This document shows positions 1 to 64,000 of a stretch of 64,000 nt of DNA, piece by piece. The stretch comes from a virus, in the IMG/VR virus record IMGVR_UViG_3300010885_011634, positions 27,264 to 91,263 of that record. One strand, written 5' to 3'. Numbering within the stretch: position 1 is the stretch's first letter; each line of letters begins with the position of its first letter. A program made the translations under genes and the position numbers. Under the pieces are notes generated by a model. The model made no database searches and was not told the DNA's origin. It was given only the letters and a program-made list of their open reading frames with translations.

Positions 1-420
1 TGTAGTAGATACCCATGTGTCATAATCGTGCCCATAATATCTACAGGCTTTTGGATTAGGCAATACTAATAAAATCTTTTTATTATAATTCTTCCACCCT
101 GTCCATTTTAGTCTAGGATCTTGTTTGAGTAAGTTATTCCAACGATCTGCTGGAACATCTCTAATAACGTCATGTTGATTTGCATTTTTTACAACACGAT
201 GCCAAATCTTTTTTCCACTAGAATTGCCAACACTTGGAAAATTGCCTAGGTATCCAGTATCGATATAATAAAAATCTCTATTAGCTTCGATGCATCTCTG
301 AACATGATCTTTTTTAATCACACCTCTGACTACTAAAGGTTTAGTAACTTCGGCAGGCTCACCTGTACAGGCATTCTTAGATCCAACAACTAGGGATTCT
401 TCTAACGATAATTCTTTCAT
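1..420 (-). CDS. 5' part of a capsule-polysaccharide-biosynthesis (KpsS/KpsC-like) putative glycosyltransferase; paralogue of 417..1220; truncated by the window edge
   Basis: Not in the ORF track. Manual translation from ATG 420 gives MKELSLEESLVVGSKNACTGEPAEVTKPLVVRGVIKKDHVQRCIEANRDFYYIDTGYLGN...KKIWHRVVKN, matching RG.LK..RDFYYIDSGYFGN..WHRIVKN of the neighbour. Its ATG overlaps the neighbour's stop. Confidence 0.7.
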   Translation of the reverse strand, partial: MKELSLEESLVVGSKNACTGEPAEVTKPLVVRGVIKKDHVQRCIEANRDFYYIDTGYLGNFPSVGNSSGKKIWHRVVKNANQHDVIRDVPADRWNNLLKQDPRLKWTGWKNYNKKILLVLPNPKACRYYGHDYDTWVSTT

Positions 421-1220
421 GTATTTTCCAATATTGATTTAGCCTTGCCGTTTTTTAATTCACTAATGTGAAATTGGCCATATGCTAAATGACTCGCCCA
501 TGCAACTAATTTATCACTATCTGCATAGTACGGAGTTTCTATTTGACTTAAATCCTGTAATGCTACAGGACTTGCTGCGTTGGCAGGTGCTAGTGTAAAT
601 GCTGGAATGCCATGAAATATACTTTCAACGGCTGCTACACTATTAAATGTTACCAAAGCAAATACATCTTTATCAAGAGCATTCTGTAAGGTATCAGTAG
701 CAATGCGGTCAATTCTATTTGCAGCTCGTTCTCTAACTTCAACAGGTCGATCGGTATACTGTTTAATAGTATTAACGGTATCTTCTACCCACTGATCTAA
801 ATCAACACCATAAAACTTACAAGGTTTTTCATCAGGTTTGGCAACTAATATCTTACGACCAGTTTTTCGCCACGGCTTAAATTTTTTATTAAATGATAGA
901 AAACGATCAGAAGGTCGCGGAATAATTTCACCATGCTGTAAATCATTCTTTACAATGCGATGCCAGTATTTCCAACCGTTGGGGTTAGCTGGTGTTCGAT
1001 CGTTTCCAAAATAACCCGAATCGATATAATAAAAATCGCGGCCATCTTTCCAGCAACGTTTCATTATTTTGTGTTTAAGAATTCCCCGTAACACAATGGG
1101 GTTATTTGACGTATCGTAAATAAAATCTTCAGTATCAATAGTTTGCTCACCACAGCCGCTAGCAAACATATTCACATACTCGTCATTATTTCCCTTGCTT
1201 AGGAAAATCCATTTACTCAT
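417..1220 (-). CDS. Putative glycosyltransferase, KpsS/KpsC-like capsule polysaccharide family
   Basis: C-terminal VTFNSVAAVESIFHGIPAF resembles the NSxxxxEAxxxGxP motif of KpsS-like GT-B proteins; lies in a sugar operon. Confidence 0.55.
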   Translation of the reverse strand: MSKWIFLSKGNNDEYVNMFASGCGEQTIDTEDFIYDTSNNPIVLRGILKHKIMKRCWKDGRDFYYIDSGYFGNDRTPANPNGWKYWHRIVKNDLQHGEIIPRPSDRFLSFNKKFKPWRKTGRKILVAKPDEKPCKFYGVDLDQWVEDTVNTIKQYTDRPVEVRERAANRIDRIATDTLQNALDKDVFALVTFNSVAAVESIFHGIPAFTLAPANAASPVALQDLSQIETPYYADSDKLVAWASHLAYGQFHISELKNGKAKSILENT

Positions 1221-1894
1221 AGATTGCGCTGTAAACAGTAGTCTGTATATATGCGCTCACGGTGCCACTCATCGCCCATTGGCGTAGTAGCAAAATCATG
1301 GAAACTTGGAGTACCTAAGGTGTAATGTAATAATTTTGCTTCCGGATTAGCACCAAATTCATCTGGTAGCCAATTCCATACATTAGGTAATTCGCCAATC
1401 AAGTCATCAGTAAGCCAAGTAAATCTATGTACTTGTGCACCGGTGGCATTTTGTACAAATTCTGGAGTTACTGCTTTGTTAGCTTCGTGACCGCAATTCC
1501 AAAGTATTACACTTGACCAATTTTTACGAGGATAATTTTCGTTTTTAGAACCAAGATATTTTTCTGTTAGTTTAGTTTGATAATCGTGTTTAACTACCAT
1601 GACTGCTTTACTGTCGTCACGCAGTGCCCATAACTTCTCAATATCGTCACGCACTAACATATCGCCGTCCATAAAGATTGCCCAACCGTTATATTCCATT
1701 AAGTGTGGAACAAGAAAACGACTGTAGATAAATTGATTACTGCCGTCTGTGTGACCTTCTTCATAGTCTTGTAAATTATTCAATGCCAACGCTGTAAATG
1801 CTATTGGCTTGCTTGAATGTCTAATAATACTATTTGCGCATACATGGTATGCTATTGCTTCGCGGGGATCAAACCCAATAAAAACTCTAATCAT
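1217..1894 (-). CDS. GT-A fold glycosyltransferase (GT8-like)
   Basis: VFIGFDPRE N-terminus, FxYSRFLVP, DGD (DxD) motif, YPRKNWSS, WNWL and LHYTLGTP. Start moved to 1894 (ATGA overlap with the upstream stop). Confidence 0.8.
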   Translation of the reverse strand: MIRVFIGFDPREAIAYHVCANSIIRHSSKPIAFTALALNNLQDYEEGHTDGSNQFIYSRFLVPHLMEYNGWAIFMDGDMLVRDDIEKLWALRDDSKAVMVVKHDYQTKLTEKYLGSKNENYPRKNWSSVILWNCGHEANKAVTPEFVQNATGAQVHRFTWLTDDLIGELPNVWNWLPDEFGANPEAKLLHYTLGTPSFHDFATTPMGDEWHRERIYTDYCLQRNL

Positions 1895-2646
1895 TCTCTT
1901 TCTATGTCCTCTTCGATACATTGTGCGCCGTATTGTATTTCTACAATTTTAACAGGAACATCCCACGGGTTTGATAATTGGTGCCATTCACCAACTGGAA
2001 CTCTATATTCTTGATGCTTCTCTAAAACTTTTCCAGACAACATATATCCGCTGTTAAGTCGACTAGCCACGCTCGCTATACCGTCACTAACAATCCAATA
2101 TTCTGCTCTTAGATAATGTCGTTGCATTGATAATTTTTGACCAGGATTAACTGTAAGTTCTTTTACTTTCATGCCCGGTACTTCGTGAAGCACTCGATAA
2201 TAGCCCCACGGTCGTTCAATTTTAGGTGCTTTCCATTCTTGTAAAATCCAGCTACTACTATTCTTTTTATTCTCGCCACCGACACCAAATACAAATTCAA
2301 CACCAAGCTCTGTCATTTCTGGAATATTATCAGCTGTGCGATCGCCGCCATTAGCAAATATAATATGGTGATTTGGATACATTAATTTAACATTACGTAT
2401 TGCCTCAATTGCATGATTATCAGTATCGTTGAATAATATACAATGGTCTACTGCTTTAAGATTTTGAATAATATCGATACGTTCAGTACTTGGCATGAAC
2501 TCCCGGCCTTTCTTTCTACGTAGCCAGTCGTCAGAGTTCACTCCTACTACTAAAATATCTCCAAGTTCTCGTGCGGCATTAATATAAGAAATATGCCCGG
2601 AATGTAAGGGATCAAACCCGCCGGTTATAAGTACAATGGTTTTCAT
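1891..2646 (-). CDS. Cytidylyltransferase-like (TagD/RfaE family) nucleotidyltransferase fused to a mannose-6-phosphate-isomerase-type cupin
   Basis: TGGFDPLHSGH (HxGH), VGVNSD, ANGGDR and NSSS in the N-terminal half; ERPWG, LSMQRH..RAEYW and EIQYG..C.EEDIER in the C-terminal half. Confidence 0.85.
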   Translation of the reverse strand: MKTIVLITGGFDPLHSGHISYINAARELGDILVVGVNSDDWLRRKKGREFMPSTERIDIIQNLKAVDHCILFNDTDNHAIEAIRNVKLMYPNHHIIFANGGDRTADNIPEMTELGVEFVFGVGGENKKNSSSWILQEWKAPKIERPWGYYRVLHEVPGMKVKELTVNPGQKLSMQRHYLRAEYWIVSDGIASVASRLNSGYMLSGKVLEKHQEYRVPVGEWHQLSNPWDVPVKIVEIQYGAQCIEEDIERE

Positions 2647-2651
2647 GCAGA

Positions 2652-2657
2652 TATTTA
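2652..2657 (-). promoter_or_regulatory. Late-type promoter TAAATA, 5 nt before the ATG of the sugar operon
   Basis: Minus strand reads gaTAAATAtctgcATG; recurring motif similar to the T4 late promoter TATAAATA. Confidence 0.65.
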
Positions 2658-2678
2658 TCTGCGTAGATTACTCAATAA

Positions 2679-3134
2679 TTAAAGACTGGCGTCTTCTAAT
2701 CCGGCTGTTCTTAGTTTAACAATATTTGATACTTGCCATTGCTTAATGTCAAGTGCTTTGATAATTCCCAACCACTTATTTCTAAGTAGTGCGAAATCGT
2801 TGATAATTTTTTCAAAGTCTACAACGTCAGCTTCGCCTTCTACAAACTTTTCACAGTCTCTAGAAGACAAAGCTCGTTGATAGTTTTCTAAATACTTTCG
2901 AAAATGCTGACTACGAAGGCGTCTTAGTTCAATGTTTAGATATTCTAAAATACCTTCAATTTCTTGAAGCTGATTAAATCGGTTCTCAACAATACCTGGC
3001 ATATTTGCCGATATCTTTTCTAAACTACCGGATACTTTGCAATCAAATTTTGCTTGAATTAATTCAGCTTCATAGAATGCTACTGCATCTGGTATGTTTG
3101 AAATGTCTTTTGAAACCTTATCGTACCAGTTCAT
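2679..3134 (-). CDS. uvsY: UvsY-like recombination mediator
   Basis: 151-aa helical protein ending KALDIKQWQVSNIVKLRTAG (UvsY-type C-terminus), downstream of uvsX. Confidence 0.7.
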   Translation of the reverse strand: MNWYDKVSKDISNIPDAVAFYEAELIQAKFDCKVSGSLEKISANMPGIVENRFNQLQEIEGILEYLNIELRRLRSQHFRKYLENYQRALSSRDCEKFVEGEADVVDFEKIINDFALLRNKWLGIIKALDIKQWQVSNIVKLRTAGLEDASL

Positions 3135-3370
3135 TCGTCCTCTTCTTCATATCCATAATCTGGTTCATCTTCTACTTCTTCACCGTCAATAGCATATTCA
3201 ATAGCTTCGTCGAGATACGAATCAACCCCTCTTAAGCCATCTAATACACTATCTTTAATGCCGTGGTCTACTAGTGCGTTAACAAAGTCGGCGGCGGTAT
3301 CTTTTCTATATTTCTCTGGAATATGTTCAACTACTATAATCCAAATATCGGTGATTAATTCTTCTTTCAT
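3131..3370 (-). CDS. Small acidic hypothetical protein
   Basis: Translationally coupled (4-nt overlaps) between uvsX and uvsY; Glu/Asp-rich tail. Confidence 0.7.
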   Translation of the reverse strand: MKEELITDIWIIVVEHIPEKYRKDTAADFVNALVDHGIKDSVLDGLRGVDSYLDEAIEYAIDGEEVEDEPDYGYEEEDE

Positions 3371-4446
3371 TCATGGGTCTCCAAGTCTGGTTCAACATTT
3401 GTAGTTATCTCAGAATTGGTTTTTTCACCGTGTTTAGAAATGTCTGCCATTACAATATCTAACCCGTCTTTCTCGTTACGTTCCCATGCCTTGCGGAATT
3501 GTTTGATAACCTCACCATCTTCTGTAGTATATACTAGGCTGTTACCTTCTTTCTTGAGCATACCTTTAGCTTCAAACAAGTCGACTAATCCACTATATGG
3601 ACTCATACCTGTTTCATAAGGAATTTCAACCTGTACACTTTCAAACGGTTTAGCATAACGTGTTTTCATAATCTTACAGGCTGCACGAATACCTTGTACA
3701 GTTGTAGTCTTATTACCATCAGCATCAAGTTTCAATTTTAATTTACGCATAGCAACAACAATTGAACTTGCGTAAATGAAACCTTGTCCGCCACTGATCT
3801 TATCATCTGGATCAAACATATCTTGACTTGCGTATGTATGATTGGTACATACCATGCCTATATTGTAACTACCAAACATATTAACGCAATTACGAACAAG
3901 TGCTGTCAATGCTTTGGGTTTACGACCCATGTCACCTTTCAAATCGCCTGCTTGGAATTGATTAATGTCAGTCGGTGTTAGCAACATACCCAAGCTATCA
4001 ATGACAAACAATACTTTAGGACGATCAGTTTCATCCATTGTTTTGTATTCTGCAATAAACTCTGTAATAGTCTTTGCTACATCGTCGATCATAGCCATAT
4101 TAAGTTTTAACAACTTATCTGGACTTGTATCAACGCCAAGAGCGTGTAACCATGCTTCGTCTAGCGCATTTTCTGTATCAATTAAGATAGGGTAAATGCC
4201 TTGTGCTTGTGCGTTTTTAACTAGGTTGCCTGAACAGATAAAACTCTTACCTGCACCAGATTCGCCAGCGAATACCGTTACTTTACCAAGAGGAATGCCA
4301 CGATTAAAATCGCCACTAATTAGATAGTTTAATGCGAAGTTATTTGTGCTGACCCAATCTGTTGGATCATTAAAGCCAATACTAAGTCCTTCAATAGACT
4401 TTGTGATTGACTTTCTAAATTTAGAAATATCAAATGCTTTTGCCAT
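3367..4446 (-). CDS. uvsX: UvsX/RecA-family recombinase
   Basis: Walker A GESGAGKS, IDTENALD, Walker B VIDSLG, NHTY and SGG motifs. Confidence 0.95.
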   Translation of the reverse strand: MAKAFDISKFRKSITKSIEGLSIGFNDPTDWVSTNNFALNYLISGDFNRGIPLGKVTVFAGESGAGKSFICSGNLVKNAQAQGIYPILIDTENALDEAWLHALGVDTSPDKLLKLNMAMIDDVAKTITEFIAEYKTMDETDRPKVLFVIDSLGMLLTPTDINQFQAGDLKGDMGRKPKALTALVRNCVNMFGSYNIGMVCTNHTYASQDMFDPDDKISGGQGFIYASSIVVAMRKLKLKLDADGNKTTTVQGIRAACKIMKTRYAKPFESVQVEIPYETGMSPYSGLVDLFEAKGMLKKEGNSLVYTTEDGEVIKQFRKAWERNEKDGLDIVMADISKHGEKTNSEITTNVEPDLETHE

Positions 4447-4466
4447 ATTATTATGCCCTGTTGAGA

Positions 4467-4494
4467 ATAGAGCGTGAGTTCCCCCACGCTCTAT
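4467..4494 (-). terminator. Hairpin between gp32 and uvsX (weak terminator or mRNA-stabilising stem)
   Basis: 10-bp stem ATAGAGCGTG/CACGCTCTAT with an 8-nt loop; only a poor U-tract follows. Confidence 0.5.
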
Positions 4495-4503
4495 AGTTTA
4501 GTC

Positions 4504-5487
4504 TTATTGCTTTTGACGATTGCGAATCATGGCAAGGATGTCTTGCGCACGACTGTTATCACCTGCTGGTGCCGCTGTAGCATCTTCAACTTGTGGTTTT
4601 GGAGTTACCAAAGCCGCTGGAGCATCTTCTGCATCTTCATCAACTGGAGCAGCTTTAACTGCTGCCGGTTTATTAGGATCACCTGTTGCTGAACTTAAAC
4701 CTGCTGGTTTGAAATACTGACCCCAACGTTCGAGATCATATGCTTCACCATCAACTGATGCTTCAAACATTTCCTTCATAACTTTCAACTCAACGTCTGT
4801 TGGTTTCTTAGGTAGGAAGTCTGACAAGTTAAACAATTCATGACTTGCTAGTGCTGCTGTTTCAACTTCGCTTAAAGCACGTTCACGACGTGACCATTTA
4901 CTTGTTGAATAGTCAGCAAAGCCACCTTTCGATGTCTTAGCAATACGGAAGTCTACACCCTTTAGGTAGTCAGTTGGCAATTCATCTAACTCAGGATCCA
5001 TCAATGCTGAACGGATAATTTGATAGATTTGAGGACCAATAATAAATCTACGGATTGGGTTTTCTGGTTTCTTATCTTCACCAATTGGATCTTCTACTAC
5101 AAAGCCTTGGAAAATGTATGAACGTTTTTTCCAATACTTACGACCCATTTCTTCTAAACTTTTATCTTTGAACCAACTACGCACTTCTGACAAGATTGGA
5201 CAAACTGAACCATCGTTGTACATTTCCACGCATGGAACTTGCACTTGTACTGGGCGTGAATCTGTTTCACCTTTAATGCCAGCAAATGGTAGTTTGATCA
5301 TTGCACGTTCTACCCAAAAGAATGTGTTATTGGTATTACCGTCAGGAAGTAAACGGATAACCGCTTCTTTGCCTTCTTGCATGTTCCAGTGTGGGTAAAT
5401 TGCGTTGTCGCCGCCGCCTGTTGATTGTCCTGTGGACTTTGTTTGTGCTTCTTGAAGTTTCGCACGAATTTCTGCTAATGTTGCCAT
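4504..5487 (-). CDS. gp32: T4 gp32-like single-stranded DNA-binding protein
   Basis: IRLLP, CPI, YWKKRSYIFQGFV, DF.I.K..KGGFADYSTSKW and an acidic/Ala-rich tail; adjacent to uvsX; GGAGG Shine-Dalgarno. Confidence 0.88.
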   Translation of the reverse strand: MATLAEIRAKLQEAQTKSTGQSTGGGDNAIYPHWNMQEGKEAVIRLLPDGNTNNTFFWVERAMIKLPFAGIKGETDSRPVQVQVPCVEMYNDGSVCPILSEVRSWFKDKSLEEMGRKYWKKRSYIFQGFVVEDPIGEDKKPENPIRRFIIGPQIYQIIRSALMDPELDELPTDYLKGVDFRIAKTSKGGFADYSTSKWSRRERALSEVETAALASHELFNLSDFLPKKPTDVELKVMKEMFEASVDGEAYDLERWGQYFKPAGLSSATGDPNKPAAVKAAPVDEDAEDAPAALVTPKPQVEDATAAPAGDNSRAQDILAMIRNRQKQ

Positions 5488-5543
5488 TTTATATGCCTCC
5501 TATGTTATGCCTAAAATGTTTTATGCCTTGTACGCATATTGTT

Positions 5544-5572
5544 ATTATGCGCTGTTTATTTAGTTAAGTCAA
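5544..5572 (-). promoter_or_regulatory. Sigma70-type promoter (TTGACT-17-CATAAT) with a nested TAAATA late box, upstream of gp32
   Basis: -35 at 5572-5567, 17-nt spacer, -10 at 5549-5544; TAAATA at 5562-5557. Confidence 0.65.
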
Positions 5573-5613
5573 CTAAAATTCTATCTATTTTTGAAACTGT
5601 TTTACCAAAATGC

Positions 5614-6228
5614 CTAGATGTTTTCAATGCCCTTTGCTTGCCACGGTGGCGGCCATGACCACGATACAAAAGAGTACTTATTACCTGATATGAGTGGTGT
5701 TGAATAATGTGGGTGTGTAACTGTACTAGGCCAAATCATAGCATATCCTACGGGAATATCTTTACTGTTAAATCCTTGGCGACTAAATGTTAAATCACAT
5801 CCTTCATAATTAGAATTTAATTTTACGTTTAGTGTATATTGACTTACATCATTATGTGCTGATGCAAATTGTCCTACTTGTGTGTATTTGATAATGTATG
5901 GTGGGAACCATCCAAATATTCCAGCAGACTCTTTTGTAAAAACTTTTTCTAATATTGGAATAATATCGGTTTTATAATGATTGGTATAGTCTTGTAAGAA
6001 CGTAGGAACAACAGTATCGATTGATAAATCGTTCCAACCCAACCCAACCTCTTTTGAAGATTCTAAAAACTGTGTGTCTTTAGAAAATTCTGTAGAATGC
6101 ACTTCAGCTATTTGAATAAGACTATTGCAAAATTCTTCAGTCCAAAATGGTGTTATAATAATATCGTTAACGACTTCAAACTCTTTTCCACTATTTGGAT
6201 GTATACCATTTTGATAGTTAATTTGCAT
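5614..6228 (-). CDS. Fe(II)/2-oxoglutarate-dependent oxygenase (lysyl/prolyl-hydroxylase-like)
   Basis: HND...YTLNVKLN..YEG..L.F...IWP..VTHPH...KYSFVSW: HxD...H triad plus 2OG-binding basic residue. Has its own TAAATA 4 nt before the ATG. Confidence 0.85.
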   Translation of the reverse strand: MQINYQNGIHPNSGKEFEVVNDIIITPFWTEEFCNSLIQIAEVHSTEFSKDTQFLESSKEVGLGWNDLSIDTVVPTFLQDYTNHYKTDIIPILEKVFTKESAGIFGWFPPYIIKYTQVGQFASAHNDVSQYTLNVKLNSNYEGCDLTFSRQGFNSKDIPVGYAMIWPSTVTHPHYSTPLISGNKYSFVSWSWPPPWQAKGIENI

Positions 6229-6257
6229 TTTGTATTTACTACTAGTATGTTAATGCC

Positions 6258-6283
6258 AAAAAGAAAGGGCACCTAAGTGCCCT
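6258..6283 (-). terminator. Intrinsic terminator
   Basis: AGGGCAC-TTAG-GTGCCCT followed by TTCTTTTT on the minus strand, just after the 6306 stop. Confidence 0.8.
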
Positions 6284-6305
6284 ATCTCACTGCTACGAAC
6301 AATCT

Positions 6306-8288
6306 TTACATGCCTGCTAGTTCTCTAATACGTGCTAATTCTGCAATTTGTGGATCAGCCTGTTGTGGAGCCATACGCTCTACCATTTTGCGAGCAACTT
6401 GTTCTGCTTGTTCGCCAAACTTCTTGCCTACCATAACTGCAACACCTTCTGGGCCTTTAGGGAATGTGCCTGAATCTTTATCATAGAATGAGTGAATAAA
6501 TTCAGCTAATTCTTGTACTGGAATTTTTGACATTTTTTCAGTTTTACGGCGAGCAATATCACTTGAGTGTGTTACTTTACCGCGTGGATCTTTACCTTGG
6601 GACTTTTCCCAGTCACCTTCGTGTGACCAAGATTTAACATTGCCTTCTTTGTCTTTTTCTACTTTGTCAATCGCTTCGTCTTTCTCGCCTCGATTTTTTG
6701 CTAGTCTTTCTGGATGACTAATATTTTTTGTTCTTTCTTTTTCTAAATCATCATGCGATACTTTCCAATTTTTATCGCCAGACTGCTGTCTCTTGTATGC
6801 AGGGACATCACTTTTATTCATGTCTTCTTGTGGTATTTCTTCACCTTCTGGTTGTTCCATACCTTGCTCTGCGCCTGCAGGTTCTTCAACATAGTCACCG
6901 AAGTCTAATTGTTCTAGAGCCTCTGGTGCATTTTGTTCTAACCAATCCTTAACTAAGCCGCGTGTACATGAATCTGGATCTTCTTTAGATTGTGCCTTTA
7001 TTGCTTGATCAAGTTGTGGATCTTCAATAATGCCTTTTAGACTTTCGATAGCATTGCTGCCATCTACGCCTGCTGGAAAATGTTGACCTACTAATTCTTG
7101 TAGTTGTTGTAATGCAGCCTGTTGTTCGTCTGGATCTTGGCTTTGAATCGCTGACTCTTCACCTAGACCCATTGCCCAGTTTTCAAAACGTGCAAATGGA
7201 TCTTCATATGTATCCACTTCTACATCTTCGTTGGCAATATCTTCTTGTGCTGTCATAGCGACTATGTCGTCATAGCCTAATGTGCTTTCTTCTTGCATTA
7301 ATCTGTATAGTACTGGAAATACAGATTTAATATCTTCTTTGAAGTTACGCACGGTGAATTTGTTTGTGAAATCTTCTACTACATCTTGAGGTACTTCCAT
7401 TGGACTTTGTGCCTGGAATGATTCTCTATATGCCTCATAGTGACCTTGTTTTGATAATTTTGAAATAGTTTCGCGCAGTTTATCTAATTGCATAGTTGAG
7501 CGTTCTACAATACCGTTGGTGTCGGAATTCATTAGGTCATTGCGAACAACATAATTACCAAAGCTCTTTAGTTGAGCAATCTCTTCGCTCATACGTATGA
7601 TACTTTCGCCAATTTCGTCATAAGGTTTACCGCCGTTAGCAACATGTCGTTGCATAGCACGGGCACCGCTTAAATGAATGAACGGATACTTAAATCTTTC
7701 ACCGTCCGCATTCTCAACAAACAAGCCTGCAATGTTTCGTGATCTTGCTCCAGGAGCCATATCGTCACTTAGCGTTTGGCTGTGTTTGATAATAAGACGT
7801 GTGTTTTCTAATTTCTGATAACTAACGTTCTTATTACCGTATAGTTGACTTTCACTCATAATACTTTCTCCGACTGGTTTTGTTATTACTGTATCTGACG
7901 TAGGTTGCGGTTGTGAATATTGACTTAGAAAAGCGTAATCTCGTTTATCTAAATTATCTTTAGCAATATCACGGGTGTCAAAATTTAACAATCTACGTTT
8001 GGCAAATGTTCTTAATTCTTTTAAGAATCCGTACCAATTATCTTTTTGGTTACCGTCCATGGCTTCTGTAATGCCATGACTAAAATATACTTTCATGCTA
8101 CTTGGTTCTGCTAGGCTGATGCTGACATGTCCAATAGGGGTTTCACCTTCCATGTAATCAAAATCAAAGAAGCGAGCTTGCTCTGGATTGATGGTAATTT
8201 CGCCGGTTTCAGCACCTAATTTAAGGCCTGTAAAGCGGCTTCTAATTTTATAGAATAAATCTGTTGCTATATTGTTTCTTGCGTCCAT
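6306..8288 (-). CDS. Large acidic hypothetical protein (probable head/virion morphogenesis protein)
   Basis: 660 aa from the ATG at 8288, which lies 5 nt after TAAATA; directly downstream of the terminase; charged low-complexity C-terminal third. Confidence 0.6.
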   Translation of the reverse strand: MDARNNIATDLFYKIRSRFTGLKLGAETGEITINPEQARFFDFDYMEGETPIGHVSISLAEPSSMKVYFSHGITEAMDGNQKDNWYGFLKELRTFAKRRLLNFDTRDIAKDNLDKRDYAFLSQYSQPQPTSDTVITKPVGESIMSESQLYGNKNVSYQKLENTRLIIKHSQTLSDDMAPGARSRNIAGLFVENADGERFKYPFIHLSGARAMQRHVANGGKPYDEIGESIIRMSEEIAQLKSFGNYVVRNDLMNSDTNGIVERSTMQLDKLRETISKLSKQGHYEAYRESFQAQSPMEVPQDVVEDFTNKFTVRNFKEDIKSVFPVLYRLMQEESTLGYDDIVAMTAQEDIANEDVEVDTYEDPFARFENWAMGLGEESAIQSQDPDEQQAALQQLQELVGQHFPAGVDGSNAIESLKGIIEDPQLDQAIKAQSKEDPDSCTRGLVKDWLEQNAPEALEQLDFGDYVEEPAGAEQGMEQPEGEEIPQEDMNKSDVPAYKRQQSGDKNWKVSHDDLEKERTKNISHPERLAKNRGEKDEAIDKVEKDKEGNVKSWSHEGDWEKSQGKDPRGKVTHSSDIARRKTEKMSKIPVQELAEFIHSFYDKDSGTFPKGPEGVAVMVGKKFGEQAEQVARKMVERMAPQQADPQIAELARIRELAGM

Positions 8289-8299
8289 AAGTGTATTTA

Positions 8300-9886
8300 T
8301 CAATATCCTGTACTGATGAAGATTGGCATAGGTAGCTGATCTTCGGTTAATTTTTCGCTCATTTTTTCGTAAATCTTAGGATCCCAGTCTGCTAACACAT
8401 TAGCCATACGAATGATTAACAACGTACTCGATACTAAGTCATCGTGTTCACCGGATTTAGCACTAAACCCTGTAGCATGAGCCACGTAGGTTTTAAGTTC
8501 TGAAATCAATGGTTTAGAATGTATTTTCATTTTTTGTGTTTCTAACATATTTTTAAGTTGACTACATCCTGCTATTTTAGTACGATGCGTGGTGTTAAAG
8601 CCTTTGCGGAATTTACGGATATGTCCACGTCTAATAGGCTCGCTTAAGAATAACCCATTAAAGTTTTCTTCACCTAAATCACTAATAACAATTAGTGCTG
8701 CTTCACCTAGCGTGTTGTTTTCAACACTATAGTAAATCTGAGGGGCATTACCTTTTTCAATTCCTCGATCGTTGATGTAACGACATATTTCTCGTAGATG
8801 TTTAACTTGACTTTGAATTGGCGTTAGATTATGATGCCACTCTGCTACTTGTTCCATGCTAGGCATTTCATATACCTGGATAGCACCGTAGTCGCCACCA
8901 GTACCTAGACTAGGATCTAGAGCTACTAGATATGTACAGCGTGGGTCAATATCTTTGTACCAACGTGTTTGACCCATTGTCATTGTTGGTTCATCGCCTT
9001 TCATCTCTGCAAGACGTACTGCGTTAATTAGTGTTTCGTCAAAGATTAAGAATTCGCAATCAAACTCTCGACGGAATCGTTCTTCACCAATTTTAGCACG
9101 TTCTGTTGCTGCCCATACCTCGTCACGATCTGGATGTTCTGCCCAGTGTGCAAAGTAACTGTAAAATCCGTTAGTTCCTAATTGTTGTTCGTTACCAAAC
9201 TCGTCAAACTTTTTGTTAGCCTCAGTCCAAATTAACGCAAACTGATCTTCGTCTGAGTTTGGTGTTGATGTAATAATACACTTACCACCTGTTGACAATG
9301 TTGGTGATAACGCAGTCCAAAACTCTTTGGCTTTTTCTGGCGGTTGTACAAACGCAAACTCATCACAATAAATTAATGAAAGAGATTTACCACGACCGGT
9401 ATTTTCTGTAGTTGTTGTTGCTTGAATACGTGCTCCATTGTCGTATTCAATTGAGTTTCTATTGTATGTATGAACACCGGCACGAATAAAATCAGGCAAG
9501 TTCTCGTAGCCAAAACGGTAACGATTCATAATATCCTGCGCACCTTCGTATTTGTGAGCAGCAATTAATACTTGTGCTTCCGGTACAAACATAGTATACC
9601 ACAATAAGTATCCTGTGGCACAGGTAGTTTTACCCATCTGTCGAGGTAACATAGCAATACATTGTTTGTTTTCGTGGTATGCTTGAATTAATCTTTCTTG
9701 ATATTCGTACGGCACAAAAGGAATACTGCCCCGGACAGGATGTTGGATCTTTAAGAAGTTTTTACAGAAGTATAATGGACCATTAACTGGATCCATACAG
9801 GCTTCTAAATGCTTTACTTCCTCTAGTGTATATCGTTGAGGAGCGTGGGCTTTCTTAATTAAATTACCGTCTAATGATTTTGCCAT
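8300..9886 (-). CDS. terL: Large terminase subunit (T4 gp17-like)
   Basis: YEYQ adenine-binding motif, PRQMGKTT Walker A, IYCDEFAFV Walker B, ITSTPN, nuclease ALDPSLGTGGDY, VENN and HDDLV. Confidence 0.97.
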   Translation of the reverse strand: MAKSLDGNLIKKAHAPQRYTLEEVKHLEACMDPVNGPLYFCKNFLKIQHPVRGSIPFVPYEYQERLIQAYHENKQCIAMLPRQMGKTTCATGYLLWYTMFVPEAQVLIAAHKYEGAQDIMNRYRFGYENLPDFIRAGVHTYNRNSIEYDNGARIQATTTTENTGRGKSLSLIYCDEFAFVQPPEKAKEFWTALSPTLSTGGKCIITSTPNSDEDQFALIWTEANKKFDEFGNEQQLGTNGFYSYFAHWAEHPDRDEVWAATERAKIGEERFRREFDCEFLIFDETLINAVRLAEMKGDEPTMTMGQTRWYKDIDPRCTYLVALDPSLGTGGDYGAIQVYEMPSMEQVAEWHHNLTPIQSQVKHLREICRYINDRGIEKGNAPQIYYSVENNTLGEAALIVISDLGEENFNGLFLSEPIRRGHIRKFRKGFNTTHRTKIAGCSQLKNMLETQKMKIHSKPLISELKTYVAHATGFSAKSGEHDDLVSSTLLIIRMANVLADWDPKIYEKMSEKLTEDQLPMPIFISTGY

Positions 9887-9900
9887 ATTGTTATTTACTG

Positions 9901-9928
9901 AAAAAAATAGGCTCCGAAGAGCCTATTT
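9901..9928 (-). terminator. Intrinsic terminator with a cUUCGg tetraloop
   Basis: Minus strand AAATAGGCTC-TTCG-GAGCCTATTT-TTTT, immediately followed by the TAAATA promoter (9897-9892) of terL. Confidence 0.9.
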
Positions 9929-9945
9929 GGATTTAACAATTTATA

Positions 9946-10389
9946 TTAAGCAAATGTTAAACCAGTCAATGCTACGTTTGTAATAGTAACACTACCCGAA
10001 CCGCCTAATGCTGCTAAGATCACAGCTTCTAAATTAGTGTACGAAGTATCTGGAGAACCACTAGTAGCACCGTAAAGCGCACCAGTATCTGTTTTATTAG
10101 CATTCACTAGTGCAATGAATTGATTAGCACCAGATGCTGTTGGAATACCAACATAGTAAATTTCTGCTAAACTTTGTAACGCAAAAACTGCTTTAGACAG
10201 ATTGCTGTCTGCAACCGTCGGCGTTGTTGTAAAGTTATATGCTGAAGAAACAATTTTAATTGCCTGTAGTTTTGGTGTACCAAAACTTGTATACGGTCCA
10301 ACACCTGCTGAGCCATCACCTAATAATTTTTTAGCATTAGTTGTGATAGCTGTGCCGTTAGCGGCATCATATGCGAATAAATCAGCCAT
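9946..10389 (-). CDS. Hypothetical protein, probably a virion structural/decoration protein
   Basis: Ala/Thr/Gly-rich 147 aa; GGAG SD; last gene before a strong terminator. Confidence 0.55.
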   Translation of the reverse strand: MADLFAYDAANGTAITTNAKKLLGDGSAGVGPYTSFGTPKLQAIKIVSSAYNFTTTPTVADSNLSKAVFALQSLAEIYYVGIPTASGANQFIALVNANKTDTGALYGATSGSPDTSYTNLEAVILAALGGSGSVTITNVALTGLTFA

Positions 10390-11084
10390 TATTTTGCTCC
10401 TTTAGTTTCTGCTAATCTTTGTAATAGTTCTGCACGGATAGCAGCACGTAAGTCTCCCTCTGGCATTGACATTGGATTGTCACCAGCTTGGTAACTGTGT
10501 TTATGTTGGCCTTTAGGACGATTCATTCCGCCTGCTAATTTGTTAATCATATATTCAGTGTCTTTAACTTCAGGTCCTGATACGCCATCTGGGGCATTGC
10601 CAAATGCTTCCTCTTTATCTTTTGGTTCTTTTTCAGCATCGTGGTCGTCCATATCGTGGTCACCATCGCCGTCAATATCGCCCATTGCTTTTTGCATAGG
10701 GCTACTATCCATATCACCGCCTGGTTTATTATCATTGTCTGCATCGAAGTCAGGTAACATTTTTAATGGCGGAAGTTCTTGACGATCGGTTGACATTGCT
10801 GCCGGAGGAATCATATCAATACTTGGAATTGTCGTTGGTTCTTTTTGGTTGATCATATCTGGATTAACTTTAGTTAACAGTTTCATCAACTCACCAATGT
10901 CATCCATACCTTGCGCATTAATGTTTACACTCATGCTTGGTGGAGGTGTTTCTTTATGTTCCATTCCCATTGGAGCTGGAGGCATTTCGCCACACTCTTC
11001 AACTGGAACATCTGTTATTTGAATTGCTTCTGCTGTAGGTTGGTCTAACTCACGCATTTTAGCCATTAAATCATTAAAGTTCAT
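10389..11084 (-). CDS. Acidic Pro/Met-rich hypothetical protein (possible prohead core/internal protein)
   Basis: Low-complexity acidic sequence with a DIDGDGD DxDxDG-type loop; in the head-gene region. Confidence 0.5.
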   Translation of the reverse strand: MNFNDLMAKMRELDQPTAEAIQITDVPVEECGEMPPAPMGMEHKETPPPSMSVNINAQGMDDIGELMKLLTKVNPDMINQKEPTTIPSIDMIPPAAMSTDRQELPPLKMLPDFDADNDNKPGGDMDSSPMQKAMGDIDGDGDHDMDDHDAEKEPKDKEEAFGNAPDGVSGPEVKDTEYMINKLAGGMNRPKGQHKHSYQAGDNPMSMPEGDLRAAIRAELLQRLAETKGAK

Positions 11085-11085
11085 A

Positions 11086-11649
11086 TTAACTCCCTATGGC
11101 GCTTTTAGCACCTTCCTTATTTTGTTTAGTCTTAGGCAGTTTATATTCACCTTGCCCGTTTTCTTTCTTTAATTGTTTAGCTGTTTTAGCCAAATCTTTT
11201 AAGAATCCTTTGTTAAAATCATCACCAAAATAATCTTTAGTTTTGATTTTTCCTGCTTCTTTGTAGCTTGCATCGTCTAATAATGCTTCACCGCTCGGTT
11301 CTGCTGTAGCTAAAATTTGATCTTGTTCTGATGGTTCGCCAGCGCCACGTACACGGAAACAACTTGCAGGAATGCCCATTTCTTTAATATCATTTGAAAT
11401 TTCAGGCGATGTAATTGGATATTCACAAATTACTTCGTAGATTGTTACTTCTGTATTTGGATGATCTGGAAAATCTAAAGGCAATGCTTGGATTGGGGTA
11501 GTTTTAATCTTTTCAAAAGTCATAACCTTACAACGCCCTAATCTTTCCTTTAAGTTTTCTTCAAACTTTTCAGGTAACGGCCCTGCAACTTTAATCTTAA
11601 AGTCGTATACTCTTTTGCCTTCGGCAAGATATTGCTTAAATGTCTTCAT
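11086..11649 (-). CDS. Hypothetical head-associated protein with a T4-type capsid-targeting N-terminus
   Basis: Starts MKTFKQYLAE, resembling the T4 internal-protein CTS MKTYQEFIAE; TAAATA 5 nt upstream. Confidence 0.55.
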   Translation of the reverse strand: MKTFKQYLAEGKRVYDFKIKVAGPLPEKFEENLKERLGRCKVMTFEKIKTTPIQALPLDFPDHPNTEVTIYEVICEYPITSPEISNDIKEMGIPASCFRVRGAGEPSEQDQILATAEPSGEALLDDASYKEAGKIKTKDYFGDDFNKGFLKDLAKTAKQLKKENGQGEYKLPKTKQNKEGAKSAIGS

Positions 11650-11657
11650 AGTAGTAT

Positions 11658-12140
11658 TTAGTCCTTTTGACCCAATTTCTTAAGTAGCTCGTTGCGATCT
11701 GTAATTACATAACCTTGCCCGTTGATAATATCGTTTGGATCATCGGGTTGATCTTTGTCCATTTTTAGCTTTTTAAGCTGTAAATCCACAGCTTTTAACT
11801 TCTTATCTAATTTAGCAGTCTTAGCAGTAATAGCATTACCTAACATACTCGATGCCACTTCAAAAATGCGGCCGCTGTAACGCACTTCTACGTTCATACC
11901 TAAATCCATTAAATCGTCGTATGCTTGTTCTGCTTTGGTGGCTAGATGATCTAACTCTTTATCATCAAGATCATCTAATTCTTGGATCTGTGGTAACGTA
12001 CTAGTTATACGCTGTATCTCTCTACTGGTCTTTTCAATGTTATCAACAGCTTCATGAGTAGGTTTTTCTATAGGAGCTGGTTCAGCTTCTACAGGCTTTG
12101 ATTCTTCTAAATTAAAAAGTTCTTCTAGTTTTTTCGTCAT
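11658..12140 (-). CDS. Probable small terminase subunit (gp16-like)
   Basis: Helical 160 aa with AYDDLMDLG...RIFEVASSML..A...K..K core and a C-terminal ITDRNELLK, similar to T4-like gp16 proteins. Confidence 0.55.
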   Translation of the reverse strand: MTKKLEELFNLEESKPVEAEPAPIEKPTHEAVDNIEKTSREIQRITSTLPQIQELDDLDDKELDHLATKAEQAYDDLMDLGMNVEVRYSGRIFEVASSMLGNAITAKTAKLDKKLKAVDLQLKKLKMDKDQPDDPNDIINGQGYVITDRNELLKKLGQKD

Positions 12141-12147
12141 ACTTTAC

Positions 12148-12588
12148 TTATCTGCGTTTGGCGCCTTGATGGAAAATCTCGCCTTCATTAACTACACGAA
12201 ACTTTAATCCCTGTTGCTTACACCAAGCATTTGCAGCTTCCCATTTAGCCATATTTTTAACATACTGCTGTTGGTTATATTGGCTCTTGCCAACTTTTTC
12301 TAACATTGTTTGACTTTCAGGTTTAACTTCTACAACCTCAGCATGTTTGCCACCTGTTTTGTCGCTGTAAACAATGAAAAAATCTGGGACATAAATTGTG
12401 TATTTGCCAGTTAACGGATCTCTATAGGGTATTTGAATACTTTCACTTGCCCATTTTTCAACACCCTGGTGTTCGTCAAGCATGCGCATAAACACAAATT
12501 CCCAACTACTGCGAGCCAGAGGTGTTTTCTTCCCTACATACTTCTCAGGATTTTTCATTTCAAAACGACCCTGTGCAAATTTTGCCAT
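12148..12588 (-). CDS. gp4: Head completion nuclease (T4 gp4-like, TnsA-type PD-(D/E)xK)
   Basis: KNPEKYVG, RSSWE..FM..LD, WASE.I.IPY, Y.PDF, EVKP..QT, N.AKWEAA..WC. Confidence 0.9.
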   Translation of the reverse strand: MAKFAQGRFEMKNPEKYVGKKTPLARSSWEFVFMRMLDEHQGVEKWASESIQIPYRDPLTGKYTIYVPDFFIVYSDKTGGKHAEVVEVKPESQTMLEKVGKSQYNQQQYVKNMAKWEAANAWCKQQGLKFRVVNEGEIFHQGAKRR

Positions 12589-12953
12589 TACGGAGATATA
12601 TTTCTAGATTGATTTACAACTACATTAGTAGTTCTAAATCCTAACGTGCTGGTTGGAGTTCTATTGTTATTTAGAACTTCGCCAACTACTTGACTTAGGC
12701 CAAGCCCGTCAAACTGCTCAAGACTATCTAGTATTGAATAAATTGGGGTTCCGTCTAATTTTGCTTGTTTTAACAATACTGTAGCTACGACTAATGCTGC
12801 ATCGTCTTCAAACCCTTTTTTCTTAAAAAAAGATACAGTACTGTTAACGTCATTAGCATTAAATTCTAATGTTTCCTGACCATAGTTATTAAAAAATAAC
12901 TTTGTACCTGCTGCGCTATCTTCGCTATTTGTTATAGGTAAATTAGTTGCCAT
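12588..12953 (-). CDS. Hypothetical protein (tail/baseplate operon)
   Basis: Clean ORF coupled to the gp4-like gene. Confidence 0.6.
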   Translation of the reverse strand: MATNLPITNSEDSAAGTKLFFNNYGQETLEFNANDVNSTVSFFKKKGFEDDAALVVATVLLKQAKLDGTPIYSILDSLEQFDGLGLSQVVGEVLNNNRTPTSTLGFRTTNVVVNQSRNISP

Positions 12954-12960
12954 GATGGTC

Positions 12961-14049
12961 CTATACTATTGGATTGCCGCCGGCCATTATCTTAGGCGCT
13001 GCAATAGTTGTGTCTGTATTAGTTGAACTCTTAGGAAATACTGCACCAACTACTCCGCCTACAGTTGAAACTGCGGTTGCTATATTTGCTGGATTACTTA
13101 AAATATTGATAGCTTCTTGTTTGAGGCCTTCTTTAGTAAGAGAATTAAAGTTTTTATAAGTGTTTACAGTTTTAATTGCTGTGCCTAGGAATCCACCAAA
13201 ACTATCAAACGTTGACCCATTGGCCACATCACCAAATATACTTTCTAATCCGTCAAGCACACCGCCGTCGCCTGTTAAGTTAGCAACTCCTCCGCCTGCA
13301 ACACTTAGAGGACTTGGTACTGTATCGTAATGTAATGTTGCAAAACCTTTTGGGCTGTTAATAGTACAGTTACCTGCAGAGTATTTTACAGCTTCGTATT
13401 CTAAAGTCATATTACTTTCTAAGAATTCAGTTGCTGAATAGTCAACACTACCGTGACTCCATGATTTAATTCTTGGATTGACTAATGTGTATCCTAAAAA
13501 TCTTCTACGGCTCATTGTATAGATGCTGATAGATTTGAAAAACGGAGTAGATATATTGTTATCCATACCGTATCTAAAATTATCTAATGGAGTTTTAGTT
13601 GAACGTAAATGATTCATGTTGTATGCTGAGGTAGGGTTATGCCTATCAGCTACATAATATCCGTAATAAATTGCCCACAATGCATTTACAATTCCTGCGC
13701 TGTCATCATGTAACGCGATGTTTACAGGTTCATAATTGAAATTCTTATAGACAATCTTTTTTCTATTATATTGATTTTTAACAATACTGTCAAAATTATA
13801 CTTAGGCAGGTCTGCTGCCTTAACTAACATTCCAACTTCGTCGCCGTGTTTTGCGGTAAACGATGGAGCTTTAATTGCTGATTTGTCTAATTCAAATCTA
13901 ACATAAAATAGAAATTTAGTTCGAGGCGATAATCTATAGGTATCGTCGATGAATAGTCTAGTGGCATGCTGCCAGCTACCTACTAGCCCTTTAGGATTAG
14001 TAAGTCCGGTACCGACACCAGTAAGAAAACGTGTAAATTTATTGGCCAT
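12961..14049 (-). CDS. Tail-tube-fold baseplate/tube-initiator protein (gp48/gp54-like)
   Basis: VKAADLPKY..NQYNRK....YEPVNI.LHDD and LVNP.I.SW.H..DYS resemble the tube fold; follows the tube gene; TAAATA 4 nt upstream. Confidence 0.55.
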   Translation of the reverse strand: MANKFTRFLTGVGTGLTNPKGLVGSWQHATRLFIDDTYRLSPRTKFLFYVRFELDKSAIKAPSFTAKHGDEVGMLVKAADLPKYNFDSIVKNQYNRKKIVYKNFNYEPVNIALHDDSAGIVNALWAIYYGYYVADRHNPTSAYNMNHLRSTKTPLDNFRYGMDNNISTPFFKSISIYTMSRRRFLGYTLVNPRIKSWSHGSVDYSATEFLESNMTLEYEAVKYSAGNCTINSPKGFATLHYDTVPSPLSVAGGGVANLTGDGGVLDGLESIFGDVANGSTFDSFGGFLGTAIKTVNTYKNFNSLTKEGLKQEAINILSNPANIATAVSTVGGVVGAVFPKSSTNTDTTIAAPKIMAGGNPIV

Positions 14050-14065
14050 ACAATATTTATGTCAC

Positions 14066-14090
14066 AAAAAAACCCGGGGATACCGGGTTT
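14066..14090 (-). terminator. Intrinsic terminator after the tail tube gene
   Basis: AAACCCGG-N5-CCGGGTTT-TTTT on the minus strand. Confidence 0.85.
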
Positions 14091-14106
14091 CTTTGATTAA
14101 GGTCTA

Positions 14107-14751
14107 TTAACCTTGTGTACCTAAAGCGCCTGTAATTGCTTGTGTAGCGATCTGACGTCCAACTGCTGCGCCAATACCACCTTCTAAGCTAGTAGCTGTC
14201 TTATCAGCACCCCATTGTTCCATATTATCGAAACGAATTGTAAGTGCTACTGTTGCTTCTTCATTAGTACCGTATGCTAATTCACCGTAGTCTGCATTTT
14301 GTACAAAGCAACCATACAAGTTAATTGTTTCAAGAACTTTTGGTGCTAGGTTAGCGTTACCGCCGTCTAGTATTTCTGTTCTCATTGTAAACTTGTAATC
14401 AACACCTGAACGTGCAGATGCTTGTTCTAAGAAGTCAAATTGTTTCTGTATTTGTTGACCAACTAGTTTTTGTACTTCGCCACTTGCATCGTCACGTAGT
14501 GTCAATGTAACTGTTTCAAAGTTTGGTTTACCAGCTAGATATACTTTAGAGTTATAAACATCTAGTGTCATTTCTTCAAAGTTTACCTTTGGTCTTGTTA
14601 CGTCTTTAACTTGTTTTGTCAATTCAGTTGCTGCTGCAACGCCAAATCCTAATAAAGTAACACGGAAGCGATACTTAAGTTTTGGCATTAGCAGTACTTG
14701 CGTACCGCCTGCGGTTGGAACTGATAAATTATTTAATGATGTAATTGCCAT
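14107..14751 (-). CDS. gp19: Tail tube protein (gp19-like)
   Basis: PKLKYRFRV, RPKVNFEE, YLAGK..FETVTLTLRDD, LYGCF....YGEL.Y; directly downstream of the sheath. Confidence 0.85.
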   Translation of the reverse strand: MAITSLNNLSVPTAGGTQVLLMPKLKYRFRVTLLGFGVAAATELTKQVKDVTRPKVNFEEMTLDVYNSKVYLAGKPNFETVTLTLRDDASGEVQKLVGQQIQKQFDFLEQASARSGVDYKFTMRTEILDGGNANLAPKVLETINLYGCFVQNADYGELAYGTNEEATVALTIRFDNMEQWGADKTATSLEGGIGAAVGRQIATQAITGALGTQG

Positions 14752-14753
14752 TT

Positions 14754-17700
14754 TTAGATCTCTCCTGTATTCTTGACACGCAATGGAATGTAAATGAACT
14801 CAACGGCCTTAACAGGTTCAATTGCGATATCTACCCATAGCTCATTACGATCAACCCTTGCTGCTGTGTTGTTAGTTTCATCACACACAACTGCAAAGTC
14901 ATATAAAGCACGTAAGCCCACTAATTCAAGCAATAAACTTTCAACTGCTTGTTTAATTTCATCACGTGTAATCTTATCATTTGGTTCAAAGATATATGGA
15001 CGAGCTAATTTGTTTAACTGACTACGTAAGTAAACTGTTAAACGTGCTACGTTGATTCGATCTAATGCACTTGCATTTCTTGCACGAGTTTTTTGACCAT
15101 AGTTAACTAAACCAACACCATTAAAGAATGTAATTGGATTAATTTTTAAGTCATAAAGTGTATCACGTTGACCTTCATTCAGAGCAACTGTTTGGAACTC
15201 ACCTGTGTTACCATCAATATAACCTACTGATGTTGCATTAGTGATGCCGCCACGTCTTGTACCTGCTGGTGCAAACCATGGATAACTTGCATTGTCACTT
15301 AGTGCAATAGTTTTCAACATCATATGTGTTGATGGAACAACTGCGTTTGAACCACTTAAGTCTGTTGTAAATCCGCTTGGATAAAACACAGCTAAGTATT
15401 CATCATATGTAACAATACCCATATCACCGTTATCTGTTACTAGTTCTGCGTTAGAACCCCAGTTAGTTAATGATGTAGCATCGCTTGGTAAACGTAATGG
15501 AGTGTCTGCAATAACAAATGCAGTTACACCACGATCAATGTTTAAGTTAACTAAGTTGCTCATTAGCTCAGGATATCCTGGGCAAGCAATTAAGTTAAAG
15601 TTACGACGTTCTTCATCACGGATCTCTGCGCTTGTATCAACTGCACTCTTAAGTGCTGCTACTACAACACCACGTTGTGCTTTGCGTAAGAATGATCCTG
15701 AACCATCTTCGTTATTTGCTGAAGCGGTAACCCAACGATCAACTTCTGTGTAAGTGCTCATTGACATTGCAGTAACTACCGCATTACCTAATGGACTGTT
15801 TGTAGAGTCAAAACGTTGATTGTCTTCTGTTTGATCAATAAAGTTTCTAACATATTTTTTAACGTTACCATCTGAACGACGTAGATTCCATAACAACATA
15901 CCTTTTGGATATAGTGCTGGATCCGGAGCATCTGGATCTAAATAGTTACTGGCTAATAATGTTGCAATTGAAGCTGCTGTATTGCCTGCTGCTCCGCTTG
16001 ATCCCCAACGTGCATCGGCAAATAAAATGCCGCTTTCTGTTGTTTGATCTGTTTTATCAACTAATTCCCATTTCTCTGAATTAGGAACTCCTTGGATGCT
16101 GCTGTTGTAGCGATAAATTGTTGGGAAGTTTTCTAGATCAGCTGTGCTAATCCATAAATCATTATCAACAAATGTTACACCGCCTGTGTATGGATTTGAT
16201 GCTGATACTGTAGGGCCTGTTGCACTAGTACTTGCAAAATTATTTGTATATCCAACCCATGTGCGACCGTTGTGTACCATGATATCAATTTCACTAACTT
16301 CTGAATTGTACCACATTTGGCCATCTGCTGGAGCATTATTTGGAGCCGAGCTTGCTGCTAAGAAATTATCAGCTGCTAATGGTTTCCAGTTTGAAGCTAC
16401 ATATTGCTCACTAGCACTGGCTGGTAGAGCATAGAAATTTGCTGTGCCTGTTAGTGCGTCAATGTTGAAGGCTGTATACAATCTTTCTAATGCTGTTAAA
16501 CTTGCACCACTTGCTGCAAAACGTAACTCACCGCCTTCCTTGTGTGTAATTACTAATTCATTGTCAGCAGTAACACCTGCTTCTAAGTAACTAGGAATTT
16601 CAACTGGATTAGCTGGATCTGAATTATCGTAACCAAAGTTTGCAATACCGTTAATTGTGTCTGCAATTGTTCTAGGATCATCAACTGTACCAGCAGCAGT
16701 AAATGTTAATGCTGTTGATACTAATGTTGCGCTGCCCGGAATACTTTGTTTAAGCGTCCAAGTCTTGTTACCACCAGCAATTAGATATGAACTTGTAACT
16801 GCTTTTGATGTGATCGAAGTTCCAGTGTTAGCACTTTTTGCTCTGACCCAAATTCTAAATGTTGCTGTTTCTGGTGAAGCATCGTATCTGTTATCTTCTA
16901 ATGCATTTGTTTGAACATATAATGCACTTTGTTCAATGTTTGCGCCACCACCTGAACGATCTAGGTAATATAATGCTGCGTGACTAGAGGCATAAATTGG
17001 AGCTGCTACTGAAACCCAAGTTTCTGTTGCAGAATTCCAACGTTTAACAATCCAACGTGCACCACTGTTTGGTTCTGTTGTCTTGATCCAGACTGATCCA
17101 CTTGGACGACCGTTTGTTAATGTTCCGCTACCATCATCATCGTCATCACCAATTTTGAAAGCTGGGATACTTGTGTGTGGGTTTTGTGTTAATTTAGGAC
17201 CATGGAATGTTCCTGCTGTTAACCCAATAGCTGATAGTGACAATGTTCCGGCAGCTACCGTAATAGCATTAGTTAGTGATGAATCGCCATCATTGCCTGC
17301 TAAATCACCACCGCCCATTTGGCCAGCATCAGCATATAGGTATAGTCTGCTGTTTACGACTCGAGCAGTAACACCATTAATTAACAAACCGTTGATAGTG
17401 TCTACTAAGCCGTTTACTGTATTATTTGGTGCCGATGCTACAGTAACTAATGTACCGTTAATTGTAAAATTACCAGCGGCAATTGCGCCAGTTACTGCTG
17501 AACTGCCTTTAATAGTAGGCCAGCTAGCTGCCCATTCTTGGCTACCAACTAATACCCAATCACCTGCATTAACGGCTGTGCCGCCACCTGCGATTCCGCC
17601 GTTTCCTGGGGACTTGTAATAAATTCTGCCATATTCTCTTGGTGCTGAAAATGTTCCAGGGCCGTCAACTGTTTGTAATACAACAGCATAATCACCAATA

Positions 17701-18266
17701 GAACCAACTGACTCTTTTGGTGCGTTACTGTTGATGTTATCGACATCGTCGTCAGTTAACACCATTGGAATTTTAACTGTAAATTTCTGACCGCCTACTA
17801 CTGTTGAGGGTGAACCGTTCCACTCTTGGATACCCCAAGCTGTAGAAGTTGTGTCTACCCACCATTGGCCATCGTCTGGATTTGCTCCCGGGGCTGAAGC
17901 CGAAGCTTCTAATTGTGTTAAATCAACATCAGCCCTAACGATAAATGCTGCGTTGCTAACTCCTAGCAAACTGTAAGCTGCTAGTAGTCCGTATTCGTTT
18001 CTTTCGCCGCCATGCACTGGATTTGTAGATGCTGTCTTTTCAAAGAAAGGTACACCAAAGTAATCTACTAGATCTTTTTGGCTTGTCATCTTAAATGCTT
18101 TTCCAGCATTTGCTTTAGTAGTCGCTGTAGCAGTGCCGGTGCCTGCTGCGTTTGTTTTATCTTGTCCTGATGCTACGACGATAAGAGGTGTTGTACCTGG
18201 TTCTGCAGGTGTGTATTGACTCTCGTCGATTACCGTAACTTGTACTCCGGGTGATTGTAGTGCCAT
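14754..18266 (-). CDS. gp18: Tail sheath protein (gp18-like) with large internal insertions
   Basis: N-terminal SPGVQVTVIDES; C-terminal PWFAPAGTRRG, INPI, GQKT, ALDRINVARL, FEPND..TR, CDETNNT, IEPVKAVEFIYIP. Confidence 0.95.
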   Translation of the reverse strand: MALQSPGVQVTVIDESQYTPAEPGTTPLIVVASGQDKTNAAGTGTATATTKANAGKAFKMTSQKDLVDYFGVPFFEKTASTNPVHGGERNEYGLLAAYSLLGVSNAAFIVRADVDLTQLEASASAPGANPDDGQWWVDTTSTAWGIQEWNGSPSTVVGGQKFTVKIPMVLTDDDVDNINSNAPKESVGSIGDYAVVLQTVDGPGTFSAPREYGRIYYKSPGNGGIAGGGTAVNAGDWVLVGSQEWAASWPTIKGSSAVTGAIAAGNFTINGTLVTVASAPNNTVNGLVDTINGLLINGVTARVVNSRLYLYADAGQMGGGDLAGNDGDSSLTNAITVAAGTLSLSAIGLTAGTFHGPKLTQNPHTSIPAFKIGDDDDDGSGTLTNGRPSGSVWIKTTEPNSGARWIVKRWNSATETWVSVAAPIYASSHAALYYLDRSGGGANIEQSALYVQTNALEDNRYDASPETATFRIWVRAKSANTGTSITSKAVTSSYLIAGGNKTWTLKQSIPGSATLVSTALTFTAAGTVDDPRTIADTINGIANFGYDNSDPANPVEIPSYLEAGVTADNELVITHKEGGELRFAASGASLTALERLYTAFNIDALTGTANFYALPASASEQYVASNWKPLAADNFLAASSAPNNAPADGQMWYNSEVSEIDIMVHNGRTWVGYTNNFASTSATGPTVSASNPYTGGVTFVDNDLWISTADLENFPTIYRYNSSIQGVPNSEKWELVDKTDQTTESGILFADARWGSSGAAGNTAASIATLLASNYLDPDAPDPALYPKGMLLWNLRRSDGNVKKYVRNFIDQTEDNQRFDSTNSPLGNAVVTAMSMSTYTEVDRWVTASANNEDGSGSFLRKAQRGVVVAALKSAVDTSAEIRDEERRNFNLIACPGYPELMSNLVNLNIDRGVTAFVIADTPLRLPSDATSLTNWGSNAELVTDNGDMGIVTYDEYLAVFYPSGFTTDLSGSNAVVPSTHMMLKTIALSDNASYPWFAPAGTRRGGITNATSVGYIDGNTGEFQTVALNEGQRDTLYDLKINPITFFNGVGLVNYGQKTRARNASALDRINVARLTVYLRSQLNKLARPYIFEPNDKITRDEIKQAVESLLLELVGLRALYDFAVVCDETNNTAARVDRNELWVDIAIEPVKAVEFIYIPLRVKNTGEI

Positions 18267-18299
18267 TCCCTATTCTCCTGGTAATAGTTTTGCTCAAAG

Positions 18300-18367
18300 T
18301 ATTTACCAGTATATTGTAAAAATGCCCTGTTATAGTACAATATAAAGGGGCTGAAAAGGCTTAAATA
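18300..18367. promoter_or_regulatory. Divergent late promoters: TAAATA (-) 18305-18300 for the sheath and TAAATA (+) 18362-18367 for the HNH gene
   Basis: Both boxes are seen directly; the sheath mRNA has a leader with GGAGA SD, while the HNH ATG lies 5 nt after its box. Confidence 0.6.
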
Positions 18368-18372
18368 TTAAT

Positions 18373-18708
18373 ATGAGACCGCTTTGTAGGTGCGGGCAAC
18401 GACCCCGTGCAGTTAATTATAAAAAAGGTGACAAAGTTTATTATAGATCTTTGTGTGAAGTCTGCATGGCCAATGGGATATATTACGGAGTGCCTCGTTG
18501 GGTACGTGCTGGATACAAAATAAAATCACAATGCGATAAATGTGGATTTCAATCGCAACATAAAGAAGTGTTTAGAGTGTTTCATATTGATGGCGACTTA
18601 AACAACTGTCGCCATTCAAATTTGAAAACTGTATGCTCTAATTGTGTTCAGATATTAAGCAAGGAAGGGATCAACTGGCGCCAGGGCGATCTTATTGCTG
18701 ATTACTAG
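18373..18708 (+). CDS. Zinc-finger HNH-like endonuclease
   Basis: CxC, CxxC, CxxC...HIDGDLNN....NL..VCSNC (HNH with Cys pairs). Confidence 0.75.
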   Translation: MRPLCRCGQRPRAVNYKKGDKVYYRSLCEVCMANGIYYGVPRWVRAGYKIKSQCDKCGFQSQHKEVFRVFHIDGDLNNCRHSNLKTVCSNCVQILSKEGINWRQGDLIADY

Positions 18709-19311
18709 GTCTTTAGCTTGGGTATATAAATCGTCAATTGAACTGTTATTATCAACGATAACATCAAACCCACATCCTAACCAAGCCCATTCGCTAGCGT
18801 GTATACCTCGTAACTTCATATCGTTAAGCCCAATGTTACTGCCGCGATTAGCTGATATAGCACTATCGTACCAATCAGGTAATTCGCCACGCTTTACCCA
18901 TACAATGATGCCGCCAGCTTTTTTAATAGCATCAATTTCGTTAGGGAACCGACAATCACTGATTACTACATGGTCTTTACTATTGCGGAGTTTATTTTCT
19001 AGGCTTGCGATCCAGATATCATCATGGAAACTTTTACGGGCAACTTCTGTGCCCCAATATTGTAAGACCCATCGTGGAGTAAGTGTTGGCATTGCTAGGC
19101 GTTCCGCCCACCATGGATCTACTTGTTCTCGCCATTCACGGGCTTCTTTTGTACGACCTTCAAGCAGCGTTCTGTCCCAGCCAAATACTGCGGCAACAGC
19201 ATCTTTTAATGTTGATGCAAAGCTCTCTCGTCTAAATTCGTGGAAGTTAACTAGATAGTCAGCGACTGTATCTTTGCCGCTGCCAATAAAACCGCAAATA
19301 CCTATAATCAT
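18655..19311 (-). CDS. Deoxynucleoside monophosphate kinase (T4 gp1-like)
   Basis: IIGICGFIGSGKDT, SFA..LKD, TPR.VLQ.WGTEV.R, VISDCRFPNE, HASE. Confidence 0.92.
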   Translation of the reverse strand: MIIGICGFIGSGKDTVADYLVNFHEFRRESFASTLKDAVAAVFGWDRTLLEGRTKEAREWREQVDPWWAERLAMPTLTPRWVLQYWGTEVARKSFHDDIWIASLENKLRNSKDHVVISDCRFPNEIDAIKKAGGIIVWVKRGELPDWYDSAISANRGSNIGLNDMKLRGIHASEWAWLGCGFDVIVDNNSSIDDLYTQAKDLVISNKIALAPVDPFLA

Positions 19312-19330
19312 AAATGTCTCCTATAAGACT

Positions 19331-19359
19331 ATTATATTATAGATTTATTGCAATGTCAA
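19331..19359 (-). promoter_or_regulatory. Consensus sigma70 promoter TTGACA-17-TATAAT for the dNMP kinase
   Basis: Minus strand TTGACA (19359-19354) ttgcaataaatctataa TATAAT (19336-19331), then AGGAG SD. Confidence 0.85.
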
Positions 19360-19365
19360 GACTTT

Positions 19366-20121
19366 TTAGCCAATTACCCAACCCCAACCTTGGGTAGTAA
19401 TACCTGTTTTAAGATCTTCCATTAGCTTTTCCATTTCTGCTGTAGCTTCGCTTTTCATCGCAGCACCATTTAGTGCGCTACCGCCTTGTGGGCCTGCAAT
19501 TTGAGCAAATTTCTCACGTGCTTGTCCAAGCATCATTTTGCAGTTGGCTAATGTATAGTCTTTAATCCATTGACCCGCATAGGTATCATCAATAATAGCA
19601 AAGTCTGGTTTAACATTGTAAACTAAAAGCATTACTGATTCTTCACCCCTAGGACGCTGGTGAATTGTTAATTTCTTACTTTGTGGATTCCAATTGAAGT
19701 TAATAAAGCTACCAAACATTTTGCCTACTAACTCTTGGTACCCTGCAAATAATTCGTAAGTTAGTAATCCGCCCATATTTGTTGAACTTAACAAATAGGT
19801 GTTGGTGTAGGCCATGTTAAATGGTTCAAATACTGTACCACCTGTTCCGCCACCTGTGCGTGATCCAATACTGCGTCGATATATCTGACGAACTTGTTGA
19901 ATTTCTGCGGGCAATATATATTCGTTAGTATCTGTTAAAAGATTTAAGAATATATAGCTTTCTTCTACAGCGTTATCACTTCGCTGACGGAATACGGCTA
20001 ACGCCCGTGTTAGTGCAGTTTCATAGTGAACGGGGTCTAATTCTACATCAACCATGCCATCACCTAGCATAGCTTTACAGTAGTCATAAACGCTTTGTTT
20101 TGAAGTATCTAATTGGCTCAT
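19366..20121 (-). CDS. gp13: Neck protein (gp13-like)
   Basis: LG...VDVELD, WIKDY.LA.CK..LGQAR.KF..I.GP.GG..LNG motif typical of gp13-like neck proteins. Confidence 0.8.
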   Translation of the reverse strand: MSQLDTSKQSVYDYCKAMLGDGMVDVELDPVHYETALTRALAVFRQRSDNAVEESYIFLNLLTDTNEYILPAEIQQVRQIYRRSIGSRTGGGTGGTVFEPFNMAYTNTYLLSSTNMGGLLTYELFAGYQELVGKMFGSFINFNWNPQSKKLTIHQRPRGEESVMLLVYNVKPDFAIIDDTYAGQWIKDYTLANCKMMLGQAREKFAQIAGPQGGSALNGAAMKSEATAEMEKLMEDLKTGITTQGWGWVIG

Positions 20122-20126
20122 ACTGT

Positions 20127-20147
20127 TATTTATCGTTGCGGTAAATA
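20127..20147. promoter_or_regulatory. Back-to-back late promoters driving gp13 (-) and gp14 (+)
   Basis: TAAATA (-) 20132-20127, 5 nt before ATG 20121; TAAATA (+) 20142-20147, 7 nt before ATG 20155. Confidence 0.7.
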
Positions 20148-20154
20148 TATAACT

Positions 20155-21423
20155 ATGCCAAGACTCAGCTTATACCGTCCCGAAAAGGGCAATGATTACA
20201 AATTTATAGATAAGAATATCTGGGAAATGTTCCAGGTTGGCGGCACTGATGTACTTGTACACAAGTATATAGGGCCCGGATCTGCTGCTGGAGTTACTCC
20301 TTCTACACCCGGATACACTACGCCGGGCGAAACACAGATACAAGATCTATTATTCCTAGAAAATCGTGATCGCAAATACGACCCAGACGTATATGTTATG
20401 CGTGGTGTTTATAACATTTCAGACATCGATTTTAACTTATCACAATTTGGACTGTTTCTACAAAACGATACAATCTTTATTAGTTTCCATATAAACGATA
20501 CTGTAGAAAAATTAGGTCGTAAAATCATGGCAGGCGATGTTATTGAACTGCCGCACTTAAAAGACGATCATGCGTTAAACGATTTACAATTTGCCCTAAA
20601 GCGTTTCTTTGTAATTGAAGAAGTTAGCCGTGCTGCTGAAGGATTTTCAGTAACATGGTACCCACACTTGTATCGTGCAAAATGTAAACCACTAGTCGAC
20701 AGTCAAGAGTTCAAAGACATTTTAGATGGCGCAGCGGGTGAAGGCAGTGATCAAAGTCTGCGTGACATTATGTCAACGTATGAAAAAGAAATGCAGATTA
20801 CTCAAGCGGTGCTTAACCAAGCAGAATCTGACGCTCCTCGTAGCGGATATGATACTAGTAAGTTCTATACAGTTCGTAAAGATACAGACGGTAATGCTGA
20901 ATTAGTAACGGTTGACAACGATATTATTGATAGTTATAGTGCCGACCGTACCACACAAGCAACAGATGCAGATGGCAATTTATTATTTGAAGCTGACGGA
21001 GTTACTCCAATGTATGTTGGAGTCACAGCTAGCAGTATGCTTAAATCAGCTGACGAGAAATATTATAACGGTTATATTACCCAAGACGGGCTACCACCAA
21101 ACGGTGCTCCGTTTACGGCAGGAATTGCATTTCCTGTAAATCCAACAGAAGGACAATTCTGTTTACGTAAAGATTACATGCCTAATAGATTGTTCCGCTT
21201 TAATGGAGCACGTTGGGTTAAAGTTGAGGACATTGCACGTATGACTATGAATAATCTAGGTGCTAGCGACACAGGCACCGGTGATGTATTTGACGGCAAA
21301 GATGTACGACAAACACAGAAAACAAGTTTCATTAACAACGAAGCTACTGCTAAGATAGACGGCCGTACAGTTCAAGAAAAACAAAGTTTATCAAAATCTC
21401 TAAGACCAAAGGCGGATGAATAA
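20155..21423 (+). CDS. gp14: Neck protein (gp14-like) with a C-terminal extension
   Basis: D.LFLENRDRKY, LSQFGLFL.ND, GD.IELP motifs; start moved to ATG 20155 (MPRLSLYRPEK) on promoter spacing. Confidence 0.7.
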   Translation: MPRLSLYRPEKGNDYKFIDKNIWEMFQVGGTDVLVHKYIGPGSAAGVTPSTPGYTTPGETQIQDLLFLENRDRKYDPDVYVMRGVYNISDIDFNLSQFGLFLQNDTIFISFHINDTVEKLGRKIMAGDVIELPHLKDDHALNDLQFALKRFFVIEEVSRAAEGFSVTWYPHLYRAKCKPLVDSQEFKDILDGAAGEGSDQSLRDIMSTYEKEMQITQAVLNQAESDAPRSGYDTSKFYTVRKDTDGNAELVTVDNDIIDSYSADRTTQATDADGNLLFEADGVTPMYVGVTASSMLKSADEKYYNGYITQDGLPPNGAPFTAGIAFPVNPTEGQFCLRKDYMPNRLFRFNGARWVKVEDIARMTMNNLGASDTGTGDVFDGKDVRQTQKTSFINNEATAKIDGRTVQEKQSLSKSLRPKADE

Positions 21424-21560
21424 TGGAAAACGAAAACAAAAAAATAACATACAAATGTGTGTGCGGATGTGAAAGACATTGCGGACATAGTTGTCAAGAT
21501 TGTGAAAATTGTCCTGATTGCGAATGCAAACTTTGCCAACAGGGTAAGGAATTTAACTAA
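21423..21560 (+). CDS. 45-aa Cys-rich metallothionein-like protein (absent from the ORF track)
   Basis: MENENKKITYKCVCGCERHCGHSCQDCENCPDCECKLCQQGKEFN*; 10 Cys and 2 His; TAATG overlaps at both ends. Confidence 0.75.
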   Translation: MENENKKITYKCVCGCERHCGHSCQDCENCPDCECKLCQQGKEFN

Positions 21561-23056
21561 TGGATTATTTCTATGACGGGCAGGTAAGACGATATGTAAC
21601 GCAGTTTATGCGTGTGTTTATCGGCTTCAAATATAAAACAGGTGGTGATGTTCCTGAAGAACGCCACGTACCTGTAATGTATGGCGACATGACTAGACAA
21701 GTTGCTAGTATCATTAAAGACAATTCTGAAAATAAAATGAGCACCGTTCCTCGTGTAGCTTGTTATATTTCAGGATTAGAAATGGATATGGATAGAATGT
21801 CTGATGCTAGTTTTGTCAGCAAAGTTAATATTCGTGAAAGACGTTATACTGATGTTGACGGCGACGGGTTAGCTGACTATCAAAATGTGCAAGGCGGTAA
21901 TTATACTGTTGAACGTTTAATGCCTACTCCATTTAAGTTAAGCATGAAGGCAGAAATTTGGACCAGCAATACAGATCAAAAATTACAATTATTAGAACAA
22001 ATTTTAGTGTTGTTTAATCCAAGTTTAGAAATTCAAACAACGGACAACTATATTGATTGGACTAGTTTAAGTGTAATCAATTTGTCATCAATTAATTTTA
22101 GTTCAAGAACAATTCCACAAGGTGCAGATTCTGACATTGATATTTGCAGTATGGAATTTGACATGCCCATTTATATCAGTCCGCCTGCTAAAGTTAAACG
22201 ATTAGGTGTTGTAAAAAGTATTATCAATAATGTGTTCACTGAGCAAGGTGATATTGTAAGATTAGAAGATCTTGTGTTTAACAGAAACAAAGGTACATTT
22301 GAAGCGATTCCGTTGAGATTTAGAGTGCTGTTATTCAAATCTAGTAACGGCCAACCGTACGATTATGATCTAACATTGGTAAATCCAGATGCTGCGGTGT
22401 TGGCGCTAGGGCTTGATCAAAAATCTATTAAGACCGGTGAACCGGTTGACTGGAACAGTATATTAGATGTGCAAGGCGGATATACCGCCGATAGTCAAGC
22501 ATATTTCAAACAGGCAACCGGATACGATCTAGTTGGTACTTTTGCGGTAAATTCAGTTGATCCTAGTGTAGTAGTTGTAACATTTGATCAAGATACAATT
22601 CCTCAAAACACTTCTATTGCAAGTACCGTTAACGGTATCGATGCTAGAGGAACGGTAGATGCAATTATAGATCCTTACAAATATAATCCAGTTACTACCT
22701 ATGGAAGTCGTGCAGCAATTCCGTTAGGTATTAGATTCTTGATGCTTGATGATGTTAATAACAGTGAAAATGTTGGTCAATCGTACGGAGTTTCTCCGTT
22801 TACAAATAATTATGATGGCCCAGATGCTTGGAAAAATAGCGACGGAAACGATCCTGTAATTAAAGCAAATAGTATTATTGAATGGAATGGTAGCGCCTGG
22901 GTAACTATTTGGAATCCTGCTACAGGTGCTAATCCTACATATCTACAAAATCTACGCACCGGCATCAAATATCGTTGGGACGGTGATCAATGGCTTAAAG
23001 CGTTTGAAGGCGAGTATGCGCCAGGATATTGGGGCTTTGTTCTAGATCCGCAATAA
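21560..23056 (+). CDS. gp15: Tail sheath stabiliser/terminator (gp15-like) with a C-terminal extension
   Basis: YFYDGQVRRY..QF, VPVMYG, P.PF.L......W..NTDQKLQLLEQIL.LFNP, gp15-type. Confidence 0.8.
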   Translation: MDYFYDGQVRRYVTQFMRVFIGFKYKTGGDVPEERHVPVMYGDMTRQVASIIKDNSENKMSTVPRVACYISGLEMDMDRMSDASFVSKVNIRERRYTDVDGDGLADYQNVQGGNYTVERLMPTPFKLSMKAEIWTSNTDQKLQLLEQILVLFNPSLEIQTTDNYIDWTSLSVINLSSINFSSRTIPQGADSDIDICSMEFDMPIYISPPAKVKRLGVVKSIINNVFTEQGDIVRLEDLVFNRNKGTFEAIPLRFRVLLFKSSNGQPYDYDLTLVNPDAAVLALGLDQKSIKTGEPVDWNSILDVQGGYTADSQAYFKQATGYDLVGTFAVNSVDPSVVVVTFDQDTIPQNTSIASTVNGIDARGTVDAIIDPYKYNPVTTYGSRAAIPLGIRFLMLDDVNNSENVGQSYGVSPFTNNYDGPDAWKNSDGNDPVIKANSIIEWNGSAWVTIWNPATGANPTYLQNLRTGIKYRWDGDQWLKAFEGEYAPGYWGFVLDPQ

Positions 23057-23063
23057 GTACGTG

Positions 23064-23450
23064 ATGCAACAACGTGCCGGATTACTTTTTTTAGCAAAAA
23101 CCACAGGTCGAACATTATTGATTCTTGAAGATCAAAAGTGGACCGTACCAACCTTTACTAGAAAATCCACGCTATTAGAAGATGCAGATAGTTTATTAGA
23201 AAGTTATTCTAAAGGCAAAATAGTTCCAATAGAATTGTATCTATCAGAAGATAAAGGATTTGAATACGGCACATATATTTGTTTAGTTAATGAGGAATTT
23301 TTAACTATCGCCGCATCAACGATTAGCTGGTCTAGTTTAGATAATTTGCCAAAACAATTACACAACGGGCTTAAGGCTACATTAAATAATCAAATTATAA
23401 GAACTAAAATTGATACTATTATGGAGTTAGAAATTGTTACAAGCAATTAG
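23064..23450 (+). CDS. Hypothetical protein, possibly a degenerate NUDIX-fold protein
   Basis: AGLLFLA..TGR.LL...W and F.Y.TYICLV.EEF...W...P..LH.GL resemble a NUDIX scaffold, but the Nudix box is absent; ATG 4 nt after TAAGTA. Confidence 0.45.
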   Translation: MQQRAGLLFLAKTTGRTLLILEDQKWTVPTFTRKSTLLEDADSLLESYSKGKIVPIELYLSEDKGFEYGTYICLVNEEFLTIAASTISWSSLDNLPKQLHNGLKATLNNQIIRTKIDTIMELEIVTSN

Positions 23451-23715
23451 AAAATCTAGTCGATTTCTTGAAGATTATAACAAATACCAAGAAGCTATTT
23501 CTAAAATTCCGGATGGCGCTTTCAAGGAAGAAGCTAAAACTTTATTGAATCGCCTATCTGCTGAAGTTAAAAAATTAGATGAGATGCATAATGAGATGGT
23601 GTTCTCAAAGCAGTTGCCTACTATTGGCCATGAGATGCGCGAACAAATAGTAACTCTTAGAAAACAATTAGAAATTAAACTTAAAGATTTTCAAGAAACA
23701 AAAAAATCTACTTAG
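23434..23715 (+). CDS. Hypothetical coiled-coil protein
   Basis: TTG start with a GGAG SD; helical charged sequence. Confidence 0.6.
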   Translation: MLQAIRKSSRFLEDYNKYQEAISKIPDGAFKEEAKTLLNRLSAEVKKLDEMHNEMVFSKQLPTIGHEMREQIVTLRKQLEIKLKDFQETKKST

Positions 23716-24812
23716 ATTACTGAGAAAGATTTTACAAAAATTGCACCAACCATCGCAATTCTTCCAGAGCACTGATATCGATAAGTTCCAGAAATACCAT
23801 CTGGAATTTTCCAATATAGTGTTCCTGAATCTTTTCCTTGGGCACTTGATCCTGTTGATACAACTCCTGTAGTGCTAACATGAACCAATCCAACGCTGTA
23901 TTCTAATGCTGTTGCGTCTTGAATCAACATAGATAGACCGGGTGTTTGGAGATTAAAGGCAATAGTAGTGCCAGTCAATACAAATAATGATGGGTTATTA
24001 CCAGTATATTGATCAAAGCGGTAAGCAGTAACTCCAATATTAGTTACATTTAATCTAGTAATAGCCTGCAGATAAATTTGATCTATTGTTAAATTTGCAG
24101 TAACTATATCGGATAACCCATTAAATGTAGTTGCCGTACCAGAATTTGTAATAGTAATTGTATCAGTGCTAGCATCTCCCGAAATGCTAATGCCAGTACC
24201 GGCCACTAACGTAAGAGTATCAGTTGTCGAGTCTGCTACTAAATTGCTGCCACCTGCTACTGAAACAGTTGCAAAACTATTTGTAGATGCTCCAACTGCC
24301 GCTGAAATTGTAATAACATCGGTTGTTGCGTCAGTTGTAATTAATATATTAGAACCTGCTACTAGTGTAACAGTATCATTTCCGGAATCTGCGCTAACTG
24401 TTGATTGCCCTGCAACGGCAATGTTTGAAAAATTTGATTGTGTGTTAGTAATAACAATCTCGCCATCTGCGGTGCTTGAGGTTGCAATACCGCTGCCACC
24501 GGAAAATTGAATACTATTTCCTGTAGTTATTGGTCTAGCTGTAGAATCGTCAGCAACAATAGTTAGGTCAAATCCTCCGCCAGTACTACTTGCTACTCCG
24601 GCTGCCGCCGCCTTTGCACGAAAAGTAGAATTTTCAACGTTAGTTAAATCGTTCTTAGCTAAACTATATCCACCAAGCTGTGCTCCATCAAAAACACGAA
24701 GAGTTTTTAAGGTTTGATCGTAAAAAATTTCACCACGAGATCCTAATTTTCTATCTAAGAATTCTTGATCTCTAGGGAAAACACGCAGATTATTAATAAT
24801 TGAGTTCTTCAT
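23712..24812 (-). CDS. Fibre-like virion protein with internal beta repeats and a cupredoxin-like C-terminal domain
   Basis: N-terminal GEIFYD....LRVFDG...GG..LA module; repeats F..I.VAG....ADS..DT.TLVAG..I.I..DA.TD.ITI; C-terminal YQCSGRIAMVG. Start 24812 lies 5 nt after TAAATA. Confidence 0.6.
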   Translation of the reverse strand: MKNSIINNLRVFPRDQEFLDRKLGSRGEIFYDQTLKTLRVFDGAQLGGYSLAKNDLTNVENSTFRAKAAAAGVASSTGGGFDLTIVADDSTARPITTGNSIQFSGGSGIATSSTADGEIVITNTQSNFSNIAVAGQSTVSADSGNDTVTLVAGSNILITTDATTDVITISAAVGASTNSFATVSVAGGSNLVADSTTDTLTLVAGTGISISGDASTDTITITNSGTATTFNGLSDIVTANLTIDQIYLQAITRLNVTNIGVTAYRFDQYTGNNPSLFVLTGTTIAFNLQTPGLSMLIQDATALEYSVGLVHVSTTGVVSTGSSAQGKDSGTLYWKIPDGISGTYRYQCSGRIAMVGAIFVKSFSVI

Positions 24813-24894
24813 GTTAATATTTATGCTCAATTTTCATTAACAGTGGATAGCCATTGAACTAAGTAAACAATGTACTTACTATGCGATGTGACCT

Positions 24895-25470
24895 ATGAAA
24901 ATAGCTACTAATGCTATCCCGTTAAAATATCAAGAATCTATCTTGGCCGCAGTTACAGATAGGAAATTCCCATGGTTTCCGGTACATGAACAATACAGCA
25001 ATAATACACGTATGACTTTTAGTCATTTGATTATTAATGACGGACCTGATCAGGCGCCTGGATCTACTGCATCCGGATACTATAACCTGTTTCTTCCTAT
25101 TGTATATTCAATGGCAGATCTTATAGGAAAGCCTATAAAAAAAGTTCTTAGAATTCGAGTTGGGTTAATTTTACCTACACCGTGGTTGCCTGCAATTAAC
25201 GACACTATTATATACGAACAATCAGGTGATGATGCACATCAGGATTTTTTCTTACCACACCATACAGGATTATATTATATTAATTCAAGCGATGGAGATA
25301 CTGTCATATACAATGAAAAATCTCAAGCAGATACCTATACAGAGTTATCTAAAATTTCACCAGAGCAAGGAAAAATTTGTGTATTTGATGGAGAGCACTT
25401 TCATGCTGCTGGTACTCCTAGCTGTTCTCCTTATCGATTAGTTGCTACTTTTAATTTTACCACATTATGA
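24895..25470 (+). CDS. Fe(II)/2OG oxygenase (HxD type)
   Basis: HQD...LYYINSSDGDTVIY...FDGEHFHA...R.V.TFN. Confidence 0.85.
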   Translation: MKIATNAIPLKYQESILAAVTDRKFPWFPVHEQYSNNTRMTFSHLIINDGPDQAPGSTASGYYNLFLPIVYSMADLIGKPIKKVLRIRVGLILPTPWLPAINDTIIYEQSGDDAHQDFFLPHHTGLYYINSSDGDTVIYNEKSQADTYTELSKISPEQGKICVFDGEHFHAAGTPSCSPYRLVATFNFTTL

Positions 25471-26207
25471 GTATTTTTAATTTTTTCAAAAAACCAAAGC
25501 CCTTAAAGACTGTAGTTTGGTCAGTTGTTCCAGGTCTTGAAGAAATAGTTCCTCCCACTCCAATGAAGGATAACATCCCTAGCTGGTTCAAAAACATGCC
25601 CAAAGATATTGCTCCGCTGGCAATGCTACATCCAGGAACAGCTAAACGTTGCCCTTCGTTTGTAGACTATTTTAGTCAAGGATTTGTTGTTAAAATGTGG
25701 TGCGATCTAGCCGTTACTATTAATGAAGATAGATCGTATAACGTTTATACTCCTGAAGATTGTTTTAGATTTGAAAATCACGGCGACGAACAATTTTTAG
25801 ATTATATTCCTAATCGAAAAGAACTAAACATTAGTATGGTGCTTAAGGCGTTTTGTCCGTGGAGAGTACTTACACCGCCGGGCTATTCATTAATGCAACT
25901 ACCGTTAATTTACAACTTTAATAAAGATTTTACAGTATTTCCAGGATTAATCTGGACTGACGTTCATCATGAAATTAATCAGCAAATTGCATTTCACGGT
26001 TATGGTGATTTTTTTATTCCTAGAGGAACTCCTTTGGCTGCGTACATTCCATTCAAACGAGAAAGACATGATTTAGAAGTATCTAAGAACACTGAAGAAC
26101 TCTCGTATCGTGATAGGATTGCATACTATTGGTGGGCGGGAAAATTTAAGAACGGGTATAGAGAGCATCAAATAGAACTCAAAAAAGGAGAAAGAAATGA
26201 CAGTTGA
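25467..26207 (+). CDS. Hypothetical beta-rich protein (DUF6065-like/dUTPase-like fold suspected)
   Basis: KRCP.F.DY...G, PWR..TPPGYS, PG.I.TD, I.RGTPL..YIPFKR motifs. Confidence 0.45.
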   Translation: MSIFNFFKKPKPLKTVVWSVVPGLEEIVPPTPMKDNIPSWFKNMPKDIAPLAMLHPGTAKRCPSFVDYFSQGFVVKMWCDLAVTINEDRSYNVYTPEDCFRFENHGDEQFLDYIPNRKELNISMVLKAFCPWRVLTPPGYSLMQLPLIYNFNKDFTVFPGLIWTDVHHEINQQIAFHGYGDFFIPRGTPLAAYIPFKRERHDLEVSKNTEELSYRDRIAYYWWAGKFKNGYREHQIELKKGERNDS

Positions 26208-26436
26208 TGAATTAGTAGCAGGCAAGAATTATTTTTGTGATTATTTTGTAAATGTTGATCCAGAACAAGTTCCATCATTAGCAGGACAAAATATTCCTAT
26301 GGCTAGAATGAACGGTAAAGCACAAATAATGCAACGCGATGTGGAGTCAAAACTGTGTATCATTGTCGATTTAATGTCACATCAAGAATATGTTGTGCCG
26401 TTTGAAAACATTTCACAGATTCAAGAAGTAGCATAA
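26197..26436 (+). CDS. Small hypothetical protein
   Basis: AGGAG SD; overlaps the upstream stop. Confidence 0.65.
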   Translation: MTVDELVAGKNYFCDYFVNVDPEQVPSLAGQNIPMARMNGKAQIMQRDVESKLCIIVDLMSHQEYVVPFENISQIQEVA

Positions 26437-26445
26437 TAGTTACAA

Positions 26446-27036
26446 ATGATTAACGATATTATTGTTTTAGATGATGTTATTCCTAAAGCATATCAAGATG
26501 CTATTGAAAAACGTGTAATGACGGAAAATTTCCCTTGGTGGTATCAATCTGATAGTTCATATACGGACAAAATTGATGCTAAAAGATTTCCAAGTTTTAA
26601 TCATTTGTTATCTAAAAATGGTGTTGAATATAATCAATCTACTTCATTCTTTTTACCGATTGCATATCATGCCTGTGAAAAGATCAATTTCAAAATTAAT
26701 GATTTTATCTACATTAAAAGCTGCCTACAAATGCCTATAATTATGGATACCAGCGACCGAAGTAACAATGTACATATCGATAGTCAAATTCCTCATTTAG
26801 TTGTACTTTACTACGTAACCGACAGTGATGGTGATACTATAATATATGATAGGATGTATGATAAATCAACGGAAAACTGGATAGATATTACTCGCTTAGA
26901 ACACAACAAACTACCCGTTAAGCAAACGGTAACACCTAAAAAGGGAAGAGTAGTGCTATTTGACGGGCGATATTTGCATAATAGTTCAACTCCGTTACAC
27001 GGCCCTAGATGTATCCTTAATTTTGATGTTGTATAA
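26446..27036 (+). CDS. Fe(II)/2OG oxygenase (HxD type)
   Basis: HID...LYYVTDSDGDT...PKKGRVVLFDG..LHNSS.P....R.ILNFD. Confidence 0.88.
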   Translation: MINDIIVLDDVIPKAYQDAIEKRVMTENFPWWYQSDSSYTDKIDAKRFPSFNHLLSKNGVEYNQSTSFFLPIAYHACEKINFKINDFIYIKSCLQMPIIMDTSDRSNNVHIDSQIPHLVVLYYVTDSDGDTIIYDRMYDKSTENWIDITRLEHNKLPVKQTVTPKKGRVVLFDGRYLHNSSTPLHGPRCILNFDVV

Positions 27037-27071
27037 ATATAGTATATTATTTGATACAAGGAGTATTAACA

Positions 27072-27242
27072 ATGTGGACTGTAGAAGGTAAAACGTTTGA
27101 TCGCTACTATAAGGCATACGAGTATGCTGCTGGGTTATCAACAGAATTACAAAGAGAAGTAGAGATTATTAAACAAGGCGAATCTAAAGGCGTTAAAATT
27201 TTTGTAGGAAGAATTGTATCAGGCTACGCTGCAGATATTTAG
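27072..27242 (+). CDS. Small hypothetical protein
   Basis: ATG 27072 with an AGGAG SD, preceded by a perfect TATAAATA at 27032-27039. Confidence 0.6.
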   Translation: MWTVEGKTFDRYYKAYEYAAGLSTELQREVEIIKQGESKGVKIFVGRIVSGYAADI

Positions 27243-27883
27243 AGTCTACTAAAATCTAGCTCAGATAAATTAGGGTTAGATCCTACTTTTCCAATTATCA
27301 TAGAGTTAAAAGCTAACGATTTCCTTGGGGTAGAGAACGAATTTTTATCTACCCCATGTTTAAGATAACTAGGAAATAATAATAACGTATTTTTCCTAGG
27401 GTTAACTTTATAAAAATCCCAAGCAAAGTCATTTTCAATAGATGCGTCACGGCAAATCTCAAATTGCGTTATTTTACTTGGTCTTAAAAAAGATAACGGT
27501 TCAAACGGAGGCTCTTGCCAATAGAAGCATCCCGATATCAAACTGTTTGGATGCCGGTGGTATGTGTGTTGCTCGTTAACGTTTTTAATCGATACCCAAC
27601 TTTGTGTCAATTCTATCTTTTCAAATCGGTATGCAAGTACTTCACGAGCATAGATTTCTAAATGTGTTATAATAAAATCTCTTAGTAGCTTACACTTAGG
27701 ATTATCTAAAATATACGTATCTTCACTTACAGATCCATATGTCTGTACATTTTCGTAGGCATTATTTGATCTCAATTTAGCAGTATCTAAAAACTCAACT
27801 GCTTCCGCTACATCTTTTTGACACAATGCAAAATATAACGGTGTTGGAAATATTCCTATAACTTCGGTAAAATCTTCATTCAT
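27239..27883 (-). CDS. Putative 2OG-Fe(II) oxygenase, TIGR02466-like (HxH type)
   Basis: IFPTP, SW, HRHPNSLISG.FY, LLLFPSYLKHGV, RKSLAFN; start moved to 27883 (GGGAG SD). Confidence 0.85.
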   Translation of the reverse strand: MNEDFTEVIGIFPTPLYFALCQKDVAEAVEFLDTAKLRSNNAYENVQTYGSVSEDTYILDNPKCKLLRDFIITHLEIYAREVLAYRFEKIELTQSWVSIKNVNEQHTYHRHPNSLISGCFYWQEPPFEPLSFLRPSKITQFEICRDASIENDFAWDFYKVNPRKNTLLLFPSYLKHGVDKNSFSTPRKSLAFNSMIIGKVGSNPNLSELDFSRL

Positions 27884-27884
27884 C

Positions 27885-28505
27885 TTATTCTCCCAACAGT
27901 ACGTTGCCTGCAATTGAAATACGAATATCATCAGAATTATAAAACGGATATACACAATGTCTTAACATCGCTGGAAATATTAAAAGTTTTCCTTCATAGG
28001 TGTTATCTACTATAAACTCAGTAGGTCGAGTATTCCCTAAAATATCAGAATAGGTAATTTCAAATTTTCCAGCAAATTTATAATTTGATGTATCCTTTGG
28101 TATTTTAACCCACAGGACATAACTTAAAATTCCTTCGTGTTGGTGGTTAGGAAAAAATTCATTGGCTTTTTGTAAATTGACCCAAGGATCTTGAAAGTGT
28201 AACGGTGCTTGAGTTTTTAGGTAATTCAAACTTCGTAGATACAATGACCTATCGTAATATTCTGCAACAGCATCTGCTAAAAAGTTTTTGAATTTTTCAT
28301 TATTTTCTATTAGCTTAAAGTGTGTAGGTACGCCAGTTGACGATAACCCCGTAGTATGCAATGTTGTCCAGTATTTTTCTTTATCTCGATAATTTTTTTC
28401 TATATCGATTGTTTCTAGTTTGATAGATTCAAACAGTTCAGATGGAATATCCATTAGTAATAAACTAATATTGTTTAATACTAGATCTTCTACATTATTG
28501 ATCAT
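27885..28505 (-). CDS. Putative 2OG-Fe(II) oxygenase (HxH type)
   Basis: WVN.Q...EF.PNHQHEGILSYV.W, LLIFPA.LRHCVYPF, RISIAGN. Confidence 0.82.
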   Translation of the reverse strand: MINNVEDLVLNNISLLLMDIPSELFESIKLETIDIEKNYRDKEKYWTTLHTTGLSSTGVPTHFKLIENNEKFKNFLADAVAEYYDRSLYLRSLNYLKTQAPLHFQDPWVNLQKANEFFPNHQHEGILSYVLWVKIPKDTSNYKFAGKFEITYSDILGNTRPTEFIVDNTYEGKLLIFPAMLRHCVYPFYNSDDIRISIAGNVLLGE

Positions 28506-29064
28506 AGGTATACCACCCTGTAATAATATATTTGTTACCTGAATATGGCGGATTACCTCGATGAGGATGTGTAAAGAAAGCTGGCCATAATACTAAAGTG
28601 CCAGTAGAAGGTTTAACTTTTAATTGCTGATACAGGTATTCTGTTTCTCCACCATCTTCTACATCGTTAAGATATAGGGTATAAGCTAAGACTCTAGACG
28701 AGCTAGGATTGCCTGCTGATTCACAATGCCACGTGTGATATCCCTGAGTTGGGGCGGTTCGCTGTACACACATGCCTTTTGGTGAATGCGGTGCAAGGAG
28801 TTGCAATACTTCATATTTGCTGGCGTATTTTTCATATCCAAGATGTAACGTTTGATAGAATTGTTTAACAATATCATGATGGTAATAATGCATTTGATTA
28901 TGAGGGGACCAATCATACATTACTCGGTCATCTGAATTGCGTTCAAGACCGCGCTGAGGGATTGTTAATTTTTCAGAATGCATCCTTTCAAAAATGTCAA
29001 TAACAGTTTGACAATATTCTGTATCAAATGCATTAGGATATATTTCTATCATATTAGTTGTCAT
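28495..29064 (-). CDS. Prolyl-4-hydroxylase-like 2OG-Fe(II) oxygenase (HxE type)
   Basis: GYHTWHCE, R.L.YTLYLNDVEDGGETE.LYQ, WPA.FTHPHRGNPP, KYIITGW. Confidence 0.9.
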   Translation of the reverse strand: MTTNMIEIYPNAFDTEYCQTVIDIFERMHSEKLTIPQRGLERNSDDRVMYDWSPHNQMHYYHHDIVKQFYQTLHLGYEKYASKYEVLQLLAPHSPKGMCVQRTAPTQGYHTWHCESAGNPSSSRVLAYTLYLNDVEDGGETEYLYQQLKVKPSTGTLVLWPAFFTHPHRGNPPYSGNKYIITGWYTYDQ

Positions 29065-29069
29065 ATACT

Positions 29070-29651
29070 TTAATTAGCTGCTTTATCTGTAGACATAAAA
29101 TTAAATGCAATTGAAATACGTTCATCGTTTGAATCGTTTACCGTTACCGAATGTTTAAGCCAAGGTGAAAATATATACATTCTTCCTGTTTCTGGTTTAA
29201 GAATAAAATCTCCGCTAAATGCATTATCAAAATAATCAGCACCGTCATTTCTATACAATATTAAATTACTATTAGAATTCTCAGGAACCTTAACATAGTA
29301 TACCCCAGTTAAAATATTAGTATTATGACTATGCATCACATTGTAATGAGTTGATCGATTAATATTAATCCATGACGAAATTGTTCCGACACGTTTAGTA
29401 ATATTAATTTGTTTACACACTTCGTTGGCAAACTCTATTCCTGTGTTGGCAAGATTTTGCAACGCTGGATATAGCGGATCGTTAAGATTTGATGCTGTAC
29501 TATGGAAGCCGCCTTTATTTGAAGCATATAACCCTGCTTCTATTTTCTCTCTCAATAGACACTCTTGCAATACAGCAGTATTGTCAATATCAAATTCTGA
29601 AGAAAAAATAAAACTTGAAAAAATAGGTTCGCTTACAATATTAGTAAACAT
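29070..29651 (-). CDS. Putative 2OG-Fe(II) oxygenase, TIGR02466-like (HxH type)
   Basis: SNKGGFHS, SWININ...YN.MHSH, GVYYV, WLKHSV, RISIAFN; start moved to 29651. Confidence 0.85.
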   Translation of the reverse strand: MFTNIVSEPIFSSFIFSSEFDIDNTAVLQECLLREKIEAGLYASNKGGFHSTASNLNDPLYPALQNLANTGIEFANEVCKQINITKRVGTISSWININRSTHYNVMHSHNTNILTGVYYVKVPENSNSNLILYRNDGADYFDNAFSGDFILKPETGRMYIFSPWLKHSVTVNDSNDERISIAFNFMSTDKAAN

Positions 29652-29652
29652 A

Positions 29653-30249
29653 CTATGGCACCAACTTAATGTTAAAACTAATTGAAATTCTTTCTTTTTC
29701 TGAAATATTTGGTAACGTTCCATGTTGCAGCCACGATGGAAACAACACCAATCGATTAGTAACAGCTTTATATTTGATGTTTGACGTTAAAAATTTTGAT
29801 CTTAAACATAGCTCTGAATGATTGTATGCACTCGATGGTGCCATAAATTGAATGTCTCCACTGTTTTCGTGCGTCTGTACATAGTAGGCGCCGGAAATAT
29901 CACTATACGGGTGACAGTGATATTCTTGATACATTCCTTTTTCTGAATAGTTAATCCATGAATCATACATATTAAGATATGAATATTTAGGATTTACTTC
30001 TAATTGATTTAAGAATGTATTTACAGATGCTAATATATGATTTTTTAATATTGGGCAATGATTTTGAATTATATGATTCGATTGATTGTACTTAAATGTA
30101 GTCAGTATGTTTCCACCCCAAGGATTATTTAAGGTAGATTTTTTATATTCATCACATACTGTTTGTGTTTCGGCATCTAACGATGTCTTAAGGTCAGCAT
30201 CGTTGCAATCAACTACAAACACAGGTACTCCAAAGCACATTTCTATCAT
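29653..30249 (-). CDS. Putative 2OG-Fe(II) oxygenase, TIGR02466-like (HxH type)
   Basis: SWIN..KG.YQEYHCHP.S.ISGAYY, LFPSWLQHG, RISISFN. Confidence 0.87.
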   Translation of the reverse strand: MIEMCFGVPVFVVDCNDADLKTSLDAETQTVCDEYKKSTLNNPWGGNILTTFKYNQSNHIIQNHCPILKNHILASVNTFLNQLEVNPKYSYLNMYDSWINYSEKGMYQEYHCHPYSDISGAYYVQTHENSGDIQFMAPSSAYNHSELCLRSKFLTSNIKYKAVTNRLVLFPSWLQHGTLPNISEKERISISFNIKLVP

Positions 30250-30833
30250 ATTAGGTCAAAATTTATTATGCAGCGTTTATCAGTGACCGGAGACGAACTA
30301 GAATGATAGTGTGCGCCGCTAAAGAATACACATCTTCCTTTTACAGGGTCTACAGTTTTTATAGCAGTAAAATTAGTAATGCCTGCTTGTTCTACAGGAA
30401 CATTCTGCAACGTTTGTTGATATATTGTTGTTGGTCCTTGACTATCGTTTACATAGTATAGACATACCAGATGCTCCATAGGCATGTCAATATGTGGGTT
30501 ATTTGATATAGATGGCAAATACGTAGGCAGTTGAAGGAACGATCGAACCCTAAAAACGTGTTGTATATTAAAATTAATTTTATCACAGGCTGAATACACT
30601 AACGGTAATAAAAAATCTAATTTTTGAGTTATAAGCCCGTCTTCATTCTTGAACACATGAGCAAATGCAGGATACTTGCGTGTAATCCCAACCTTTTCAC
30701 CGTTGTTATCAGCATAGGTAATATCATTCTGCAGATACCACGGAATGCTTCCATCACTGAGCATGAACTGTTCAATTGCATCTTGATACTGCAATGGAAT
30801 TACATTGTCTAAAACAATTATATCGTTAACCAT
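30246..30833 (-). CDS. Fe(II)/2OG oxygenase (HxD type), close paralogue of 26446..27036
   Basis: PHID..HLVCLYYVNDS.G.T, KGRCVFFSG.HYHSSS.P, RCIINFD. Confidence 0.88.
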   Translation of the reverse strand: MVNDIIVLDNVIPLQYQDAIEQFMLSDGSIPWYLQNDITYADNNGEKVGITRKYPAFAHVFKNEDGLITQKLDFLLPLVYSACDKINFNIQHVFRVRSFLQLPTYLPSISNNPHIDMPMEHLVCLYYVNDSQGPTTIYQQTLQNVPVEQAGITNFTAIKTVDPVKGRCVFFSGAHYHSSSSPVTDKRCIINFDLI

Positions 30834-32010
30834 TAAAAATTTCCAGGTGTCTCATTTTCTCGTCTAATAAATTCCAAAGAAAAATACTAACTGGCCCCAT
30901 TATAATTGCTTCATCATTTTGATTAAGATAATTTAATAGTTTACAAGCACTAATGTGTTCTTTCCATAAAGGGCTGTTGTCTAAATGATTTTGAGTTTTT
31001 TCTTTTGTAATTTTCCAAAATGGCGTGTCAAATACCGAACCTTTGTTATAAACAAAATGAATAAAGTTTTCATATTTTTGTGCTTCTTCTACTAATCTAT
31101 GATTTAACTCATCTAATGTGTGTCCCTCTACAGTAAAGAAATTTACTATTTTAACACATACAGAATCATAATAGTATCCCGACAATGCTTCAAGCGGTTC
31201 AAAAAATAATGCGCGGTTTCCGTTCTTAAAAATTCTTCCATCTAATGGTTTTTTAGAATAGTAATTTTTGAAAGAAAACTCTCTTAAGTTTAATCCGTCA
31301 ACAGTTGTGTTAAAGATTTCTGCCATTTCTTCCATAGCTTCTTCTTTAGTTGTAATAGTATCATTAAACAAATACCCCCATCCTTGCCTAGTCTGTAAAG
31401 GAATACCAAACATCCAACCATTTTTATGTGCTTGGTGATAGGTATAATTCCAATCACCGGGTTTTTCTATAGTATGTATTAGTGCATGATTAACTGGGAG
31501 ATCCTTACAAATTTCATAATCAGTATAGTCGTCTGGATACCCACGACAGTCTACAATATAATCAAAGGTGTGTGGAACGCCGTTGATTAGCATTTCAACT
31601 TTATCGGCATCTTGCTTTAGGTCTTCAATTTTTCCTTCAAGTGCCGTGAATCGTTTGCCCCATTTAGATTTTAATTTTTTAATGACCACTTCACCTAACT
31701 TAAAATTATTAAAATGCATGGCAAAAAAGGGCGGAAGTATGTGAGTATTGAACGGCTCTGGAGTCCAGTTGATATATTTTACACCGTGCTTAGTTGTGGC
31801 ATCAAGATCATCGGCATTGTCCAACATTGTAAATCCGGCACCTTTCCATAGTGCTTGTGGCAACGCAGTTGTAGTACTTTCGCCAATACCTAAAATTTTA
31901 ATATCAGGATCGTGAATAGAATATATTTCAAAGTCGTTAGGCAGATGTGCTGACAAATAACACAGAGTATGTACTCCTGCGGTTCCAACACCTATAATTG
32001 CTATTTTCAT
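30826..32010 (-). CDS. Flavin-dependent halogenase, tryptophan-halogenase family (short, divergent)
   Basis: GVGTAG, IGESTT, ATTKHG (catalytic Lys position), DCRG, GWMFGIP, FFEPLEA. Confidence 0.8.
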   Translation of the reverse strand: MKIAIIGVGTAGVHTLCYLSAHLPNDFEIYSIHDPDIKILGIGESTTTALPQALWKGAGFTMLDNADDLDATTKHGVKYINWTPEPFNTHILPPFFAMHFNNFKLGEVVIKKLKSKWGKRFTALEGKIEDLKQDADKVEMLINGVPHTFDYIVDCRGYPDDYTDYEICKDLPVNHALIHTIEKPGDWNYTYHQAHKNGWMFGIPLQTRQGWGYLFNDTITTKEEAMEEMAEIFNTTVDGLNLREFSFKNYYSKKPLDGRIFKNGNRALFFEPLEALSGYYYDSVCVKIVNFFTVEGHTLDELNHRLVEEAQKYENFIHFVYNKGSVFDTPFWKITKEKTQNHLDNSPLWKEHISACKLLNYLNQNDEAIIMGPVSIFLWNLLDEKMRHLEIFNG

Positions 32011-32027
32011 ATAATCCTTAAGTTATC

Positions 32028-32597
32028 CTATGCTACAAATTTTGCTGCAAATGTAAATCTAAAATGTGGTGCAAGAACTGTTGATGGTCTAATCATATGC
32101 GGAATTCTTGGATCAAATATAATTAATTTTCCTGGCTTGAATTGTGACACATACTCAAAGTCCGTTCCGTCCTCGTTAAGAAAAATAGTTTCACCGCCCC
32201 ATTCAGGACTCCATTCTAAATTTAGATAGTATACAAGAGTCCAACTATTTTCAAGATTGTTATCTACGTGTGTATGAAATCTATCTGCGGGTGAGCATAG
32301 ATTAATCATAGCATGCTGCATGGTTTCATTTGATATATTAAATTTTTCTAATATTTCTGCAGGAAGTCTTCTTAAAATCTCAAGTCGATCTACATCGAAC
32401 GGTGTATACACCGATACTAACGATAAGTGTTCTTTATTTTCTAAAAGTTTGCTATCTGTACCGTCAATCTTAAACATCGATGTTATTGCAAAATTGTAAA
32501 ATTGACTGCGTGTTGCAAAGTCAAACAAGTTCTCAAATACGTATATCTTCTTGTTTGTTGCTGTTGTAAATTCTTTGGTTAAAACTTCTGAGCCCAT
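32028..32597 (-). CDS. Prolyl-hydroxylase-like 2OG-Fe(II) oxygenase (HxD type)
   Basis: HVD, LVYYLN.EW..EWGGET.F, PGKLIIFD.RIPH, RFTFA.KF. Confidence 0.88.
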   Translation of the reverse strand: MGSEVLTKEFTTATNKKIYVFENLFDFATRSQFYNFAITSMFKIDGTDSKLLENKEHLSLVSVYTPFDVDRLEILRRLPAEILEKFNISNETMQHAMINLCSPADRFHTHVDNNLENSWTLVYYLNLEWSPEWGGETIFLNEDGTDFEYVSQFKPGKLIIFDPRIPHMIRPSTVLAPHFRFTFAAKFVA

Positions 32598-34051
32598 TCT
32601 TCAATTCCTATATAGTCTTTGCATATTTTCATATTGCGCTCTTTTTGTCTAGCATAGTATCTTAATATATATTCGTTAGATTCGTGCTTTGCTACTAGAG
32701 CTGGCGAGATTAATCCCAATGCATCAACTACTGTTATCCAGCTTTCTAATGAATATTGTCTAGAGTAGTTGTTTAAGTTAATTTTTCCTGTGAGGTAAAA
32801 TTGTTTTATTTCTTCTAATCTCGCAGTCAATGACTCTGGTATTCTGCTAGGATTGGTTTGATGTTCTTTCCAAAATTTAGTTTCTAATCCTTTTCCTCTA
32901 TAATGCAATGATAAAAAATTCTTTATTGCTTCATAACTTTCTGCTACTGATTGATTAAATTCTTTAGGAAACTCGCTAGCGTCTACCCATGGATTCCACA
33001 CCCTTCTAAGGATCTCTAAAGAGTCAGTAATAATTCCAACTCCGTTAGCTTCTAATGGTTCTAAAAAGCCAGTGCTCAACCCAAGTCCTATTACATTATT
33101 CTTCTGGACTTGATCTAATACACATGGACTAAACTTTATAGATGCAACTGGTTCTGCATGTTCACCAAATTTAGATCTAATTTCGTCTAGAGCCTGCTCA
33201 GGAGTTAAAATGTCTGGATCATACAGATATCCTTGTCCGGTCCTTTGCTTAATACCAATTTGCCAACTCCATCCGGCATCCATTGCTGTTGCTATTGTAG
33301 CTGAATTAAATTTTGGCTTATCCCACCAAGCTATCACTGCTCTTGCTGGAAAGATGTCAGCGTATTCTGTTTTTCCTACATTCATTACTTTTTCTAATAG
33401 CAGTCTTGCAAATCCTGAGCAATCTATTGCCCAGTCAAGTGGAACTATTCGATCGTTATCTAGCACTAACGATTCAATATTTCCTTGGTGGTCAAGATTT
33501 GACTTCTGATATTCACCTTCTATAAGTGATATGTTTCTAGATAGCCCAATCTTTTTTAAGTATGCAGCATTAGCTCGTGAATCAAAATGCCACATAGACG
33601 GACCTATTTGATTTGTATTGGTATCAAATGGAACTAAATTTTCTTTAACACACTGTCCGCTATGAGGAATGTCGCAGGGAGTTATACCCGAGCCTATTAG
33701 TTCTCTAAAATAAAAATATCTTTCTTTTTTACTTGGGAATGTTTTTGCCCATTCAGTGTAATATTCGGAAAACAGTGAGTGATAAAATTTATGACCTTTA
33801 CCGTTCCAGTTATAAAACTCCCCGCCTTGTTTTGGGGTAGCTCCTGTTTCTTTGACCCAATCAATGATGTCGATGCCTAGGTTATTATATATTCCGTTGA
33901 TTGGAAGATTTCCGCTTTCTCCTGCAATAATTGGAGGGCGTTTAGGATCCTCAATTACCGTCACTGTTAAATCAGGCCAGTAGTTTTTTATAAAGATAGC
34001 CGATAGCCATCCTGCTGTGCCTCCACCTAAAATAACTACAGACTTAGTCAT
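32579..34051 (-). CDS. Flavin-dependent halogenase, tryptophan-halogenase family
   Basis: GGGTAGW, AGES, ATPKQG, HFD, DCSGF, GWSWQIG, GFLEPLEANG. Confidence 0.88.
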   Translation of the reverse strand: MTKSVVILGGGTAGWLSAIFIKNYWPDLTVTVIEDPKRPPIIAGESGNLPINGIYNNLGIDIIDWVKETGATPKQGGEFYNWNGKGHKFYHSLFSEYYTEWAKTFPSKKERYFYFRELIGSGITPCDIPHSGQCVKENLVPFDTNTNQIGPSMWHFDSRANAAYLKKIGLSRNISLIEGEYQKSNLDHQGNIESLVLDNDRIVPLDWAIDCSGFARLLLEKVMNVGKTEYADIFPARAVIAWWDKPKFNSATIATAMDAGWSWQIGIKQRTGQGYLYDPDILTPEQALDEIRSKFGEHAEPVASIKFSPCVLDQVQKNNVIGLGLSTGFLEPLEANGVGIITDSLEILRRVWNPWVDASEFPKEFNQSVAESYEAIKNFLSLHYRGKGLETKFWKEHQTNPSRIPESLTARLEEIKQFYLTGKINLNNYSRQYSLESWITVVDALGLISPALVAKHESNEYILRYYARQKERNMKICKDYIGIEEWAQKF

Positions 34052-35633
34052 GATAAATGTTATCTTTTAGGAACTGATAATGAGTTGGCAAAGTATCAAT
34101 ATATTCTAGTACCTGTGATTTTCGAAGCTCGTAGTTTGCTCGAACTTCGTTCCAAATTTTTTCAGCATTCGGTGATCTAAACTCTACTAAATTCGCATAC
34201 GATTCAGAGATGGGATTTAGCCCCATTCCAGCCATAATAAATGTTTCTCCCACGGGCGTATCCCATCTTAAAGATTTTTCTGAATTTATTCTAAACATAG
34301 TTTCTTGAGCATTTCTTCTAAAGTTTACTTTAAGATCAAACGCTTCTGGAACATATCTAATTTTATTTGTTGCGTGGCGCCAATACTCAGTATCTGATCG
34401 TTGACTCATAGCATAGTGTAAGGATACAAATTGTTTGAATCCTTCAAGTTCTTCTCTTGCAGCAAAATTCCACCCGTCGATGTCAAATTGATTTACATAC
34501 CCGTCTCTACGTGATAGAGTATCACTTAGCCTCATGATATTTTCGTGTGTTGTTAATAGTCCAGTAGATTCTAACGGCTCAATAAATCCTAATGCTAGGC
34601 CCATTGCGCAGACGTTTTTAACCCAAGGTTCGTCTTGGACACCGTGGCGTATCTCGATATAATTAAATTCTGTTTCCTCGGCAGTTTTTTCGCCTAGCCT
34701 AATCGCTAAATGTTTTCTAAAATCCTTTTCTGCTTGTTCTCTATCTGCAAATTTACTCGAATGTACATAACCTGTACCTCGTCGGGTATATAACGGAATG
34801 TCCCACACCCATCCATTTTCGATAGCGGTACAATTAGTTACAGAGTGCATTTCATTTTCTCGATCAACATATTGCACTCTAGCAGCCAATGCTCGATCGT
34901 TTAGTAATACATCATCAAAACTTAAAAATTTTGTTTTCATTACCTTTTCAATTAATATTTTTCTGAAGCCCGATGCATCAATGTATAAATCGGCTGTTAA
35001 GTGTCGACCATCTTCGGTAATGATTTCAGAAACTTCTCCTAGCTCATTTTGTTTTACATCAACAATCGTGTCTTGTATGTGAGTCACTCCATTCGGAATG
35101 GCTATTTTTTCTTTTAGGTAAACTCCGAATCGTTCGGCATCCATGTGATATGCAGTGTTAAGATGGAAATCAAACCCTCTAATTTTACCTTCTTCATTTT
35201 TAGTTAATTTGTTTCTGTCAGTCATTAATACTTGATTAACAAACATCTCTGCAAAATCGCTAGGTGGTAATTTTTTTCCCGAATATGCTTGATAGTGGAA
35301 CCAATCCATAATTCCATTATAACAATCAGCAGTATCAAAATTTCCAAACGGATAATGAAAAGATCCGCTGTCTTTTTCTCTGAAATCTGTAAATTTGATT
35401 GAAGTTTTATAGGTAGCGTTACAAAAACTCATCCAATCTTCGTCTTTTAATCCCAATGAATCTAAAAATACATTTATGTGCCCAAGCGTAGATTCTCCTA
35501 CTCCGATGGTTCCTATTTTTTTAGATTCGATCAATGTTATATCTAAAAATTTTAATTTTTTAGATAGATATGCAGCCGTCATCCAGCCGGTTGATCCGCC
35601 GCCTACTATTAAAACTTTTTTGATTGTTGGCAT
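34044..35633 (-). CDS. Flavin-dependent halogenase, tryptophan-halogenase family (most PrnA-like copy)
   Basis: GGGSTGWMTA, IGVGEST, CNATYK..IKF, AYH.DA, DASGF, GWVWDIPL..R.G.GYV, GFIEPLESTGL, LHY....RSDT.YW. Confidence 0.93.
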   Translation of the reverse strand: MPTIKKVLIVGGGSTGWMTAAYLSKKLKFLDITLIESKKIGTIGVGESTLGHINVFLDSLGLKDEDWMSFCNATYKTSIKFTDFREKDSGSFHYPFGNFDTADCYNGIMDWFHYQAYSGKKLPPSDFAEMFVNQVLMTDRNKLTKNEEGKIRGFDFHLNTAYHMDAERFGVYLKEKIAIPNGVTHIQDTIVDVKQNELGEVSEIITEDGRHLTADLYIDASGFRKILIEKVMKTKFLSFDDVLLNDRALAARVQYVDRENEMHSVTNCTAIENGWVWDIPLYTRRGTGYVHSSKFADREQAEKDFRKHLAIRLGEKTAEETEFNYIEIRHGVQDEPWVKNVCAMGLALGFIEPLESTGLLTTHENIMRLSDTLSRRDGYVNQFDIDGWNFAAREELEGFKQFVSLHYAMSQRSDTEYWRHATNKIRYVPEAFDLKVNFRRNAQETMFRINSEKSLRWDTPVGETFIMAGMGLNPISESYANLVEFRSPNAEKIWNEVRANYELRKSQVLEYIDTLPTHYQFLKDNIYHD

Positions 35634-37102
35634 TACGTTATTTTCCTTTTCATGATCATTTCAAGTGCATCTCTATGTTTAAGCGGCTGTTCTGAATCGT
35701 CTTTTGCTTTAATTACAAATAGTTTTATTGCAGCCTCGTGCTGTAAGTCAGCTGGCATGTTATGCCACTTTGCTATTAATTTTTCTCTATCAAAATGTCC
35801 TAGTCCATTAAGAACTAAAAACCAATTATGATTTCTAAATAATATATATGGTTTTGCGAACGTTGTTGATAACGGCATATTTTCTTTATACATTGACAAT
35901 GTTTTTGCATTAAACTCAGTTAACTTGAGTGTTTTACAATACTTCCAAAAATCTGAATCTTCTCGTTTTGTTAGATAATGCAATTGCACAAAATCTATAG
36001 TATTTTGAAATACATCAACGAATTGTGCATTATAAATTTCTGATATAGTAGTATTGGTTAATCCCCATGCAGGTAAGCAAGTACTTAATGAAAATGCTTG
36101 TTGTATTGCAGTTCCTATGTTTGTGGCCTCTAGTGGTTCAATAAAACTAGCAGACAAACCGATAGCACATACATTTTTTATCCACGGAGTCTTTGCATAA
36201 CCTGCAGAAAACTTAAATCTTTTTACAATATTAAGTTTTTGTCCATATAGTTCTTCGACTTCTTTAATAGCAGTTTCTTCGTCGATAAATTTATCACAGT
36301 ATACATATCCGTTACCAAATCTATGTTGCGTAGGAATTTGCCATACCCATCCAGCACTAAGGGCAGTGGCTTTAGTATAAGAAGGAATTTCTTGGTCGTC
36401 TGTAAATTCTGTTGGGAATGTTATTGCAGAATTTACTGGTAGAAATTCTGCACAGTCTACCCATTCTGCATTTAATTTTTTAGTTAATACCTTATGAAAT
36501 CCCGAACAATCGATATAAAACTCTGATGTGTAAGAATTTGATTCTCCAAATATTTTACTAATGCCGTTGTCATCTGTTTCAACAGAAGTAATAGTATCTT
36601 CTACAATGCTTACACCTGCCTCTAAACATTTTTTTTGTAAAAATTCGTTGAGCTTAAAGGTATCAAAGTGAAATTGGTTCGCTGAAAATTCGAAAGGATA
36701 ATAATGCTCGCTGTTTGCAATATAGTCGCCAACACATTTCAACGGTTCAACGTTGTCAACTAATAATTTATGATATAGATACGGATACCCCAATGTTGTT
36801 TGTTGTGTGAATTCTGTAATCACCCCATGAATATATTCTTTCTTATCACCATTCCAATTGTCAAATTTAATACCGTACTTAAATGTTGCGTCTGTTTCTT
36901 TAATTAGCTCAACAACATCGATACCAACGTATCGCATAAACTCAGCCCAATGTTCGGTGCTGCCTTCACCTACTCCAACTATGTCGACAATAGAAGATTT
37001 TATAATAGTAATGTCAAGTTCTGGGTACGATTTTTTTAAGATTAGTGCAGATATTAGTCCACTAGTTCCTGCTCCTAAAATACAAATATTATTAATAAGC
37101 AT
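35633..37102 (-). CDS. Flavin-dependent halogenase, tryptophan-halogenase family
   Basis: GAGTSG, VGVGEGS, ATFKYGIKF..W, FHFD, DCSGF, GWVWQIP...R.GNGYVY, SFIEPLEAT, LHY...R.DS.FW. Confidence 0.92.
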   Translation of the reverse strand: MLINNICILGAGTSGLISALILKKSYPELDITIIKSSIVDIVGVGEGSTEHWAEFMRYVGIDVVELIKETDATFKYGIKFDNWNGDKKEYIHGVITEFTQQTTLGYPYLYHKLLVDNVEPLKCVGDYIANSEHYYPFEFSANQFHFDTFKLNEFLQKKCLEAGVSIVEDTITSVETDDNGISKIFGESNSYTSEFYIDCSGFHKVLTKKLNAEWVDCAEFLPVNSAITFPTEFTDDQEIPSYTKATALSAGWVWQIPTQHRFGNGYVYCDKFIDEETAIKEVEELYGQKLNIVKRFKFSAGYAKTPWIKNVCAIGLSASFIEPLEATNIGTAIQQAFSLSTCLPAWGLTNTTISEIYNAQFVDVFQNTIDFVQLHYLTKREDSDFWKYCKTLKLTEFNAKTLSMYKENMPLSTTFAKPYILFRNHNWFLVLNGLGHFDREKLIAKWHNMPADLQHEAAIKLFVIKAKDDSEQPLKHRDALEMIMKRKIT

Positions 37103-37110
37103 ATGATACC

Positions 37111-37725
37111 TTAAAATGTATATTCCACTGGAGGAATAGCTTGAAAATCTATATTAAAATTTATTGAAATTCTAGAAATAGTTGTATTGTTTGTATTAGT
37201 TCTATGTTTTAAGAATCCTGGAAATAATACAAGATCGTGTTGTCTAATTCCTGCAGGATATTCCATACATAGGTCTTTACCTTCCTCAGAAAACGGAAAT
37301 GAATGGTAATGATACTCTAAGGGATTTAAGAAAATTAAATCACCGCTGTTTTCTGTATAATCTAAATAATAACAGCCAACTAACGTGTGCCCTAGATGGG
37401 AATGCACGTCAGTCCAGGAGCCGTTGGTATGTAAATTTGCCCACATACTTACTATTTTAGGTTCTAAAAAATATGATAGCCCTAATTCATTCCAATAGTT
37501 TGATGCGTGATTGAAAATTAAATTGCATAACGGTTGAAATATTTCATTGTTATGTAACTCTCGAGCTAGTTGATGTGTACTTTTTCCACCATCTTTTTCT
37601 AAACAATGAGATGTTGATATTTTGTCAAATACATTTAAGAGGTATTCTCTCATAGCAGATTGAATTGAATCATCTAATGCTAGAGATTCTTTATAAATTT
37701 TGATGGCAAAAAGAGGTGATAGCAT
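37111..37725 (-). CDS. Putative 2OG-Fe(II) oxygenase, TIGR02466-like (HxH type); first gene of the enzyme operon
   Basis: MWAN, HSH, GCYY, SGDL.F.NP, LFPGFLKH, RISINFN; start moved to ATG 37725, 5 nt after TAAGTA. Confidence 0.85.
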   Translation of the reverse strand: MLSPLFAIKIYKESLALDDSIQSAMREYLLNVFDKISTSHCLEKDGGKSTHQLARELHNNEIFQPLCNLIFNHASNYWNELGLSYFLEPKIVSMWANLHTNGSWTDVHSHLGHTLVGCYYLDYTENSGDLIFLNPLEYHYHSFPFSEEGKDLCMEYPAGIRQHDLVLFPGFLKHRTNTNNTTISRISINFNIDFQAIPPVEYTF

Positions 37726-37748
37726 ACATCTACTTATCACCTCTTTTT
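37708..37748 (-). promoter_or_regulatory. 14-bp perfect inverted repeat (terminator or translation-occluding hairpin) with a nested TAAGTA late promoter
   Basis: AAAAAGAGGTGATA (37708-37721) / TATCACCTCTTTTT (37735-37748); TAAGTA at 37736-37731 and the ATG at 37725 lie within it. Confidence 0.7.
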
Positions 37749-37761
37749 TATATGACTACAA

Positions 37762-38238
37762 TTATTGGTTGCTTGGCAGTTCTACTGTTTCTTTAAGACC
37801 AACTACATATAACAATCCTGGAACTTCTGCGTTGTTAACATCAGTCCATGCTGGCGACTCCAATGAACACCATTTAATTGGTGGTCTAGCGGCGTACATT
37901 TCTCTTGCTTCGTCGCTATTTGGTCCAGGAACTGTGGCTTTAACGGTAGTAATATGATCAACCCAATTTGAAGTGTTGTTTATCATATCTTTATACAACA
38001 TATCCAATTGATCGTTAATTTCTCCGTACGCTTGTTTTCTTAACATTCCATATGATGGAGGTGCAGCAACATCTTGCAACCAATTACCGTCTACCAAAAT
38101 CCATGACGGGTTTACGTTGTCACTATCGCAATTTACCCATCTAATTGCAGCGCCAGGGCCTTCATAAATTTCATGTTCTTCCCCAGGATTTGCAATAGCT
38201 TGTACACTGCCCTTAAAATCTACTAATACTCTTTTCAT
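37762..38238 (-). CDS. Probable tail-fibre assembly/chaperone-like protein
   Basis: True start MKRVLVDF (38238); LRKQAYGEINDQLDMLYKD...W.DHI..VK motif typical of small genes that follow fibre genes. Confidence 0.55.
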   Translation of the reverse strand: MKRVLVDFKGSVQAIANPGEEHEIYEGPGAAIRWVNCDSDNVNPSWILVDGNWLQDVAAPPSYGMLRKQAYGEINDQLDMLYKDMINNTSNWVDHITTVKATVPGPNSDEAREMYAARPPIKWCSLESPAWTDVNNAEVPGLLYVVGLKETVELPSNQ

Positions 38239-38239
38239 T

Positions 38240-39160
38240 TTATTTGTACTCCCATACAATAACCATACCGTTTCTTCCGTTTGCGCCGCGACCGTGATCT
38301 CGTGCGCCACCTGTGCCTCCTGATCCTGGTGCTGCTTGTGTTTCTTGATCGTAGGTGTGCGGGGAGTTGTTGTGAACTCCAATAGCACTACCACCAAAAT
38401 AGCTTGAGCCACCTTCACCACCACCGTGGTTAATATGTCCTGACCCACCACCACCATATAAATTCATTGTGCCGCCACTACCAACACCCGGACGACCACC
38501 AGAGTGTCCGGCAATTGCACGGGCGCCTTCGCCTGCGCTTGCTGATAGGTATGGTCCAAAACTTGTAGCACCGCTGCCAGTGCCGGCAACGTTGTGATAG
38601 TTAACACCACCACCACCTGTTCCTACAGTAACTGATACTGAAGAAATGCTTGTAACGTCTAACATGCGTTCTGAAAATCCGCCCCCACCACCGGCTTCAC
38701 CGTGTCCTGATCCCCCGCCACCGGGTCCTACTAATTGAATTCTAATTCTTGTAATGCCAGTAGGTCTAGACCAAGTAGTACTTGAATTAAAAATTTGTAT
38801 AGAAACTAAATCTGAAAATGCATATTCGTATGCATCAGCAGCATTAGTTACTCTAAGAGTTCTGTTAGCAGCGCCTACCGTTGTTAATGCTGTACCACCT
38901 TTACTAATTGGCAATGTACCTGTTACTGTGGTTGTACTTAAATCTACAGCGTTTGCTGCTAATTTTGCTGCGGTTACTGATGTATTTGCAAGTTTTGCAC
39001 CGGTAACATTGGCGTCAGCGATTTTAATTGTTGCAATTTGCCCATCTTGTATTTTAGATGTAATAACAGAATCTGTTGCAAATTTAGCAGATGTAATTGT
39101 AGCATCAACAATACCTGCTGCTGTAATCTTTTTTAGTGAGTTATAATTAAAGGTAGCCAT
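38240..39160 (-). CDS. Gly/His-rich fibre-like protein, paralogue 3
   Basis: MATFNYNSLKKIT; 10-aa (A)DxxVTxAKL repeats; TGTLP..KGGT; Gly-rich domain from F....TW.RP.G...I.V..VG.GGGG to G..G.V.VWEY. Confidence 0.75.
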   Translation of the reverse strand: MATFNYNSLKKITAAGIVDATITSAKFATDSVITSKIQDGQIATIKIADANVTGAKLANTSVTAAKLAANAVDLSTTTVTGTLPISKGGTALTTVGAANRTLRVTNAADAYEYAFSDLVSIQIFNSSTTWSRPTGITRIRIQLVGPGGGGSGHGEAGGGGGFSERMLDVTSISSVSVTVGTGGGGVNYHNVAGTGSGATSFGPYLSASAGEGARAIAGHSGGRPGVGSGGTMNLYGGGGSGHINHGGGEGGSSYFGGSAIGVHNNSPHTYDQETQAAPGSGGTGGARDHGRGANGRNGMVIVWEYK

Positions 39161-39173
39161 TTATTTTGTAATC

Positions 39174-40097
39174 CTATCGATATTCATATACAACTACCAT
39201 GCCAGTTGAACCACTTGCACCTCTATGGCGACCTTGTGATCCGCCTGTGCCACCTGCTCCCGGAGATGCCCACCCTTCGTAACCTCCAGGTCCACCGAAT
39301 TCTTCTGCGTGTGCGCCAACGCCCGAACCACCAAAATATGAAAATCCGCCAAGGCCTCCACCGTGTAAGCAATGTCCTGCTCCGCCGCCACCATATAAAT
39401 TAACATCACCACCTGACCCAATGCCTGGACGCCCACCTGTATGTCCACCAACGTTGCGAGCTCCTTCACCGCCACTTGCTGATAGGTATGGGCCAAAACT
39501 ACATGCTGATCCACCACCGGCAACATTATGGTAGTTAACTCCGCCACCATTACCGCCAATAGTTACTGAAACTGATGCAATACTTGTAACATCAAGATAT
39601 CTTTCCGCAAATCCACCGCTGCCGCCAGCTTCGCCGTGACCTGTGCCGCCGGCACCGCTACCTACTACTTGTACTCGAACTCTAGTAATTCCTGCTGGGC
39701 GTGTCCAAGTACCACCTGATGTAAACACCTGCATTGACACTAGCCCTGCATCTTGAAATACTGTAGCATTTCCTGAAGTATTTGCCATTACTGATCGATT
39801 AGCATTACCTGATACCGCAGTTTGTCCTAGACCACCACGTGTATATGGCAGTGTTCCTGTAGCTACTGTAGTTGAGATGTCTACAGATCCTGTCCCCATC
39901 TTTGCAGCAGTTACAGCAGTGTCGGCAATGTTACTTGTTGCAATAGTGGTAGCAGCAAGTTTGGCTGTAGTTACTGAGTTTGAGGCAAAGTCAGCTGTTA
40001 CTAAACTATTATCAGCAATATCTGCGGCCACAATAGTGGCGTCAAGTAATCCCTCACCTGTAATCTTTTTTAGCGAATTGTAATTAAATGTTGCCAT
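39174..40097 (-). CDS. Gly/His-rich fibre-like protein, paralogue 2
   Basis: Same architecture and near-identical length (307 aa). Confidence 0.75.
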   Translation of the reverse strand: MATFNYNSLKKITGEGLLDATIVAADIADNSLVTADFASNSVTTAKLAATTIATSNIADTAVTAAKMGTGSVDISTTVATGTLPYTRGGLGQTAVSGNANRSVMANTSGNATVFQDAGLVSMQVFTSGGTWTRPAGITRVRVQVVGSGAGGTGHGEAGGSGGFAERYLDVTSIASVSVTIGGNGGGVNYHNVAGGGSACSFGPYLSASGGEGARNVGGHTGGRPGIGSGGDVNLYGGGGAGHCLHGGGLGGFSYFGGSGVGAHAEEFGGPGGYEGWASPGAGGTGGSQGRHRGASGSTGMVVVYEYR

Positions 40098-40430
40098 GTA
40101 TTATCCTATCTAAAGTTCCAAACAATTACGATTCCAGTCTTTCCGTTTGCACCAGTGTGTCTAGCTTGAGCACCGCCCGTGCCGCCAGCGCCAGGGGCAG
40201 CCCAATCTTGATATGTTGCTGTATTTGGTGATTCATGATGTACTCCAATTGACGGTCCACCAAAGAAACTACGACCACCCTGACCGCCGCCATAGTGAGT
40301 ATGTCCACTACCGCCCGATCCGTATAAATTTATTTCGCCGCCTGACCCAATGCCTGGACGCCCACCTGTATGTCCACCTACATTTCGTGCGCCTTCACCA
40401 CCACTTGCTGATAGGTATGGGCCAAAACTA
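39412..40430. repeat. Identical DNA patches shared by Gly-rich paralogues 1 and 2
   Basis: 38-nt identity 39412-39449 = 40341-40378; 30-nt identity 39472-39501 = 40401-40430. Confidence 0.9.
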
Positions 40431-41020
40431 ACAGCAGCACCAGCTCCACCTACATTATGATAGTTAACTCCCCCACCTGCGCCACCAATAGTTACTGAAA
40501 CTGATGAAATACCTGTTACATCAAGATATCTTTCTGCATACCCGCCACTTCCGCCAGCTTCGCCGTGACCTGTGCCACCGCCGCCACTTCCGACTAATTG
40601 AATTTTAACACGAGTACAGTTTGCTGGACGTGTCCAGGTACCGCCTGATGTGAATACACTACACGATATTAATCCGCTGCCACCATATTCAAGAGCAGTA
40701 CCAGCATTATTAACCATAATAGCGCCGTTAGCTGACATAGTGCTAAGATTGGTTCCGCCACGTGCAACTGGAAGGGTACCTGTGGCCTTTGCCCCAGATA
40801 TATCTACTGCACTTGCAGCCATCGCTGCTGATGTTACTGTTGTTGCTGCTATTTTTGTATCAGTAACTTGTAAAGCACCAATTTTAGCTCCAGTTATATT
40901 TAGAGCTAGAATTTTTGTATCTGTAATAGCACCTGCTGCAATATCAGCATCAGCAATAGTTCCGTCAACAAGGCCTGCGCCGGATATTTTCTTAAAGCTA
41001 TTATAATTAAATGTTGCCAT
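40106..41020 (-). CDS. Gly/His-rich fibre-like protein, paralogue 1
   Basis: Same architecture (304 aa). Confidence 0.75.
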   Translation of the reverse strand: MATFNYNSFKKISGAGLVDGTIADADIAAGAITDTKILALNITGAKIGALQVTDTKIAATTVTSAAMAASAVDISGAKATGTLPVARGGTNLSTMSANGAIMVNNAGTALEYGGSGLISCSVFTSGGTWTRPANCTRVKIQLVGSGGGGTGHGEAGGSGGYAERYLDVTGISSVSVTIGGAGGGVNYHNVGGAGAAVSFGPYLSASGGEGARNVGGHTGGRPGIGSGGEINLYGSGGSGHTHYGGGQGGRSFFGGPSIGVHHESPNTATYQDWAAPGAGGTGGAQARHTGANGKTGIVIVWNFR

Positions 41021-41367
41021 TAGACGCCTTCTAGTAACCAGCCATTAGTTGAATCGTAATATACAAGACTAAATGCAGCGCCAGCTACACTAACTACCAT
41101 AGTATCAGCGGCTGGTTGTCTCATTATTTTTGCTAGTGTTCCGGGATTTACCGTCAAGTTATTAGTAGCAAACTGTCCTTTAGCATCAATAATTTCAACA
41201 ATGTCGCCTATTGACGGATTAGCTGGCAATGTTAATGTTAACGCAGCACTAGTGGTATCAACTAGATACATTTTATTTGAACTTAGCGTAATAGAGCTGT
41301 TTACCTCTTGTGTAGGTAAACCTAATACTACGATAGGTTGTGATCCTTTTGCTATCTGTCTTCCCAT
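41020..41367 (-). CDS. Small virion protein with a baseplate/fibre-attachment-type motif
   Basis: YLVDT....TLTLPANPSIGD.V.IIDA.G.FATNNLTV...I motif, as in T4 gp9/gp10/gp34-type modules. Confidence 0.6.
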   Translation of the reverse strand: MGRQIAKGSQPIVVLGLPTQEVNSSITLSSNKMYLVDTTSAALTLTLPANPSIGDIVEIIDAKGQFATNNLTVNPGTLAKIMRQPAADTMVVSVAGAAFSLVYYDSTNGWLLEGV

Positions 41368-41379
41368 GATTTATCCTTG

Positions 41380-41700
41380 TTATGCGGTAGCGGTTTCAAT
41401 ACCGTAAGCTACAGCAGTTACGTTAATTGCACTTGATCGCACAACTACCTGTTGACCGTAAGTTACTACAATACCGGTCCTTTCAATAACACCTTTACCC
41501 ACAAGCTCAACATCGTACTCAATATATTCTGAATTTCCAATGGTTGCTCCTGTACAAACTCCAATTCTTACAGTTGCTGGGGTTGCAGCTCTATTGACCA
41601 TGTTAATCGTTAATACGGTAAACGTGTTTAATGGGCAAACATACAGAGGGGTATCTGCTGCTGCGCCTAAATCTAAATTTCCTAATCTTCCTGTTGCCAT
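41380..41700 (-). CDS. Small beta-rich hypothetical virion protein
   Basis: 106 aa, GGAGA SD; similar size and pattern to 55436..55768. Confidence 0.6.
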   Translation of the reverse strand: MATGRLGNLDLGAAADTPLYVCPLNTFTVLTINMVNRAATPATVRIGVCTGATIGNSEYIEYDVELVGKGVIERTGIVVTYGQQVVVRSSAINVTAVAYGIETATA

Positions 41701-41721
41701 AATGTTATTTCTCCGTTGTAT

Positions 41722-44700
41722 TTAGTTCAAAAAGTAGTTCCAGGCTACAGGTAAACCAATTACGCCGCCTTGGAAGTTAAAGTTAGCTCTCATAGCTATT
41801 GTACCGTTTGTTGTTGTAGTGATTTCTTGACCTGCAATGTAGATGTAACCTGCTGTAACGCTATTTACGTTTAATGATGCACCACCGCCACCAATTTGTG
41901 AACTGATGTAGGCCTTAATAGCTCGCTGTGTTGGAACAATACTATCACTATTTGCTGTAAAGAATGGATCTGTTGAGAACTCAGTAATACTTGCTGATCC
42001 ACCACCTAACGATACTTCACCTAGTGTAAGTTCTTGCAAACCTGCAATGTTAAACGCATCAGCATTTAATGTTGCAACACCAGTTGATTGTTCAATAGTA
42101 AACAATTCACCAACTCTAAAGTTACCGTCTTGGTCAGTTGATGTATAGAAACAACGTCCACCGTTTGAATCTATAGTTTCATTGGCTTGATTTGGCTCGT
42201 TATCTGGTTCACCGCCTGGATAGTTAGTTTCAGCAAAACTACCTGTACCAATATCTAAGAAGTCGTGTCCAGTTAAACGTACTTGACTATAACGAAGTCT
42301 TGTTGTGACTGTTTGTTCATGTTCCGCAGTACTGAATATTTTCATATTTGGAGCAATCTGGAAGAATGCTGAATATGAACCTGGATATGATCCTAACTGT
42401 GTAAGAACGTTGACTAACTTAAATGTTTGATTTGGTAAATGTCCAAATACAACGTTTGATCCTGCTGTTGGGAATGTTGTTAAACGTTTAACAGCAACAT
42501 ACTGACCGTCTTGATAGAAATCACCATAGCCATCACCTGTTAAAATATCGGCTGCTGCTGCGGTGTATCCAGTTCCACGATTACTAAACGATGGATTAGC
42601 CAGTGCACCGTTACCAATTCTTACTGTAAATGGTGCGTCATAGATATTACTTGGATCTGTAATAGTCATCGTTGGTGCAACTGTATATCCAGAACCTGGT
42701 TCTGTTATGCGTATCGCATATATTTTCTCTAGAGATACATATGAACGTGCTCTAGCTGTAGCACCAAGGTTAATTGTACTAGCTACGGTCGACGCAGTAC
42801 TTCTTTGAATTGCTACCCATGTACCAACTTGATTTGGATTTCCAAATGCTGTTGCACTAAATCCATTAGCTGCCGTTGATGTTGTACGGCTAGTCCAAAT
42901 AATACCATCTTCAGAACTTGCTGCTTGTGTGCTTTGTGAAACTGCTAAGAACACACCTTGGCCATAGTGTACATCAGTATATTGTGCTGATGGAACTGTA
43001 GTGGCTGTCCATGCAATACCATCAAGACTGTATGCGGCTGCTGTTCCACTTGTATTTGAAACTGCAACGAATCGATTATTACCAAATGTAACAGCAGTCC
43101 AGTTAGAACTTGTTAGTCCAGATCCAGCTGACCAGTTTAGGCCTCCGTCTAAACTGTATGCACAATTAGTACCACCGCTAGCAACTGCTATCCAAACACC
43201 TTTACCGTAAGCAACACCAGTCCAGGTAGTTGAAGTTGGTAATGCACCGCCTGCCGTCCATGATATACCACCATTAGTACTGTATGCTGTTGCTGTCGCT
43301 GATGAGCTAACAGCTACCCAACGACCATCACCATACCATACTGCTGAAGCTCTGCCTGACATGCCTGCTGGTAATGCACCACCTGCTGTCCATGTAATGC
43401 CGCCGTCTTTAGAATATGCGTTTACTGTTGTACTTGTTGAAACGGCTACAATATGACTAGCATTTGGTGTTGCTTTACCAGAACCTGTACCAACTCCTGT
43501 AGCAACAAATACTTCGCCTACTGCGTTAGAACTTGCACCAATAGCAGTCCATCCTGTGTCACCTATTGTAGTAATAGTATAAGATCTACCAACAACAAAT
43601 GATCCTGCGCTTTCTTCAGCTGTTAATTTACCTGTAGCAATTGCTGACCAGTTGCTGGCGCTTGGTAATGCCAATAATCTTTGAGTCCACGTAACCCCGT
43701 CGGTTGACGTATTAATAGTTTGTGTGCCTGAAGATATAGCAACATAATTGCCGCCGGCTGCTGTTCCTGCAAATTCAAATGCTTGAATTGCACCAGTTGC
43801 GCTGTTAACTGCGGTAATTGTAATGACTAAATCATTAGCTGTGGATAATCCATCTAAACTAGTTCCAGCAATTGTAATAGTGTTTAGTCTTGCATATCCA
43901 GTACCTGTTGCGATGCTAGTTACTGTTTGATATTTTGTACCTTTTCTTGTTACTCTAAATGTAGCACCAGTACCGCTACCGCTAGTTGTTCCTGTAGCAC
44001 CAACGTATGTTTTAACCAATCTAGCATAACGAACATCTGTATATGTTAAACTTGTTGCTAAAGTTGCTGCTGTTGATGAATAACTTGGAGCCGTAAAGCT
44101 GATACGTGGCTCAACTACGTAAGTTGTTGAAGCATCTGGCGCTGTGATTACAGTACCTGGAATAATATGATCCCATCCAGCTGCTCCTGTAGATTCTTTA
44201 TTAACAGTTGCTACTTTTGTACCTGCATTATATGTTGCAATAATACCGTATTGGCCAACTCCGGTACCACCTGTTAGGACAATCTTCATGCCAACATAAG
44301 CAAAACTTAATTCGCCGTCTGTAGCTGCAATAGTAATTTGTGTTGTAGTACCACTTTGTGCTGTATTAGCATTTGATACATATCCGTACCCACCAAAATT
44401 ACCATCAGCTTCTGGAGCACTTGTACTATCGTCTACGTTATCTAATAGTCGAACTTGGAATACTGCTCCGTCACGGAACTCATCTGCTTGAGCTGCTGCA
44501 TTAGTACCTGCACCGCTAATCAACCATGATGCTTCAGTATAATTAGATCCTGCATTGTCAAATTCAAAATTAAGAACTTGTTGCGCACCGTCAGTAATTA
44601 CTTGACCAACTGTTGCTCTAAAGTTGCGATTATCGACTAATCCAGTTCCTGGAACTTCTGTAACATCATATCCTTCTGCTACAGAACCAAAGTCACCGTA

Positions 44701-47700
44701 GGAGTTGTTACCGTTAGTACCACGAATACGTCCGCCTGCTTCTGATAAGTAACCAACGTGTGAGTAATATGTAAACACAGACACAAGTTCTGCACGTCCA
44801 TTGTTAGTTACCCATGCACCAATACCATCGCTGATTAATTGTGTAAAGTCATTTGATACAATAGAATCATTACCGCCTGCGTGTAACGCACCATCAATTT
44901 TTTGACCAATTGCAGCATTACCAAAACACGCATTATTTTGTACATATGGTGAACGATTAGTAATCCATGTACGGAAGTCATCTGGACCCCAACCCGGATC
45001 TAATGACACGTATGCACCCGCTGTAACACGACTTGTACCGTATGTGTTTTCTGGTGTTAAATCTCCGTTTAGTCCTTCTAACGTCTGATTTCTAATACCA
45101 GTACCATTACGTAGGTAGTACATATCTTCTTCATAACTACCTGTAACTGCATTAGCATAGTATCTTGCTACAAATCTTGATTTGTAGTTAGATGACCATT
45201 TCATGTCCCATTTAATTGCATCAATGTATGTTCCAACATCTCTTAAACAGAAGTCGCTGTTATAAACAAACGCCACTGTCATTGATCCGCTAGCCACTGT
45301 TGTTAAATTAAATGCTGTTGTAGCATCTCTTGTAGTAGCAATAGTAAATGTAGTTGCGCTAACTACGTTTTGAACATAGTAAGTTCTACCAGATACCACC
45401 CCACCAAATACAGAGCCAGTAAACTGAATAGCTGCATTTCGTTTCAACCAACTTGTGCTGCTGATTGTAAATATATCAGTAGTTGTATTTGATGCTGTTA
45501 CTGTACCTGTAAAGGTGCTAGCAATATATGCACGAGCTTCTTCAACAATAAAGTCTCTATTGCGTTCAAGTTGTAAGCAAGCCCAATCTCTACTACGTAA
45601 TTCTGTTTGACAAACATCACCTTCATCGGCTGCGCCAAACACAATATCGTCAACTAATGTCATTAATGTTTCAATACGAGCTTGTGCAGTAGCATCCCCG
45701 CCAACATTAGCCTTAGCTTGAGTCTTAGCATAACTCAACGCTGCTCTGGTAGCTGCTTTTAAGTTTGTTGTTGTATACAACTCTACTGAATTGGCTCTTA
45801 AATATGCCAATGCAGCTTTAACAGTTCTGTAATTGCTGTTAAACATAAAGTCATAACCAACTGCTTCAAGAACAATTGCAACATCTCGTGATGTTTTAGC
45901 TGTGCTGTAGCTCAATGTTGGGTATGCAGCATTAACTGTAGCAATTGCTCCTGTACCGATAGTAGGAATTTGTGCTGTTAGTGCTGTGTAAGCTGCGATT
46001 AAGGCTGTAGTTGTTGTTACCCCATTAGTTGCTGCTGGTTGCGATACGATGTCTGCTATTACACTAATAACTCCGTTGCTAAAACTTGTAATTGCTGTAC
46101 CGTTAAAACTTGCAGCTAACGTAAAGGTGTTAGTAGCAATTGTTTTAACATAATATTTTGTACCAGCTGTTAATCCGTTAGCAGTAGTTCTTGGAACAAC
46201 TGTATCACCAACTGCCAGCGTATGGCCTGTTGACGTTAATGTTGTTGTCCCAGCAATTAAAGTAATTGTAAGGTTTGGAGCAGAGGTTGTACTTCCGCCG
46301 TTAATTAGATTATATATAATATCAATATTAGATCCAATTAATGCAGAAGCTCCTGCTGAACCTGCGGTGTCAGTATATTGCGGTACTGTTGTTTGTAAAG
46401 GAGTAATTGCACTGCTAGTAGAAACTGATTGCATTCTTGTTTTTAAGAAACTAATTGATGCTAGTGTTAGTGCCTTAATACTTGCAGGAATTAAATTTGT
46501 GCTACCTTCAGCATCAAAATATGCAAGGCCTGCTTGTATACTCATCGAATTGCCGCCGTAAGTTAAACTGTATAATACAGCATCAACAATATATCCAACG
46601 TCTCTACGTGTTTTTGTTTTTCCATACTTGCTACTAGGATAGTTAGCTGCTAGGTATGCAATAACTTCTTCTTGCAAGAATTTTTTATTTTCTCTGACTA
46701 ATTTTCTAGCATCACTGTAACCTGTTAGATATCCAACATTGTATCCTGTAGGATCTGTTAATGTTGATACGTGCATTGTACCTAATCGAGAATCAACTTG
46801 ATATTTCATTACATTAACTAAACTGCTAGCCAATGTTGCTTCAGTTGAGCTAGCATACGGCCAGTTTTGATCCTGTGTGTACGCATTGCCAGTTGATTTA
46901 GAAACTGTTGCGCCTGTAACAATCTGTCCAATGACAGTGCTTAATCTGCCCAATGCCGTTACAGAATAATATGCATCAGAGATGTCTATTAAACTGCCTG
47001 CAGGTCCTGCATTTGTTGAACGAACTTCGTCGCCTAGCACTACTGTTTCTGCTGGAACAATAATTGGTAACGTTTCGCGATATCTACCGCTCTTAACGTT
47101 AATGGTATTGTTTGGAACTAAACGTGCTGGTAAGTTTGTTGCTGTTTGGTCAGTTAATGCAGTAGTTACAATACCGACTAAATCAGTAACAGTATCAATA
47201 ACTCCAGCTTCAGCAGTGTAGTCAGTATCAATATATTGAGCCACTGTTGATGTTGAATTGTCACCATTCAATACTTGATAATTTGTTGCTGGCGCTTGAT
47301 TATTAAGAACTGCTGTAATAACTTCAAGCATGTAATTATATGCCGCAACGTCTTTGGTACCTTCTGCACTTAACTTAGTGTAAGTACCGGTTCCATTTTC
47401 GTCAGCTGCTGTTGCATATAAGTCAGCACCAGCTAATGCATTAATGTAGCTTAACGATGCCGCTAACATTTTTAAGTTGCCTCCGTGACCAATATCCCAT
47501 ATTAGTCTGTCGACTAAAAATCCTGTATCACGTTCACATTTATATTCGTCATAATCAAATGCTGATGTAAATGGTGCAGTATTAGTTGAAACTTGACGGT
47601 CAATCCATTCTGTAACTTCACGTTGAATGAATACACGATTCATTTCTAGTAAACGTTGTGCATTAGGATTTCTGCAACCTTTTTCAATTTGTTCACAAGC

Positions 47701-49401
47701 ATATCGAATACTTGCCCATGGTTTATCTAATGTGCAACCGTGGATTGGTGCTGGGCCGTCTGTGCCTTGAGGTGCTACATAATAGACATGGTCTACTTTA
47801 CCAAGTGTTACCCATTCTGGATCAGTTCCTGAAGATCGTAATACTTGACCTTCAAGTCCAATTGGTAATCTAGTTGGTCCTGCGCCACCGTAGTACACCA
47901 TATCGCCGCGGGTAGTTAATGCTGTTGTTTCACTACCAAGGGCTAATGAATTCCAATATGTACCTGTTGAGTCTCTATCAGGACGGCTATTAGATTGACC
48001 GCCACCTTGTGACCCTACTGTCGACGCATCGTCTGCTTCTGAACGATGTGTCTGTACACAAATATATGCATTAGAGCCGTATCTAACTGCGTCACCTAAT
48101 TGATATTCGGTATCATCTAACCACTCACCTTGCCACTTAACACCTGAATTTAATTTTGCCCAGTATGTTGCATTAGGTGGTGCTGCTGATACTGTTGCAG
48201 TCATCGAACCCGATGTTGAAGTAGGTGTAAATGTTGAACCGCCCAAAGTAGTACTTACGGTAAATGTTGTTCCTCCTACAGGAACTGTTTTAATATAATA
48301 TGTACCACCTGTAAACACATTGCCAAATGTTGTTCCTGTAAATTTCACAGTCATTCCAACAACAAATCCTGCTGTACTAGAGCAAGTAAATAAGCCGCTT
48401 ACATTTGATCCTGTTACGGTTGTTGTGATGCTTGGCGAATCTGATGCTGCTAGATAAGTGTAGCCGTTTAATCTAACCACATCACCAATTTTATAAGAGG
48501 TCGAGTTAGCCCAATCTGATTGATATCTAAAGCCTTGCGCAAATAAATCCCATCTTGATGTCTGTGTTGGAGGAGTTTCTGTCGCTGCTGCGGCTGTATG
48601 TACAGTTTTAGCCACATATTGATTACCACCGTAACGTACTACGTCACCTGGTTGGTATAAAGTAGCTGAATTCCAATCGTTTTCAAATTCAAACCCTTTT
48701 ACAAATTGTGACCAACGTCCCGCAGATTGATCTGTTAAGAATGCTCCTGCGGCAGTATGGTATGTTGTACAGATCCAAAGTCCTGCACCTTCTTTAACAA
48801 CATCATTTTTCTTATATCGGGTACCGGAAACCCAACCAGCAGATTTATATTCTAATCCTTGATTAAAATCATCCCATTTAGATTGGTCTGCTTCTAATCC
48901 TGATGCTGTAGATGATGCTGAGGTGTGTCCTTCATTACATACGTAAGTATATCCGCCGTATCTTACAAGGTCATTAACTTTATATCGGGTAGATGTAGTC
49001 CAGTCAGTTTTCCAATCAAACCCTTCAGCAAACAATTCCCATTTAGAATTTGTTTGGCTAGGCAAATCTTGATCTGCTTCAAGGCCTAATGCTAGATTAG
49101 ATGTAGATGTATGACTATCTTTACATAGATATAATAATCCACCATACTTAACAATGTCGTTAAGTTTATAGAAAGTAGAAATTGTCCAATTTCCTTTCCA
49201 TTCTTGACCATCGGACATTTGGTTCCATTTTGTTGGAACATATTCTAAATCTGTATTAAAATCGGAAGCAGATGCATGGCCCACTGCACAAATGTATGTG
49301 CGGCCGCCGTATCGTACAACGTCATCAATGTAGTAGGTAGTGCTGGCTGTCCAAGCCCCTTTCCATACAAATCTAATTCTTCCTAGCTTAAATTCTGCCA
49401 T
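41722..49401 (-). CDS. Giant virion structural protein (2559 aa): Trp/Tyr CBM5/12-like repeats, beta-helix-like region, Asp-box/BNR propeller repeats
   Basis: Repeats W...T.Y...D.V.YGG..Y.C...HTS; YYVAP.G.D....PW.SI.YAC; S.DGG.TW Asp-boxes; G.GY repeats; TAAATA at 49436-49431 and GGAG SD. Confidence 0.75.
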   Translation of the reverse strand: MAEFKLGRIRFVWKGAWTASTTYYIDDVVRYGGRTYICAVGHASASDFNTDLEYVPTKWNQMSDGQEWKGNWTISTFYKLNDIVKYGGLLYLCKDSHTSTSNLALGLEADQDLPSQTNSKWELFAEGFDWKTDWTTSTRYKVNDLVRYGGYTYVCNEGHTSASSTASGLEADQSKWDDFNQGLEYKSAGWVSGTRYKKNDVVKEGAGLWICTTYHTAAGAFLTDQSAGRWSQFVKGFEFENDWNSATLYQPGDVVRYGGNQYVAKTVHTAAAATETPPTQTSRWDLFAQGFRYQSDWANSTSYKIGDVVRLNGYTYLAASDSPSITTTVTGSNVSGLFTCSSTAGFVVGMTVKFTGTTFGNVFTGGTYYIKTVPVGGTTFTVSTTLGGSTFTPTSTSGSMTATVSAAPPNATYWAKLNSGVKWQGEWLDDTEYQLGDAVRYGSNAYICVQTHRSEADDASTVGSQGGGQSNSRPDRDSTGTYWNSLALGSETTALTTRGDMVYYGGAGPTRLPIGLEGQVLRSSGTDPEWVTLGKVDHVYYVAPQGTDGPAPIHGCTLDKPWASIRYACEQIEKGCRNPNAQRLLEMNRVFIQREVTEWIDRQVSTNTAPFTSAFDYDEYKCERDTGFLVDRLIWDIGHGGNLKMLAASLSYINALAGADLYATAADENGTGTYTKLSAEGTKDVAAYNYMLEVITAVLNNQAPATNYQVLNGDNSTSTVAQYIDTDYTAEAGVIDTVTDLVGIVTTALTDQTATNLPARLVPNNTINVKSGRYRETLPIIVPAETVVLGDEVRSTNAGPAGSLIDISDAYYSVTALGRLSTVIGQIVTGATVSKSTGNAYTQDQNWPYASSTEATLASSLVNVMKYQVDSRLGTMHVSTLTDPTGYNVGYLTGYSDARKLVRENKKFLQEEVIAYLAANYPSSKYGKTKTRRDVGYIVDAVLYSLTYGGNSMSIQAGLAYFDAEGSTNLIPASIKALTLASISFLKTRMQSVSTSSAITPLQTTVPQYTDTAGSAGASALIGSNIDIIYNLINGGSTTSAPNLTITLIAGTTTLTSTGHTLAVGDTVVPRTTANGLTAGTKYYVKTIATNTFTLAASFNGTAITSFSNGVISVIADIVSQPAATNGVTTTTALIAAYTALTAQIPTIGTGAIATVNAAYPTLSYSTAKTSRDVAIVLEAVGYDFMFNSNYRTVKAALAYLRANSVELYTTTNLKAATRAALSYAKTQAKANVGGDATAQARIETLMTLVDDIVFGAADEGDVCQTELRSRDWACLQLERNRDFIVEEARAYIASTFTGTVTASNTTTDIFTISSTSWLKRNAAIQFTGSVFGGVVSGRTYYVQNVVSATTFTIATTRDATTAFNLTTVASGSMTVAFVYNSDFCLRDVGTYIDAIKWDMKWSSNYKSRFVARYYANAVTGSYEEDMYYLRNGTGIRNQTLEGLNGDLTPENTYGTSRVTAGAYVSLDPGWGPDDFRTWITNRSPYVQNNACFGNAAIGQKIDGALHAGGNDSIVSNDFTQLISDGIGAWVTNNGRAELVSVFTYYSHVGYLSEAGGRIRGTNGNNSYGDFGSVAEGYDVTEVPGTGLVDNRNFRATVGQVITDGAQQVLNFEFDNAGSNYTEASWLISGAGTNAAAQADEFRDGAVFQVRLLDNVDDSTSAPEADGNFGGYGYVSNANTAQSGTTTQITIAATDGELSFAYVGMKIVLTGGTGVGQYGIIATYNAGTKVATVNKESTGAAGWDHIIPGTVITAPDASTTYVVEPRISFTAPSYSSTAATLATSLTYTDVRYARLVKTYVGATGTTSGSGTGATFRVTRKGTKYQTVTSIATGTGYARLNTITIAGTSLDGLSTANDLVITITAVNSATGAIQAFEFAGTAAGGNYVAISSGTQTINTSTDGVTWTQRLLALPSASNWSAIATGKLTAEESAGSFVVGRSYTITTIGDTGWTAIGASSNAVGEVFVATGVGTGSGKATPNASHIVAVSTSTTVNAYSKDGGITWTAGGALPAGMSGRASAVWYGDGRWVAVSSSATATAYSTNGGISWTAGGALPTSTTWTGVAYGKGVWIAVASGGTNCAYSLDGGLNWSAGSGLTSSNWTAVTFGNNRFVAVSNTSGTAAAYSLDGIAWTATTVPSAQYTDVHYGQGVFLAVSQSTQAASSEDGIIWTSRTTSTAANGFSATAFGNPNQVGTWVAIQRSTASTVASTINLGATARARSYVSLEKIYAIRITEPGSGYTVAPTMTITDPSNIYDAPFTVRIGNGALANPSFSNRGTGYTAAAADILTGDGYGDFYQDGQYVAVKRLTTFPTAGSNVVFGHLPNQTFKLVNVLTQLGSYPGSYSAFFQIAPNMKIFSTAEHEQTVTTRLRYSQVRLTGHDFLDIGTGSFAETNYPGGEPDNEPNQANETIDSNGGRCFYTSTDQDGNFRVGELFTIEQSTGVATLNADAFNIAGLQELTLGEVSLGGGSASITEFSTDPFFTANSDSIVPTQRAIKAYISSQIGGGGASLNVNSVTAGYIYIAGQEITTTTNGTIAMRANFNFQGGVIGLPVAWNYFLN

Positions 49402-49453
49402 TTTCCACTCCGGTTTTTGTGAAGTCAGTGTATTTATCCATCATATTGTTACC

Positions 49454-52400
49454 CTATCGTTTACTACTAAAAGATTTATAAAACATATTTTGAGCTAATA
49501 TGCTACCGCTTATGTTTACAGGTTGTCCAGTGCTGCTTAATCCTGAGAAATTTGCTAATACTGGAATGGTAACATACAAGTCGGCTGTGTTTATAATTAA
49601 GTTTGGTCCAACTTTTACTGTACCTGCAATGAAACTAGCTGTTAAAAGATCCGAACCTCCAACGTTTAATCTATTTTGCAAGTATGCTTTAATAGCTTTT
49701 TGTGTTGGTACTACGTTATTTGAATCAGCAGTAAACAGCGGATCAGTTGAGAATTCACGGATAACTGCTCCGGACCCTCCTAATCTAACGCCGCCCAATG
49801 CTAATTCTGTTAATCCTTGTAAATCAAAGAAGTCTGCTGAAATTGTTACTGTTCCAGTTGCCTGTTCAACAGCAAATAGTTCACCTGTTCTAAAGTTACC
49901 TGATTGATCAGTGCTGGTGTAGAATACTCGTCCACCGTTTGATTCAACAATTTCGTTTTCTGGAGAACTAAAATAAGTAGCTTCAGTGGCATATAATGCT
50001 GGATAATTAGTTTCTTCAAAATTTCCAGATCCAACATCTAGGAAGTCGTGGCCCGTAATACGAACTTGACTATATCTTTGTCTAATTTCAACTGCTGATC
50101 CATGTTCAAGATCGTAATCTGAACTTAGATAAGGTCCTATGCGGAATACTGCGGTAAATGTACCATCACCTTGCGTACTATCTCTTTCAATAGTTGCTAC
50201 TGTAAAATATCCTGTTTCTCCACGGAATCTAAATTGTGTTCCTGGTCCTGGTAGCGTTTCAAGTCCGCTAATTGTTACAAACTGTGCCACTGGAATAGCA
50301 TCAGCGTACCCGTCGCCCATTACTGTTACTTGTGTTGAACTGGTTTTATAGTTATTTCCTCGAGCAACCCAACTTGGTTGTGCCAGTACACCATTACCTG
50401 TTCTTGGTTTAATATATGCATCAGAGGTATTATTAGGATCAATAATAGTGTATGATGGCGGTCCGTAAATATATCCGCTTCCTGGTTCCCAAATTCTTAC
50501 AGATTGAATTCGACCTGCTGATACAATAGCTCGACCTAATGTTTTAGCTCCTGTAAACACTTTACATGCTTTGTTAGTTAGGTCTGAACTAACAGCTATC
50601 CATGTTGGTCGACTGTTAGATGCTGTACTATCGCCTAATGTTACATCTGGAGTTCCAAATGCCACAGCAGTCCAGCTTAATGGTTCAGACAATTCTCTGT
50701 TGGTCCATACAATACCATCATAAGATGTAGCAGCAAATGTTGTTGGTCCAGTACTTGGATCATTTCCAACATCTCTTACACCTGTATCACCTACCGCAAA
50801 GAATACCCCTTGTCCATATTTAATTGCTCGCCATGCGTGTGCTGTTGAGCCGTCTTGTGTAGGCATCACTGCTGGATACCATGTCATTCCGTCAAAACTA
50901 TATCCAACATCCCCAGTACTACTTACTGATACAAATCTTTGATTACCGTAGGCAACACCAACCCAGTCTTTTTGTGAAGAATCAGAAATAACATCCATGA
51001 TTGTAGCAGACCATGTAATTGATGAACCAGTGTATGTACCTACTGCCGCTACGTTACTACTGTTTGCAATAGCTACGAATTTATCTTTACCATAAGTGAT
51101 AGCCACCCACTCGTTTATAGTTGAATCACCTGCAGTTGGTAGTGTACTTGCAGACCACGACACAGCATTAGTACTAAATGCTGCTGAATTTAAGTTTCCT
51201 GAAACAGCCACAAAAATTCCGTCACCATATGTAACAGCATTCCATGCTCTAAGGCTAGGCATTGTTCTTTCGTACCAAGTTATTCCGTCAGAACTGCTGG
51301 CTGCAACTCTGCTGCCGTATTGTATTGCAACAAAGTTGTTACCGCCGGCTGCTAAACATTTCCAATTACCAGCTACTGGCATTACTACATCTTCCCAAGT
51401 ATCGCCATCAGCCGATGCTACAGCTGAGGTGCCTGTTGATGGTGTTATAACAAATTTTCCGCTTTGTGCAACACCATCATATTCAAAAGTTAGAATTGAG
51501 TTAGTACTGTCGTTTGAAACTGACTTAATAGTTATGGTAATATCATGTTCTATAGATACTCCACCAACTGATGATCCGTCGATAGTTACTGTTTGTTCAT
51601 CAGCATATCCCGCACCACCTTCTACTAAAGTTACAGTATATGTTCTACCAGTTTTAGTAACGTTCCAAGTTGCTGCAAACGGAACTACATCAACTGTGGT
51701 ACCTGACCCAATTGTACTTGTAATTCCTGCGTAGGTAGTAGTAGTTTCACCGTAACAGACATTTGCCCAGGTTGTTGACACAGTAAGCGTTGAATCTGCA
51801 GCAACAAATGGAGGTTCTGCAAAAGTAATTCTTGGTTCAAATCGGTAGGTAGCATTAGTGGTCATATAAGAAACTGCAGGAGTTCCAGACACTACATGAT
51901 CCCAACCTGGTTGGCCGTCACTTTCTCTTGAAATGTTAGCAACTTTAGTCAATGGATTATATGCTGTTAGGTATCCGTATTGTCCTGTGCCGTCACCGCT
52001 GGTTATAATAACTCGTAGTCCTAGTAATTCAGCTTCTGTATTTTCGTTGCTGGTTGCTAATGTTACCGTTGTTGCATCACCGGTTTGAACGTTATTACCA
52101 ATTAGTGAATACCCACCACCGCCAGGAAACCCGCCTGGACTAGTAGGAGGATTACGAACTTGTAATTCAAATACTGCTTGATCTCTAGTCTCTTCTTGGA
52201 TCACTGTTGCACCAGTTCCAGATCCTATAAACGTATAATCGGCAGTTGTATATTCTTGTCCAGCATTTCCAAATTCTAATAATAAAACTTCATCATTTAC
52301 TTCACCAGCAAATGCTGACAAGATTGTAGCTTGTGTAGTGCGATTATTCACATAGGCATATTTTGGCGTTTCTGCAGGATCGTTGCCGTCAGCTAATGCT

Positions 52401-55048
52401 CCGTAGTCTCCGTATGAACTGTTTCCGTTTGTAGCACGAATAATACCACCGGCTTCGGCAAACATACCAATTTGTGCATAGTATGTAAAGACTGAAACTA
52501 ATTCAACTCTACCGTTATTTGTTACCCATGCACCAATACCGTCGCTGATAACTTGTGTAAAGTCGTTTGATACGATAGATTTGTTACCGCCGTTGTGTAA
52601 TGACCCATCAATTTTTTGTCCTACGCAGTTTTCACCAAACGTTGTTACGTTTTGTACATAACAAGATCTTGTGCTAATCCATACACGCTCATCGTCGGGG
52701 CCCCAACCTGGGTCTAATGATACAAATGCACCACCGGTAGGTCGGCGATACAATTCATTTACGGCAGGCGGATTTAATTGTCCTGTTAATCCTTTTAATG
52801 ACATGTTTCTTATGCCTGTTGCATTTCTTACATAGAACATGTCCTCGGTCTCAGAACCTAATACTGCATTTCTATAATATCTAGCAGCCATTAGTGATTT
52901 GTAATTGCCGGTATACTGAATATCATATATCCATGCATCAATAAATGCTTTAATATCTCGCTTGCACGATTCAGCATCAAACGTGTATGTAGGATATGTA
53001 AAGGATGTGTATGCTGCTGCTTCTGCTGCTAAAAATTCTTTGTTTGCTGCTAGTAACTCAGCAGTATCTAGATATGCTTTAGTAGTTACTGCTGTATTGC
53101 TACCAGTCATTGTTGGATCGGAACCTGAACTTCCAACATAGAAATTAATATAGCTAATAATATTACTAATCAATGTTTGAATTTCTGTAATTACCATCGA
53201 TGATGTAGTTAAAAGATACGGACTATCAATATAATAATCGAATATCTGTTCGCCTGTTACCTCATCAAATTGCGGAGGGGTAAAACCAACTCCTACTTGT
53301 CTTATAACTGTAGTTGGTGCAGGTTCCAATGTGTTGCCAACTGTTGGAGTAACTGCAATACCGTTTAGTACGTTTGATATAATTGCACTAATTCTGTTTA
53401 GTGCTGCAATTGAATATGTATAATCTACTGCTAATGCATCAATGGCTGGTTTTGGTCTAACTGTAACTGCTCTAAGTTCTTCGCCACGAAGAGCTACTCC
53501 TGCTGGAACAATAATAGGCAATACTTCTTCGTAGAGGCCGGTACCTACTTTAATTGTAGTTCGAACTCCAGTATCACCAAGTGCTTCAACACGTTCACAA
53601 GCGTAACGGATAGTTCTCCAAGGTTTGAAAGGGTTAATACCTCGATCTGGATCAGTGTCATCGTCTAGCGCAATTGAATCATCTGCACTAACATAACGAA
53701 CTTGATCAACATTACCCCAAACTTTATAATATACACTGCCATTTTCATCAATAGATACAATCTGATCAGCTGTTCCTAATGATACATTGGTTGGACCAAA
53801 TGTACTGCCGTCGCCTACAAGTGTTCTTGATAAATCGTAAGTTAATAAATCTCCGCGAGATACTAGACCAAATCGTGCTCCAACCGATAATACTAAATCC
53901 CAATAAAAGAATCCCGATCCACCATCTAGTGATGGAAAATTTTCACCGCTAGCGATGTGTTCTACATTACATCTCCAAGTCTCGCCTCGATAAACTACCA
54001 AGTCACCTACTGAATATGTAGTTTCGTTAGTCCAACTATTTTTCCATTCGTCCCCAGAAACAACTATTTCCCAGTTACTAGCATCAAGATAGTCAGTTGA
54101 ACTGCCATCTGATGCTGCATCTGCTAGTGCCACATACAGATATCCGCCTCTACGTACTAGGTCGCCTGTTTTATAAACTTGATCAGCTTGCCATACACCT
54201 CTAAGGTTAATAGCTTTGGTTAATAAATTCCAGTGTGCAGCACCTGCACCGATATCAGCAGGAGCATCGCCAACGTTATTTGAACGACTAACATAAATGT
54301 CGCCGCCATATTTAACAACATCACCAATTGCGTATTGAGTTGTTACGTCCCATTCTTGATGGAAGTTAAATCCTGGGAATTCTGTTTCCCAATTATTATT
54401 GTCAAGGGCATATATTGCATAATGCCCTGTTGTACATCTTAATATGCTGCCGCCATATTGGATTAAATCGTTTTCGCGATATCTAACACCATCGGTCCAA
54501 GGGCCTACATATTCAATGCCGTCGTATACTATAGCCCAATTGGATTGAACAATTTCTAATCCATCGGTTAATGTAGATGATGTGTGTTCTACTATACAAC
54601 GATATATAATACCATTGTATTTTACAATATCTCCAATGCCGTATCGAGTAGATATTGTCCAGTCGTATGTCCAATTGTATATTGATGTATATACTGTCCA
54701 TTTAGTATCGTTAGCAGCAAACGTAGTCGATGAAGTATGACTGATTACACATAGATACAATACTCCGCCATAATTTACAACATCGCCTGGTCCGTATAAT
54801 GTTGGTTGAGTCCACTCTCCTTTGAAAGCATAGCCATCGGTCATTTTGAACCATGCTGGTGATGGTGCTGAATCTGTTGGAGTTGCTAAGAAAGTTTGAT
54901 CTTCTGCAAAGGTAGTTGCGGTGTGCTGACGTTGGCAGATCCATGTGGCTCCACCATATCTTATTACATCATCTTTGACATACAGTGTAGAACTAGTCCA
55001 ATTGTTCTTCCACGTATATCTAATTCTACTGATCTTAAATTCTGCCAT
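49454..55048 (-). CDS. Giant virion structural protein (1864 aa), paralogue of 41722..49401
   Basis: MAEFK..RIR..WK start; shared GQKIDG.LH.GGN.SIVSNDFTQ.ISDGIGAWVTNNGR and YSQVR.TGHDFLD...YTSTDQ.GNFR.GELF blocks. Confidence 0.75.
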   Translation of the reverse strand: MAEFKISRIRYTWKNNWTSSTLYVKDDVIRYGGATWICQRQHTATTFAEDQTFLATPTDSAPSPAWFKMTDGYAFKGEWTQPTLYGPGDVVNYGGVLYLCVISHTSSTTFAANDTKWTVYTSIYNWTYDWTISTRYGIGDIVKYNGIIYRCIVEHTSSTLTDGLEIVQSNWAIVYDGIEYVGPWTDGVRYRENDLIQYGGSILRCTTGHYAIYALDNNNWETEFPGFNFHQEWDVTTQYAIGDVVKYGGDIYVSRSNNVGDAPADIGAGAAHWNLLTKAINLRGVWQADQVYKTGDLVRRGGYLYVALADAASDGSSTDYLDASNWEIVVSGDEWKNSWTNETTYSVGDLVVYRGETWRCNVEHIASGENFPSLDGGSGFFYWDLVLSVGARFGLVSRGDLLTYDLSRTLVGDGSTFGPTNVSLGTADQIVSIDENGSVYYKVWGNVDQVRYVSADDSIALDDDTDPDRGINPFKPWRTIRYACERVEALGDTGVRTTIKVGTGLYEEVLPIIVPAGVALRGEELRAVTVRPKPAIDALAVDYTYSIAALNRISAIISNVLNGIAVTPTVGNTLEPAPTTVIRQVGVGFTPPQFDEVTGEQIFDYYIDSPYLLTTSSMVITEIQTLISNIISYINFYVGSSGSDPTMTGSNTAVTTKAYLDTAELLAANKEFLAAEAAAYTSFTYPTYTFDAESCKRDIKAFIDAWIYDIQYTGNYKSLMAARYYRNAVLGSETEDMFYVRNATGIRNMSLKGLTGQLNPPAVNELYRRPTGGAFVSLDPGWGPDDERVWISTRSCYVQNVTTFGENCVGQKIDGSLHNGGNKSIVSNDFTQVISDGIGAWVTNNGRVELVSVFTYYAQIGMFAEAGGIIRATNGNSSYGDYGALADGNDPAETPKYAYVNNRTTQATILSAFAGEVNDEVLLLEFGNAGQEYTTADYTFIGSGTGATVIQEETRDQAVFELQVRNPPTSPGGFPGGGGYSLIGNNVQTGDATTVTLATSNENTEAELLGLRVIITSGDGTGQYGYLTAYNPLTKVANISRESDGQPGWDHVVSGTPAVSYMTTNATYRFEPRITFAEPPFVAADSTLTVSTTWANVCYGETTTTYAGITSTIGSGTTVDVVPFAATWNVTKTGRTYTVTLVEGGAGYADEQTVTIDGSSVGGVSIEHDITITIKSVSNDSTNSILTFEYDGVAQSGKFVITPSTGTSAVASADGDTWEDVVMPVAGNWKCLAAGGNNFVAIQYGSRVAASSSDGITWYERTMPSLRAWNAVTYGDGIFVAVSGNLNSAAFSTNAVSWSASTLPTAGDSTINEWVAITYGKDKFVAIANSSNVAAVGTYTGSSITWSATIMDVISDSSQKDWVGVAYGNQRFVSVSSTGDVGYSFDGMTWYPAVMPTQDGSTAHAWRAIKYGQGVFFAVGDTGVRDVGNDPSTGPTTFAATSYDGIVWTNRELSEPLSWTAVAFGTPDVTLGDSTASNSRPTWIAVSSDLTNKACKVFTGAKTLGRAIVSAGRIQSVRIWEPGSGYIYGPPSYTIIDPNNTSDAYIKPRTGNGVLAQPSWVARGNNYKTSSTQVTVMGDGYADAIPVAQFVTISGLETLPGPGTQFRFRGETGYFTVATIERDSTQGDGTFTAVFRIGPYLSSDYDLEHGSAVEIRQRYSQVRITGHDFLDVGSGNFEETNYPALYATEATYFSSPENEIVESNGGRVFYTSTDQSGNFRTGELFAVEQATGTVTISADFFDLQGLTELALGGVRLGGSGAVIREFSTDPLFTADSNNVVPTQKAIKAYLQNRLNVGGSDLLTASFIAGTVKVGPNLIINTADLYVTIPVLANFSGLSSTGQPVNISGSILAQNMFYKSFSSKR

Positions 55049-55060
55049 AATTTATTCCAA

Positions 55061-55426
55061 TTAACTTGAATGTCCGGTTGGGTATGCGTAAGATTGATTA
55101 ATTCGTTGAGTCAACACTCCCTGATCATCTACATAATATAGTATGCTTCGATTGTCCCATCTATATTGTGTCCAATACAAATTATCATATTCTATTTCGT
55201 GTTCTACTGTTATGCCTTCAAAATAATCAACACCAGGTTCAAAATCCTCAAAATTTTCTGCAGGATCTCCTGGTATATTTAATTGAATGCTGTCTTTATC
55301 TTTTAACTGATCGCTTCTGAGTAAAAATAATTCACCATCTTCATTTCTACGTATGAAATAAAGATATCTAGGTGAATCGCCTAGTGCTTCGTCTGGACTT
55401 TGTCCTAAATAGTATGTACTTGGCAT
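55061..55426 (-). CDS. Hypothetical protein (structural operon)
   Basis: AGGAG SD; acidic 121 aa. Confidence 0.65.
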   Translation of the reverse strand: MPSTYYLGQSPDEALGDSPRYLYFIRRNEDGELFLLRSDQLKDKDSIQLNIPGDPAENFEDFEPGVDYFEGITVEHEIEYDNLYWTQYRWDNRSILYYVDDQGVLTQRINQSYAYPTGHSS

Positions 55427-55435
55427 ATTCGCTCC

Positions 55436-55768
55436 TTATGAAATCTCAACATAGCTTACTGTTACATCGACACTGTCTTCAGTATCACTTTCAATTCTTA
55501 TTCCCGATGTTGCTGGCAAAATTAATTTTTCACCTTGTGTAATTACCTTTACTGTACTGTTGGGCGGAATAACAATCCCTCGAGCATAGGTAGCTTGTGT
55601 AGAGTTTTCATCTATCACATACATGTTTACTACTGCTGTATCGTAGTCTGTAATGTTAGCAATGTTGCAGCCAATAACAGTAGCACGAACTCCCTCGTTG
55701 ATCTGTAATACGTCTACAGGCGTAGTTCCTACTGATGTTGTTACTGCGTGTCTAAATAAGGTTGGCAT
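55436..55768 (-). CDS. Small beta-rich hypothetical virion protein
   Basis: 110 aa ending D.TVSYVEI; structural operon context. Confidence 0.6.
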   Translation of the reverse strand: MPTLFRHAVTTSVGTTPVDVLQINEGVRATVIGCNIANITDYDTAVVNMYVIDENSTQATYARGIVIPPNSTVKVITQGEKLILPATSGIRIESDTEDSVDVTVSYVEIS

Positions 55769-55775
55769 TTTTCTC

Positions 55776-56828
55776 TTATCCTAAAGCGATGGCAAAGCCC
55801 GCTGAAATATCGTTAGCTTGAATTTCTGAAACAGCACCTGATGCACCTGCTGGACTGGCCCAAGTTAGCCCATCCCATACTTCAAGAGCTTTGGAATTGG
55901 TATTATATCTTGTCATACCTACAACTGCATAAGTTGTAGGTCGTTGTGCATCACTACCCCTTGGAGGTACAAATCCGTTAGTGCCATCGATCTTAAAATA
56001 CCCAGTACCGCTTTGTACAATTTGTGTTATTTGATTTGAAACAACATTAGTGATAACATTATCTACAATACGGAAATTACCCAATCTAACACCGCCAGCA
56101 CCATTGCCGTCGATGTATAAATCGTATCCTGTAGTTGTGGTAATTTGATTATCACGGAACATCAAGTTGCCAACGTCTAGTGTTGGTACGTTTAATGTAT
56201 CTGCATATACGTTATTAACGTATACTTTACTCCATCTAAAAGATGAAGATCCTAAATCGTAAGTATTATCAGCCTGTGGAATTAAATCACTTTGAATGCT
56301 GGCATTAATAACAATATTATCAGTAAGTGCATCACCAATAGTTATATTACCACCGATAGTTATATTACCGGTGGCGTTAATATTTCCGTCAACTTGTAGA
56401 TTACCAGTAATAGTAGTATTGCCTTCAATAGCTACAATGCCTGTACCGTTAGGATGAAATTCTAAGTTTGAGTTTGAAACAAATGTTGAAATAACATTGC
56501 CAGTGATTCGAATGTCGTCAACGTGTAATATTGTATGGTAAACTACAGGCTCACCTGCAGAAGCAATAAAATTAATAGTAGGCAAATCGCTTTCAATGGT
56601 GTTACCATAGATATGTAAATTATTAATATCTATTTGATTGTCTACTGTGAGGTTTGTTGTACGAGTGGTGCCGTTAACATCTAGATCTGTGGTCGGAGTG
56701 GCTGTGTTCACGCCAATGCGGGAGTTGGTTACATCCAAGTATAAGAGGTCTGTCTCAAAGGCTAAATCCACACCATCTCTGATGAGGTTTGACTTTAAGA
56801 GCGGACCGGAAATTCGACCAATAGCCAT
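55776..56828 (-). CDS. Virion structural (baseplate/fibre-like) protein
   Basis: MAIGRISGPLLKSNLIRDGVDLAFETDLLYLDV; N.I.....N.....NG.G repeats; C-terminal P.G....RP.....G..RYNT....E.WDG..W; GGAGAG SD supports start 56828. Confidence 0.7.
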   Translation of the reverse strand: MAIGRISGPLLKSNLIRDGVDLAFETDLLYLDVTNSRIGVNTATPTTDLDVNGTTRTTNLTVDNQIDINNLHIYGNTIESDLPTINFIASAGEPVVYHTILHVDDIRITGNVISTFVSNSNLEFHPNGTGIVAIEGNTTITGNLQVDGNINATGNITIGGNITIGDALTDNIVINASIQSDLIPQADNTYDLGSSSFRWSKVYVNNVYADTLNVPTLDVGNLMFRDNQITTTTGYDLYIDGNGAGGVRLGNFRIVDNVITNVVSNQITQIVQSGTGYFKIDGTNGFVPPRGSDAQRPTTYAVVGMTRYNTNSKALEVWDGLTWASPAGASGAVSEIQANDISAGFAIALG

Positions 56829-56936
56829 ATGCTCTCCATTTACCACCGAATCTCACGGATATAACCACCTTACATAGCGGGTTTTCGCTGTTGAGTATCG
56901 TAAAAACTTGGTCAGTTCTTACAGTAATAGTATTTA
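56829..56936 (-). promoter_or_regulatory. TAAATA promoter followed by a ~100-nt structured 5' leader (candidate cis-regulatory RNA)
   Basis: Promoter at 56936-56931; stems GTAAGAACT/AGTTTTTAC, AGCG/CGCT and CCG/CGG visible by eye. Confidence 0.45.
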
Positions 56937-56950
56937 TGTCTATTGGAAAT

Positions 56951-58171
56951 TTAGCCCAGGATGGCGCTGTAGATAAACCCTAGATCTTCCATCAAGCGTG
57001 TGGTAACAATTTCACCACCACCTGTGGATAGTTGCCATACACTACCGTCCCAACTTTCTAAATATTGATCTAGTGGAACTGTGGTATTCCAGCGGGTTTC
57101 ACCTAGTTCAGGACTAGCCCTGCGAGCAGAACTTGGGCCATTTGGAATAATAAAAGCAGTTGTTTCCATAAAGCGAGTATAGCCTATGCCAGTTGATGCA
57201 AGAGTAAATGCAGTATTATTAAGGTTTGTGATGTCGCTGTTTTGCCATTTGGTACTTTCTATATAGACTATACCGGTGTCGGGATTTAGCAAGACATCCG
57301 AATTACTTTGTGTTGCTGAAATTTTATTAGCTAGTCCGTCGAGATTTAATTCAGTACTGACTATTGTATTGTTAGGCAGCATGGTGCCTACTTGTGTTAG
57401 ATTTGGAACATGCATTTCACTCCAGCGTCGTGGGCTAGAATCGTTGGCTTGCTGTCCTAGATCATACGCATTGTCTACCCCAGGTATAATACTTTGTGTA
57501 AAATCTGTATTAACTGTAACAGTATCTAATTGTTGATCACCTATTGTAATTGTACTAGAAGATGATAAATTTCCGTCAACAACAATATTACCCTTAGCCG
57601 TACCCTGTACTGTTAGATTGTTATGAATTCGAGTGTTTGCTTCGAATACTACTCGCCCAGTTCCGTTAGGATCTAAATTAATATCTCTATTCCCAATACT
57701 GCTTATTACATTATTATCTAGTACCAGATAATCACTGAGTATTCTATCATAAGGAATAATAGCATTAATATCTGTAGATTTAATTTCAATAGGGCCAGTA
57801 ATTGACCCAATAGTTCCACTGGCATTAAAAGTTAAATTAACTATGTTAGCTTGATTAGTAACATTTAATATGTTTGTGGATACATTATCGTTAATGTCAA
57901 GATCGTAGACTGGCAAGCTACCGCTAGCACGAGTTAATGTAGCTGGTAAAGTACGTTTGCCTTCTACACCTAACCTCATGTTGGTAACATCTAGATATAG
58001 TAAATCAGGATCTGACCCACCGTTCCTAAATGTTAAATCAGTGCCGTTTCTTAATAAATCAGCGGATAGTAGTTTACCACTAATGCGGCCAAGAGCAGCT
58101 ACATAGTTATTTTCACTACCTTCCGAACTGGACCCAAAAAGCCCGTCATCACCACCTAATACTCCGCTCAT
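56951..58171 (-). CDS. Virion structural protein, paralogue of 55776..56828
   Basis: GRISGKLLSADLLRNGTDLTF...DLLYLDVTN; same repeats and C-terminal IP.G....R....GETRWNT...E.WDG..W; TAAATA at 58201-58196. Confidence 0.7.
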   Translation of the reverse strand: MSGVLGGDDGLFGSSSEGSENNYVAALGRISGKLLSADLLRNGTDLTFRNGGSDPDLLYLDVTNMRLGVEGKRTLPATLTRASGSLPVYDLDINDNVSTNILNVTNQANIVNLTFNASGTIGSITGPIEIKSTDINAIIPYDRILSDYLVLDNNVISSIGNRDINLDPNGTGRVVFEANTRIHNNLTVQGTAKGNIVVDGNLSSSSTITIGDQQLDTVTVNTDFTQSIIPGVDNAYDLGQQANDSSPRRWSEMHVPNLTQVGTMLPNNTIVSTELNLDGLANKISATQSNSDVLLNPDTGIVYIESTKWQNSDITNLNNTAFTLASTGIGYTRFMETTAFIIPNGPSSARRASPELGETRWNTTVPLDQYLESWDGSVWQLSTGGGEIVTTRLMEDLGFIYSAILG

Positions 58172-58238
58172 AATGTAATCCTACAGTTGTTGATATATTT
58201 AGCGGGTTTTGGATTTACTATAAATGCCACCTGTTAAA

Positions 58239-58727
58239 CTACCCACCTATTAAATTTATTATTTGTGTTTGTACCGTTACATCTTTAATACCTAGATGTA
58301 CATTTTTTGCCCAGGCAAAGTTGGTTAACCAAGTGCCCATATATAAATCATCTACTGCGGCCCAGTGAGTAATTTCAGGATGCTGCGCTAGCCAGGTGGA
58401 TATTTCAGTTGCTCTTTGTTCATGATAAGTGGGTGCTCCAGGTAGCCAGTCTGTATAGGCCAATGGCATTTTTTTAATGCCCTGTTTTTGATAAAACTCA
58501 CACATTCCATCTAAGGTCGCATGCCGTTTCCAATCACTAGAAACAACTATTTCAGCGCCTGTTAGATCTATAATATCATTTAATATATTAACTGCGTCTT
58601 TATCAAAATCATCGAATAACGTTGCATCAGTGAGTTCGTCTCTACTGATCAGGCTCGACTCCGTTCGGATAACAGGCTGCTTGCTTAAAGAAAGAACACC
58701 ATAATGATCTAAGAATAGTACTTTCAC
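58239..58727 (-). CDS. HAD-superfamily protein (HAD_SAK_2-like)
   Basis: KVLFLD..GVL, AEIVVSSDW, R..EI..WL..HP....W.AVDD. Confidence 0.8.
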   Translation of the reverse strand: MKVLFLDHYGVLSLSKQPVIRTESSLISRDELTDATLFDDFDKDAVNILNDIIDLTGAEIVVSSDWKRHATLDGMCEFYQKQGIKKMPLAYTDWLPGAPTYHEQRATEISTWLAQHPEITHWAAVDDLYMGTWLTNFAWAKNVHLGIKDVTVQTQIINLIGG

Positions 58728-61700
58728 TATGCTAGATATAATTCCGTTGATGTTTCTGTGGCTAATAACCTAGTTACATACCATTCGATCATTGATAAAT
58801 CATACATCTGTTCTGCTAGACGTAGACCGTAGAAGAATCTGTCTTCAACACCAACAAATTCATCACGGGTGCGTAATGTTCTGCCATCTTTAACAAACTT
58901 CATATCTCTTATAGGATAGATGTTGTTGAATCTACATGATGTTAATATGCTGTCAGAGAATAAGTTCATATAGTAATCTGTAATAACATTATAGTATTCA
59001 ATTGTATCTATAATTACCTGCTTGCTAACTAATGTAATCTCTTCTCCGTATTCATTAACTGTAATGGTTCCGATAGGAGTTGCATCAGTCATTGGGTATG
59101 TAAATTCTCCAGCCTGTTTATTAAAGATACGATGTTGATCAAATGTTCGTAATGTTGTTCCATCGCTGAATGACAGTAGGTTGTACTGTGAGCCTGTTTC
59201 GCCGCGTTTGATCCACACGGCTTTAGTTTCTGCATAACAACCAAGATCAAAGTTCCAACTCAACATTCTGTCAGTGTAGGTGATGTCTTCTATGGCCTTG
59301 TGAGTGCCATCGGCCATTGCGATCATAGTGCCAGCCAATAAACAGATATGAGTGGCTGTAAGATAGTTTGGTGCCGAATATGCTGTTCCGTTGGGTGTCA
59401 CTGCATAAATCTGTGCCCAGTATCTGGTACCGCCACTCAGCCCTGTTATTATCTTGTCCTGTGTCCCAGCAGCGGCGCTGTCTGCAACTGTGGCCGCAGA
59501 CGAAGTGGTGACTGAAGGTAAAAATATGCCTATTTGTGATATTGCCACGCCTGAAGGATTAGTCACTGTAAAATTCACACTGACTGCGCCAACAACACCG
59601 CCAACACTGCTGTTTGAAGAACTGTTTATAACACAAACTGGCAGGCCATAGCCGCCGCCTGGATAGGCTGTAGTTTGAACACTAGCATCCGGGAATGTTA
59701 GATCACCATCTGGGCCAAAAACCCACCCTTTCGGTGTTCCGGCCGCATCAGTTGTGATGTATAATCCCGGAGGTGCTCCGTCGTTGTCAATACTGATCCG
59801 AGTATTATCACCGCCAATGTCGACAGATGCGTTTACACCCAATGTGCCATAACTGTCTATGGTCATACCATTTGGCAATGTTAACTCCCCATCTTCACCA
59901 AACTGCCATCTGCGTAGAGTTGAGTCTGACAGGTTGATGTCAATGTTGATATTGCTGTTGCTCTTGATATCACCTGGAATGGTTAAGCTACCATCTGTGC
60001 CAAACTCCCAAACGTTATTCACAGTATCGGGTGTGGTTATTTGTATCTTACCGTCAACCGTAGTGCGAACATTGTGATCGTCAGTGCCCAAGAAGATGCT
60101 AGTCTCTGTCAAATCACCTGTGGTCAAGTGTAGGTGATAGTCTGGGTAAGTAGGTTCACTGGCATTGATCAATACGGATTCAACACCCAAATTGTCAGGA
60201 TCGTACTGACCGTTGATGGGTGACACACGCACGGTAAATTCATAGTCATCACGGTCTATGAGAATATTAAAGGTGCCATCACCATCACCATCCAATGTCA
60301 CTGTGCCAAAATCTGCGTCGGCCACGCCAAGGCCTTCTGGGTATGTCCACCAGTACAGTGTTTGATTAGCATAAGTGTTTGAACCTTCAATATAGAAAGT
60401 AACAGTATCGCCAACTATAACAATGTTGTCATTGACCCTTAACTGTATATTATTGTTTGCGGTGGTATCAATGAAGCCGGTGCCGCCTTTGATCACCAAC
60501 TTCTGACTGTACACATCTGGCCTTGCTGGTGTAAGTTGTATGGTAGGATTGCTGGTAACAACACCTTCTGTGATAAAGCCACCTTTGGGCAATGTCACAG
60601 CACCAGTTGTTTCTAATACTAGACTCTGACCGCCGTTGAACAATCTAGTCTCATCGCCGCTGCCGTGGTATAGTGTACCAATTAGGTCACTGGTAAGATC
60701 AACTTCCGGATCAAAATCACTTGGGGTGATACTACCGGCATAGTCACTGTCTCCTTTTCCTGCGTCGACCACTGTGATGTCGCTGGCAGTGTTATCCAAT
60801 TCACCGCTAAAACTAGCCTCCACAAATTCATAGTTGCCCGCTAAAAACTCTGTTCCATCTCTGAGAAACTGTGTCACAATAGCGTTAGGTGGAATTTCAG
60901 GAAAATTGTCTAAGTCTCCAAAGCCACCGCCCACTGCCACATAACCGTCTCTCACTGCTAGATTACTGCCGCCTTCGGTGCTAAAGAACGAGTTCCCAGC
61001 AAATGTCATTCCGTCTGTGTTGGTAAGCAATCTCTGCCATTCCAAATCACCAGTCGTGTTGTACTTGGCAACGACCATGTTGACGTTGATGTCAATGGTC
61101 ACTGCTGATAGGTATAGAAAATTGTCCGGACTAACCACAATGCTGGTGGCAAAATTTCCACAGTTGCCTTGTAACGTGCGAGTCCATTGTTTAACACCTA
61201 AACTGTTGAACTTAATTATGATCATGGCTTGTCCGCCAATGTCTTGGTCAAAATTTCCGCAAACGTAGATGTTGCCTTCACTGTCTATGTCAGCATCTGC
61301 CCCGCGACAGTCAAAGTCCACTAAAACTTGTACGGCCTTTTGCCACTGTATTGAGCCTGCGCTGTTATACCTGACCACCAGCATACGATCGTCATAATCA
61401 TTAGCAGCCAGTGTGCCAACTTTGACAACCATGTCGTCCACGCCGTCAACTCCTCCAAACACGCTGCCATTAATTGTGGCAATCACGTTATCTACAGATC
61501 GATTGCCAATTGTATCACTGATGTTGCTGAATGTAGCGACTCCAGCAGTAACGCTAACAGTAAAGTTTACACCATTTGAATAGGCTGTTAAACCGCCGCC
61601 GGTCCAGTTGAGATTGTTGTCAGCGTACAGAGTGGCCACACCATCAACTACACCAAATTGAGCCATCCAACCCACAGTGACCACTTCACCGCTTGGACCA

Positions 61701-64000
61701 ACTGCCATACCGTAGGCGTTTTCGTCACCTTGTCCGTCAAGTGCTCTTGACCAAGTGACTGCTCCGGTATCAGCGTTGATTTTACTAGTGACTATTAGTT
61801 CATTTCCCTCATCATTGACATAACCAACCACTATAGGCTGTCCAAAAGAATCCACATCAACTACTGTGTTGTAGTTAGGGACACCAACATCATAGGCCTG
61901 ACTCCACACTTCAGCACCGTCTATTTGGCTGAGTTTAGTCAACGTGGCAATCTCGTAACCACCACCTGTACTCGACGATCCAGCAACATAGATATGTCCG
62001 GTGTGCGATACTGCCAGTCCCCAAGGGTTGGTGTAATCTGCGCCCTTAAACGCCATGCTCCATACTTTTACGCCAGCACTGGTAAATCTAGCCACACTGC
62101 TGTATGAACCAGTTAGACCGCCACCTGTATTCTCACTGTGGATCATCAAGGCCACAATGTCACCGTCGGGCAAATATTCAACACTAGCGGCCATTGCTGG
62201 CGTATCGGCCGCGCCGCTTGGTGTTTCAAATTCCTGTACCCAAATATCAGCACTGGGATAGGCTGTGGTCTGTACTGAGCCATCTGGGAATTCTATCTGT
62301 CCAACATTGTCAAACGTCCAAGTATGCGATGAAAAATCACCATTCGAACGTGTGTTGATTCTGACTTGATCTGCCGCTGAAAGAGAAATATCATTACCAT
62401 TGGCTTCAATAAAAATGTCGTCTGCGGCAACAAGATTTATGTCAGCATCCTGAGTACCTGTTCTAGTAGTTTCAAGAGTAAAGTCTTTGTTGGCCAAGGT
62501 CAGTGTTGTGGTACCTTCTTCCACTTCAACCACAATATCACCAATGTCGCTACCCGTGCCAATAAAGCCAGCAATGTCATTCCAGTAGTCAAATTCGCTA
62601 CTGCCTTGATCATCTACAATGGTCCAAGTTACAAAGTTGGTGGTACGAGCAATTTGTTCATCGTCATTGCCAATGTAGAAGTACCCATTGATGTAGTCCA
62701 TGGCGTCAATGTACTGACCGTTACTCCAAGTTAGTGTCGCTGTGCCAGTGAACGGTGCTAGTCCACTGGTGTCAAATGGTGTGTCTAATATTTGGTCTGT
62801 GTATAAAGAATTATCGGCGGACTTCCAGTAGAACGTGCCGTTATAGCCCGAGACTGATGAGCCGCCGATAATGACTTTCTCGCCCGAGGTTCCATTATTC
62901 CCACTGCCACTGAATGTTACCTGTGGTGGGCTGGCTTGTGTAATTCCTGAAATAGTTCTAGTGTATGGTATTGGTGTAGTGACATGCCAGGTTGAGCCGT
63001 TGTCATCGCTCCACGCCACGTGTCCGTCACTGTCCGATGCCGCAATGTATCCATTGCCGCCTGCTGTTTCAACAGTGCCACCCGCGTCAATGCCAAGATC
63101 CTGAATAGCAGTAGCCCATGGATCAATTGGCCCGTCGAATGTGCCGTTGCGTGGGTCAAGGTTGGCGTTGACGCCGGCTATACTTTCGTCACCTTCCATG
63201 TACCACGCTGAGCCATTCCATGCTGCCGTGTCAGTTATGTTCATACTAAAACATCTAGCAGAAGTCACTGTGGCTGTTAGGTCAGTGATGTATACACCAC
63301 CGCCATTTGGTGTGCTGCCGCCGTTGCTGCCAACACTGAACATCCAACCCACTCCATTGTAGTCTACGTCTGAAAACTCCCAATTGCTGTCCACAGGATC
63401 GTTACCAAAAAACTCTACCACTGTTTGGTCAACAGTTTCAAAAGTCCAACTTCTACCATCTGTACTATAGCCGTATACACCTTGGTCAAAACTTGATCCG
63501 GTTGGATCATAACTACCTACCGCCACAAAGTATCCGCCGGCGTAGTCAATTTGTCTCCAGTCAACTGTTTCTCCGCCAATTTCATCGGCAGTGCCACTGC
63601 TGCCGCTTACGTATGTTGATGCTTCCAGTCCAGCGAATGTGGTCCAACTCAGTTGATCGCTTTGAATCATGGCCACGGTGACACCGTTGGTGGCCACACG
63701 ATTGATACCTGCACCTGTGTCAACACCTGTGGTCCAGGAGACACCGTCTGTGGATTTGCTGACTGTGCCGTCATCGTTGACTACGACAAAAAAAGTACCT
63801 ATTGCGCCACTACCAGTGTAGGCTGTGGTTTGTATTGTGCCATCTGGAAATGTGATGCTACCATCTGGGCCGAACTGCCAGCCGTGATCTGCACCAGCCA
63901 TATCAGTTCTAATATATAACCCCGGAGGTGCTCCACCGTCGTCAATTCTAATCTGAGTATTGGAGCCGCCAATTTTAACCGTACCAAAACTGTCTGATGC
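58727..64000 (-). CDS. Large modular tail-fibre/adhesin-like protein with beta-propeller domains and a C-terminal Hint (intein-like) domain; 5'-truncated by the window edge
   Basis: The frame is open from 64000 (ASDSFGTVKIGGSNTQIRIDDGGAPPGLYIRTDMAG...); Asp-box and WQR/W.K propeller repeats; CLLAGTMIAMADG..K.IEDI Hint block A. Confidence 0.75.
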   Translation of the reverse strand, partial: ASDSFGTVKIGGSNTQIRIDDGGAPPGLYIRTDMAGADHGWQFGPDGSITFPDGTIQTTAYTGSGAIGTFFVVVNDDGTVSKSTDGVSWTTGVDTGAGINRVATNGVTVAMIQSDQLSWTTFAGLEASTYVSGSSGTADEIGGETVDWRQIDYAGGYFVAVGSYDPTGSSFDQGVYGYSTDGRSWTFETVDQTVVEFFGNDPVDSNWEFSDVDYNGVGWMFSVGSNGGSTPNGGGVYITDLTATVTSARCFSMNITDTAAWNGSAWYMEGDESIAGVNANLDPRNGTFDGPIDPWATAIQDLGIDAGGTVETAGGNGYIAASDSDGHVAWSDDNGSTWHVTTPIPYTRTISGITQASPPQVTFSGSGNNGTSGEKVIIGGSSVSGYNGTFYWKSADNSLYTDQILDTPFDTSGLAPFTGTATLTWSNGQYIDAMDYINGYFYIGNDDEQIARTTNFVTWTIVDDQGSSEFDYWNDIAGFIGTGSDIGDIVVEVEEGTTTLTLANKDFTLETTRTGTQDADINLVAADDIFIEANGNDISLSAADQVRINTRSNGDFSSHTWTFDNVGQIEFPDGSVQTTAYPSADIWVQEFETPSGAADTPAMAASVEYLPDGDIVALMIHSENTGGGLTGSYSSVARFTSAGVKVWSMAFKGADYTNPWGLAVSHTGHIYVAGSSSTGGGYEIATLTKLSQIDGAEVWSQAYDVGVPNYNTVVDVDSFGQPIVVGYVNDEGNELIVTSKINADTGAVTWSRALDGQGDENAYGMAVGPSGEVVTVGWMAQFGVVDGVATLYADNNLNWTGGGLTAYSNGVNFTVSVTAGVATFSNISDTIGNRSVDNVIATINGSVFGGVDGVDDMVVKVGTLAANDYDDRMLVVRYNSAGSIQWQKAVQVLVDFDCRGADADIDSEGNIYVCGNFDQDIGGQAMIIIKFNSLGVKQWTRTLQGNCGNFATSIVVSPDNFLYLSAVTIDINVNMVVAKYNTTGDLEWQRLLTNTDGMTFAGNSFFSTEGGSNLAVRDGYVAVGGGFGDLDNFPEIPPNAIVTQFLRDGTEFLAGNYEFVEASFSGELDNTASDITVVDAGKGDSDYAGSITPSDFDPEVDLTSDLIGTLYHGSGDETRLFNGGQSLVLETTGAVTLPKGGFITEGVVTSNPTIQLTPARPDVYSQKLVIKGGTGFIDTTANNNIQLRVNDNIVIVGDTVTFYIEGSNTYANQTLYWWTYPEGLGVADADFGTVTLDGDGDGTFNILIDRDDYEFTVRVSPINGQYDPDNLGVESVLINASEPTYPDYHLHLTTGDLTETSIFLGTDDHNVRTTVDGKIQITTPDTVNNVWEFGTDGSLTIPGDIKSNSNINIDINLSDSTLRRWQFGEDGELTLPNGMTIDSYGTLGVNASVDIGGDNTRISIDNDGAPPGLYITTDAAGTPKGWVFGPDGDLTFPDASVQTTAYPGGGYGLPVCVINSSSNSSVGGVVGAVSVNFTVTNPSGVAISQIGIFLPSVTTSSAATVADSAAAGTQDKIITGLSGGTRYWAQIYAVTPNGTAYSAPNYLTATHICLLAGTMIAMADGTHKAIEDITYTDRMLSWNFDLGCYAETKAVWIKRGETGSQYNLLSFSDGTTLRTFDQHRIFNKQAGEFTYPMTDATPIGTITVNEYGEEITLVSKQVIIDTIEYYNVITDYYMNLFSDSILTSCRFNNIYPIRDMKFVKDGRTLRTRDEFVGVEDRFFYGLRLAEQMYDLSMIEWYVTRLLATETSTELYLA
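59663..63880 (-). repeat. Dispersed 63-nt / 21-aa module W.F..(D/V)G..(T/E)FPD...QTTAY, three copies
   Basis: Copies at 63818-63880, 62258-62320 and 59663-59725; partial copies (WEFGTDGSLT, WQFGEDGELT) near 59870-60010. Confidence 0.8.

Follow-up and report, generated by a model that had tools for sequence, protein, structure and literature searches.

Among the closest described counterparts of the locus reported here is a tandem array in Syn9/Syn10-type cyanomyoviruses that comprises several 2OG-oxygenase families, tryptophan-halogenase-type genes, and a gp43-like protein with a dUTPase fold and a conserved Cys (PMC2938197). One member of the Syn9 array is of the MINA/NO66 JmjC type, and synthesis of a secondary metabolite was proposed for the array by Iyer, Abhiman, de Souza and Aravind in 2010; bacterial collagen-like and tail-collar proteins were proposed there as substrates of co-encoded dioxygenases, and the accessible text of that paper draws no tie between the cyanophage array and fibre-tip genes (PMC2938197). 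The halogenase VirX1 of cyanophage Syn10 (PDB 6qgm), for which no natural substrate is known, is trimeric, and its active site is large and open; according to the accessible part of its description, it halogenates many free aromatic compounds in vitro and has been characterised only on such compounds (PMC8407142). In Pam3, the fibre protein gp24 and its chaperone gp25 form a 3:3 complex (PMC9608196).

The window (the whole stretch of DNA that was analysed, 64,000 nucleotides) derives from an uncultured marine giant (jumbo) phage with a genome of ~350 kb. Its proteins match, in unchanged order, Syn9 gp40 (the small protein), gp41 and gp42 (the halogenases), gp43, and the oxygenases. The first-pass annotation had cited T4-like cyanophages as known carriers of such enzymes; by its terminase the window phage is not one of them, TerL being nearest to those of PA5oct-type jumbo phages, so that it belongs to a lineage other than that of Syn9 and Syn10. 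The locus further differs from both in having four halogenase paralogues rather than two, and from Syn9 in that no JmjC member was found in the window and that the gp43-like gene and two oxygenases lie on the converging strand. RiPP halogenases (MibH, SrpI, ChlH) and viral and bacterial collagen-type prolyl/lysyl hydroxylases (PBCV-1 P4H, mimivirus L230) belong to the same enzyme superfamilies as the window enzymes. The RiPP-type logic of a gene-encoded substrate adjoining its tailoring enzymes without a backbone-building enzyme is likewise recognisable, but no leader peptide or recognition element was identified in the window, and the candidate substrate, at ~300 aa, is a folded structural protein. 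The features are as follows, in order of decreasing coordinate.

41722..49401, minus: giant fibre protein, 2559 aa, from the ORF list, with CBM_5_12 modules (Pfam CBM_5_12, 6 stretches, E 8e-34)
41380..41700, minus: small fibre-like protein, 106 aa (phrog_11338 tail fibre, 1e-8)
41020..41367, minus: small fibre-like protein, 115 aa (phrog_31104 and tail-protein PHROGs)
40106..41020, minus: predicted fibre-tip paralogue G1, 304 aa, TNF-like and Gly-rich domains (PF21722, 26.8 bits)
39174..40097, minus: predicted fibre-tip paralogue G2, 307 aa (PF21722, 17.8 bits, below cut-off; 58% identity to G3)
38240..39160, minus: predicted fibre-tip paralogue G3, 306 aa (PF21722, 31.4 bits; phrog_863)
37762..38238, minus: chaperone-like protein S, 158 aa, true start taken from the sequence (phrog_1787)
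37708..37748, minus: hairpin, 14-bp stem, enclosing ATAAGTA and the first oxygenase ATG (dG -20.8 kcal/mol, z -5.15)
37111..37725, minus: oxygenase, PF13759 type, 204 aa from ATG 37725 (PF13759, 1.5e-13; HSH...H)
35633..37102, minus: halogenase HalA, 489 aa (PF04820, 2e-95; GxGxxG, Lys, WVWQIP, and EPLE present)
34044..35633, minus: halogenase HalB, 529 aa, VirX1 orthologue (PF04820, 7.5e-113; all motifs intact)
32579..34051, minus: halogenase HalC, 490 aa (PF04820, 6.6e-81; WSWQIG instead of WxWxIP; Lys and Glu kept)
32028..32597, minus: oxygenase, PF13640 (P4H-like) type, 189 aa (PF13640, 4.4e-9; H-x-D and a distal H)
30826..32010, minus: short halogenase HalD, 394 aa (PF04820, 4.7e-33; N-terminal GVGTAG; WMFGIP instead of WxWxIP)
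30246..30833, minus: oxygenase-like protein, phrog_274 type, 195 aa (phrog_274, 7e-35; PF13640 weak; HID...H)
29653..30249, minus: oxygenase, PF13759, 198 aa (PF13759, 1.1e-23)
29070..29723, minus: oxygenase, PF13759, 217 aa, start may be later (PF13759, 3.3e-19)
28495..29064, minus: oxygenase, PF13640, 189 aa (PF13640, 8.4e-13; HCE...H)
27885..28505, minus: oxygenase, PF13759, 206 aa (PF13759, 3.7e-12)
27239..27955, minus: oxygenase, PF13759, 238 aa from GTG, start may be later (PF13759, 2.7e-17)
26446..27036, plus (converging): oxygenase-like protein, phrog_274 type, 196 aa (phrog_274, 1.9e-33; phrog_61)
26197..26436, plus: 79-aa protein, conserved, with homologues at the same place in relatives L012-L014; no Pfam match
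25467..26207, plus: protein U, 246 aa, DUF6065-like, Syn9 gp43 homologue (phrog_7084, 3e-47)
24895..25470, plus: oxygenase-like protein, 191 aa (PF13640, 23.5 bits, below cut-off; HQD...H; paralogue of the 26446 and 30246 proteins)

The enzyme content reported at first pass was confirmed, since all four flavin-dependent halogenase genes of the island match PF04820 and the ten Fe/2OG-oxygenase-type genes (eight on the minus strand, two on the plus strand) were recovered by Pfam, PHROG, and paralogy. The minus-strand enzyme genes, tightly packed as had been described, overlap or lie 5-17 nt apart, and a single operon holds the four halogenases together with eight oxygenase-type enzymes. Convergent genes for two more oxygenases and the DUF6065-like protein occupy the opposite strand. 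The halogenases are ancient and divergent. HalB aligns over its full length with VirX1 (PDB 6qgm; E 2.2e-142) and, like it, keeps GxGxxG, the catalytic Lys, WxWxIP, and Glu; HalD is shortened internally and C-terminally, and its counterpart is retained in relatives L012-L014 and L031. Matches to 2OG-oxygenase families were above cut-off for the genes at 27239, 27885, 28495, 29070, 29653, 32028, and 37111 and below cut-off for those at 24895 and 30246; the genes at 26446 and 30246 match phrog_274/phrog_61 (42% protein identity to each other), and the 24895, 26446, and 30246 proteins are mutual paralogues. Five of the ten oxygenases (PF13759 type) have HxH...H instead of the canonical HxD/E...H, and PF13640 is a family that we take to be commonly equated with prolyl-4-hydroxylase-type enzymes. 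The closest PDB entries to the 29653..30249 oxygenase, 2rg4 and 3bvc, are both uncharacterised.

Upstream of this cassette lie the 2559-aa giant fibre gene, the 106-aa fibre-like gene, of which relatives carry a homologue upstream of their tip genes, and the 115-aa fibre-like gene, whose position upstream of the tip genes is kept in relatives. The three Gly/His-rich paralogues of ~305 aa, noted at first pass for their common N-terminus MATFNYNS(L/F)KKI, do share it and are 58-59% identical to one another by alignment. They had been taken for fibre proteins, and further evidence agreed: an AF2 model of G3 (pLDDT 83.6) matched in Foldseek the Pam3 fibre (7ypx_A, E 1.9e-8), as well as tail-tip chains of Bxb1 and the glycine-rich domain of ALK, and PF21722, phrog_863, and the gp25-like chaperone candidate behind them point the same way. 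The modelled fold identifies them as fibre-tip proteins of the Pam3 gp24 type, in which an N-terminal attachment part is joined to a TNF-like and a glycine-rich domain. For the chaperone-like gene, the listed 231-aa ORF, which overlaps the last paralogue, was replaced by the 158-aa frame. In the AF2 model of S (pLDDT 85) a beta N-domain is followed by a helical C-domain; its match to Pam3 gp25 (7ypx_a) is weak (Z 4.1, 102 residues) but, among the matches listed, the only one to cover both domains. From its place behind the fibre gene, as gp25 behind gp24 (PDB 7ypx), and the same two-domain build in the model, S is a candidate gp25-like chaperone. Unlike the Pam3 arrangement, the window has three paralogues behind its 2559-aa fibre, and no profile-detectable sequence similarity links its proteins to this Pam3 pair.

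Only a chaperone-like gene had been said to separate the paralogues from the enzyme block; that gene is present at 37762-38238, but the hairpin also intervenes. The hairpin is conserved and divides the fibre genes from the enzymes; double changes occur at 5 pairs of its stem, and ATAAGTA...ATG is invariant in relatives whose stem arms differ in sequence. The start-site motif, in which TAAATA or TAAGTA precedes ATG by 4-5 nt, is real and enriched, and 12 of 56 TAAATA copies stand in this way before an ORF, including those of the terminase, tail tube, and neck genes, in agreement with the earlier statement that the block begins with the start motif of structural genes. ATG 37725, preceded by TAAGTA and 5 nt, is most likely the start of the first oxygenase. 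Late expression of the operon is suggested solely by the hexamer; with its own late-type start site inside the hairpin, the operon would be made together with the structural genes and not simply read through from them.

Relatives were collected from IMG/VR by anchoring on the fibre-tip gene and keeping only loci with at least 2.6 kb downstream (n=64). A halogenase lay 0.03-2.1 kb behind the tip genes in 64/64 loci, with gene S between them in 63/64, and the order of tip then halogenase was found on 4/4 contigs in GTDB genomes. In a search of 50,697 phage records, a single set of 20 was matched by both the small protein S and the tip family, and a VirX1-clade halogenase was directly downstream in 20/20. 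Clustering at 70% identity gave 27 halogenase clusters for the 86 loci with a full-length halogenase behind a tip gene. The cassette is carried by, among others, jumbo phages (TerL 61-80% to the window) and, at a TerL identity of 34%, Kyanoviridae-type and other T4-like phages; Syn10, with a TerL 68% identical to that of S-RIM44, has the cassette, and S-CAM1 and S-CAM3, nearest to S-RIM44 by TerL (89-91%), are absent from the tip-gene and small-gene matches listed. Wherever the fibre-tip family occurred in these sets, which span several phage lineages, a VirX1-clade halogenase came with it, and the proposed synteny of enzyme islands with fibre genes survived a comparison in which its absence would have counted against it. 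This linkage is new evidence, the enzyme array itself having been known since 2010 (Syn9; PMC2938197).

At most loci without the tip family, the halogenase adjoined small tip genes of other TNF-like or Gly-rich types (L016/L018, Sf-CH11, L010). In S-B64 the tip gene and the small gene are present ~85 kb from the halogenase, and in a second Gly-rich subfamily oxygenases and a DUF6065-like gene are sandwiched between two tip genes without a halogenase. Phage halogenases and oxygenase arrays of more distant kinship are not next to fibres, lying among photosynthesis genes in S-MbCM6 and between terminase genes in HTVC008M, a point against fibres as the substrate.

Since a halogenase stands behind the tip family in every related virus checked, the tips become a candidate target, and a concrete one, for what viral halogenases act on. 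On the basis of gene neighbourhood, we tentatively favour the reading in which a tail-fibre module ends distally in this region and carries dedicated oxidative enzymes, which may modify the tip proteins. Late in infection the enzymes would act on these proteins while held by the chaperone or once trimers have formed. With O2, halide, and FADH2 reduced by the host, the halogenases would place Cl, Br, or I on Trp, Tyr, or His residues exposed in the His/aromatic-rich loops that separate the Gly runs; side chains would be hydroxylated by the oxygenases, and receptor binding might be altered or the tip hardened or stabilised. Virion tailoring had been the central proposal at first pass; the synteny, the fibre-type fold, and the shared start motif speak for it, as do the large open active site of VirX1 and the island's lack of a backbone-building enzyme or transporter, but the expected co-variation of enzyme and paralogue number did not appear (tip versus halogenase counts, rho 0.12, p 0.5) and the fibre genes are divided from the enzyme operon by a strong hairpin. 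Also against tailoring, adjacent genes are gained or lost jointly for physical reasons, the slot behind fibre genes is a usual one for accessory genes, and fibres of related fold, such as those of Pam3 and Bxb1, function with no such enzymes, neither phage being among the halogenase matches listed. We know of no flavin-dependent halogenase for which a folded 300-aa protein is an established native substrate. A rather unlikely alternative, to which the uncorrelated copy numbers lend weight, is that the enzymes and the DUF6065-like protein tailor a metabolite derived from the host (an amino acid, an indole, a phenol, or a sugar-linked compound), with an antibiotic, signal, toxin, or surface-polysaccharide decoration as the possible product, and that the block, inherited or transferred whole, sits by the fibres only because the slot tolerates accessory cargo. 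This is the published reading for the Syn9 array (PMC2938197) and for S-SSM6a-type clusters (PMC7824862), and it accords with the activity of VirX1 on free aromatics (PMC8407142), with the metabolic-gene islands that hold more distant phage halogenases, and with bacterial homologues, which occur with NRPS genes and, as halogenase/oxygenase pairs, adjoin TonB-type receptors and SapC, the receptors and SapC indicating small ligands (PMC2938197). It leaves unexplained that the tip family never occurs without a halogenase (88/88 adjacent cases and S-B64), that other tip-protein types take the same place, and that the halogenase keeps pace with the tip proteins in divergence (window versus L033: TerL 80%, halogenase 49%, tip protein 46%, small protein 39% identity). 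Also against it, Pfam searches found no backbone-building enzyme, carrier protein, ligase, or exporter/transporter in the island and no condensation domain (PF00668) in the 91-kb contig, which is only ~26% of the genome; nor did that contig yield a flavin reductase (PF01613). The earlier report of no NRPS/PKS, transporter, or flavin reductase held within this scope.

A metabolic or repair role, with a 2-oxoglutarate drain tuning NtcA and yielding succinate, or AlkB-like DNA/RNA repair, has been put forward for cyanomyovirus 2OG oxygenases (PMC3037559), which occur in most cyanomyoviruses, including some without the cassette; the halogenases would then be unrelated passengers. Such a role is improbable here: a plain 2OG drain does not readily explain ten divergent paralogues from at least three subfamilies, no AlkB-type family was matched in the window by Pfam, five large genome fragments of the lineage yielded no psbA, so that a cyanobacterial NtcA context is not established, and the halogenases, the DUF6065-like protein, and the fibre linkage are left unaccounted for. 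That fibre linkage is equally unexplained if the enzymes hydroxylated or halogenated bases of phage DNA, tRNA, or host proteins, ribosomal ones for instance, for defence evasion or host takeover, which we consider very improbable. The 2OG oxygenases do include nucleic-acid modifiers and ribosomal-protein hydroxylases, and the Syn9 array has its MINA/NO66-type member (PMC2938197), but no JmjC, TET/JBP, or AlkB family was found in the window by Pfam, and the start-site motif of the operon is common to structural rather than replication genes.

Protein U belongs to atlas clusters with PF19541 in 12-21% of members, and its homologue follows the halogenase in Kyanoviridae cassettes and in most cassettes of the jumbo lineage.

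Open reading frames across the island were listed and scanned against the Pfam and PHROG families, and the gene inventory of the first-pass annotation was borne out. The genes are as follows:

38240-41020, minus strand: three fibre-tip paralogues
37762-38238, minus strand: small chaperone-like gene
37111-37725, minus strand: PF13759 oxygenase
from 35633, minus strand: full-length PF04820 halogenase
from 34044, minus strand: full-length PF04820 halogenase (529 aa)
from 32579, minus strand: full-length PF04820 halogenase
from 32028, minus strand: PF13640 oxygenase
from 30826, minus strand: 394-aa halogenase
from 30246, 29653, 29070, 28495, 27885 and 27239, minus strand: six further oxygenase-type genes
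24895-27036, plus strand, converging on the block: two oxygenase-type genes (from 24895 and 26446), a gene for a 246-aa phrog_7084 protein (25467-26207) and a 79-aa ORF

Two starts were corrected, that of the small gene to 38238 rather than the overlapping ATG upstream, and that of the first oxygenase to the ATG at 37725. The common N-terminus claimed for the paralogues is present in all three, which are 58-59% identical to one another.

All four halogenases exceeded the PF04820 gathering score (115, 273, 378, and 321 bits; cut-off 21), and a separate search of the whole contig returned the same four genes. Each carries a GxGxxG dinucleotide-binding motif at residues 7-16 (GVGTAG, GGGTAG, GGGSTG, GAGTSG), an aligned Lys (TYKTSIKF, TFKYGIKF, TPKQGGEF, TTKHGVKY), and an (F/L)xEPLE motif with a conserved Glu. 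From the VirX1 alignment, we take the Lys to be at the position of PrnA K79 and the Glu to belong to the EPLE(S/A) motif. The WxWxIP motif is intact in the halogenases at 34044 (WVWDIP) and 35633 (WVWQIP) and altered in those at 32579 (WSWQIG) and 30826 (WMFGIP). Pairwise identity among the four is only 22-29%, so they are old paralogues and not recent copies. The protein encoded at 34044 is orthologous to VirX1 over its full length (6qgm, E 2.2e-142). The four enzymes would halogenate using FADH2, O2, and halide, an activity shown only for the orthologue VirX1 (PMC8407142). VirX1 is described as trimeric, its site as large and open, and no relevant biosynthetic gene cluster is listed for it (PMC8407142). 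The reported absence of a flavin reductase was upheld, as PF01613 had no match in the contig of the window; none was found in five cassette-bearing genomes either, so a reductase would have to come from the host.

The count of ten Fe/2OG oxygenases stood as ten oxygenase-type genes, which belong to at least three subfamilies and share 13 kb with the four halogenases. Seven of the ten exceed the gathering score of a 2OG-oxygenase family in Pfam (PF13759 in five, PF13640 in two). Of the other three, which are paralogous to one another, those at 24895 and 30246 score below the Pfam cut-off and the one at 26446 has matches to PHROG families alone. By motif inspection, HxD/E...H forms occur in 24895, 26446, 30246, 28495, and 32028. 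The five PF13759 members (within 27239-30249, and 37111-37725) have HxH...H, a form seen also in 2rg4 and 3bvc, the closest relatives with solved structures and both uncharacterised; the metal site and co-substrate of the five may differ from those of a classical 2OG oxygenase. The protein encoded at 25467-26207, whose Atlas clusters carry DUF6065, matches Syn9 gp43 (L003:15571-16359, in the Syn9-type locus L003; 1e-17) and counterparts in other cassettes. A tandem array of distinct dioxygenase families with halogenases and a gp43-like protein is thus common to Syn9 and the window; a dUTPase fold with a conserved Cys is given for the Syn9 type by Iyer et al. (PMC2938197). Syn9 also has a JmjC member, gp49, whereas family scans of the island ORFs found no JmjC (MINA/NO66-type) or cupin family.

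The three paralogues (304-307 aa) belong to PF21722 and phrog_863. An AlphaFold model built from 67 sequences had a mean pLDDT of 83.6, exceeding 90 over residues 120-306, and its Foldseek matches were the solved fibre protein gp24 of cyanophage Pam3 (7ypx_A, E 1.9e-8, TM 0.48/0.58), tail-tip chains of mycobacteriophage Bxb1, and the glycine-rich domain of ALK/LTK; a search of PDB sequences with the tip-family profile gave a chance-level match only. Identification of the paralogues as a fibre tip of the Pam3-gp24 type is well supported. In Pam3, gp24 is followed by the gene for gp25, a chaperone that forms trimers and in which a beta-sandwich N-domain is joined to a helical C-domain (PMC9608196). 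The small protein has the same predicted two-domain build (pLDDT 85) and the same gene position adjoining a fibre gene. Foldseek returned nothing significant for the small protein, and VIA-align gave a weak match to 7ypx_a (Z 4.1, rmsd 5.2, 102 residues), the sole row spanning both domains. Its assignment as a candidate chaperone of the fibre tip is moderately supported. An XkdW-like identity was considered and dropped, as Pfam had no match for any of 43 members. In the neighbouring 2559-aa fibre (41722-49401), six carbohydrate-binding modules of the CBM_5_12 family and a BNR-like repeat hint at a glycan or chitin-like receptor.

Linkage of these genes was examined from both ends. The halogenase-anchored set drew 8 loci from phage records and 16 from IMG/VR contigs, and in 19 of these 24 the tip genes and small gene lie directly upstream of the halogenase. 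Anchoring on the tip genes, which carries no bias towards halogenases, gave 80 IMG/VR loci, of which the 64 with at least 2.6 kb downstream were counted; a halogenase follows at 0.03-2.1 kb in all 64, with the small gene in between in 63. The genome-contig pattern scan was based on alignment A2, which is narrower than alignment A3, and the same order was found in 4/4 contigs of GTDB assemblies (phage contigs lying in MAGs, in the single-cell genome of a Prochlorococcus, and in a Nonlabens assembly). Within a collection of 50,697 phage records, the full-length small protein and a Syn9 tip paralogue match an identical set of 20 records, and a VirX1-clade halogenase is next door in every one. This set includes S-SZBM1, P-RSM6, Sf-FP1, Sf-CH3, and Sf-FR1 as well as the cultured carriers Syn9, Syn10, S-RIM44, P-TIM40, S-WAM1, and S-CREM1. 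In annotated records the fibre gene precedes 2-4 tip genes, after which come the small gene, 1-4 halogenases, the gp43-like gene, and oxygenases of the same subfamilies. Where a full-length halogenase follows a tip gene (86 loci), clustering of the halogenases gave 54 groups at 90% identity, 27 at 70%, and 11 at 55%. The coupling of the island to fibre-tip genes is near-obligate, real, and broad. Two of the carrier contigs, of 188 kb in the Nonlabens xiamenensis isolate assembly (L123) and of 189 kb in the Prochlorococcus single-cell genome AG-418-C09 (L124), resemble complete cyanomyovirus genomes lying within cellular assemblies.

Lineage breadth, patchiness, divergence, and the exceptions argue that the linkage is more than shared ancestry. 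Carriers span lineages with terminases only 34% identical. Within Kyanoviridae the distribution is patchy: S-CAM1 and S-CAM3, with terminases 89-91% identical to that of S-RIM44, are absent from the tip-gene and small-gene match lists, and Syn10, at 68%, carries the cassette. Between the window and the cassette locus L033, identity is 80% for the terminase, 49% for the halogenase, 46% for the tip protein, and 39% for the small protein. The halogenase of the window is equally close (50%) to that of cyanophage S-CREM1. A fast, mosaic history is therefore common to the halogenase and the receptor-binding module.

Most apparent exceptions obey the same tip-halogenase rule in another form. The loci L010, L016, L018, and Synechococcus phage Sf-CH11 were rejected as counter-examples, as other small TNF-like or Gly-rich tip genes stand beside the halogenase; the upstream stretch in L017 is too short for such a reading. 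Three small C1q/TNF-like paralogues and a 91-aa gene precede the halogenase in L016 and L018, a 339-aa Gly-rich gene converges on the enzyme block in L010, and in Sf-CH11 (L120) a 352-aa Gly-rich protein of another subfamily is followed by oxygenases and halogenase. In the latter phage, whose terminase is 91% identical to that of S-RIM44, the three tip genes and the small gene are replaced and a LamG-like gene follows the enzymes; here the tip module has been exchanged and the enzymes retained. Synechococcus phage S-B64 (NC_055744; L005, L119) has a VirX1-clade halogenase after a gp46-like gene and, about 85 kb away, the tip-family gene gp150 and small gene gp151 behind the fibre, so that the parts co-occur without adjacency. 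In three IMG/VR loci (L127, L129, and L130), two 315-321-aa Gly-rich genes of a second subfamily flank a set of co-oriented genes, three for oxygenases plus a gp43-like one, and no halogenase is within reach; oxygenase-to-tip linkage thus exists without halogenases. More distant phage halogenases (27-32% identical) are without fibre linkage, and the tip family is absent from those genomes.

The motif TAAATA is rare in the contig: it occurs 56 times, and its permutations 108-223 times. In twelve cases it stands 4-7 nt (usually 4-5) ahead of an ORF's start ATG, often just after a terminator-like GC-rich hairpin with a T run, and the genes so marked include terminase, tail tube, and neck genes; the ATGs in the window include those at 9886, 14049, 6228, 8288, 20121, 20155, 24812, 2646, 11649, and 18373. 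If TAAATA is a promoter, this spacing would imply almost leaderless late mRNAs. A variant, TAAGTA, occupies the equivalent position before three genes, among them the first oxygenase (37725), and the claimed sharing of this motif class between the enzyme operon and structural genes held; the motif shows a common signal only, and no timing. A hairpin at 37708-37748 (dG -20.8 kcal/mol, z -5.15) holds ATAAGTA together with the start codon of the first oxygenase. Neither of the two varies in five relatives (L012, L013, L015, L019, and L031), in which the stem is kept and the sequences of the inverted-repeat arms differ. This pattern fits a start site of the enzyme operon nested in the hairpin; similar hairpins in T4 mask a start site from read-through transcripts. 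In the cyanophage transcriptome papers examined, the island genes go unmentioned.

Because their coupling to the enzymes is near-obligate and broad, the tip proteins are regarded, in what is close to an even call, as the best current candidate substrate. The expected synteny of enzyme islands and fibre genes in relatives was found, and candidate substrate gene and enzyme genes are adjacent, as RiPP-like logic has it, in 64/64 IMG/VR loci, 4/4 GTDB contigs, and 20/20 phage records; Pfam scans gave no RRE-like recognition domain. Against tailoring of the tips stand several observations: enzyme number and paralogue number show none of the co-variation proposed (rho 0.12 for tip genes against halogenases and -0.20 against oxygenases), fibres of the same fold occur without these enzymes, and the strong hairpin separates the small gene from the enzyme operon. 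Moreover, physically linked genes are gained and lost together irrespective of function. The alternative is a small-molecule role. In 2010 Iyer et al. described the Syn9 array, in which ten dioxygenases and two halogenases accompany a protein with a dUTPase fold, and proposed organohalogen secondary metabolites as its products; the same paper suggests bacterial collagen-like and tail-collar proteins as substrates of co-encoded dioxygenases (PMC2938197). Others have proposed a halogenated metabolite or capsule decoration (PMC7824862), and 2OG/NtcA signalling or DNA repair (PMC3037559). A small-molecule role is considered unlikely, and a tip-protein substrate is ranked ahead of it.

Modification of the tips could extend to a general claim, that fibre tips of many marine and freshwater phages are halogenated and hydroxylated during assembly by VirX1-type halogenases and 2OG oxygenases; we regard this as possible but rather doubtful. 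The literature searched contains no link of these enzymes to fibre proteins and no report of a halogenated virion. If true, this would be the first case of virion protein halogenation, it would supply the substrate on which viral flavin-dependent halogenases naturally act, and it would mean that nature has halogenases capable of modifying folded proteins. Phages would also have a new way of tuning or hardening receptor-binding proteins, and host recognition by abundant ocean phages would rest on chemistry unreadable from fibre sequence. The linkage names a specific gene-encoded candidate for two long-open questions, the role of the marine-phage arrays and the natural substrate of VirX1. The oxygenase/halogenase arrays were reportedly noted in 2007-2010, and the VirX1 question is said to date from 2019.

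The cyanophage framing of the first-pass annotation fails for the window itself. Its terminase (8300-9886) is closest to those of PA5oct-type Pseudomonas jumbo phages (53% identity), followed by Phosso, Atu_ph07, and Rak2-like phages; cyanomyoviruses are not closest. The contig of 91 kb was rated 26% complete, which gives a genome of about 350 kb and makes this an uncultured jumbo phage, and a near-identity DNA search of the phage collection with the window returned no match. Relatives with terminases 61-80% identical are fragments of 130-266 kb rated 36-72% complete. As psbA was not found in five of these, the host of the phage is not established as cyanobacterial. The island represents a known enzyme neighbourhood as it occurs in a new lineage. 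At 1170 aa, the tail sheath protein of this phage (14754-18266; phrog_10581, full length) is very long for its kind.
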